A DNA stretch of 63,986 nt, counting the filler, from Octopus bimaculoides (Eukaryota), in the NCBI RefSeq assembly GCF_001194135.2. It is 8 parts of 7 records of this genome, joined end to end, with 100 filler letters (N's around TTAATTAATTAA, not from the genome) between each part and the next. Parts side by side here need not be neighbours in the genome. Positions count along the whole stretch, not along the records: positions 6,951 to 28,594 come from NC_068991.1; positions 28,695 to 38,274 come from NC_068984.1; positions 38,375 to 45,842 come from NC_069005.1; positions 45,943 to 53,337 come from NC_069004.1; positions 53,438 to 59,405 come from NC_068986.1; positions 59,506 to 62,769 come from NC_068988.1; 2 more parts are not named here. One strand, 5' to 3'. The notes under the pieces were generated by a model. It did no database searches. It was given only the letters and a program-made list of their open reading frames with translations, and was not told where the DNA came from. Below are positions 1 through 63,986 of the stretch, piece by piece. Numbering within the stretch: the stretch's first letter is position 1; each line of letters starts with the position of its first letter. Position numbers and translations under genes: made by a program.

Positions 1-53
<53 letters not shown>

Positions 54-59
54 TATATA
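1..59. repeat. (AC)n/(AT)n microsatellite
   Basis: Direct dinucleotide run. Confidence 0.95.
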
Positions 60-61
60 TG

Positions 62-205
62 TACAACGAGTGTTCTTTCTGTTTCCGTCTACCAAATCCA
101 TTGACAAGGCTTTGGTCGGTCCGAGGCTACAGAAGAAGACATTTGCCGAAGGTGTCACGCAATGGAACCGAACCCGGAACCAAGTAGTTTTGAGAATAAC
201 TTCCT
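62..205 (-). mobile_element. SINE family A, tRNA-like head
   Basis: TTTCCGTCTACCAAATCCA..AAGGCTTTGGTCGG.CCGAGGCTA..AGAAGACA matches copies at 15281, 28886, 41770 and 61608. Confidence 0.8.
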
Positions 206-819
206 CGTCCCCACTCCATAATCTTACAGGTCCTGAAAGAAGAATTGCCTCAGGCAACATCACTAAGATGCAAACAAAAACACCAAGTTTGAAAATAAAA
301 GTAGCATAGAATAACATCAGTTTCATCGGGTCTGGCCGGACACAAAACAATAACTACACCATAACGTAGCATTTGAAAGACAGGCGGTGTTGTTCTATCA
401 AATAATCTCTCTCTTTTTTTTTTTTGTCCCTACTGTCGATTTATTTCCGTTTTCTTTCTCTCTTATAAATTTTACATTTCATGGGTAACGAAAATTATTC
501 TTCAAGATTAAGCTTCAGACGAAACGTAGAATGAGATATTATAAAATATAAACAAATATAGCCGGGTATATTTCTGTCACCTGTAGGGCCGTTTTGATAT
601 TCACATATAACATTTTATATCTACAAATAAGTCATATTTAAAGTTAGTTGTAGTTAGGTTTATGTCTAGAGTTAAGTTAGTGCCAATATATTTGATAAAC
701 AGAGCATTAAAAAGTGGCCAAGCGATAATTATGCAGTATATAAAACCAGTATCAGATAATGACAAATATAAGGGAAAATATCCAGATCATATTCCAGTCT
801 TAAAATGAAACCATCAACA

Positions 820-820
<1 letters not shown>

Positions 821-898
<78 letters not shown>
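821..898. repeat. (TG)n microsatellite
   Basis: Direct run; explains ORFs 729..1001 and 824..1006. Confidence 0.95.
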
Positions 899-902
<4 letters not shown>

Positions 903-1276
903 CTCAAAGCGACAGGAAAAGTACGGTAAAATTACTGTGGAGTGAAGTAACCAACGTTTCAGAGAGTCTTTCTTCAGATTGCTCATTGCTGCTTTTCTCA
1001 ATATAAGTCTTCTTGCTAGAAACGACCACCAGCCTCCTTGGATTCTGGTTTATACCTGCTACCATTGGTTTCACGCAAAAACGTGTACGATGTTCAGGCG
1101 AATGGCTAATTCACTTATGCCGAATGACAATTAATGCCGAATGACAATTAACACTTACGAGAGGACTATAAGCTATAATCTTATAAATTGTAGACTTTAT
1201 TTAAACCCTTCGGCATAAGTGAATTACTCATTCGCCTGAAGATCGTACACATGTGTGCATGAAACAAATGGTAGCA

Positions 1277-1341
<65 letters not shown>

Positions 1342-1342
1342 G

Positions 1343-1532
1343 TAGGCGAACTGGCAGAAACGTTAGCATGCCGGACGAAATGCCTAGTGGTGTTTCGTCT
1401 GCCGCTACGTTCTGAGTTTGCCTTTCATCCTTTCGGGGTCGATTAAATAAGTACCAGTTAATCACTGGGGTCGATTTAATCGACTTAATCCCCTTGTCTG
1501 TCTTTGTTTGTCCCCTCTATGTTTAGCCCCCT
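1343..1532 (+). mobile_element. SINE family B, internally deleted
   Basis: GGCAGAA.CGTTAGCA head and TTTGCCTTTCATCCTTTCGGGGTCGAT.AAATAAGTACCAG core shared with 38622 and 47650. Confidence 0.85.
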
Positions 1533-2000
1533 GTGGGCAATATATATATAAACAATGCATTTCAAATTTCTACATTGTATTGTGTGACTGAAGTCTAGTT
1601 GTATCAGAACTGACAACAAATTAATGAATATATTATTTACTTCTTAACGATGCGTTGGTCACGTCCTCTAAAATGCTTAGGTGGATGTAACAACACGGAA
1701 TAAAGATATAATCGGTTGAAATGAACCTGTTAGATTTTACATGTCTTCATAGAAGTCATACATATTACAGAGCCGGTGTTAGAATAAGAGGTGTTGTCAT
1801 TTTGTTCGATACTGCGATACTGCGATACTTCGATGCCAGAAAATTCTTTGAAATTTATTTGTCACAGTCTGCAGGAATTTTCGAATAGAATGTACTTAAT
1901 TTCAGAATTGTTAGCAATAGTTGATATTTTTAATTATCTTGTGAATAAAAATGTATGAGAGAATATTACGAATAGCAATTTAAATAGTCTGAAATATTAC

Positions 2001-2973
2001 TTTCAAATTTTGGCACGAGGCCAGCAATTTTGGAGAAGTAAGTTGATTGCACTGACTCCAGTGTTCAACTAGTCCTTTTCTTATCGACTCTGAAAGGATA
2101 AAGGACAAATTGACCTTCACGGTATTTGAACTCTGAACATAAAGATTCCTGAAATGCCGCCATGCATTTTGCCTGGCGTGATAACGATTCTTCGAGCTTG
2201 CCGCCTTAAAGAACTTGAAATATTAGCTTCAAATTTTGGCACTACGCCAGCAATTTCGGGGCGGAGGTAAGTTGATTACATCGAACCCACTGTTCAAATG
2301 ATACTTATTTTATCGAGTCCGAAAGAGCGAAAGGCAAAGTCGACCTCAACGGAATTTGAACTCAGAACATAAAGACGGGAAAATGCCGCTGTGCTAACGA
2401 TTCTGCCAGCTTACCGCCTTAGAGAAATTGAAATATTCTTTTCTACTCTCGGCACAAGATCCAAAATTTTTGAAGAGCGGACCAGTCGATTAGATCGATC
2501 CCCCAGTACGAAACTGGTACTTAATTTATCGACCCCGAAAAAATGAAAGGCGAAGTCAACTTCAGCGGAATTTGAACTCAGAACGTGAAAGACAGTCAAA
2601 ATACCGCTAAGGATTTCGCCCGGCGTGCTAACGTTTCTGCCAAGTCTCCGCCATATACACCTGAAATATTAAAAGAACACATATGAAGTTAAAACAAAAT
2701 TAATTTGTAAACTTTTGGTTGATGTAATTACGTTTAGCACTGCATCCTCGGTAACAATTTCTTTCTGCTATAGACACAAAACCTGGGATTTTGGATAAAA
2801 TTGACGATAGTCGATTACATCGACCCCCAGCAATCAACTGGTGTTCATTTTATCGACCCCGAAATTATAAAAGAGAAAATCGACTTCAGTAGCATTTAAA
2901 CTCAGAACGGAAAGCCGAAGAAAAGCTGCTAAGAATTTTATTCGGCATGCTCATGATTCTGTCAGCTGTCTGC
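2001..2973 (-). mobile_element. Cluster of four SINE family B copies (about 2001-2206, 2228-2420, 2443-2653, 2765-2973)
   Basis: Each contains a diverged ..TTATCGAC.CCGAAA..AAAGGC.AAGTCGAC.TC..CGGAATTTGAACTC(A)GAAC reverse-complement core. Confidence 0.85.
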
Positions 2974-3374
2974 TTTATTTCTCAGTAACTTAATTAGGAA
3001 AAAAGGTAGGGAAAATTTTTAATTAATAATTTTTTAAATCTATTTTCTTGTAGTTGTTAGTGGCGAGATATACCGTGTGTATCGCATTTAATGAGCAGCG
3101 TTTCTATATGGGATTTTATTTCAAAATTCGTCGACGGTTGGAGGCGAGATTAGAGGGTTTATATTTAGGTATTTGTCCATTTTGTTAAATGCAGACATGC
3201 ATTTGACACCGCTGTGTGGGTTACTTTTACTTTTCTATGTTTAGCAGCCCAAAGGCTGAGGCCATGCTGGGGCACTGCAATTATTTAGTTTTATTTTCTT
3301 TTTATTTTAGTTGGTTTAAATATTTTTCCCTATTGTTAGACAGATACATACATCGACAGAAATTTAAGTAGAAT

Positions 3375-3376
<2 letters not shown>

Positions 3377-3406
<30 letters not shown>

Positions 3407-3670
3407 TTAGATAGATAGATAGATAGGTAGGTAGGTAGGGAGTTATGTTGGCGGGAATGGCTAGAGGTTTTATTGTAAGTTGAAGGGGCTATATTAATGA
3501 TGGTTTGTCATAGATTATGTTCATCGGGATTGTTTTTTGTAAGGAATTTAATTCATGAGAAGGTTAGTAGTTGAAGATTATTTTTGTGTAGAGGAATAAT
3601 TAATTATAATCCTATGGTGCGTTTACTATTATTGTTACTGCGCATTTGCAATATAGTGAGGGAGGTTATA

Positions 3671-3714
<44 letters not shown>
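3377..3714. repeat. (AGAT)n/(AGGT)n at 3377-3438 and (GATT)n at 3668-3714
   Basis: Direct tetranucleotide runs. Confidence 0.9.
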
Positions 3715-4186
3715 AATTGCACCTTCAATACTGCCTACGTGGATTTTTACATCTCAAAAATCAAATGTTACAGAAAAATATACACTTTCATACAATTTTC
3801 AAAGAATCGTGGTATTTCCTCCGGTAATGCTAGTTGTTAATAATAAAAACCAAACTATATATGTTAAAGAGAATATATATATAACAATAATACATATTCT
3901 CTTCTCTCGAGAAAAGTGAATAATTATTTATAAACAAACTTACACCTCGCCACATTTGTTCACGTTTACACACTCATACACCAACAACCTCCAACACAAA
4001 CATGATCAAGTGCTTCAATGAAAGTGAGAGGTGTGAGTGAGAGAGCTGGGGGTCGATTGCTAGTTCTCAATATGTCTTCTCTAAATCATAACAAGCTGTT
4101 TTATCATCAATTATCGCTTACGTTCTCTCTCGTCAATTCAACAAATTACACGTTCATTCTTCCTACCAGTCCATTTTTAGAAATGA

Positions 4187-4909
4187 TAACAACAACAACA
4201 ACAACAACAACAATAATAATAATAATAATCCATCTCTCCCAATCTTTATCTACAAACTTCCTTCTCTTTCTTTTTCTGTCTCTCTCCTACACACACACAC
4301 GCACGCACATACACACAGACACACATACACACAAACACACACAGAGTTATCTTTGCTTCTCTCTCTGTCTATCTTTCTGTAATTCATCTCTTCAATATTT
4401 GTGCATATTTTTTTTCTCTTCTTTTTTCTTGCAAATAATTTTGTATGCATTTTGTTTTGTTATTTTTGCTTCATATTATATTTACTTTTCTTTTTATCGT
4501 CTCTCTCATATTTTTTTAAAGAGAATTTCATTTATTGTATAATTTCTTCTTATTTTTTTTTTCCATCTCAAATTCATAATCTTGGAGAATTGCAGTAAAA
4601 GACGCAAATAAGGAATAATAATAAAAAAATACTAAAAATATAAGAAAATAAAGGAAATAAAAATTCTATTCAAGAACTATTTATTGGCATATTTCACATT
4701 TCCTCTTCAGAGTGTATGTGTAAATTTTGGTTTTGTTTCTAGTGTTTATTAATTTTCTTTAGTTTTCTTATCCCTCCCCAAATTTGTGTAAATGTTTGAC
4801 GTCAGTTTTTTTTATCATTATTTTTCTTACTTTCTCTTATTTTCTCTTACTCTCCCTTTTGCTTCTGTCTCTCTCTTCCTAACTACGTGTCTCCCCGCCT
4901 TGCTAAATG

Positions 4910-4940
<31 letters not shown>

Positions 4941-5460
4941 TTGTTTTCATCTCTCACTTTCACTTCACTTTTTCTTCCTTCTCTCTCAAATTTCTTTCAC
5001 TTTTTCTTCTACTTTCACTTTCACTTCTAACCACTCTCTGCTTCTATCTATCTTTTTCTTATCAATCATATAAATTTCGACCCTTTTCTTTCATTTGCTT
5101 TGATTCTTCATTTATTTACATTTTCTTTTCAATATTCTTCTCAAATTTCCTTTTTACATTATCTTTCTTATATTTGTTTTATATATATACATGTGTGTAT
5201 GTGTGTGTGTGTATCTATGTGTATATGTTCATATTTTCAGTTTTCTAATAATTTTCACAACTCTCCCCATCGTCTTTAAGGCTATATAACTCTTCTTCCT
5301 TTCGTTTTCCTTTCCAATACCATTTATCATCACTTTTTCTCTTTCTTCCAACAACTCCCTCTACCTCCCTCCCTCTCTCTTTCTCTCTCTCTCTCTCTCC
5401 TTTCCTCGTTCCCTTATATAGCCTCACTTTGTCTTTCTCACACTTACACAAATACACCTA
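4187..5460. repeat. Low-complexity pyrimidine-rich tract with (AAC/AAT)n, (CT)n and (AC)n
   Basis: Strong C/T bias on the + strand; source of several F/L/S-rich spurious ORFs. Confidence 0.85.
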
Positions 5461-6584
5461 GTCTTTTTACTCTCAGTGTTACTCACATACTCTTTACGTT
5501 TCTCTTTGTTTTTTAGTCCTCTATTTTCATCATTACCGTTTTCATTATTCCTCTTTATTTTTCTAGTCTCCATATTTATGATTGAACTTTTTTCTAATTT
5601 TTATTTTTCTTACATTATAACCTAATTGAAATTATCATTAAAAAAATAACGGAGTGAACAAGGGAAAAAAACAAACGCTGAAAAATTTAAAAAAATACTC
5701 TACAGAAATGAAACCAAATCAAGACAAACAAAAACATTAACATGAAACTTTTATCAAACTACTTAGAACTGGCTAAGAATATACCGATCAAAACCTCATG
5801 TAAATATAAACACATAAATGAAGTTAATATTCCAATCAATCTTCAAGACGCTAGTGTAGTTTCTTTTTATTTAATATGATTGTAATTGTTATAGATATTT
5901 TTTATTGACTATTTTTGCTATAACAGCCGATACTACCCTATTAATATTAATCTCATTGAATTTCTATGTTTATCAATAGTAGGTTTACATAAGTCGTTTA
6001 GCTGGAAACTTTAAATGTAAGATTCTTATCTGAATGCAACCTATGTAATTACGGTCGCTTTTTATTATCACCTTGTTTATACAATGAATTGTTCCGTTAT
6101 TTTCCTATATTATGGCCATATATTTTTTGTCTAATTTTGTTATAATCCTATGTTTTTATTGAATGTTGTTCTTCCCCTATTCTCTTGTCCAACGCTGTTA
6201 TGTCATTTCAGGTCAGAATCAAAATGTAAACTGTATATTCTTAAAGTATCAGACATCATGGACACTTCGTTGAAGTCTTTTTAATGACATATGCAATGTC
6301 AAATTGCTTGGAGGTTACAGGTTATTCTCGCTGTATCCTTAATTCAATTGATCACGGTATCTGGGCCTTTAAAAATCTGAAAACCTTCTTACGATTTAAA
6401 GAATGATTATTAAACAGGATGAACAAAACGGGATGCTTTCTTTCACACCCTTGCTACCAAGTAGGTGGCCGGATAAACTTTACTATAAATTAAAAAGAGT
6501 AAGAGAAAAACATACATACATACATACATGATACTTACAAGCGTACGTACGTGCAGGCATACATACATACAAACATACATACAT

Positions 6585-6810
6585 ACTCCTTCCTGAGTCG
6601 TATAAATTCATAGGGTCGGTTTCCCGGTTTTTGTGACGTATATATTCCCGGCAACCTGGAAGTGACGCCGGTCTGTCGTAGGAATACACCCTTTCGCCAG
6701 CGGACTGGAGCAACGTGAAATGACGTTTTGCATCACCTAGTCGAGGAATCGAAACCACAATCTTATAATCATTAGTTCATCAGCTTAACCAATAAGATAT
6801 GCGCTTTCAC
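6585..6810 (-). mobile_element. SINE family C
   Basis: GGACTGGAGCAACGTGAAATG..GGAATCGAAACCAC..CCTTCAC-type end shared with 10865, 44170 and 57905. Confidence 0.65.
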
Positions 6811-6850
6811 TATATATGTGTGTGTGTGTGTTCATTTGTATGTATATATA

Positions 6851-6950
6851 NNNNNNNNNNNNNNNNNNNNNNNNNNNNNNNNNNNNNNNNNNNNTTAATT
6901 AATTAANNNNNNNNNNNNNNNNNNNNNNNNNNNNNNNNNNNNNNNNNNNN
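6851..6950. other. Artificial scaffold linker N44-TTAATTAATTAA-N44 (also 28595-28694, 38275-38374, 45843-45942, 53338-53437, 59406-59505, 62770-62869)
   Basis: Seven identical 100-bp blocks carrying a six-frame stop 12-mer. Confidence 0.95.
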
Positions 6951-6979
6951 CAGATATTTATATATGTATATATACATAT

Positions 6980-7013
<34 letters not shown>

Positions 7014-7804
7014 GTACATACATATGCATATATATTTATACATATACATAAACATATACATAGATCTGCATATTTCTATATATATATGTATATATTTATA
7101 TGTATATATATCTAATATGTATATTTATATATATGTATGTATAAAATCTATGAACAGAAATGAAAGAAATGAGGTATGTCCAGCTTAGTATCAGAAATTT
7201 TAAATAGTGTTAGTAATAGAGGCATGAAGGCTTGGCTAGTTGTTGGCATCGTCAGATAGAGGAAAGCGCTCCTCTTGCGTCGTTCAAAAGTCAGTGGGTT
7301 CCCTGTGTTTGGGTAGAAGGCTTTGGTACAAGATAAGAAGAGCGTATTTTGGTGTTGAAGTACAAGCATTAGGTTTGGTAAAGAAGATTGTAAATTGCTT
7401 ACATGCAAAAGACTACGCATTCAACTGCAGAGATGGAGGAAATCAGAGAGGTGTAGACGAAACAGCAGGAGGAGGAGAAGGAATAGAAGAAAAATAATAA
7501 CAATTACAAGAAAATATTTGTTAAACGTAAACGTGAGCCAAACTTAAGTTTACGACAGGACAATACGTGGCAGTTTACGTTAATTATAATACTATTATTA
7601 TTTCTAATATTTCAAGGTTCTTAATCTGTTATGAAAGTATTCGTCAATTTATCTATCAATGTGTATCAGAATAAATGTATACATACAACCATATATATGT
7701 ATGTGTGTGTGTGTGTGTGTGCTTTTGTGCCTATATATATAATGTATACATACATACACACACGCACACATATAAGGATGGGATAGATATGCATCTATAT
7801 ATAG

Positions 7805-7836
<32 letters not shown>

Positions 7837-7854
7837 GAATAAAAAAGGGGTTTG

Positions 7855-7917
<63 letters not shown>

Positions 7918-7928
7918 AAAGGGGTTTG

Positions 7929-7970
<42 letters not shown>

Positions 7971-9342
7971 TAGATGGGTATGTATGATTCAAGACATTAC
8001 AAAATGAGTCTCAGTAGAGATATATTAATCTAAAGTGATATGGAATAATATGATTTATTGCTATCGATATTCTGCCTGTAGTTTTTTTTTTCTTTCCTTT
8101 CAAATTAGAAGTAAATTCCTTTTCTCGTGTACAATGGCGCCTCATATTCTTGTTGTGACTATAATGCTATAACAGAGAGAATATAATATAAAATAAATCA
8201 TTCTAAACACATACAGACGTATACGTATGTTTAGATGTGTCTTTGTGAACCTGTGTGTGTATGCATTTCGTGCGTGTTCTAGGAACGGGAGTTGTTTGTT
8301 TATAAGTCTGTATACACCCTTTCACACGCATCCAAACACACGTCTGTATGCTTATATCAGTCGCATACTGGCTTTCCGACAACGTTAAACTACAACTGTT
8401 TGCAAGATGGTATATTCCTGTTATTCCTATAAAAAATGTTTTAAAAAACCACGTGCATCTAACTCCAATGACGATCTAATAATTCCACAACAATGCACTA
8501 TGAAGGAATGAAATAAAGCAAAAGCTTCGACTTCTCTAAGTAAAAACAAAAAATCTGCAGAACGGAAACGATGAATATTAACATCAGGTTAAAATCATAT
8601 TTAACAGAACCCGTGAACTCCGTGTTTCAGCTGCTTGTCAGATGTCAGCGCTTTCTCAACACCTTAAGATAAGGCCAGTATTTGCAATGGTTTTACTCAA
8701 CATTAGAAAAGATAGTCTAACATCGCTTTGAAATATTAAAACAGCTTTATTAAGTGTTTGTTCTCAGACTACAAATCACGATATCATATGAACAGTAATT
8801 GATAGTAAATTAACTTTGACGAATTAGATAATAATAAATAAAATAGAAGTTACGTACTGTGATGATGCGTACTAATATGCAAGATGAAAACTTAAACTAC
8901 AAACAAATAATTACCTATAAATCAAACTTAGTATAAAGCTATATAGATCTATAGATTTTATATTAATAAGTAAATTATTATACACAGATATTTGATTCAC
9001 AGCGACAAAATACTAATGCATTAAAATAAAGTAAGAAATCTTTGTTCAGTGGAGAGAGAACTCCTGTCGTTCTGGTTCCAACATGCGAAAAAAAGACTTT
9101 TCTTTGAATAAGCGCTCCTAGCGGAGGAAAATAAGATGCAAAGACGGAAGTGATCATCACTAGCTAATGAGGGACGGGGTTGGGGCACAAGCTGTGGGTA
9201 AGGCAACACTCGAGAAATGCATACATTCTTTAATTAGCCTCATTCAACCTAAGCTGATTTAAATATTAATTAGCAATAATTTACAATCAATCTTAAGCAT
9301 CTACTTTCTACTGAATTGAAGTCTTGACATTACTCCGAACAT

Positions 9343-9625
9343 AATTTGCTTCAGCTTTATTTTACATTAATCGTATTTCGGCGAGAGTTCTTTCGTCACA
9401 CTTCTGTGACCTCATCAGTGGTCCTTTGCTTTCTTCTGTCTTATTTGTCTGTCTTTCCTTACTAATGATCAGCTATTTTGTATGGTTGATTATTAGTATG
9501 GCCGAAATACATTTAATATAAAATAAAGCTGAAGCAAATTAACACCAAATATAGTGCGTATGCCTTTATTGGCTAAAATGGAAACATGACCGTCCCCAAA
9601 TACAACAATATTTGTTTCAACACAC
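9343..9625. mobile_element. Short HHR-bearing repeat with 40-bp inverted arms (9343-9382 / 9501-9540); second copy at about 24490-24790
   Basis: Arms match at 37/40 positions; the interior is nearly identical to 24636-24785. Confidence 0.75.
9380..9424 (-). ncRNA. Minimal type I hammerhead-like motif (one stem I mismatch)
   Basis: Minus strand GGACCA-CUGAUGA-G-GUCAC(agaagu)GUGAC-GAAA-G(AA)CU-C-UCGCC. Confidence 0.55.
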
Positions 9626-10118
9626 GATTTCACATCAAGAATGTTGCAAAACGAATATATAAACGTATATATATATATGAACAGTTAAAATACAAACACA
9701 GTTTGTATTTCAACTGCATAGAATTATACATTACACCCCTCTGTATTGGTTTACTCTGTGGTTTGTAGCCCGGTCAACTAAAGAAACTTTTTTGTGAGTA
9801 CCATTTAGCCATTGGATTATCTAAATCCCTATGTTGTCCATTAAATTTATATATACTTAGATACTTTGATATGTTTCGCTCAGAATTTGCCGAAAACATG
9901 GCTAACGTAATGGCACCATCTGGAAAATACATACAATGATGTTTCATATTACAGTCGTTCTTTGCCCACGAAAGACCTTTCAAGTAAAGAGTTATTGTGT
10001 GTAGAGTTATATTCGTGGTAGGTGGTCCAGCTGGGACTCGTTGGAACTGTTCATTCTGGAGGAGTGTAAATGTTATAAAATGTGAATATACACACACACA
10101 CATATATACACCCACGCC

Positions 10119-10149
<31 letters not shown>

Positions 10150-10864
10150 GAGTGTGTGCATAATGTGTACACAAACATACCTACATTCATACACTATAAA
10201 TAGTTTATATATATATTGTGTGTGTGTGTGGGGGGGTGTACAGTAAAGATGAGGTAAGCAGACAGCAAAAGTCTTGTTATCATCCAGACTCATTATTAGA
10301 TAGTTTCAGTGATCTTAAGTAAAACCTCTCAAGGGAAGACAAAATTTATCGCCAAGAACATATGCAAGTGACAGAAAGCAATTACTTGAAATCTCCATCA
10401 AAAAGGAGCTCAAAATTGCACCAAAGGTTATCTTCTCTTCTGAATGAGATTTATTTCATTTTGTGTTAGTTATAACAGTTTTGTGAGGAGATTAAATATG
10501 AACTTCGATGACGACACATTATAACACATGAGAATAGATCAACGCAGTGGCCAAAAGGTGAACGCGGTGAAGACGTTAAACTTTTCTGTCTCATTAAAGT
10601 AAATAACAACGATTTATGGTGATCTATAGCTTTAACACGTGACCATATATTTAATGAGCGAGAGCAGTTGATTGGACGTTGTCCAACACGTGACTAATAT
10701 ATACGGTATGGGGCCCGGGAGAATGAACTGTAATGTCGACCACCGAATATGAATAGACGTAACTATATATATTAGTTCATTGAACGTTGCTCTACCGATT
10801 CTGTTAAACGTTCTATTGTAGAATTAAATTATATTATTAGAGACATAGTTGGACACTTTTAAGA

Positions 10865-11050
10865 AACAGAACCTCCGTCGGTTACGACGACGAGTGATCC
10901 AGTTGATCCCATAAACAGAACCGGCGGAGTGGACTGGAGGAATGGGAAATAAAATGTCTTGCTCACATACACAACGCACCGCCGGAATTAAACTCACGAA
11001 CTTATGATCGTTAGCCAAGTACCCTTTACTACTAAGCCACGCACCTTCAC
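10865..11050 (-). mobile_element. SINE family C
   Basis: GAGTGGACTGGAG..AATGTCTTGCTCA..ACACAACGCACCGCCGGAATT..AAGCCACGCACCTTCAC. Confidence 0.7.
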
Positions 11051-11461
11051 CTGCACACAGTACATATCTTATCTTGTTATATGACAAATCAGAGATTTCT
11101 CTTTATCATTTCACAGTTAGAATATATTATGATAAGTAGGAGAGAATTTCGTTGCACTAACTACAACCTGACACCAGATTTGGAGGCACTGCTCCAGTAT
11201 GGTCTTGGCAATGATGACTAGAGCAAATTGAAGATTAAAAAAAAGGAAATTCAATTATTATAGCAATGAATTGAAGGTGGTTGAAGAAGATAACAGGACT
11301 ATATTTCACAAAAAAAAGTCCTCAACATAAATTAACATAAGTGTATATTTTTTTGAAATTCGATCTATGACAATTTTATATGAATTTGATTGTATATATG
11401 TTAAAGATGATCCCAAAATCGGTGTTGAGAATTTGTCTTCCATACATTGATATAAACGTGC

Positions 11462-11498
<37 letters not shown>

Positions 11499-12774
11499 CG
11501 AGTGTTTTTGCGTGCGTGCCTATTCTATAGACATATATATTCTCCAGGCACAAATACACGATGACATTTTAACATCTATCGTCTCCCCAAACTGCGGTCT
11601 CGTCTCTAAATCTTAACCAAACAGCTGTGACTGCAGCATGAATATCATACAAATATTTCGACGCCTTCAATCTACAATAAACTCCAAACTTTTATATATA
11701 ATCGAGGAGCGGAGATGGCAACGAAGAAAACTTGTATGCTTGCGTTTGTTCTACTTTCTCGTTAAACATCAGAATCTCTCTCTGATCACGCCCACTGCCA
11801 TGGAATGATGAAAGATACTTTGCACAATGTGACTCAAAGTACTGAAAGAAAATAGCTGTTGTGGCGTTGGAAGGAAAATAGCTGCTGTTGCGTCTTTCGT
11901 TATCGACTTGTCCCACTATGGCTGCCCAAGGTTAAACAATAAAAAACTGCTCAGCTTCAACGTTTTTTATTTTCCCTAAAATTATGGAATGCCGGTTTTG
12001 TTTTGTTCGGGTCAGTCTCCGGAGCTCAATCCTATTTCAGATTTGCATTCGATAATGTTTTAGTGAGATATTATTTATTCGTCACACTCCAAAAACGGCA
12101 TGCATTAAATCATTGATCAAAACACAACAAAAGGAAACCAGCACAGTTTATAAAATGATAAAAGCAATGTAGACTTTGAGGTTAATCATGTGACCAGTGG
12201 CTGATAATTTCATTGCGTTTATCGACAGGACTTTTTGTAGTCTTAATAAGAATAACTAATTTAATTTCAGCAGATATCACAATGTTTTACTAAAACAAAT
12301 ATCACGATATTTGCAGAGTTTGTAATTCCTTTCTCGGAATGAGACTAATTTGTGGAAACTTGTAAGTTGATAACAGTGATACATTCACTTCTGTGAGTGT
12401 GTATGCGTGTGCGTGTGAGTGTGTATGTGTGTGTATAAGTGAGCGTGAGATGAAAGCGTTAGGCTCACGAATGTTTGATCGTGTTTCGTTCCTCGACTGG
12501 GTGACACGTTGTCTCCTAGAGTCTGACACGTAGTACCAGTACATTCAGAGGTAAACAACGGCCACCTTACCCCTGGGACAATTCTCTCTCCCCACCCCAG
12601 CTCTCACATTCGTGATGTCTCACCGGATGAGGAGTGCGAGAGACGACAGGGTATTTACGTCTCCCCGTATCTCAGCAGAAATTACAGAAAACGTATGGTA
12701 CAATCTGCCAAGCCAAACAATTTTATTTTCTCCATCACAAAATGGTTTAGACAGAAGTATATGATATTGTGATT

Positions 12775-12891
12775 ATCATTATTTTTATTCACATACACTC
12801 AACAGATTAGCCTGTTGGAAAAGAAAAGAATCCTAGCATCGGGTTACAACAAGTAGCCTTAGATGGCAAGAACCCTCCTCAGTATCCTAGC

Positions 12892-12894
<3 letters not shown>
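12775..12894 (-). mobile_element. Extreme 3' fragment of an R4/Dong-like non-LTR element next to (ATT)n at 12895-12932
   Basis: Minus strand encodes ARILRRVLAI*, matching the C-terminus TRILRRVLEA* at 56.6 kb; 5' junction is the (AAT)n array. Confidence 0.6.
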
Positions 12895-12931
<37 letters not shown>

Positions 12932-13088
12932 TATACGAAGATATTGAAAATTAGTAATAAAGGTGTTTTCTTGTACTTTTCAAGAGGATGCTGTGATCCG
13001 CTAATAATATGACTGATACTTTACCATTCATTTCATACAATAAACATCACATCTCACTCGATCTGACCATGTATATGTATGTATATAA

Positions 13089-13134
<46 letters not shown>

Positions 13135-13689
13135 TTGGAAAATACCGCACGGTGAACAGGAATACATAAGTATACATGTCTATATGTAGATGTGTTCACA
13201 CACCCACGCAGCCTCAGACGCAAATGAATAAGTACATCCTATATGTGCTCCTGCCGTCTTATTGATAAACTTTTACACTTATTGGAGCGAAGGGATAAAA
13301 ATGTCCATAGTGTGTAATAGTTACATCAGAATAATATATCAGTCGAAGAGCTGACAAGAAGCGTTTCCTAGGCTGGATTCCATCGCTAATATCTGCGCGT
13401 GACTGGACGTCGGAATGGGATCATAAAAATTTCTTATCGATTGTCTGTAGGGTTTTCATATCGATCTGCTATTACTTCTGTATCGACCACTAGTACCACA
13501 TACATGCAACTATGTCTATGTGTGTGTGTGAGTCTGTGTTTGTGAGTGTACGGAAATGTTAACATGCGTGTATATGTGTTTTATCGTAGATGTATATGTA
13601 TCTATTTACGTATCTATATAAGCACTCGGCGTACTACCGACATCGGATAAAAGACTTCCAACTTGTATATAATTCTAATCGTTATCATC

Positions 13690-26678: not shown

Positions 26679-27744
26679 GAAGCAAAAGCCAAAGTGATGG
26701 AGTAAATGTTGAATTGAGCGAATGTATTGCTACATCAAACGTGTGCGTGTATGTGATTGTGCCTGTGTGCATCGCTTGTGTGCTTTTGTCTGTTTAACGA
26801 TTGGACAGTGTCCTGCATACATATCTCTAAATGACTAAAACTGTAGTCACATTTGTGTGCTTCTACGTATGTGTGTTTGTGTATGTATATATACATATAG
26901 GGATTAGTGTGTTTGTGTGTGTGTGTGTGTAGGTATATGTGCGTTTCATGTTCAACTATTTAGAAAAGCATTACACACGAAAAGGAATTTTATGAAGACG
27001 ATAAAGAAATTGCAATAAAATCTTTTTTTTTTTTTTATTAAAGAATTGATATTTTTCTTAGACTTTCTTTAAGAACCATTTTAAAAAGACTTTTTCTTTC
27101 TTGTTATTTTGACTGTTTTCGATTTTTATTGCATTGAAGGAGGAGATATATCGATGAAAGCAAAAAAATAAGAAAAACAGTCGGATATTGTAATCGTGGC
27201 TTTTCCCTTTCATACACTTGAATCCGAACTGACCTGATGGGAGGTTAAATGTCGTATTTATAACTGAAACTAATCTTAACACACATTCTCTGTTTATTCA
27301 GACAATTTTGTAAAATAAAGATGATAGTAGGCATGAAGTGATAAAATATCTGTGTGTGTGTGAGCGTGCGTGAGAGTATTTTAAAAGGGGATGGATTAGT
27401 TGTGTGGTGAGGGGTGAATACGAGGTTGAGTGTCATAGTGGAGTGATGAAGATGTGACTATGGTTCAGTTATAAAGTGGAAAGAGTTATGGAGCGGTAGG
27501 TGAAGGGTTTGAAACAGGTGAATCGATGAGGGTGGTGGAATACTGAGTGGGTAGGATGATACGGCTGATGATAATGATGGATTGGTGAGGACAATGTTGA
27601 TGGAATTGTGGAATGGTGGATGTCGTCGGCGGTGTATTGTTTCGAATGATGGGAGTGGCCGGGAGTTGTGAGTGACTGGCTGAGGGAAAAATGAAAACCC
27701 ATCCAAATAAAAGAACCTGGAAATAAAGATGACCACAACCCTTC

Positions 27745-27960
27745 ACTTCATCTTAGAGGCACAGGTCGTCGATTTGCTACGGAAGAAGAAGTGCAGGAAG
27801 CGGTGCATAAATGGCTACGCGACTAGACGAAAAACCTTTTCCAACAAAGTAAGCATTCTTGTGGACTGCCGAAAGAAGTGCATGGAAAACCAAGGAGACT
27901 ACGTCGAAAAATGACGTTGTTCAACCAACAGATTTTGTTCTAATAAATTACACAAACAAA
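27745..27960 (+). mobile_element. Mariner transposase C-terminal relic
   Basis: GRRFATEEEVQEAVHKWLRD then LVDCRKKCMENQGDYVEK*, matching the mariner C-terminal GxYFE/GDYVEK pattern. Confidence 0.75.
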
Positions 27961-28537
27961 TGTGCATATAATAGAAATTGATATTGTCAAATACAGATGA
28001 GGAAGATGATTTGTAGAGCGGCATTGATGGGTTTTCCTTACTGATAGGAACTGGATGATGAAAGTAAACTAGAAGAACATGTACAGCAACAACTGACAGC
28101 AACAACAGTAACAACGACATCAACAACAATAACAAGTCATAGGACTTAGAAGTGAAATAACGGATATCGTTTGCACTTTTAATATTTCTACATGTATATA
28201 TACACATGCATACATAGATGGTAATACATAAACATACGAATGTCGATACAGACGTGCGCATACGCAGTGGTCCCTCTCCATCTCAAAGGTAGGGCAGAGT
28301 TGCAAAAATATTCGGGCTTCGGCAGCCCCCACCCAGCCCCTCTGTTTCATACGAAAGCAATATTAGAGAGACGTTCTTCTATGTATAGGCATATGTCAGA
28401 ACGTGCACGAGTGTGTGTGTGTGTGAATGTAACACGCTACATACAAATATATGCACAAACATGTATGCATGCATGTATGTCGGCATATGCACACACAGAC
28501 ACACATATATATACACACATGTATATATATAAATAAA

Positions 28538-28594
<57 letters not shown>

Positions 28595-28854
28595 NNNNNN
28601 NNNNNNNNNNNNNNNNNNNNNNNNNNNNNNNNNNNNNNTTAATTAATTAANNNNNNNNNNNNNNNNNNNNNNNNNNNNNNNNNNNNNNNNNNNNCTCACA
28701 TGTTTTACACCATGCACCTATTCAGGCAATGTTAATTTGATGGAGAGAGGGGGCTAATGTACAGCCCAAACATTTGATCACTATAAAGAAATCAATTCTG
28801 CAGGTTGTTCTGCAAAAAATTGCAAAAGTCTATCTCAGACAACAAGAGACTATC

Positions 28855-28885
<31 letters not shown>

Positions 28886-29047
28886 ACGAGCTTCTTTCAG
28901 TTTCCATCTACCAAATCCATTCACAAGGCTTTGGTCGGCCCGAGGCTATAGTAGAAGACACTTGCCTAAGGTGCGATGCAGTGGGTCTGAACCCAGAACC
29001 ATATGGTTGGTAAGCAAGCTACTTACCACACAGCCACACTCCTGCGC
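28886..29047 (-). mobile_element. SINE family A head
   Basis: Near-consensus CTTCTTTCAGTTTCCATCTACCAAATCC..CTTACCACACAGCC. Confidence 0.9.
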
Positions 29048-29169
29048 CTTATATACAAAGTTTACAAAAACTTTTAACTAATTCTTTCAAGACTACTACA
29101 AGTCCACCAAGATACGGATTGATAAATAGGCAGGTGGAAGGAAGGGAATGTAAAATGAAGCTGTGGTGC

Positions 29170-29385
29170 CTGATGTATGAAAATTCCAGAGAAAGCTTGT
29201 GGGAGCATGCTCTGATTAAACCCAGTTTTTCTCTGAGATCATTTGTACTCTGTTGCTCATGCACACTAACATTATACATCTGGCAAAGCATGCTTGCCTC
29301 ATTTCTTTCCAGCTCGCACAATCTCAGGATCCAATGCGTTGGTTTTGTTGCCATGCAACATCGCAATTTATACACAGGCCTAATA
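29170..29385 (-). mobile_element. RTE-clade LINE ORF2 C-terminal fragment
   Basis: ..LERNEASMLCQMYNVSVHEQQSTNDLREKLG matches the post-RT RTE pattern (RLERxExxMLRWM). Confidence 0.7.
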
Positions 29386-31601
29386 CTATTTATCCTTCAC
29401 TTGGAAACAGAGTCCCTTTGTTGTTGTCAGAGGTAATAGCTCATTAAATTGTTTCTAATCCATTCTCACTCTAACTACTATGCTGTCATAGCACTGAACT
29501 TCATTGCTAATTAGATGACATAGGGGGAAGCTGTCAGCTACAACTACGGGACCCTTTGAGCATTTAAAAGTGTTCATTTCATGGATGTTATTACTGCTGA
29601 CTACTCTCAGTATCTACCTTCTGTCAGTGGACATGTGACCCACACCTACACATCCTGTGCATCCATAGTTTATTTTGGAAACACCATACAGCATTCCTAA
29701 TTACTCTCTCTCTTTGTATAAAGCCTGGCCACTTCCCAAAGTCCTAACTTCTTTCCTACTAAGTAAAACATTTGACCAATGCCATGTGAGTGAATTTGGT
29801 AGATGAAACTGTAGGAAACCTATCATATGAATATTGTGTGCACACATGCAAGCATGTGCATAAGTATGTATATATAAACTGCATCTGGTAGTGGGGGCCT
29901 GGTACAGGAGTTTCAGGGCTTTGAGGAGAGTGGAACCACCTCTTAGCCACTTTTGTTCCCAGATCTACTCTGACCCAGAGTCGTAGCACCTTTTAGGGTC
30001 CCAGCTCTGAGTTAATAACATGTGAACCAATGGTAGTGAAGGTGCCCTAGTGCTTGCTAAAATTTCCTTCTAGGAGAAGGTAAACTTGTATAAAAGAAAC
30101 CTGAAGTGCAGCTGGTTTCTGGTTGTTTCAACCTCTGTTGTGCCACTGGGTTTATAGCTGATTGTTCTGAAAAGTGGATTCAGTGCTATCCACTCAAATG
30201 TGGTCTTACTTAGGTCATGACTTCCACCCTGTGAGTGTGAGTGTGTATAAACGCGGACATCCCACAGTTTCACTTGAGTGAAACAGGAAAAGATGTTTAC
30301 ATTCCTTGTTGAATTTATGACCAGTTTCAGTACTTTTGAAGATCAATGAAATTCTGCTTCAAACACATTTCCATCCAAGCCATGCTAGCATAGGAAAATG
30401 AACGTTAAATAAAAGAGCAAATGAACAAATACATATGTTTGCAAGTGAGTATATGTGCATAAAGGTGCTTGCTGCTAAAGCCACACTAATTTCAACACTG
30501 CTCTTAGTTTACTTATCTAATAATACCCTATTAAGTAGTTGAAATTTTCTTAAATTACTGCCTTTTGTTGGCAGTAATAACACCCATGAAATAACTCGTT
30601 CTTTTTGTTTAACATATCAAACATATACATCAGCAATGTCAGCCATCTTTCCTTGCTCATAATATTTCCCACCAATATTAATTTACAAAGATTCAAGATG
30701 AACATTCATAGTATCAATCTCACCAACCTGGGGAGAGGGGCTACAAAAGCCATTGAAAATGTTCATTCCTCAAGACCCAGCAAGTGAAAAAACAAAAAAA
30801 AAAAAATGAATATGTTACTTTTCAGCTAAACACAACAGATCCTCTGGAACATTTTCCAGAGATGCGGTTTCAATAACTGATTCATCTATTTTTATATTTT
30901 CAACTAAGTTCCATTTCACACTCCTAATACTGGGACACTGTATATTCCATCTGTCTGTATATTAAAAAGAAAGTATCTGTTGAGGATGTTACTCTTGAAT
31001 GTATCTTTGGTGACACAGAGAAAGTTCTTCTCTCTACTGTTTGTATAAGATACCTTGCCCTGGTATATAAGAATATTCTTTATCGTTGTATATGATGCAA
31101 AACTATCACAACTTCCTATTGCTAACCCCTTTACACTGGCACTAGGGATGTTATATGCCAAGAATAAAAATTCTTTATTCTGTATTGGTTTTATGAATAG
31201 TTTGAAGTAATATCATATAATACACATATGTACATTGCAATTTAGAGTTAGACCAGGTCTCATGGCTGAGAATAATTAAATACCACAACATCACCCATTA
31301 TATTTGTTAGAGGATTCAGATCTCCGTTGAGGGCTTGTCACTAGGTATGATAGAAGCCGACCAAAAGATCAGAGGCAGTAACCTTCCCTTTTTGAGTAAG
31401 CCATAAAAAGATAGTGAAATAAGAAAGGAAAAAGTCCAAACTTAGCTTACCTTTAATATATCAATAAAAGTTTGGTATTTTTAATTAAATTTTAAAATAA
31501 AATGTTTATAAAAGGTGTCAGAGTGATAGAGTATGTGCAACAACAGGCGAGAAGAAGGTTAGTAAAGTAAATGAATTGTTAATAGTCTTGTGTTATATTA
31601 A

Positions 31602-31823
31602 CCCTTTTGAGACTCTTGTTATATCAAAACACACTGTCTACATGCTACAATTAATTTTGAAAATATTCAAAAATTCAGAGGTTTTTAATAAAAAGACCAA
31701 GTTTTTCATTATTAATCTAATGACTGGCACACAGTAAAAGGTTCTCACATAAAACTATAAAGAGAGGATTTAATTTAAAATACAGATCAAGGAATGGTTT
31801 CAGGTGGAGTAGTATCAAAAGGG
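31602..31823. mobile_element. piggyBac-type MITE (222 bp)
   Basis: TTAA|CCCTTTTGAGAC ... GTATCAAAAGGG|TTAA; 11/12 TIR match and TTAA target duplication. Confidence 0.75.
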
Positions 31824-32029
31824 TTAATATCCTGTTGTTTTTAAGACAAAACATTTTAAGTTGAAAGGAAAGTGTAACTGTCAGTATGCAGTTACACCAA
31901 CATGCCTTACAGAATATTAGGCTTAGCTACAGATTAGGGATTCAGTTCTGAAAGAAAAAGAAATCCTATTAGAATTTTAGGGAAAAAAGTAAAACGTTTC
32001 TGGTAGTAGAATGAGTCTTTGTTACATAC

Positions 32030-32053
32030 CTTCATCTACAGTACGATCCTCTG
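32030..32053 (-). CDS. Candidate 24-nt microexon of an unidentified gene (phase 1: xEDRTVDEx)
   Basis: Minus strand ttttcattgtctttcatttattcttctccag|CAGAGGATCGTACTGTAGATGAAG|gtatgt; frame-preserving, NAGNAG acceptor. No expression evidence. Confidence 0.3.
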
Positions 32054-32651
32054 CTGGAGAAGAATAAATGAAAGACAATGAAAACTGCTGCCTCTTTAGA
32101 TGACAATGATTGGAAAACAAAGCAGTTATACACAAAACCCTACCAATGACTGTCTATTATTAACACTACAGAAAGAATCTTGGGGTTTGTTGGGACCACA
32201 ATATTTTCACTCCAATCTTTTCTAATTTCAGTTGGAGTTAGTAAGGTAATAAGAATTTTCTTTCTAAAAAACAAAAACACTTCCAGCAAAGAAGTGCCAA
32301 CTGTTTCAACTAACTGGCAAATTATTGTTGTTTGAAAATATTTAGTCAGCTGTCAATAAATTTCCTTTTAGACTAATGCAATTGCCACATCAAAGAGGAT
32401 TACAAACAAGGAAATAGGATATTTTTAAGAAACAGAGATTTAAGTATGAGAAAGTTGGTCATTCTTTTAGTTCAGAAACCACAACAGGTAAACATATGAA
32501 AAAGAAAACCAAAAATAAATAATAAACTGGATTCTATGAAATCTGAAGATTATTACAAAATTCAAACTTATTTGGTTTTCGTTTGTTTACTCTTCCATAT
32601 ATATTCTGTACACTCAGCTTGTTTTTTGTTTTTAATATTTTGTGGCAGATG

Positions 32652-32870
32652 AAGGCAGTGAGCAGGCAGAATTGTTAGCACACTGGGTAAAATGCTTAGC
32701 AGCATTTCATTCACCTTTACATTCCGAGTTCAAATTCCATCAAGGCCAACTTTGCCTTTCAACCTTTTACAGTTGATAAAATAACTACCTGTTGAGCACT
32801 GGGATTGATGTGCTCAACTGACCTTTCCCCTAAAATTGCTGGCTTTGTGCCACAAACTGAAATCAATATT
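32652..32870 (+). mobile_element. SINE family B, CpG-decayed copy
   Basis: Full-length match to 38622 copy with nearly every CG changed to TG or CA. Confidence 0.85.
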
Positions 32871-34140
32871 TTGTGGCAGATTTTTAAAATCACATAAATG
32901 TACATTAGAACTCAAAATATTGGAAAGCTATCTCTAAAGACTCCTGGTGATCAACAGTATACTTATGTTGATGTTTTTGGAATCATACTGTTGCCAAAAG
33001 GTGCAGTAGAAAAGATTTTCTTGCATAAGGTCACTGCAAGATTATTAGATGCAATTCTCAGTTGATATGTTATTATGCACCCTTAACTGCCCCTATATGT
33101 ACCTTAAATGAAATCTCCAGCTGAAGCTGAACATGCTGAGTTGTTTATAAGCTTATGAACATGATGAATTGTTTATAAGCTTAAAATTGTTTATAAGCTC
33201 TTCTCACTTCTTAACCCAACAATTATAACATGAAAATAAAAATGAGATAATCTACTGAAAATTTGATTATTTCCTTCTAATCAAATCCAATAAGCATGTT
33301 CTGAGGTAACATCTTTAATAAATGGTGATATAGAAGCAGTGTGAACTGTGCTGAGGTACATACAAAATAGCCATCTTAACCTAGACCAGGAATAAGCAAT
33401 TTTTGGGGGACAAATCAAAAACACAATACACAACACACAGCATAATTAAAACTCAGTTTCGAACAGCTAAATAAGGAAATGATGAGGAAAACGAACCAAA
33501 GAAAAGTTGGAAAGAGGCAAACATTTGTATCTAGCATAAACCAACAAAATAGGCAGTGAAAACTTTATACAAAGTAATTAGTATCATCAGTGACAGCCAC
33601 ACCACTTCTGCATGTTACAATTACAAAGCTCAAATAACAGAACCACATTTCACCAGCGAAAAAATGTCTTCAAGCATTCCTTGAAAATCAGCTGCAAAGA
33701 AAACTGCATTGAGCAACGGGAACACAAAATGCAAGAATCACCCATTCCACTTTGACAAAAAGCGTCCCACACATCCTTTTAACAATTACTGACATCAACT
33801 CAACATGCTGGTTAGAAAACTAGCTTTCAGGTCATTAAAGCTACTAAAATAACACGTCTTGAATTTACAATTTCCCAAATGAGTACCACAAACATCCTTC
33901 CTATCCCATACTCATTTTAACCTATATACACACACAACCTTCCAAAACATTTCTTCACACAATACATGTAGCATCACATGTAGGAGACATGACACAATTA
34001 GACAATTACTCCAACCTTACATCAATCACCTAGAACAGCATATTAAGCCCCCACACTCCTTATGGAGCATAGGCCGACAACAACTTTTTCTCCACTGTTC
34101 TTGAATCTGGACTGTGCCTCCCAGGTCTTCTTAGATTTAA

Positions 34141-34360
34141 CCTTTTAACATTCAGATTACTCTGTCAAATGTAATGCTTACTTATTCACAATATTTTGAA
34201 TTAATTATGTATAATCTTGTAGCTTTGAGATTTCAAAGTTGTGATTGTTTATTTTTACAATGATATTGTACAGGAAGTATGAGAGGTCAGATCTGACCAT
34301 TTTGAACATAAAACAGATAGAATATTTTGGGCTGATATGACCAGTTTAAACACTAAAGGA
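34141..34360. mobile_element. piggyBac-type MITE, degenerate (220 bp)
   Basis: TTAA|CCTTTTAACATTC ... AAACACTAAAGGA|TTAA. Confidence 0.55.
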
Positions 34361-34539
34361 TTAAATTGTTAACAATGCTTCTATAGCTTTACTTGTTTTT
34401 TAAGTAGAGGGTGTTGGCCCTATGTAAGCCCATTTTTACCTCTGCTAAGAGGTGGTCTATATTAGCCCAACTTCTATCCATTGATTTGTCAAGCACAGGT
34501 GGTCCTACAAGGAGCTTATGCTCCACTGGTATAGCTCTC

Positions 34540-35030
34540 ATCATCATTGTCGTTTAACGTCCGCTTTCCATGCTAGCATGGGTTGGACGATTTGACTGAG
34601 GACTGGTGAACCAGATGGCTACACCAGGCTCCAATCTGATTTGGCAGAGTTTCTACAGCTGGATGCCCTTCCTAACGCCAACCACTCCAAGAGTGTGGTG
34701 GGTGCTTTTACGTGCCACCGGCACGAAGGCCAGTCAAGAGGTACTGGCAACGGCCATGCTCGAAATGGTGTATTTTACATGCCACCTGCACAGGAGCCAG
34801 TCCAGCGGTACTGGCAACGAACTCGCTCGAATGTCTTTTCACGTGCCAGGAAGGCGACGTTGGTAACGATCACGCTCAAATGGTACTATTTACGTGCCAC
34901 CAGCACGGAAGCCAGACAGCTGGTGCTCTGGCAACGATCACGCTCGGACGGTGCTCTTAGTGATCTACTGGTACAGGTAACATCACAATTTCGCTTTCAC
35001 TTGCCCCAACACGTCTTTGCAAGCTCTCAG
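34540..35030 (-). mobile_element. RTE-type 3' end or RTE-mobilised SINE with four internal 50-70 bp subrepeats
   Basis: (CAT)n tail + GTTTAACGTCCGCTTTCCATGCTAGCATGGGTTGGACG; GGATGCCCTTCCTAACGCCAAC motif; TTTTACGTGCCACC..GGCAACG units. Confidence 0.7.
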
Positions 35031-35504
35031 GATCATTAAGGTACACAAGTTACCACACTGCAACAAGGACTGGACTTTGTGGTATCAATCATTCAGAAGC
35101 CTGGTTCTGAGTCATTCAGAAACCTGATTTCAATCTACTGCCTCCCTTTTTTACCAGTGACACAAGAAGTCATCAAAATACACCCAACCTTTACACTTGA
35201 ACAATGTAAATGTACTTCACACTAAAAAGACAAAAATACTAGGTGATCACAAAATAAGTTCAGAAACATGAAGCAAGTATAAAAAAGAATACAGAACAGC
35301 ACACAAACATATTTAGAGCACCTGTAAGCAGTGCAAATGGCAAAACATAAAGGAACAACAACACTAGTATGTTAATAATACTTTAGATCCATCAGAATAA
35401 TGCCAGCTCTACTTGGGCCCAAAATCTCACCATAACATAAAACAATAAAGTTTTTAGCCACACAACCTTGTCTGCATCATTTATTTATTTATTTAATCTT
35501 TTTA

Positions 35505-35720
35505 GGTGTTTCAGTCATTAGAGTGTGGCCAAGCTGGGGCACCACCTTGAAGAACTTTAGTCGAGTGAATCAACCCAGATGTTACTTTTTTAAGCCTTGT
35601 ACTTATTCTATCAGTCCCTTTTGCCAAACTGCTAAGTTTCAAGGACGGAAATACACCAACACTGGTTGTCAAGTGGTGATGGAGGACAAACACAGACACC
35701 AAGACGAACACATATATATA
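35505..35720 (-). mobile_element. SINE family A 3' tail
   Basis: TTCAGTCATT..GTGGCCA.GCTGGGGCACCACC..TTTAGTCGAG..GGTTGTCAAGTGG; abuts (TA)n and a gap. Confidence 0.8.
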
Positions 35721-35844
35721 TATATATANNNNNNNNNNNNNNNNNNNNNNNNNNNNNNNNNNNNNNNNNNNNNNNNNNNNNNNNNNNNNNNNNNNNNNNN
35801 NNNNNNNNNNNNNNNNNNNNNNNNNNNNNNNNNNNNNNNNNNNN

Positions 35845-36595
35845 GGTCTGATCAATAAGTATCCGGACTGTTGCCATAGTAACAAAGCTAAAGCATGCAG
35901 AGTAAAGCTGCTTGGCACAGATTGATTTTGAACTCTGCTGTGCATGCATACTAAGTTTTAACGTTCTAGCTCAAGTCTACTGTTTACAGCAGTGCTTGAA
36001 AGGAAGGTGTGTAGTGTGTGATCGTCACATTGACCATGACAGAGAAAGATGTCATGGTGACACCTGCTCAGAGGCCTTTGCAAAATTGCAGAAAGTGTAT
36101 GAGCCACAAGTGTATGAGTGGTTCACATGTTTCCAAGATGGCCAAAAAAATGTCGATAGTGATGAATGTTCTGGGAGACCTACAACTAGCAGAACTGAAA
36201 AAAACATCGCAGACGTGCACACAGCTTTGAGGGGAAATCGGCAAATTACCATCCATGATTCATCAGAGGATGTGCAGATTAATTACAGTTTAGTTCAGTC
36301 CATTATCACTGAAGATTTGGGTATGAGACACTTATCTGCCAAGTTTGTGCCAAAACTGCTTTCAGTTGACCAAAAAGTTGGCTTTCAGTTGCACAAGATC
36401 TCCTTGATTGTGTCAAGAATGATGAAAACTTTTTGAAAATTCTGTGTAGGCCTCTGAGCAGGTATCACTAAGCCTTTGGTAAAATTTGATGCAGATTCTC
36501 TGCTCAACTTTGTCTGTCGTGGTCAATGCAACAATCGCATGCTACACACCTTCCTTCCAAGCACTGTTGTAAACAGCGAAAGTGAGCTATCAGAC
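35845..36595 (+). mobile_element. Mariner derivative: N-terminal HTH half plus inverted copy of its own 5' region
   Basis: VYEWFTCFQDGQKNVDSDECSGRPTTS..EDLGMRHLSAKFVPKLLS (HTH and WVPHEL-like motif); 36436-36589 is the reverse complement of 35967-36087. Confidence 0.85.
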
Positions 36596-37918
36596 TGAGT
36601 AAAAAGTAAGCAACGTTTTGAAACAGGAAATTCATCACAATATATTTCAACAAAGCAGAATTTTATTCATCAAAGTAAGAACTATTACAATCAATACATT
36701 TTTGCCAATGAATTACAAGTTTGCTTATTTTGGTAACATAAAAATTTGGAGTTCTGGAACTGATGTACTCTTTGAATGCACTTTCAGCATTGGCTTAATT
36801 TTTGAACTTCTCACACAGGAAACCATCAAGGCGCTTGAAAAAGTGGTAGTCAGTAGGAGAATGGTCTGGGAAATAAGCTGGGTGGGGAAGAACTTCATAA
36901 CCAAATTCCCTTAACTTCTGGAGTGTGGTGTGGTCCCTTAACTTCTGGAGTGAAACGTGTGGTCCAGCATTGTCATGAAGAATGATTGGCCCTCTTCTGT
37001 TGATCAATCTGGGACGGAAGAGTACTAGTTTTTCATTCATTTTGGTAATATGTTTCTGCAGTTATGGTTTTTCCGGATTTTAAGAAGTTATAGTGGATGA
37101 GTCCAGCAGTACACCACCAAACAGTCACCATAATATTCTTTTAGAAGAACTTGGGTTTAGGGAAGGTTTACGGTGCTCTATTTTGGTCCAACCACTGAGA
37201 AGAATGTTTTTTATTATTGTACAGAATCCACTTTTCATCGCAAGTTACAATCATCATCATCGTTTAACGTGCGCCTTCCATGCTAGCATGGGTTGGACGA
37301 TACAGTTAAAAAATGGATTGGTCTGGTTATAGAGAAGTGACAAGCAAATTTCATATCTGCACATTTTCTGATTTTCGTTCTAAACATGTGGTACCTACTT
37401 GTCGAGCATTTTTGATTTTCCAATCACATGCAAATGATTGCAGGCAGTTTCCTGGCTAACTTGAGGCTCTTTTGTCAGTTCTCGAGTGATTTTACATGGG
37501 TCTTTCTCAGTGACAGTCTTTAACTGACCGTCATCAATGACAGATGGGCATCCACTATGCTAACGATCTTTGAAGCTCAGGTCTTGACTGCGAAATTGTT
37601 CAAACAATTTCTGAGCTGACCACTCACAGGTCATCTCCTCACCAAACGTTTCATTGATATTGCGAGCAGTTTCAGCTGCCTTAATCCTTTTTTGAAGTTG
37701 AATAGCAAAACTGCTTGAATATCGCACTTTGACAGTTCCATTTCAGATGATTGTAACAATAGTGAAAAAAAATCAATGTTAATTTATTGATGCATTTGGG
37801 CAAGTCTATGTCTGTATTATCAGACAATTGCAAAAAAATGTTTTTAAAAAATTCAAAACTCTGCAAAAATCCGGTACGAATTCTTCATGGTTCAAAACGT
37901 TGCATACTTAACATTCCA
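36596..37918 (-). mobile_element. Near full-length decayed mariner (DD34D type) with TIRs
   Basis: TIRs TGAGTAAAAAGTAAGCAACGTTTTGAA / TTCAAAACGTTGCATACTTAACATTCCA; motifs IVTCDEKW, LHDNAGPH, PAYFPDHSPTDYHFF; many frameshifts. Confidence 0.9.
37251..37300 (-). mobile_element. 50-bp RTE-type 3' tail inserted in the mariner
   Basis: TCATCATCATCGTTTAACGT.CGC.TTCCATGCTAGCATGGGTTGGACG, nearly identical to 34543-34591. Confidence 0.8.
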
Positions 37919-38084
37919 CTGAACCCCTAGTCCAAAACCGATTGGTAAGATCAGCCGTAATGGATATACGATACAGTATGCTTCGATTAATACACCCACT
38001 CTACTAACAAATATATGAGTATATATTTTCCTGACTTATGGATTCTTAAATAGTTATTTGACCGTTGACTGGACACTATTCAAT

Positions 38085-38250
38085 TTTTTTTCTCCGTGTT
38101 TTTCTCCTTGTCTCCGTATTCTTTCTGTTGAAGAGTGTAGCTCGAAACGTCAAAGACTTTCCGTATTCCCGAGCGTCATACTAATATATACTTTTGTTAT
38201 TTACACCACCTGTCCTCGTCTGTTGTTATTATTTGTATATTCTCCCATAT
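38085..38250 (+). mobile_element. PLE-terminal-repeat-like short element (copies about 39735-39850 +, 59530-59720 -)
   Basis: Shared CT-rich flank, (C/U)CGANGA core with GAG(C)..(G)CTC hairpin, AAACGT, then GAGCGTC. Confidence 0.65.
38120..38156 (+). ncRNA. Minimal hammerhead-like motif with palindromic ACGU stem III
   Basis: UCUUU-CUGUUGA-A-GAG(uguag)CUC-GAAAC-GUC-AAAGA; 5-bp stem I, A6U core change. Confidence 0.6.
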
Positions 38251-38553
38251 ATTTATATATATATATATATATCTNNNNNNNNNNNNNNNNNNNNNNNNNN
38301 NNNNNNNNNNNNNNNNNNTTAATTAATTAANNNNNNNNNNNNNNNNNNNNNNNNNNNNNNNNNNNNNNNNNNNNATTGTATATCATATTATATATTGTAT
38401 ATTCCATATTCTATACCCCACATTAGTTCTGCAGGAATATAAATAAAACATAAAAAACAGACAGTGTTGGAACTCTTTTAAGCAAAATAATATATTCCTC
38501 TATACACAATCATACAAAAAAATCCACCTTTTTTTGTATTTATTTTTACTCGC

Positions 38554-38584
<31 letters not shown>

Positions 38585-38621
38585 AACACACACATACACT
38601 CACACACATATACATAGTCAT

Positions 38622-38835
38622 TAGGCGGCGAGCTGGGAGAATCGTTAGCACACCGGGCGGAATGCTTAACGGTATTTTGTCTGTCTTTGCGTTCTGAGTT
38701 CAAATTCCGCCGAGGTCGACTTTGTCTTTCATCCTTACGGGGCCGATAAAATAAGTACCAGTGAGGCACTGGGGTCGATGTAACAGCTTTACCCGCTTCC
38801 ACGAAACTGCTGGCCTTGTACCAAAATTTGAAACC
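38622..38835 (+). mobile_element. SINE family B, near consensus
   Basis: GGCGGCGAGCTGG.AGAATCGTTAGCA..GTTCTGAGTTCAAATTCCGCCGAGGTCGAC.. with A/B-box-like head. Confidence 0.9.
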
Positions 38836-38872
<37 letters not shown>

Positions 38873-39360
38873 GTATACATATATACACACTCGTGCAAAC
38901 CTCCCACACATTCACACCCCCGCACACCCTCACACAACCCTTGCATTATCTATAACTGTTTTCATATAAAATTCAGACCCTATTGTGTTTCCGTACACCT
39001 GCTACTCTTGTCTTTGGTTTTCTACTTAAAACTTTGACTCACTTTCCAGGAATTTCNNNNNNNNNNNNNNNNNNNNNNNNNNNNNNNNNNNNNNNNNNNN
39101 NNNNNNNNNNNNNNNNNNNNNNNNNNNNNNNNNNNNNNNNNNNNNNNNNNNNNNNNNNNNNNNNNNNNNNNNNNNNNNNNNNNNNNNNNNNNNNNNNNNN
39201 NNNNNNNNNNNNNNNNNNNNNNNNNNNNNNNNNNNNNNNNNNNNNNNNNNNNNNNNNNNNNNNNNNNNNNNNNNNNNNNNNNNNNNNNNNNNNNNNNNNN
39301 NNNNNNNNNNNNNNNNNNNNNNNNNNNNNNNNNNNNNNNATATATATATATATATATATT

Positions 39361-39635
39361 TGGGCGCGTGGCCGAGTAGTTACAGAGCAGCACTCACAAG
39401 CGCTAGGTGGTGGTTTCTCTTCCTGGGCCGAGTGCTGCGTTGTGTTCGTGTGATAAAATACCCTTCATCTCACGTTGCCCTTCAGTCACTGCGACACCCG
39501 ACGTCTGGCACACCGTGGCACCTGTACAGGCAACGTCGACTTAATGAAGGATGTCAGCTAACGTGCGGCACATATATCTGATCACTATAAACAAATTAAT
39601 TGTGTGCAGCTTGTTCAGCAAGAAATTGTAGAACC
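39361..39635 (+). mobile_element. SINE family C
   Basis: GGCGCGTGGCCGAGTAGTTA.. tRNA-like head; reverse complement of the 10865 and 57905 copies; its tail also matches 28760-28830. Confidence 0.65.
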
Positions 39636-40054
39636 GTCCACGAGAGTCCACGAGACATCACCGTCATCATCATCATCATCATCATCACCATCGGTCACTT
39701 AAGCAATGTAACTACACACGTGTTGTTGACGATTTCTTTTCTTTCTTTGGACTTTTCCCTTTTTCTCTTTTCCGACGAAGCGCTATGCTCAAAACGTCAA
39801 AACTTTCCTCTTTTTACTCAGCGTCAAACTAAGTCTTTTATTGTTAATGTTATTGTTCGTTTATTTGAACCGAATTTGTCTCAATGATAATGGTGCGAAA
39901 CTACAATGATATTTTGGTTCATTGACTGACGAGGAAAACTCTATTTTCCTCTAACTTTTTATCCGTGTTGTGTTCTGTCTGTTCAATACTTGATATATAT
40001 ATATACATAGTGAGAATTTACAAAAAAAAAACAAACGACGAACACGGGTGTGTG

Positions 40055-40305
40055 GATTTGGTAGACGGAAACTGAAAGAAGGGTGTCGTGTTGGTGTGTT
40101 CACACCCCCGTAACTTAGCGGTTTGGCAAAATTTACCGATAGAATAAGTACTAGGCTTACAAGGAATAAGTCCTAAGGTCGATTTGCTCGACCAAAGGCG
40201 ATGCTCCAGCATGACTGAAACAAGTGAAAGAATGAAAGAACATATAGTATATGGCGGTGCTCCAGCATGGTCGCAGTCAAATGACTGAAACAAATAAAAG
40301 AATAA
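40055..40305 (+). mobile_element. SINE family A, head end joined to 3' tail, with tail duplication
   Basis: GGATTTGGTAGACGGAAACTGAAAGAA followed by GTAACTTAGCGGTT.GGCAAAA..GGTGCTCCAGCATGG.CGCAGTCAAATGACTGAAACAA. Confidence 0.85.
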
Positions 40306-40331
40306 AAGAATATGTTCCTATGTGTGTGCGC

Positions 40332-40383
<52 letters not shown>

Positions 40384-40817
40384 NNNNNNNNNNNNNNNNN
40401 NNNNNNNNNNNNNNNNNNNNNNNNNNNNNNNNNNNNNNNNNNNNNNNNNNNNNNNNNNNNNNNNNNNNNNNNNNNNNNNNNNNNNNNNNNNNNNNNNNNN
40501 NNNNNNNNNNNNNNNNNNNNNNNNNNNNNNNNNNNNNNNNNNNNNNNNNNNNNNNNNNNNNNNNNNNNNNNNNNNNNNNNNNNNNNNNNNNNNNNNNNNN
40601 NNNNNNNNNNNNNNNNNNNNNNNNNNNNNNNNNNNNNNNNNNNNNNNNNNNNNNNNNNNNNNNNNNNNNNNNNNNNNNNNNNNNNNNNNNNNNNNNNNNN
40701 NNNNNNNNNNNNNNNNNNNNNNNNNNNNNNNNNNNNNNNNNNNNNNNNNNNNNNNNNNNNNNNNNNNNNNNNNNNNNNNNNNNNNNNATATATATTCATA
40801 TATATCTCATATATATG

Positions 40818-40854
<37 letters not shown>

Positions 40855-41004
40855 ATGCATATATATCATATATATATATATATACATACACACACGTTCA
40901 TACATCTTAAAATATATTTATGTATACACACATTCACGCGCGCGTGCATGCGTGCATGGGTCTGTGAGTGCGTGTGTGTGTCCGCGTGCTTGTGCATATA
41001 TATT

Positions 41005-41525
41005 CGAAAACCTACGACCTCCCATATTCAAAAGACATCACGTCGATTGCAGAAAGCGAAGATCGTCTGCCACAGTTTCTGTTGTTGGCAGTTGTGATTA
41101 CATCCAGCGAAAAATGGAGGGAATTTTGCCTTCAATGGCAGCCAACTTCACAAAGACTTCGACCATTATCAAAACGGTCAATGGCACCATACAGAATTCT
41201 GTACCGGCAACTGAAGTTGTAAAACCAAGTTTAATGTTCTTGGTGCTGTTATTTCTATAAAAGGCCGAACGCAACAACAAAAGAAATAAAACGAAGAACC
41301 GCTGCTATTACTAAATATCTGAAGATGGAACCGAACGTGATTTGGAAGGAGGAGAATCAAAGAAAGCAATTTAATAAATTCTTTGGTATTTCCAATTGTG
41401 ACCTTTGGAGCATGAACGTCGATGGTTAATAAAATTGATCAGTAAAGAATTCAAACTTTTGAAATGTGGAATTGGAGAATAATGATAAGAATTTCTTGGA
41501 ATGAATTGATTGCCCGAAGCAATCA
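41005..41525 (+). mobile_element. RTE/BovB-like LINE fragment (RT end and post-RT region)
   Basis: YSKDITSIAESEDRL (YADD-like), KFNVLGAVI (FxYLGS-like), LVFPIVTFG..RIQTFEMWNWRIMIRISW. Confidence 0.7.
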
Positions 41526-41581
41526 ATTTTCTAAGAAACTGTAGAAAGCAAATCGTTGCTTAACGCGGTTGTGCAACAGCT

Positions 41582-41631
41582 ACAGGTGACAGGTGAGAGA
41601 TGACAGGTGACAAGTGACAGGTGATAGGTGA
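41582..41631. repeat. (TGACAGG)n heptamer minisatellite
   Basis: About 7 imperfect units. Confidence 0.85.
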
Positions 41632-41688
41632 TTCTGTGTTTGTGAATGTGTGTGCTTGTGTATGCCTGTCTATCAATGTATATACGTC

Positions 41689-41730
<42 letters not shown>

Positions 41731-41769
41731 AAACCAATTCATTGCGAATACATTTTAACGATAAAATCT

Positions 41770-41906
41770 TAAGTTAGAAGCTTGCTTCCCGACTATATGG
41801 TTCCGGGTTCAGTCTCACTGCGTGGCACCTTGGTCAAGTGTTTTCTACTATAGCCTTGTGAATGGATTTGTGAGACGGAAACTGAAAGAAGCCCGTCGTA
41901 TATATA
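41770..41906 (+). mobile_element. SINE family A head ending in its internal (TA)n at a gap
   Basis: ..GGAAACTGAAAGAAGCCCGTCGTATATATA then N-gap, resuming in (GT)n + CTGTGTTTGTTCTCC. Confidence 0.85.
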
Positions 41907-43341
41907 NNNNNNNNNNNNNNNNNNNNNNNNNNNNNNNNNNNNNNNNNNNNNNNNNNNNNNNNNNNNNNNNNNNNNNNNNNNNNNNNNNNNNNNNNNNNNN
42001 NNNNNNNNNNNNNNNNNNNNNNNNNNNNNNNNNNNNNNNNNNNNNNNNNNNNNNNNNNNNNNNNNNNNNNNNNNNNNNNGTGTGTGTGTGTGTGTGTGTG
42101 TGTGACTGTGTTTGTTCTCCCTTAAATACCATCAATTGACCTCCTCTTGGGTGTATCATTATTCCCTTAAAGGTGTTTATGTGGAGGAAAATATTGAAAA
42201 ACATTGATGATACATGCCAGAGTGACAATGAAAAAAGAAAGGTATCCGGTGGTCGTAGGTTGTGCTAAAAATAACAGCTACATCGCCTTTAAATAACACA
42301 CAAAGAAATCTTTTTTTTATAACCGTATGAATTCCCGTGTGGAGAACAAATTCGCAAAAATTTTCTGAAAATTCCAAAAATGAAAACGTTATGAGGAGTT
42401 ATATGCGGTGTTTAGACCAAAATTCCGCCAGATCTTTATCTCCATCGTGGCACCAATCGCAAGAAGAGACCCTTTGATGCCTGTTTTAGGGAATAATGGT
42501 CTTGTTTTCTTGGACTATTTCAAAGAATAAAAGGTCTCTTTAATGCCTATTTTCGTCAAGTTACATCAAAGAATTCTTTGATAACTCTTCTTCCTCCCTA
42601 CAGACATCATCACCATATTGGACACCAATATGGCTGACGCGAAACACCCCAAGGGAGCGTTCTGTGTATTAAATATATGCACGACAGTTTCATATATGTT
42701 ATTCATTGATCAACTGACATTATCCATGTGATTAGAAGGCGAGCACTCCCTCTATAGCGTTTAAATGTACATCGAACGCAGTCTCGTATATGTAATTATA
42801 GTGAGTGGTAAAAGTTTGATCAACTAAGATTATCCAAGTAATGAGCAGACAAACACTCCCTCGGGAATTGTTTAAGATCTAAAGAAACACAAGCAAGGGA
42901 GATAATTTCAAGCAGGACGATCAAAATACACAACTTTTAACTCTGGCCATATGTGTGTGTGTGTGTCTGTGCGTGTGTGCGTATGTATGTGTGAACGTAT
43001 GTGAAGTAATTGGTGGTGTGTGAGAGTGCGTGTGTGTGTGTGTGTGTGTGTATGTGTGTTTTTACGGGCCGTAATAGAAGAAAAAGAGGGGTGAAGGAGA
43101 GAGAGAAGAAAAAGTGGAAGAAAGAGAGAGAGTGAGAGAGAAAGGGAGAAAGTGAGAGTTAATGGACAATGGGAAATAGAATTATTTAATAATCAGAATG
43201 GAAATCATGGAAGAACGTTTCCGCCCTTATCTCGTAGAACAGAACATATTTGCTATTTCGTCCAAAGTAATGTTACGGCATCAACTTCGGTTATTCCTGC
43301 AGTTATTGACACAATGAACAATAATGTATATAAGTGCGTGT

Positions 43342-43396
<55 letters not shown>

Positions 43397-43839
43397 GCAC
43401 ATACATTCATACATCCTGGATACATATATACATACATATGTTTGTGTGTGTGCTTGGGTAGGTGGTTGGGTGTGTGTGTGTATGTGTGTGTTTCTTCTCT
43501 TTGAATCTTTAGAAATCTAGAATTATCTTCTGTAAGTGCGCCATATTTTAACTATTAAATTCTTGATTCTAAAGAGTTAGAAAATGGTCTCGTTTATTCG
43601 TTTATTCGTTTATTTAAAAGAAAACGAGACGACACGCTATCTTTAGAAACAATTATTCATACATACATACATACACACATACATACGTATATATATGTAT
43701 GCGTGTATGTATGTATGTATGCGGGTATGATATTGATACATGTGTGTGTATAATATATATACATAAATGTATGCGTATATATGTCTGTACATATGTACGT
43801 GTTTGTGTATGCATATATGTGTGTGTATGTGTATAGTGC

Positions 43840-44322
43840 TGGCATGGCTCTCTGATAAGATATTTGTTTCCCAACCCCATGGTTCCGGGTTCAATCCCAC
43901 TGCATTGCATTTTGGGCTACTATCATATACTACATCTCCGAGTCGACCAAAGCCTTGAGAGTGGATTTAGTAGGCGTGCGCATGCGCGCGCGTGTATGTG
44001 GATACATACATATGTATATATGTATATACATAAATATATAATCGACTGTATCAAACTTATGGCTGTTGACACCTGTCTAAGTTGTCATGCAGTGGAATTG
44101 AACCCGGAACCATGTGGTTGGGAAGCAGAATTCGTACCACACAGCTACGTACGTATGTGCGTTATGCAGGGTTACTCTTTTACAGCTGAGTGGACTGAAG
44201 CAACGTCAAATGAAGGGGTTTGCTCAAGACCACAATACATCGTCTTTTTCAGGAATTGAAACCATGACCTTGCGATCTGATCGTAAGTACAACGCCCTAA
44301 CCACTAGGCCGCACGCCTTCAC
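43840..44322. mobile_element. SINE group: A (+) 43840-43975, A (-) 44070-44145, C (-) 44170-44322
   Basis: ATGGTTCCGGGTTCAATCCCACTG; GAACCCGGAACCATGTGG; GGAATTGAAACC..CCTAACCACTAGGCC.CACGCCTTCAC. Confidence 0.75.
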
Positions 44323-45810
44323 AGGGTGTCTCTCACAATTCCAAATTCATATTCAAGAATCAATGAATGCATTCTTCACCCGCTTCTTGAGTCATTCTGA
44401 ATAATTGTGCGACTGATGTGACCTGACAGATTCGAACCGAGTGATCTGCATTTTGTGAGCATACTTCACTTGCTAGATATATAGGGGACTTAAAATATCC
44501 TCTGATGCAGTTCTGCCGCTGTCTCGCCGTTGCCTGACTTCAACCTGTTCGATTATGTCTTTCTGCTTTCAGGTTAGACGATACAGACGGAGCAGGGAGT
44601 AATTTCACCCACATATATATATATATATANNNNNNNNNNNNNNNNNNNNNNNNNNNNNNNNNNNNNNNNNNNNNNNNNNNNNNNNNNNNNNNNNNNNNNN
44701 NNNNNNNNNNNNNNNNNNNNNNNNNNNNNNNNNNNNNNNNNNNNNNNNNNNNNNNNNNNNNNNNNNNNNNNNNNNNNNNNNNNNNNNNNNNNNNNNNNNN
44801 NNNNNNNNNNNNNNNNNNNNNNNNNNNNNNNNNNNNNNNNNNNNNNNNNNNNNNNNNNNNNNNNNNNNNNNNNNNNNNNNNNNNNNNNNNNNNNNNNNNN
44901 NNNNNNNNNNNNNNNNNNNNNNNNNNNNNNNNNNNNNNNNNNNNNNNNNNNNNNNNNNNNNNNNNNNNNNNNNNNNNNNNNNNNNNNNNNNNNNNNNNNN
45001 NNNNNNNNNNNNNNNNNNNNNNNNNNNNNNNNNNNNNNNNNNNNNNNNNNNNNNNNNNNNNNNNNNNNNNNNNNNNNNNNNNNNNNNNNNNNNNNNNNNN
45101 NNNNNNNNNNNNNNNNNNNNNNNNNNNNNNNNNNNNNNNNNNNNNNNNNNNNNNNNNNNNNNNNNNNNNNNNNNNNNNNNNNNNNNNNNNNNNNNNNNNN
45201 NNNNNNNNNNNNNNNNNNNNNNNNNNNNNNNNNNNNNNNNNNNNNNNNNNNNNNNNNNNNNNTATATATATAAACAGACGTATGTGTGTGTGTTTGTGTA
45301 TATGAGTGCATGCATATGTGTACATTTTTGCGTGTCGCATGTATATTTATGTATAAACGTATTCGTGTGTATGTATGTATGTGTATATATGTATTAGTGT
45401 GTCTACCCCTGAACGTATGCATATGTATATTTTCTATACATGCTAGTGTGGATGGCGCATACGTGTGTATGTGAGTGTGTGTGTGTATGTGAGGGCATGC
45501 GTGCTTGTACATGTGTATGTGTGGGGGGTGTACCCCTTTATATACATGCGCTTTGTGTGTTTCTATATATGGTTTTGTTTGTGCGTACTTCTCTATAAGT
45601 GTATGTGCGTGGGAGCATCAGCGTGTGTGTGTGTGTGTGTATGCGCGGGCATGTGCGCTTGTACATTTGTGTTCGTTTACATTTTGCTTACGTTAGAGCA
45701 ATATTTATGTTTTGTTGGTTTTGTAGATAATATGGTTTGTAAACAAATAAACATATGTATATAAATATACATTCACCATCATATGTATGTATGCATGTGT
45801 TTGTACGCAC

Positions 45811-45842
<32 letters not shown>

Positions 45843-46810
45843 NNNNNNNNNNNNNNNNNNNNNNNNNNNNNNNNNNNNNNNNNNNNTTAATTAATTAANN
45901 NNNNNNNNNNNNNNNNNNNNNNNNNNNNNNNNNNNNNNNNNNTATATATATATATATATATATACATATATATATGAGAAATTATGATAACCACAAATTT
46001 ATATCACTTGTTCTCGAGATATTTTTTATCATTGTGGTTATCTATAACTTCTGCATTGGATTTTACGAGTGCACTTGGAGCATCCAATTCAGAGGTCCCA
46101 AACAAAAATAAAATGAAACGTACATAGGGAACGAATGATATAAACTTGTGTTTATCATAATTTCTCTTACATTTGTTCTGTATATCATACTTAGTAATAC
46201 TACTAAGTACATTTGTAACTAAACCACTATATTGGAAGTAGATTGGATGATGATAGTCTACGTGTATCTCTAAACTCACCAGTAGTAGACGTACAACTAA
46301 CTGTACACACACACGTGTATATTTATTGTGGTAAAGTAAGAGGTATTTCCCCGTTTTGATTTTGACCGAGATTAAGCATCATGCTTTATCTTTTTTATTT
46401 CCCTTCAATAACAGCATAATTTTAATAAATTATTCATGTTAAAACGTACTTTGCAATTTGTTTTTAATACAGAGAGCATCACTGGGTATTTTACCTCGGA
46501 CATTCTTCCTAGTTTTCATACCTATCAATGTTAATTCACAAAAGTTCTCTATATGCAGTTTAATCAGTTAAAACCAGCCAGGGTTAGCAAGTAATTACTT
46601 CGCTAAGGAAAGTTAATAAGATCGAAACATGTATCGATGATTAGACTCCCATTGCATTATTCACATTGATTTAAATCTATCAAGCTTTGTAGTTGTCTCC
46701 CTTGCCATTATTTTTTTTCTCCATAGCATTAATCGTTAAACTATTATTGACTTTTTCATCTTCAATACAGTGTAATTTTAATTACGATTTTGTAAGGTCT
46801 CGTTATGTAT

Positions 46811-46945
46811 AGGTTTATTCATAATGCAACATGGCCATCGATGTTTCAACCAGAATGCTGGCTGCGCCTCGTCAGAAAGCTTCTCTGACGAGGCTTCGCG
46901 GCCATTCACTTGGCCAAAACAACGATGTAAGAATATGAATAAACT
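46811..46945. ncRNA. Back-to-back pair of degenerate hammerhead-like motifs (46835-46876 -, 46881-46933 +)
   Basis: Plus: UUCU-CUGACGA-GG..CC-AAAAC-A(acga)U-GUA-AGAA. Minus: CUGACGA-GG..CCAG(cauu)CUGG-UU-GAAAC-AUCGAU-GG. Central 10-bp inverted repeat CCTCGTCAGA/TCTGACGAGG. Confidence 0.6.
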
Positions 46946-47649
46946 ATTTATAAATATTGTGTTGGATACTGAATATATATTGACTTAAATGTTTACTAGA
47001 TCGGAATCGTGTGTGTGCCTGTGCCTGTGTGTGTGTGCGCGCACATACACACACGTAAATAGATGGATGTATGCGTGTACTCTTCAGGATATTACTGCAT
47101 TTCTTATTCCAAGACAAGCGATTTATTTCTTTTTCACTTCAAGCATGCCTAACATTTTTGATGGTAGTCAATAATCTGGAGAGAGTTGGGCTCCATCTAA
47201 CTGGCTTCTCTTTCAAATACTTCTTTAAAATGAAACCCTTAGTAGAGGATGACTTAACAGGATCCAGTTTCCTGTGTAATAATTCACTGTGCTATATACT
47301 AATCAGGAAATTGGTTTATTCGTGTCAAAATTGAAGTGGGTTAAGTGTGTTTCAGTTTACTCAGTCATCGTTGCTCTCTTTAAAGCAAGATAAGCTACTT
47401 ATCTTGAAACTGACTTTACATAAATTCATTAACATCTGTTGGAAAGAAAGAATATATCATGAAAAACGAAATTGTATGGAGAAGTTTAGGAAAAGCGACA
47501 TTAAGGATGGGTCAAGAATGAATTGAAGACATGTCCTGGCACGAATTGAAAATCGAAAAAGAACGAAGAGAAAGAGAAGAATGTCATCAGAAATCAATAA
47601 AATAAAACCTGGGTCATTGATATTACTTATAGTATTGCTAGTTACATAA

Positions 47650-47865
47650 GTCAGTGATCTGGCAGAATCGTTAGCATTCCGCGCAAAATGTTTAGCGGCA
47701 TTTCGTCCGTCTTTACGTTCCGAGTGCAAATTCCAACAAGGTCGACTTTGCTTTCCATTTTTTTGAGGTCAATAAAATAAGTACCAGTTGAACTCTGGAA
47801 TCGGTGTAATCAACTTACCTCCTCTCCCGAACTTACTGTCCTTGTGTCAAAATTTGAAACCAATA
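47650..47865 (+). mobile_element. SINE family B
   Basis: GGCAGAATCGTTAGCA..GGTCGACTTTGC..AATAAAATAAGTACCAGTTG..AAATTTGAAACC. Confidence 0.85.
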
Positions 47866-48089
47866 TTTCTAGCTATTTGTTTTTATCTGAGTCTTCTGAT
47901 ATCAAGCCTTACTTTTACCCAAACGACGTTGCTGATAATCGATCCTACATAATGCCTTATTTTCGTTAACTTCTACTATTTCTGTTGTCTTGGATACAGT
48001 TTTAGTAAAAAGTATCGCTCATATATATCGTTGTCGGCTCGTCCCTCGAATCCGAGGAATTGATTTCTCCTCCTGGATGAATATTTGGA

Positions 48090-48915
48090 TCATTAATGCT
48101 GCTGGTGAATGTAGCTAATGAGGTCAATCCTCGCATTGGCCACATGTGAATGTCGGAGTCGGTCATGGTCATTGCTGTCTGGCCTTCCGTTACCGTTGTC
48201 TCACCTCTATTTTATTCTTTCTCTTTCAGACAATATTACGTTATTGTTTATGTTTTGTCGGTAGTTGGAACAGTGGTTACGATCATCTCAAAAGCCTGGG
48301 GGTCGAAGCTGGCCTGCTCCCAAGTTGAATTTGGCTGATCTTTGTAACATCGAAGAGAGGTTCCTCTTTGTCTTTACCCGGCTGCCAGTTTACTGAAGAG
48401 AGTTTGGTGATATGGCTATGTCGTCGAAGACGATATTTAATTATTAGGGATTCGATGCTCTCGCTATTCGCTCTTTCCATCACGGAATTATTGTGTTCAA
48501 GAGAGCGCGGAGTTTCAGTTGAAAGCGTTCAAGTATTTTACTGTCACTACTATATAAAGTCCAAGTTTCACAACCGTATAAGAGCGTGAATATGACAACA
48601 GCTTGGTAGACCATAATCTTCGTCTTCAAAGTTAGCTCTTTGTTTTTGAATACACCTTTTGTTAGTTTACCGAAAGCTGAATAAGCCGATGCAATACTTC
48701 GTTCCACACCTTGTTCAGAATTGCATTTGGTGGAAAGCACACTTCCAAGGCATGCAAACTTGCTTAAGTGGCGAGCCCGAAATGTCGATGTTAAAATCTG
48801 GCAGGGCAGAAATCGGGGCTGGTTGGGCGAGGACTTAAGGTTTTTAGTATTAACAGTGAGCCCAAAACATTGATACACATTGATGAAATTCTTGACAGCT
48901 TGTTACACTTCTGTG
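48090..48915 (-). mobile_element. RTE/BovB-like LINE 3' part
   Basis: FACLGSVLS..SAFGKLTKGVF..KIMVYQAVVIFTLLYGCETWTLY..LERF; ERANSESIESLIIKYRLR; degenerate terminal CxxC finger (FTCGQC). Confidence 0.85.
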
Positions 48916-48954
48916 CATGACTGAGCGTACTGGAGTTCTGAAATTCGCTCAAAT

Positions 48955-49093
48955 GTATGTATGTATGTATGTATGTATGCATGCATGCATGCATGTATGT
49001 ATGTATGTATGTATGTATGCATGCATGCATGCATGTATGTATGTATGTATGTATGCATGTATGTATGTATGTATGTATGCATGCATGTATGTA
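48955..49093. repeat. (TATG/CATG)n compound microsatellite
   Basis: Direct. Confidence 0.95.
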
Positions 49094-49756
49094 TATTATA
49101 TTATATTATTTTTAACATAGTGGGAGTTTTATTATGGACAAGACCAGCACTATGTGCTTGGTAAATTAGGAATCGGCAATCACCTGGGGTGATAACATCA
49201 AGATGGTTGGGAACACAAACAGCTTACACAAAATTTCTTAGTCCAATTTTGGTCACTGGCGGTAGAATAAAGGATGGAGGATAAGAGCTAGTGGAGAGGT
49301 AGACGGGAGATGTGTGATAAGTCATATTACATGTCATAATTTTGGCAGGAAATATTTCAAAGTTTGTCGTATCTTAATGATAATCATAAAACTATACATT
49401 TCTTCTTTATAAATTAATTATAATTTTTCCACGGTATTTTCTAGCCGGTGTAATGAAGGTGATGGCTGGAGGATGTTGTAGAAAGAAAATGTGGCTATCA
49501 TTGAAGGTTAAGGAGAAAGAGGCGCACGTTGTAAGGCTGTTTTAGAACGGGGAATACCCTCGCATCCTCCATAGCTATAGATAACAAATCTATGCTTCAT
49601 ATTTATTTTTATTTTTTTGTTCTACGTGAGATGGGGGTTAGTATCAGAATTGTAATTAACGTTTAGCTTCTAAATGTAAATATTGAAAATACCAAGGATA
49701 AACTAATGCATTCTGAGCACGGTTATACCACACGCAAATGTATTTATAACTGAGTA

Positions 49757-49802
49757 CCTGAGTGTGAACCTGAGTGTAAACCTGAGTGTGAACCTGAGTG
49801 TG
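49757..49802. repeat. 12-bp minisatellite (CCTGAGTGT(G/A)AA) x about 4
   Basis: Direct. Confidence 0.9.
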
Positions 49803-50289
49803 TTCAGATAGTTCTAATCTTTCAAGCATGAAAGAAGGAAAAACACATAAAAAAGTTCACAAAATTTTGCAGAAAATACAAATTAATCATGATGAAACCA
49901 CTGGACAAATTAACACATTCCACACGACGTAAAACCTCGAATGACAAAAGTCCACGCGTGAAGCCATTAAATTTTGGCCGGATGGCGGGGAGCTTGTAGA
50001 ACAGCTCATAGTGTACGCTAACGTATATCGGACGTATTCTGTGCTGTTCGACTTGTTATGTATCTCAGGTTATCGCAATGTAATACGTCGTTCTTTTATT
50101 TCACACTAAGTCTATAAAAGAGAAATTTTTCTCTGAGACAAGTGACCCACAGCGAACATCTTTCATATGTTGTCGCTACTTCGTGTTCTTATTTATAACA
50201 TGACAAATCCTCAGTACACAGCAGCAGATTTCTTTTCTCTTTGGCTGATTACAGATAAGAAATAAAGTTCCGACTGGGCTATGAAAGAA

Positions 50290-50620
50290 TGAAACAATTT
50301 CTGTCTCTAAGAAAGTGTACTCAGACCGAAAAATATGTTTGGCAGTCCTATAGCTTCATTCAAATCTCGGTTCGATGTGTTTTTATACACAAAGTCTGAA
50401 AGGAGAAATTTTCCAGCGAGATCAGTGACCTGCAGCAAGCGCCTTCCACGTTCAAGTGTAAAGGAGCATGTTAAATATATGTACACATCATTGACTCTTT
50501 TACTGGTTTCAATCATTTGATTATGGCCAATGTGGAGCACCGCCTTCAAAGGCTTTAAGCGATCACACAGCAGCCCAGTGAATATTTTAGTATGATACTT
50601 ATTTATACTATCGAGCACTA
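50290..50620 (-). mobile_element. Possible very old non-LTR RT fragment (domains 2-3)
   Basis: KIFTGLLCDRLKPL..IGHNQ..DLAGKF loosely follows KIxxxILxxRL..Q..DxxKAF; weak. Confidence 0.25.
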
Positions 50621-50679
50621 TTTACTGAACCACAAAGTTTTCAAATAAGTCAGTGCCGGTTTACACTGCTAGGCAAAAA

Positions 50680-50742
<63 letters not shown>

Positions 50743-51299
50743 GATGCATCTCCCTCTGTTTCGATGATGAATATTCAGGTCTAGTGAAACGGTCGTAGGA
50801 ATATTTTCTTTTAATATGTGACCCAAAGCTTTTTTTATGATGCCTATTATTTTCTCTTCCCTATATTCTCAATTCTTTTTTTAAAAACATTTTCATCAAT
50901 AATCCTATACTTCATTATATTATTACTATGTTTATATATCCATATATTTATATGTCTACATATATTTTTAATATTCATGTATTTTTATATTTTTACATAT
51001 ATTTTTAATATTTTTTTTTTTAAATTTATTTATGTGTTTCAGCCAAGTGGCTGCGGTCATGCTGGTGCACCATCAATTTTATTTTGGACAATTTTTTATC
51101 TTACTTAAATCCGTCCGCATATGTTCTCATTGTAGTTTGCCTGACTTGAACTCTTTCCATTTCATTTGTTATACTTGTCTAACATCTTAGGTTTGACTTG
51201 AGCACTTCTATGTGGTCTATGTGTTTCGTAAGAAAACTATAACGATATACTTTTGCTCTATAGAGCGCTTCTTATATAGACTGCAATAGTGGAAAAACA

Positions 51300-53120
51300 A
51301 TTTTTAGGTATTTCTACCAAGAACACCCCTATACCATCTAGGGACACATATGGAATTTCTTCTATATGAGACCACCGAATTTATAAACAGATTAAGATAG
51401 TAGGCATTTTTCTAGGTTGCTAAATACGAACAATCTAATGAAAAGGACAGTTATAATCCCTCCTTCAAACCCAGCTCTGGTAAACTTCGAAAAAGACTTA
51501 ATGCACCTCATAATAAATTTAAAGTTTTCTAAACATACCAATTCCTTCCGGAAAACATATGAAGGATAAAATTATCACCTGCTCTACACGTACTCTCCGA
51601 TAAAATGGGCAACATTTATTCAATACCGCTGGATACCTACAATGAACTAATTTTTAAGGAATTAAATACCAATTATGAACATGCAAAGGATACCGCACTC
51701 GAGAATATTAATAAAATACACTATAAACCCATCTCAAATTTGAACCTACTAGACAGGACTGAACCTTACGTACCAATAACTTCCCACTTTACTTGAAAAG
51801 ATCATAAACCTAACTTCCAATCGAAACCATCTATTAGACTTATATGTCCAACAAAATCCGACTTGCGTAAAATTAGAAAATGCATAACAGATAGAACAAT
51901 ACCGTGTGCCAAAAATGAATAGAATAATACCATGTGGTATTATGGAATTCCCTTAATGGATTTCAACTGGGGATGTAATAACATGGTCCCATTCTCTGCC
52001 AGGTATGCAAAACACTCGCTTTATACAGTTTGACATTTCGAATTTTTATACTTCTATTTCCCCTATCTTATTGAACAAGGCATTAATATTTGCCCGTAAT
52101 TTCGCTAATATCCCCCCGATCCAATTTTCACATTATTTTGGCAGCGAGAAAAACCTTGATTAATTTTAATGAGCGTAATTGGATAAGAAGTGACTATATG
52201 AACTACTTCGACATCACTATGGGTTCGTCAGACTCGGCCCAGGTGACAAACCTTGTGGTCTATATCCCCTTTTTCATGTTAAGAGAAGTTTTCCAAACGT
52301 CTCTGGTGGGCTTTATAGGGATGCCACTCTCTTGGAAGTAAATGGCTTATCTAAACCGGAGGTCGCACACATTAAGAAGTCATTAAGAAAATTTCTTTTG
52401 ACTTTCTTTAATCTTAATATTGTATTTGATACTAACACAAAAATTGTGAACTTTTTAGACGTCACACTTAATTTAAACACCAAATTATATTACCCTTACC
52501 GCAAACAAAATCAAACATTACAGTATATAAACGTTTCTTCTAATCATCTTAAACTAATATCATTACGGCTATCTCTATTAGAATCTCCAGCCTATCGGCG
52601 GCAAACGAGGAGATTTTTAAAGCACATGCTCCATTTTATTATCAAGCCCTAAAATTAAGCAGCTTTCATGATCATATTTTCTACATCCCTGACAACAAAC
52701 TCAAAACCAAATTAGCTAATCTCCCTCTGACATTAATCCTGAAATCACTAAAACGATTTCTTCCTAAAATTATAAACATATAAGAAAACCTTTCGTTAAT
52801 CATACTAAACTTCGTAACGTTCAGTTTAGTAATCGTAACAAATACAGTCCCTATTTCTAGGCTTACGTGATACTCACACAAACCTAGGTTTCTGGATGTT
52901 ATTTGTCCTCAGGGTGAGACAACCACAAACGAGTGACAAAAGCTCTCTCCACTTGCAAATACTATATAATTTTTAAACGACGCTGATTTCGTGTAGAGAA
53001 AAGCAACTTGTTTTAACTCTCTGAGCGGAAGATATGTTCTTATTCTATTATGCCACCTACAGCCTAATGATGCCAATTGACAATACCAGTTTTTGGGTCG
53101 CACCGAGCTGTGCCGATATA
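51300..53120 (+). mobile_element. Decayed Penelope-like element (RT + GIY-YIG), pseudogenised
   Basis: KNTPIPS; SDKMGNIY; KDHKPNF..IRLICPTKS; RFIQFDISNFYTSIS; FDITMGSSDSA; GLYRD; IVNFLDVTLNL..YPYRK..YINVSSNH; degenerate YYAT..FLGRTE. Many stops and frameshifts. Confidence 0.85.
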
Positions 53121-53486
53121 TGTAGGGTAAATATAGTAATAGTAATAATAATTCTTGGACGGAATTTTAAAATATTTTAATGCATCGCAATACATTAAAA
53201 AAATTAATAAATTCTATCCAAGGATTCTTATTATTACTATATATATATCACGCTGCCGCACTTGCCCTTACCTCTCCAACACCACCCTCCTCACCAGCAC
53301 CCATCACCGACCCTATCGCATCACCGACTCCTTCACCNNNNNNNNNNNNNNNNNNNNNNNNNNNNNNNNNNNNNNNNNNNNTTAATTAATTAANNNNNNN
53401 NNNNNNNNNNNNNNNNNNNNNNNNNNNNNNNNNNNNNCAGACAGGCAGACAGACAGACAGACAGACAGACTGATAGACAGACAGAC

Positions 53487-53542
<56 letters not shown>

Positions 53543-53629
53543 CGCGACTAACATAAGGTTCGAATATTTCTTAGATGTTATTCCCGAGATAATCACAGAG
53601 AGGTGAAGACTTTACAACAGCCTAATGAA

Positions 53630-53790
53630 AACCCATTAGTGTTTACGTCCCCGTAACTTTGCGGTTCGGCAAAAGAGACCAATAGAATAAGTACTAGGCT
53701 TACAAAGAATAAGTCCTGGGGTCGATTTTCTCGACTAAAGGCTTCAGCATGGCCGCAGTCAAATGACTGAAACAAGTAAAAGAGTAAAAG
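53630..53790 (+). mobile_element. SINE family A 3' tail
   Basis: GTTTACGTCCCCGTAACTT.GCGGTTCGGCAAAAGAGACC..CAGCATGGCCGCAGTCAAATGACTGAAACAAGTAAAAGAG. Confidence 0.9.
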
Positions 53791-54519
53791 AGTAAAGAGT
53801 ACAACCCGTATTATTCTTATCCCACTAGTAGCCATTCCTGATCTCATTATATTTTGCAACAATATATTCCTTGACATTTCCAATTATTTATATTTCCATA
53901 TAGCAGAATGGTTCAGTGTTTAACTTTTCACCCGAAACTATTCCAGTCTTCATTTCTCTTGCAACTTTAACCCATAATAGCCACTCCTGATCTCACTGTA
54001 ACACAGTAATGTACACTTAATTTTCTATAGATATTTTATTCCCTGCTTTTATTTTTGTCCCTTTAAGTTATATTTTATATATAATTTTTATGTTGTTTAC
54101 ATTATAAAGGATTTTTCAATTCAATATTTACATGTTGTTGCTTACAGCTTTATGTGTATGCTTTGATATATATACTATCCTCAAAACAATTTTTTCACGT
54201 TCTCTCGAAAGTTTATAAGAATCTTATGGCGCTCTATATTCATAACTCTAAGAAAGAACTCACCTCTAGCAATATTCATATGCGCTATCCCCTTACAATT
54301 CTTTTAACGCAGGAAACAGTACTGGAAACTCTACATACGACCAACATAAATATCACCGATATTCTGATAACTTGTTGAATTTTGTCGTCTGAGTACTAGG
54401 TATTAACCGAGTGTGAATCTGGAAGTTGCGATGAATTATCTCTGACAGACTTCATTACATATATATTTCACTCTACTATTGCGCTGAATATTCTGATTCT
54501 GTATGTGATAACATAAATT

Positions 54520-54575
<56 letters not shown>

Positions 54576-54989
54576 TAAATAATAAAATCCAAGAATCTAA
54601 GTGGAGGAAGTTTTTAAGCTTCGAGCCGTCTGTGGTAAGTATATAAAAAAAAAATAACGTTTAAGTACCATAATAATTTATTGGTGAGCGTTTTAGACTT
54701 TTCCCATCTCGAAGTTCGATAATCTGTAAAAAAGACTTTTTATAGCTCACTGTTAGCAACCTGAGTCGCAATGAATGCGAAGAAAAATCCAAATTGAAGG
54801 AGTAGAGTAGATAAAATTCAGGATACACATGTTTCCTATCTAGCAGGTCTTCTGATGTAATAATTACTCAACGAGGGTACTCTGCTAGCTACTCATCCGG
54901 CCGAAGGTACCCTAATATATGACGATTACATCATCGTTAAGGAATCCCAAATTAACTCGCCGAAGATATGTATGTATGTATGTATAGAC

Positions 54990-55054
<65 letters not shown>

Positions 55055-55773
55055 CGGGTATGAGTATAAGTGCGAATATATTGTTGTTAAATCAGATGTT
55101 TTCTCCTCAGTGAAAAAGATCTATCAAACTAATTTAAGGGTTTTCTGCCGTTTTATCAGAGGACATTTACTCCTCTTTTTTTTTTTTCTCATTTTTTTTT
55201 TTTAACATTGAGAGAATGATAAGTTATAGCCATAGCAAATCCAAACCCGAATTGAACTAAATTGGTCTACTGCAATTTGTTACACTGTGCAGTGTTAGCA
55301 TTATGCATTATCTAATTAACAGAAGCACTACAGAACACTTCATTTTATTAAAGTAATGTAAGGTAGACTTACATGTGTTTTATAAATAAATGAGCACATT
55401 TTTAGCCTCCTTATGATACCGTGGTTAGATCACAGATGTTTACATCGTGTGAGCAGATACTATAATGTGAATTAAAGCTGACCAATTGAGTCTAACCGAG
55501 TTTGTATACAAAATAGATAACTGTATAATACTTTTGTCCGCATGTCAAGCAAATGAGTAACTGATGACTGACGAAATAGTAAAATATTTGCTGAAACTAG
55601 TCCTCAAATTCGTTTCTGATTACAAAGAAAAACATGCAGCTTGACTATTGTATCTAATTTTGATAGCGAGGCTTAAAATTTGTGTTTACTAAATAATACA
55701 CAACGTGAAAACTATAATGTTACTTTACATCTATCTCTCCACCCTAATATGCTACTCTGTGATGCTTCCGTTA

Positions 55774-55844
<71 letters not shown>

Positions 55845-55910
55845 TACATACACGCACACACGTTGTTCCTTCGCAGGTATACACACACACACACACACAC
55901 NNNNNNNNNN

Positions 55911-55957
<47 letters not shown>

Positions 55958-56087
55958 TACATCTCACTCACCTCTCTCTCTATCAATCTATCTATCTTTG
56001 TATATATGCATATGTGTATGTGCATATATATGTACGTACATACGTACGTATATATGTATGAATGTATGTGAATATGTATGCATGTAT

Positions 56088-56121
<34 letters not shown>

Positions 56122-56309
56122 TGTATGTATGTATGTATGTGCGTGTGCATGTACAGCGTATTGTTTATCACTTCCGGTAACAAGTGAATCGATAAAAGGA
56201 CTGCCAAGATGACTACAATGTATGTTAAAGGTGGTGTCTGCTGTTTGTGATATCCTTTTGACAATAGATCATTAAACTGATCTCTATAGATAACAACACA
56301 ATGGTAATG

Positions 56310-56383
<74 letters not shown>

Positions 56384-56384
<1 letters not shown>

Positions 56385-56716
56385 TATGATAATCGACATA
56401 GCATGCCCCGGTGACAACAGGATCAATGTGAAAGAAGAAAAAATAAATAAATAAATATGACGATTTAAAGTGGGAAATACGAAGGCTGTGGTCAATAAGA
56501 GAGTAGACGTGGTACAAATAGTAATTGGTGCACTTGGAAGTATCAGCACTCAACTACCAACACGGCTGAAAAAGATCGGTGCAAGAGTGAAGGTAGGACA
56601 CCCACAAAAATCGGCATTGCTTGGAACTACAAGAATTCTTCGCAGGGTTCTTGAAGCATGACCAGCAAAACAAGCAAGACATCATACCCAGCAATATAAG
56701 CTGTGAGTTTTAACAC

Positions 56717-56717
<1 letters not shown>
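56384..56717 (+). mobile_element. 5'-truncated R4/Dong-like non-LTR element (restriction-like endonuclease end) flanked by (AAT)n
   Basis: IIDIACPGDNRINVKEEK..KYDDLKWEIRRLW..IVIGALG..QKSALLGTTRILRRVLEA*; (AAT)n at 56305-56383 and 56718-56773. Confidence 0.85.
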
Positions 56718-56773
<56 letters not shown>

Positions 56774-56774
<1 letters not shown>

Positions 56775-56965
56775 TAGTCCAATAATGTAGTGCAATATAA
56801 CATACAGAAAATTGCACTACTGGGCTCTGCACACATCCTACGCAAAACACTTTCAATACAGTAACCATAAGAGCATCACAGCAAACCACAGCACATACCC
56901 AAGGCACACAGAGCTGCGCTCGGTAGTGAAGTGAAAGCACGTTATAAAAATAAAACTACTGAACA
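56774..56965 (+). mobile_element. Second, different R4/Dong-like 3' end, also followed by (AAT)n
   Basis: YNIQKIALLGSAHILRKTLSIQ* at 56796-56864, then a 3' UTR unrelated to the first. Confidence 0.75.
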
Positions 56966-56974
56966 ATAATAATA

Positions 56975-57011
<37 letters not shown>

Positions 57012-57114
57012 CAATCATTTTCCATCAGGGCGAAGGATGCGGGGGACAATACAAAGACAGACATAAAGTGGTGTTGTACCTATAATGAAATGATAAAATA
57101 ATTATAAAAAATTT

Positions 57115-57420
57115 TTTTTTTAAGTATACATGGTATACAATGAAAAGGAAAGGACATATACATAGTTTACAAAGGATTTAAAAAAAAAAAGGCGGGGTGC
57201 AGGATGATAGAGACGTAGCCCTCCTGATACAGGATGACCTCTAGGGATAATCGAGGGACCACACTGTCCGAGATCTCCCTGAGCACCAAGAGCAAGTGCC
57301 CTCTCCAATTCCTTTTCTCTAACTCCCAAGTCTACACTTAGAGAGGTACCATCTGGGTTTCCTAGGTAGGTGTAGTGAAAAGGCGGTGAGCTGAACAATC
57401 TGTCTTTGATCATAATGATG
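57115..57420 (-). mobile_element. Possible poly(A)-tailed retroelement 3' end
   Basis: GC-richer segment ending on the minus strand in ..CATGTATACTTAAAAAAAAAA; no clear protein motif. Confidence 0.25.
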
Positions 57421-57619
57421 GTGTTCTCGTTATTAAATCATTGTTATCGTTAAATACTAAAAAGTGATAAAGAAACATTGATCGTTTTTGTTGCTGGTGT
57501 CCTTGCTTAATCCATGGTCAACCCCGGTGCAGCAGACATTATAAGCAAATATATGCCAGCCATGATCATCACGCCTGTATTCCATAGTATATTTCGGACT
57601 ACATTTAAGAAAGTATAGA

Positions 57620-58151
57620 CGCAGGTATGGCTGTGTTGTTAAGAAGCTCGCTTTACAATCACGTGGTTCCGAATTCAATCCCACTGAGTGGCGCCTTGGG
57701 CTGACCAACGCCTTGTAAGTGAATTTGGTGGACAGAACCTGTATGGAAGCCTGCTGTGAATATGTGTGTGTGTGTGTGTGTGTGAAAAATGTGTCCCTGT
57801 GTTTGACCACCACACTACCGTTTGATAACTGGCATTGGCTTGTTTACGTCTCCGTAACTTAGCGGTTCGGCAAAAGCTACATCTAGAATAAGTCACGTGT
57901 CCATGTGATAACGTGACCGACCAGACTATCAGATGGTGTGACACATCGCTGGTCACAATACCCTTTGCATCGTTTTAACCATCGAATGACGCCACCCCGC
58001 TGGCTAAGCGAGCAGGCCAACACTTGATTGAAAGGAGACTAAATGAAGTGTCTTGTTCAAGAACACAACGCGCCGCTCGGTCTGGGAATCGAACATACGA
58101 TCTAGCGATCGTGAGTACAACACCCTAATCCTTAGGCCACGCACCTTCACC
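57620..58151. mobile_element. SINE A head + (TG)n + tail (57620-57895 +) followed by SINE C (57905-58151 -)
   Basis: Matches to other A and C copies. Confidence 0.8.
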
Positions 58152-58219
58152 TACAATAAGTACCAGACTTAAAACGGAAAAAAAATGAAGTAGTACTGGG
58201 TCGATTTGTTCTTCTAGAC

Positions 58220-58448
58220 AAGGGTTTCTCAACCATTTCTTCCCTGTGGATCCCTTTGATTCCTATTTTACTTGGATGGATTCTCATAGCCATTCGATGT
58301 TTAAAAAGTCCTGTTACATTTTTATAATTAAATATTATTTGGAATTGTATAAAAAAAATTATGAAAATATTTTGTGTATTGAAGCAACACAATCTTATAT
58401 GGACCCCCAAAGGTCATATGAACCTCTGTTGAGAACCACGAACCACTG
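58220..58448. mobile_element. hAT/Charlie-type MITE nested in a SINE A tail (58152-58512)
   Basis: TSD TTCTAGAC (58212-58219) / ATCTAGAC (58449-58456) fits NTCTAGAN; ends AAGGGTTTCTCAAC ... GTTGAGAACCAC(GAACCAC)TG. Confidence 0.8.
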
Positions 58449-58794
58449 ATCTAGACACTTCAAAGTGGTGCTCCAGCATTGCCGAAGTCCAATGACTGAA
58501 ACAAGTAAAAGCATGTCTAATGACTAATGAGATTTAAAGACTTTACTGCTATTTCTAATTGTTAAAGAGACCACGTAGAGACTTTATTGTTAACTCGTGT
58601 TCTTGTTTTCCATATTATTTGTTCGTTAGCCCCAGGTTAGTCTTGCTCGAGCAGGCATATGATCAAAGGCGTTCCAGCCGCGACCATTGCGTCGTTTTAT
58701 ATATGAAATATTTCAATGTCCAATGCGTTCTAACACAATAAAGTGTGATTTGAGGGAGATTTTACTGCTTTCTCCAGCAGGTTAAACAGCATTG

Positions 58795-58844
<50 letters not shown>

Positions 58845-59173
58845 AACTACTACTACTACTACTTATAGCGCTAATATAACTATTACAACTTCAACTACTA
58901 CAACTATCACTATTACAACTACTACTAGTACTTCTACAACTATTACAACTTCTACAGCAACAGTTACTACTACCACCACTAATACTACTAACACTACCAG
59001 TAAAACTAAAAGCCAACGAGTAAGCCTCCACATGGTCACTCGACCAGCTAGAAATAACTGCTAGATATGCCTCAAATCACAACCCTACTGTCTTAGGAAG
59101 GACACGTTGATTGGAAACTGTGTCCCCTGCAAATTTGAAAGAGACGAGATGGTCATGGATCGAAAGCAGACCT

Positions 59174-59229
<56 letters not shown>

Positions 59230-59250
59230 TGCAGTAGCAGCAGCAGCAGC
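58795..59250. repeat. (ACT)n at 58795-59000 and (AGT/AGC)n at 59176-59250
   Basis: Direct; explains poly-T and poly-L ORFs. Confidence 0.9.
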
Positions 59251-60189
59251 AGCCTAGGGTTGTGCAAATAAACATGATGGTCATGTCGGGTACGTTTTTG
59301 ATCATAGAGTATGTCAACTAACTTGGATCTAAATAACAACATGCAAACGTTTAGCCAACTGTCAGACACCACGCAGCAGCATAGCCGATAAGGTGCGTTT
59401 GATATNNNNNNNNNNNNNNNNNNNNNNNNNNNNNNNNNNNNNNNNNNNNTTAATTAATTAANNNNNNNNNNNNNNNNNNNNNNNNNNNNNNNNNNNNNNN
59501 NNNNNATATATATATATATATATAATTACTTCCAAAAACGGAGAAAAAGACAAGAAGAAAGAAGCAACACACCAACGTGAGGACGTAGCACGAACAAAGT
59601 AATAATAAGACGCTCAGAGAAAGAAAATAGTGATTGTTTTATGTTTTGAGCATAGCTCCTCTTCGGAAACAGAAAACATAGGAAAATCCAAAGGAAAATG
59701 AACAAGGAGTAAAACAAGTCGCTAACAGTCCACGTGTATTTAGATTTTTGAAATGACCAGAAGTAGAAGGACAAATGTGCGTGTGTTTGTTTGTGCGTGC
59801 ATGCGTGCGTGTGTGTGTGCGAGCGTGAGAATGAGAGAGGGGTGAGGTGGAGTATGGGTGCGTTGTCTGAAGGGTGTGTGAATGGATGGGTGTGGCTGTG
59901 TATGTGTGTGGCTGTGTATGTGTGTGTGTTGGGATGTGTACGTAGACGGAGTGGGAATGTGCATATGTGTGCGTGTGAGAGTCTATCTCTGTGTGCGTTC
60001 TGTCACTGTCTCTCTGTGAATAAATGTGTGTGTGTACCTATCTCTGTGTGTCACTCTGTTGCCCTCTCTCGGTATATATGTGTGTGTGGATGTCTGTGTG
60101 TACGTGTGTCGTGCATGTATATGTGTGCATGTACGTGAGTTGTGTGTGCGTTGTGTGTGGATGTGTGTGCGTGTGTATGCATTATTTCT

Positions 60190-60331
60190 TTACTACCCAC
60201 AAGGGGCTGCACACAGAGGGGACAAACAAGGACAGACAAACGGATTAAGTCGATTATATCGACCCCAGTGCGTATCTGGTACTTATTTAATCGACCCCAA
60301 AAGACGAAAGGCAAAGTCGACCTCAGCGGAA
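60190..60331 (-). mobile_element. SINE family B 3' half (same subfamily tail as 1343)
   Basis: GGGGACAAACAA.GACAGACAA..GATTAAGTCGATT..ATCGACCCCAGTG..GAAAGGCAAAGTCGACCTC. Confidence 0.85.
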
Positions 60332-60424
60332 CATACATGCACAAGGTGTGTTTGTTTTCATTTTGTGGGTTGGCAGGACAGCGTTGCTCTCGTAGCCAAC
60401 TAGCTGCGTGTAGTTCGTTTCTGT

Positions 60425-60730
60425 ATTAATTAATATTTGGTTTGGTCTTGCTAATGATGATGGCTTCGTTTAAGCTCAGGGTACCAAAGAGCCGTTCTGT
60501 GGCGGGAATGGAAACCTGGATGTCTTGGGTATGGCTTTCCCGTAGAGTTTTCCGCAGTGTACAAGTCATACATTCAGTCATTCCTTGCGGATCACCCAGT
60601 GGTTTTTCATATGTGGATTGGTGATGCGTTGGCGTTTGATGACAGAGTGCGGATTGCATTCTATGTTAGGATGATTCGGAATCGTACGGTGCTGGTCTTT
60701 TTGTCATCTGCATCACAACATTTACCGCGT
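60425..60730 (-). mobile_element. Possible PLE GIY-YIG C-terminal fragment
   Basis: LSLNEAIIISKTKPNIN fits the LxxxEAxxIxxxxPxxN end of PLE endonucleases; HMKNH upstream in another frame. Confidence 0.4.
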
Positions 60731-60739
60731 AGACGAAAT

Positions 60740-60935
60740 ATGTGTAGAAGCCCGTCGTATATATGCCTGTATTTGCGTTTTTATTTGTCCTCCACCACTG
60801 CTTGACAACCAGTGTAGGTTTGCTAATGGCCCTGTAACTTAGTGGTTCGGCAAAAGAGGCCAGTACTTACAAAATAAGTACTGAGGTCAATTTGCTCGAC
60901 TAAAGCCTTTAACACAGTGCCCCAGCATGACCCAT
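60740..60935 (+). mobile_element. SINE family A head end + tail
   Basis: GAAGCCCGTCGTATATAT..CTTGACAACC.GTG..GTAACTTAG.GGTTCGGCAAAAGAG..GCCCCAGCATG. Confidence 0.8.
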
Positions 60936-61559
60936 TTCAAGAAATATATCTTGTCAGAATTTAAAAGTTGACTACCAGACACTTAGTAAACCCTTAACAT
61001 CTAATTTACGTCTGCTTGACATCGAATTATTGTAGCGTTGGTTATCTCTCTTGTGTTTTCTTTTTGTCTTCTTCTTTACAAGCGTCTCTTGTTTAATCGT
61101 TATTTGCTCAAAAGACAACTCACAAACGATCTTGTTTAATAACTATTATTTTTATCGAGAAACCCTGGGTCGCTGTATTTACAAGATTTATGGGATTTTA
61201 TTTTAAAATTACACATACACGCGCGCGCACACACGCACGCACAAACAAACAACCACATACACACACACACGCACGCATATATTCTGTTACTGTATTAATT
61301 GTCTCTGCCCGTAATTTTCCGTTCCACTTCTATGTTATTGACCTTCACATTTAGTCATTATTTGTTCGTCACGGCAGTGATATTCTCCATGCCACAGGCG
61401 CAAACTGAACACTGGTAGCATGGAATTTAAGGTTTCCGGATTTAAATGCGCCGAAACTACACTGCATTTTGCCTATCTGGCTGATGGAAAGATTGCAATG
61501 TTTATTTGCCATCTTTCCTTTTCCGTTAATCGTTTCCATGTTCCGTTTCAACTTCTCAT

Positions 61560-61607
<48 letters not shown>

Positions 61608-61608
<1 letters not shown>

Positions 61609-61702
61609 CGATGGGCTTCTTTCAGTTTCCGTTAACCAAATCCACTTGGTCCAAGGTGCCAAGCAATAAAACTACTTACCACACAGCCACTCCTGAGCCT
61701 AT
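61608..61702 (-). mobile_element. SINE family A head, internally deleted
   Basis: GGGCTTCTTTCAGTTTCCGT..CCAAATCCAC..CTACTTACCACACAGCCACTCCTG. Confidence 0.8.
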
Positions 61703-61821
61703 TTATACACACACACACACACACACACACACGTTTATATATATATAGCTTTCTACGTATGTTTATGTGCAAATGTATATATACTGATACGAATATACAG
61801 AGAATGAGAGATAGAGAAAGC

Positions 61822-61861
<40 letters not shown>

Positions 61862-62936
61862 GTGAGAGAGANNNNNNNNNNNNNNNNNNNNNNNNNNNNN
61901 NNNNNNNNNNNNNNNNNNNNNNNNNNNNNNNNNNNNNNNNNNNNNNNNNNNNNNNNNNNNNNNNNNNNNNNNNNNNNNNNNNNNNNNNNNNNNNNNNNNN
62001 NNNNNNNNNNNNNNNNNNNNNNNNNNNNNNNNNNNNNNNNNNNNNNNNNNNNNNNNNNNNNNNNNNNNAGAGAGAGAGAGAGAGAGAGAAGGAGAGAGAA
62101 ACAACACAATCAGTGCATAAGTCGGTTGTATTCTAGGAGTTATATACGCACAAAGTTGGTCTAATATTAAAAGAAAAAGAAAAGAATGACGGAAAATTTT
62201 CATAACACTTGATTCGAACTCCGATCGATTTGCAGAACTCCACCAAAAAATACTTTACAGCATTCACATCGTCTCCACTATACGTACTTTCTATTACGTT
62301 ATTTTTGTTCTTTCTCCCCATTTCAAACGAAGACAATCACATTGCTTGAATATAATATATCTAATTGACTAACTATTGTTATCTTCCTCCTTGCTGATAG
62401 ACGTGTAACAAACAAACATTAGTTGTCAGTGTATACATGATAACAATGAAATACTAAATATTAAATTTGTAAATATAAAGAATAAGTTAAACACATTTCA
62501 TATGCATCTTTCCTATACACGAAGACAGAATGAAGCAGTAATTACAAAATATAAAGCTGTCAATCATGTCAACGATAGGTCTTAATCGTATAAAGGGAGA
62601 CTCTTGATATGACATACAACACAGACGTTTGTCCTTAACAACACAACAATAACTCTATCATATTCTGAATGAGTAATTTTATTCAAGCCTTTAAGATTCT
62701 CGCAGCGAAACAAAGTATCTCTGATATTAAACAGAAGATGCTGAATATATATATATATATATATATATANNNNNNNNNNNNNNNNNNNNNNNNNNNNNNN
62801 NNNNNNNNNNNNNTTAATTAATTAANNNNNNNNNNNNNNNNNNNNNNNNNNNNNNNNNNNNNNNNNNNNTATATATATATATATATATGTGTAATATATA
62901 TATATATATATTATATATAAATATATATGTATATAT

Positions 62937-63986
62937 CGGCTATAGCCTCATGACCCGTATAGTTAATCAAGTGATACACGAAGGAGTCATACCCAATGGC
63001 TGGTGTAGCAGCACCATAGTCAACTGCTACAAAGGTAAAGGTGACACTCTAGACACAAACAATTACAGAGGTATCAAGTTGTTGGACCAGTTAATGAAGG
63101 TCACGGAGAGGGTCATAGCCCAACAAATTAGGGAGAGAGTCAATTTAGATGAGATGCATTTTGGGTTCCTTCCAGGATAAAGCACCACTGATGGCTATAT
63201 TTCTAGTAAGAGAGCTGCAGGAGAAATACCTAGCCAAAGATAAACCTCTGTACCTAGCTTTCGTTGACATGGAGAAAGCCTTTGACAGGGTCCTCCGCTC
63301 CCTTATCTGGTAGTCAATGAGGAAACTAGGGATAGATGAGTGGTTGGTGAGAGCTGTGCAAGCCATGTACAGGCACGCTATCAGTAAAGTGAGGGTTGGC
63401 AACGAGTACAGTGAAGAATTCCGGGTAGAAGTAGGGTCCGCCAAGGTTCAGTCCTCAGCCCTCTGCTATTTATCATAGTCCTCCAGGCAATAACAGGAAT
63501 TCAAGACAGGATGCCCCTGGGAGCTCCTCTATGCTGATAACCTTGCCCTAATTGCTGAGTCACTGTCAGAACTAGAGGAGAAGTTTCAGGTGTGGAAGGA
63601 AGGACTAGAATCGAAGGGCCTTAGAGTCAACCTCGCTAAAACCAAAGTCCTATTAAGTAGGAAGGTAGACAAAACACAAACCCCTTCAGGTAGATGGCCC
63701 TGCTTGATCTGTAGAAAAGGTGTAGGTAGAAACTCCATAAGATGTACCCTATGTAAGCTATGGACACATAAGAAGTGCAGCTATATCAAAGGAAGGCTAA
63801 CTAGCACGATAGTTTTTGTATGTGGCAGATGCTCAGGAGCAATAAACACTGAGAATGTGCAGAAAACAACCTTTTCCACACTCCAGGGTGAGAAACTAGA
63901 AGTAGTTGATAGCTTCGCTACCTAGGTAACCAAGTTAGTAGCGGGGGAGGGTGCACTGAAAGTGTAGCCGCTAGAATAAGAATAGC
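62937..63986 (+). mobile_element. RTE-clade LINE ORF2 (RT) with in-frame PHD finger, frameshifted, runs off the window
   Basis: NYRGIKLL, FGFLPG, AFVDMEKAFDRV, ELLYADNLALIAE, GLRVNLAKTKV, then CLIC..CTLC..HKKC..CGRC, then KLEVVDSF. Confidence 0.95.

Follow-up and report, generated by a model that had tools for sequence, protein, structure and literature searches.

Hammerhead-like motifs in a 64-kb Octopus bimaculoides window as probable decayed 3′ tips of Penelope-like elements

The window considered here is the whole stretch of Octopus bimaculoides DNA that was analysed, 63,986 nucleotides in length. It holds 12 type I hammerhead-like motifs at 9 loci, falling into six or seven families, together with the relic of a Penelope-like element (PLE) (Table 1). 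An earlier note on this DNA had claimed at least nine such motifs; all ten positions that it listed hold one, and two more are present in the fold-back at 1056-1277. The CUGANGA, GAAA and NUH core with helices I and II is complete in the family A majority and, among the 12 motifs, only in 24714(-), the other 11 carrying zero to two core mismatches (over the whole set, none in 3, one in 5 and two in 4). CpG-type changes account for 4 of the 13 core mismatches. An unpaired base between 9 and 10.1 plus G10.1-C11.1 is found in families A and B (5 motifs), G10.1-C11.1 without the extra base is found in C and the right arm of D, and E and F are without G10.1-C11.1. Monomer folding is uninformative (z < -2 in only 1 of 12 motifs). 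For the 8 of 12 motifs folded as self-duplexes, energies range from -0.5 to -12.7 kcal/mol in seven motifs of families B to F and reach +1.4 kcal/mol in family A, whose helix III is a poor palindrome.

Table 1. Family copies, fold-back arms and the PLE relic in the window; C3 is the core position given for each motif.
Feature	Position	Strand	Details
Family F left arm	1056..1124	-	C3 1097 (G8C); helix I only 2 bp
Family F right arm	1206..1277	+	C3 1236, core intact; mismatches in helices II and III
Family A inverted arm	9342..9499	-	C3 9418, core intact; predicted cut after 9385
Family A direct arm	9500..9656	+	Runs to family 3′ end in TA-rich DNA
Family E left arm	20694..20767	-	Decayed, C3 20753 (U4C, G8A); noise-level alone
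Family E right arm	20760..20819	+	C3 20774 (U4C, U16.1C)
Family C inverted copy of last 57 nt	23572..23628	-	Without hammerhead; 88% identical to 23802-23858
Family C direct copy	23626..23858	+	C3 23632 (C3U); GUC at 23696-23698
Family A single copy	24524..24785	-	C3 24714, only fully intact hammerhead; predicted cut after 24681
Family B-like classic minimal hammerhead	38118..38158	+	C3 38125 (A6U); ACGU palindrome, GUC
Family B copy	39742..39805	+	C3 39772 (U4C, G12A)
Family D left arm	46813..46882	-	Decayed, C3 46875 (U16.1G, helix I lost); noise-level alone
Family D right arm	46877..46944	+	C3 46885 (G12A); GUA
Frameshifted Hydra-like PLE ORF relic (N-terminus to RT thumb)	51299..52726	+	tblastn E 3e-41 to 806-aa homolog
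Family B copy	59633..59696	-	C3 59666 (U4C, G12A)

The hammerhead set as a whole is above chance. A strict descriptor applied to the whole window gives 1, 3 and 6 matches at up to 0, 1 and 2 core mismatches, as compared to shuffle means of 0.006, 0.21 and 3.09, and these counts were attained by 5, 1 and 73 of 809 shuffles; at up to one mismatch only 24714, 38125 and 46885 pass. In a log-odds scan, whose score was composed after the motifs had already been seen, the top 8 scores of the window (at least 19.7) all belong to the 12 motifs, with a chance expectation of 0.17 per window at that threshold (421 shuffles). The comparison with shuffled background proposed in the earlier note thus comes out in favour of the motifs, against a null that is lenient, since at log-odds of at least 5 the genuine sequence already gives more matches than the shuffles (176 versus 125). 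Four of the 12 motifs (59666, 39772, 46875 and 20753) are no better than noise by score, with 1.0-2.4 expected per window; 8 non-candidate matches share their range, and it is homology to a partner copy that supports these four. Those eight matches, scoring 15-18, were excluded as noise, and the strings at 55568(+), which has an intact core without helix I (log-odds 8.8), and at 50764(+) (log-odds 10.7) were taken as chance. The Rfam covariance models, suggested as a further check, miss all the hammerhead families of the window: there is no hammerhead at gathering score, three local scans give none up to E = 10, none is among the 150 listed of 276 matches, and the Rfam miRNA matches are microsatellite artefacts.

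Fold-backs occur at 5 of the 9 loci, namely the four already claimed and 1056-1277, and all five are head-to-head, with 5′ ends central and 3′ ends outward. The arms of family D overlap by a 6-bp palindrome, with each core 7-8 nt downstream of it; those of family E join at an 8-bp palindrome, each core lying 14 nt downstream, and those of family F are 88% identical over 69 nt. The left arm of F has a helix III palindrome with a 1-nt centre; in its right arm a (CA)n run takes over 4 nt past the predicted cut, where the shared sequence stops. The direct copy of family C has a long bulged helix II, a palindromic helix III and TA-rich flanks (fold z -2.9); the flanks of A are also TA-rich. Across the window families, the shared sequence stops 4-160 nt past the predicted cut, and the start of five arms in C, D and E precedes the core by just 6-14 nt. 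No unambiguous target-site duplication was found at the 7 palindromes examined. Palindromes of similar size without a hammerhead are also present in the window, at 45976-46166 and 53128-53245. As regards family B, 39742..39805 is 80% identical to 59637-59696 over 61 nt, and blastn did not match the B-like motif at 38118..38158 to either copy. One helix I pair reads C-G, U-A and G-C in the three B-type copies, a covariation score attained by 92 of 500 shuffles.

Family A has two window copies, whose 5′-side ends lie within about 20 nt of each other. The hammerhead 24714(-) has an extra G after A9, a 6-bp helix II and a 2-bp helix III with an AA loop, and its copy contains an internal poly(A) expansion and stops about 48 nt before the family 3′ end. 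In the inverted arm of the other copy, helix I is broken by a private change at 9383, where the family majority differs in about 99% of the depth; helix I is intact in that majority. The first base of the direct arm is precisely the one that follows, on the 3′ side, the predicted cut behind the CUC triplet; the loose ends at 9650/9657 are heterogeneous.

With thousands of copies genome-wide, family A is a genuine high-copy family. It is matched by 6054 and 4281 contigs in two organisms, and its depth is 1.38 million versus 45.9 in unique flank, about 3×10^4 times single-copy depth. If depth tracks copies, about 12 copies per Mb, or about 0.8 per 64 kb, are expected, so that the window is no special cluster of family A. 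The description of the motifs as a dense set therefore holds as an excess over shuffles and fails as a peculiarity of this window for A, the one family followed outside it and the one to which the density statement applies. Family A 3′ flanks are heterogeneous in two DNA-like runs (agreement 0.51-0.57). Among 15 listed of 42 joints, 9 are same-strand skips with differing breakpoints and none is head-to-tail; opposite-strand joints were left uncounted because the reference contains two similar arms. No stem covariation appears among 40 listed of 112 differences.

In two RNA runs, chosen by species label, family A accounts for about 160 reads per million, and 92-94% of these reads continue into unlike sequence; the two directions are equal. 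One run (X21) has 105 reads leaving at a loose end at 9483 and extending 5′ past both window copies, by a median of 53 nt or more. Of the several families that had been claimed, at least A is thus genuine; the description of the families as short, discrete non-autonomous units finds no support, as A continues upstream, its breakpoints vary and there is no tandem array. The proposed 5′ ends and circular junctions in RNA-seq are not listed for family A either: no site where many molecules begin or end was seen in the two cDNA runs (6% of each read), libraries that are poorly suited to small circles, so that these negatives weigh little. It has been reported that the active PAc element likewise gives no RNA-seq ends at its cleavage site, and that cleavage is dispensable in vitro (PMC11167929).

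The ORF at 51.3-52.7 kb is, judged by its sequence, a dead Hydra-like PLE. It covers only profile positions 20-476 of 711 and reads DKM; its homologs carry both DKT and RW[KR] motifs, with GIY-YIG in 2 of 5, below the Pfam cut-off, and no C-terminal endonuclease was detected in the relic. By phmmer 1412 relatives were found, by a word-indexed homolog search none, and Pfam named none of 8 PLE fragments. At 53064 a hammerhead-like string was rejected; it has 3 core mismatches, sits by eye in the expected place of the endonuclease and is absent among the log-odds matches listed (down to about 6.5 bits). The relic shows no detectable hammerhead of its own and no blastn similarity to the hammerhead families, and mobilisation of the latter by the PLE at 51.3-53.1 kb, as had been proposed, is thus unsupported. 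Within the window, none of the 9 loci has a PLE ORF next to it, profile scores elsewhere than in the relic being 3.1 bits at most, so that the link to an autonomous element is drawn through motif form and architecture only.

Minimal type I hammerheads of metazoan PLEs have an extra base after A9 and G10.1-C11.1, and mostly stand singly, while the two members of opposite-strand pairs are separated by 100-700 bp (Cervera and de la Pena 2014, PMC4209133). The window motifs share with them the CUGANGA/GAAA/NUH core, the extra base between 9 and 10.1, the short helix I, the tiny or palindromic helix III, the many divergent families per genome, and the mostly single copies and opposite-strand pairs. 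They differ in the non-palindromic AA loop of family A, in U4C in B and E, and in arms of 60-260 nt that directly abut in D and E. In Hydra-clade PLEs, including Hydra-1_Obim, hammerheads lie mostly near the 3′ end, and Penelope-13_HM has one on each strand (Craig et al. 2021, PMC8557442). Here too the common features are a palindromic helix III, a helix II that often has U or U-U at its base, a near-3′-end position, an inverted truncated copy and, perhaps, (TA)n targets; helix III of C, D, E and F takes forms given in the Hydra-clade table, and that of F is identical to the entry for Hydra-1_oBim. The sequences listed there do not match the window families (5 of 6 motif terms are absent, and an 8-mer has 3 matches in unrelated-looking contexts), which, unlike Hydra-clade PLEs, have no attached ORF. 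Inverted pLTRs of Adineta vaga Penelope form head-to-head copies with junction palindromes, an optional 3′ tail and solo pLTRs (Arkhipova et al. 2013, PMC3846280). The window fold-backs are likewise head-to-head, with junction palindromes in D and E, and the two 3′ ends of family A lie about 48 nt apart, as compared to a tail of 30-40 nt in Adineta; unlike there, almost only the hammerhead-bearing tip remains.

Taken together, the 12 motifs probably derive from strongly 5′-truncated insertions of six or seven PLE families at 9 dispersed loci, and represent what is left of the 3′ tips after decay. The PLE-type character proposed earlier is supported by motif form, and the fold-backs, by their arrangement, are supported as PLE-type inverted copies, since head-to-head inverted truncated copies are described for PLE insertions (PMC8557442 and PMC3846280). 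Following published PLE biology, the reverse transcriptase-endonuclease would nick AT-rich or (TA)n DNA, and reverse transcription would begin close to the hammerhead-bearing 3′ end of the RNA and usually halt after 70-300 nt. An inverted truncated copy would often be added at the 5′ junction, giving a head-to-head fold-back, and inserted copies would thereafter decay neutrally. Dimer formation via the palindromic helix III would enable the ribozyme of the parent element to process tandem transcripts. Dimeric PLE hammerheads have reportedly been described by Lunse et al. Nearly all window copies are predicted to be inactive, because they are dispersed without a same-strand partner and the fold-back hammerheads lie on opposite strands. 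Against truncated tips stand the arm starts 6-14 nt upstream of the core in C, D and E (arm recognition being restricted to arms that keep the core) and the near-equal 5′ ends of family A, both unexpected from random truncation; about 3×10^4 copies of A are also SINE-like. The poor helix III palindrome of A and the lack of a PLE ORF next to the loci likewise count against this reading.

In the alternative favoured by the earlier note, some families, A above all, would be short derivatives of PLEs, non-autonomous, with ends of their own and dependent on a PLE protein acting in trans for their copying, a reading that is possible and clearly the less probable one. Family A depth is very high in two organisms, no ORF lies beside any window copy, the two A copies end close together on the 5′ side, and Chlamydomonas has non-autonomous PLEs that look like the 3′ ends of autonomous ones (PMC8557442). 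However, A runs upstream in the RNA reads and its fold-back breakpoints vary, and PLE insertions are mostly 5′-truncated anyway (bioRxiv 10.64898/2026.07.22.740005).

A more specific and doubtful proposal treats family A as a PLE satellite, non-autonomous and present in about 30,000 copies, with a hammerhead that cuts the family's own RNA in vivo and with reverse transcription running off the cut end. It is raised because the start of the direct arm at 9500 coincides exactly with the predicted cleavage site, and that of one junction in the second organism is no more than 1 nt away. A genome-wide 5′-truncation peak at the cleavage base would be direct genomic evidence of PLE hammerhead cleavage during retrotransposition; whether PLE hammerheads cut in vivo is the question served, and tens of thousands of truncated family A 5′ breakpoints allow a cheap statistical test.

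It is very unlikely that the copies are non-LTR retrozymes, that is, monomers dispersed from tandem arrays via circular RNA. Retrozymes are alike in being non-coding, with a type I hammerhead and kinship to PLE pLTRs (PMC7229834; bioRxiv 10.64898/2026.07.22.740005); they occur in molluscs (PMC7229834), the monomer fraction of their families ranges from 0 to 1, and family A is present in RNA. They are, however, defined in these sources by head-to-tail tandem units (150-450 bp, each with a hammerhead) and circular RNA, neither of which was seen here. None of 59 TRF rows for the window is a hammerhead-containing tandem repeat, A 3′ ends enter heterogeneous flanks, and, in libraries weak for small circles, RNA ends do not pile up, the listed joints are not head-to-tail and most reads run into unlike sequence. 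Least credible of all, fold-backs D, E and F would be fixed palindromic MITE-like units with an incidental or chance hammerhead look, as the two hammerhead-free palindromes, the noise-level left arms of D and E and the single occurrence of each family might suggest, but the right arms of D and E and both arms of F are among the top 8 log-odds scores, the defects of one arm are missing from the other, and helix III forms agree with the Hydra-clade table.

The truncated-tip reading makes the window families putative unannotated additions to the well-described PLE class. A literature search for hammerhead surveys of octopus or other cephalopods yielded nothing beyond Craig et al. 2021 and a count of 235 Rfam hits in giant squid, with Repbase, Dfam and Lunse et al. 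outside its scope. Minimal motifs number 2,000-9,000 in fluke, coelacanth and frog (PMC4209133) and exceed 6,000 in a coral (PMC7229834); the present results suggest that the Octopus genome holds hammerhead families at high density.

The hammerhead loci of the window are real, mostly explained and of a kind already known. A type I hammerhead-like motif was found at each of the 10 positions listed in the earlier note, and two further motifs lie in a fold-back (head-to-head inverted arms) at 1056-1277, bringing the total to 12 motifs at nine loci. The window is animal-type DNA of 34% GC with 25 assembly gaps and abundant microsatellites. Cores are free of mismatches in 3/12 motifs, with one mismatch in five and two in four. 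CpG-type changes (G12A three times, G8A once) make up four of the 13 core mismatches, and U4C, common to related copies, another four. Core and helices are both intact only in 24714(-), named for the position of core base C3 and the strand.

A strict descriptor derived from the published minimal motif was compared with 809 block-wise dinucleotide shuffles of the window. It gave one match without mismatch (shuffle mean 0.006; count reached in 5/809 shuffles), three with at most one (0.21; 1/809) and six with at most two (3.09; 73/809). In a log-odds scan of the window, the top scores were eight of the 12 motifs, with 0.17 matches expected at that score (421 shuffles); the score was composed with the motifs already known, and the shuffles make a lenient null, giving 125 matches at the lowest threshold against 176 in the real sequence. 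The remaining four are at noise level by log-odds and are supported by homology with a partner copy. Rfam gave no hammerhead match: no hit reached the gathering score, three local scans had no hammerhead at E<=10, and the 150 matches listed of 276 in a further scan include none. Among the three B-type copies, a single helix I pair is Watson-Crick in three different combinations, a score reached in 92/500 shuffles, and this apparent covariation of one pair in three copies is suggestive only.

Families A and B share with minimal hammerheads of Penelope-like elements (PLEs) an additional base following A9 and a G10.1-C11.1 pair. Families C, D, E and F have a palindromic helix III resembling those of the Hydra-clade hammerhead list, whose entries are mostly located near the 3′ end; one entry, Hydra-1_oBim, has a helix III identical to that of family F, whereas its remaining motif is unlike (parts of PMC8557442 supplement S2). 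Among eight motifs folded, the helix III self-duplex is favourable in the seven from families B-F and unfavourable for family A (+1.4 kcal/mol), so that ribozyme activity of family A appears doubtful even as a dimer.

Fold-backs form five of the nine loci, one more than previously counted, and in all five the 5′ ends are central and the 3′ ends outward. The arms of family D join in a 6-bp palindrome and those of family E in an 8-bp one, 7-14 nt upstream of the cores, and the last 57 nt of family C are also present as an inverted copy. At the 9.4k locus the hammerhead sits in the inverted arm, and by alignment the direct arm starts at 9500, exactly the first base past the predicted cut. This family A arm beginning at the predicted cleavage site is a lead of note and a single case in the window. 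One junction from organism C (run X15) resumes at 9501, adjoining the predicted cut, and may be the orthologous locus.

Passages of PMC8557442 describe PLE insertions that have often lost 5′ sequence and bear there a truncated copy in inverted orientation, and excerpts of PMC3846280 describe inverted copies as mostly head-to-head, with palindromes at the junction. Cervera and de la Pena, in sections of PMC4209133, reported minimal hammerheads mostly singly and also as opposite-strand pairs 100-700 bp apart, ascribed to truncated PLEs. The motifs, the fold-back polarity, the abundance of family A, the variable breakpoints and the decay were observed here; that the 12 motifs are PLE tips is the probable overall explanation, by a mechanism taken from published work. 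AT-rich DNA would be nicked and reverse transcription initiated near the RNA 3′ end (after parts of PMC11167929); synthesis would then stop early, and an inverted copy would be added. In the tandem parent transcripts, hammerheads would cleave as dimers. The dispersed copies are predicted to be inactive, because they are without a same-strand partner and 11/12 have core or helix defects. The main rival, in which the families are short non-autonomous PLE derivatives, has precedent in portions of PMC8557442 and bioRxiv 10.64898/2026.07.22.740005 and is considered rather unlikely. A strict retrozyme reading fails for lack of tandem units, both in the tandem-repeat scan of the window and in the comparison of family A outside it.

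It had been proposed that the families were mobilised by PLEs such as the one at 51.3-53.1 kb. This relic, a frameshifted and stop-ridden open reading frame (ORF), shows that elements of its kind were once active in this genome, not that it moved the hammerhead families. It has 1412 relatives at E<=0.001, spans profile positions 20-476 of 711 and is 39-55% identical, in pieces, to an 806-aa protein with DKT and LRWR motifs, as in the Hydra clade (PMC8557442, part of section 11). Profile and motif scans of the window detected neither an endonuclease nor a 3′ hammerhead for it, and within the window no PLE coding signal adjoins any of the nine hammerhead loci.

Family A was followed beyond the window in four runs, with 9120-9660 as reference and 80% likeness. 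In organism A, 6054 DNA contig records match, and summed depth is 1.38 million over the hammerhead vs 45.9 in the unique flank; this ratio of ~30,000 is no copy number and is taken as an order of magnitude alone. It predicts ~0.8 copies per 64 kb vs the two seen, and the window is thus ordinary for family A. One run of organism C yielded 4281 matching records, and their profile is the same. The helix I-breaking change at 9383 is private to the window copy, the pairing base occurring in ~99% of depth, and no difference falls within 9384-9428 among the 40 listed of 112. Same-strand skips from left to right arm, with differing breakpoints, account for 9 of the 15 joints listed (42 in all) and are read as other family A fold-back insertions. 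The 3′ end lies near 9657, followed by heterogeneous flanks; the 24.5k copy ends ~48 nt short of it, a difference close to the PLE tail of 30-40 nt given in a passage of PMC11167929, but longer. Since 105 reads of run X21 extend past 9483 at the 5′ side with a single consensus, family A is longer than both window copies. Loose ends at 9367 and 9582, together with variants of ~50% at 9429/9432, suggest two or more subfamilies.

In RNA, family A reads amount to ~160 per million in both runs, equally in both directions, and 92-94% continue into unlike sequence, which fits copies embedded within host transcripts. Neither run has reads in the unique flank of the 9.4k locus, and no pile-up of molecule starts or ends was seen in either, the library type being poorly informative on cut ends or circles.

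No prior listing of these families was found in the literature searched, a body separate from Repbase, Dfam, Lunse et al. and the preprint supplements; papers on the repeats of O. vulgaris and of coleoids do not use the word "ribozyme". Other repeats and ORF remnants are included in the table.

Hammerhead families (grouped by blastn) and other features of the window
Feature	Position	Remarks
Family A	9.4k, 24.7k	88% over 117 nt
Family B	39.8k, 59.6k	80% over 61 nt
B-like motif	38.1k	without blastn match to the 39.8k and 59.6k copies
Families C, D, E, F		single locus apiece
Hammerhead fold-back	1056-1277	fifth, overlooked earlier; short tandem duplication inside spacer
Abundant ~220-bp repeat	1982-2671, 32652-32871, 38619-38835, 47645-47878, 60183-60331	70-80% alike; SINE-like; tandem-like copies at 2.0-2.7 kb
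Dispersed short repeat family	73-189, 15283-15435, 28886-29037, 41773-41906, 43845-44148	
Another dispersed short repeat family	35500-35695, 40088-40313, 53639-53794	
Tandem repeat, 67-bp period	34706-34946	without hammerhead
Imperfect AT-rich palindrome	45976-46166	72%; without hammerhead; possibly a MITE
Imperfect AT-rich palindrome	53128-53245	77%; without hammerhead; possibly a MITE; interrupts PLE relic
PLE C-terminal profile match	30964-31077 (-)	window's best, weak (E 0.29); on this match, possibly a GIY-YIG remnant
Inverted repeat pair, 85-bp	35967-36589	inside ORF pieces mariner-like by eye, with no Pfam support
RVT_1 and PHD matches	63494-63922	weak, below cut-off
ORF fragments	62818-63925, 48480-48902	LINE-like
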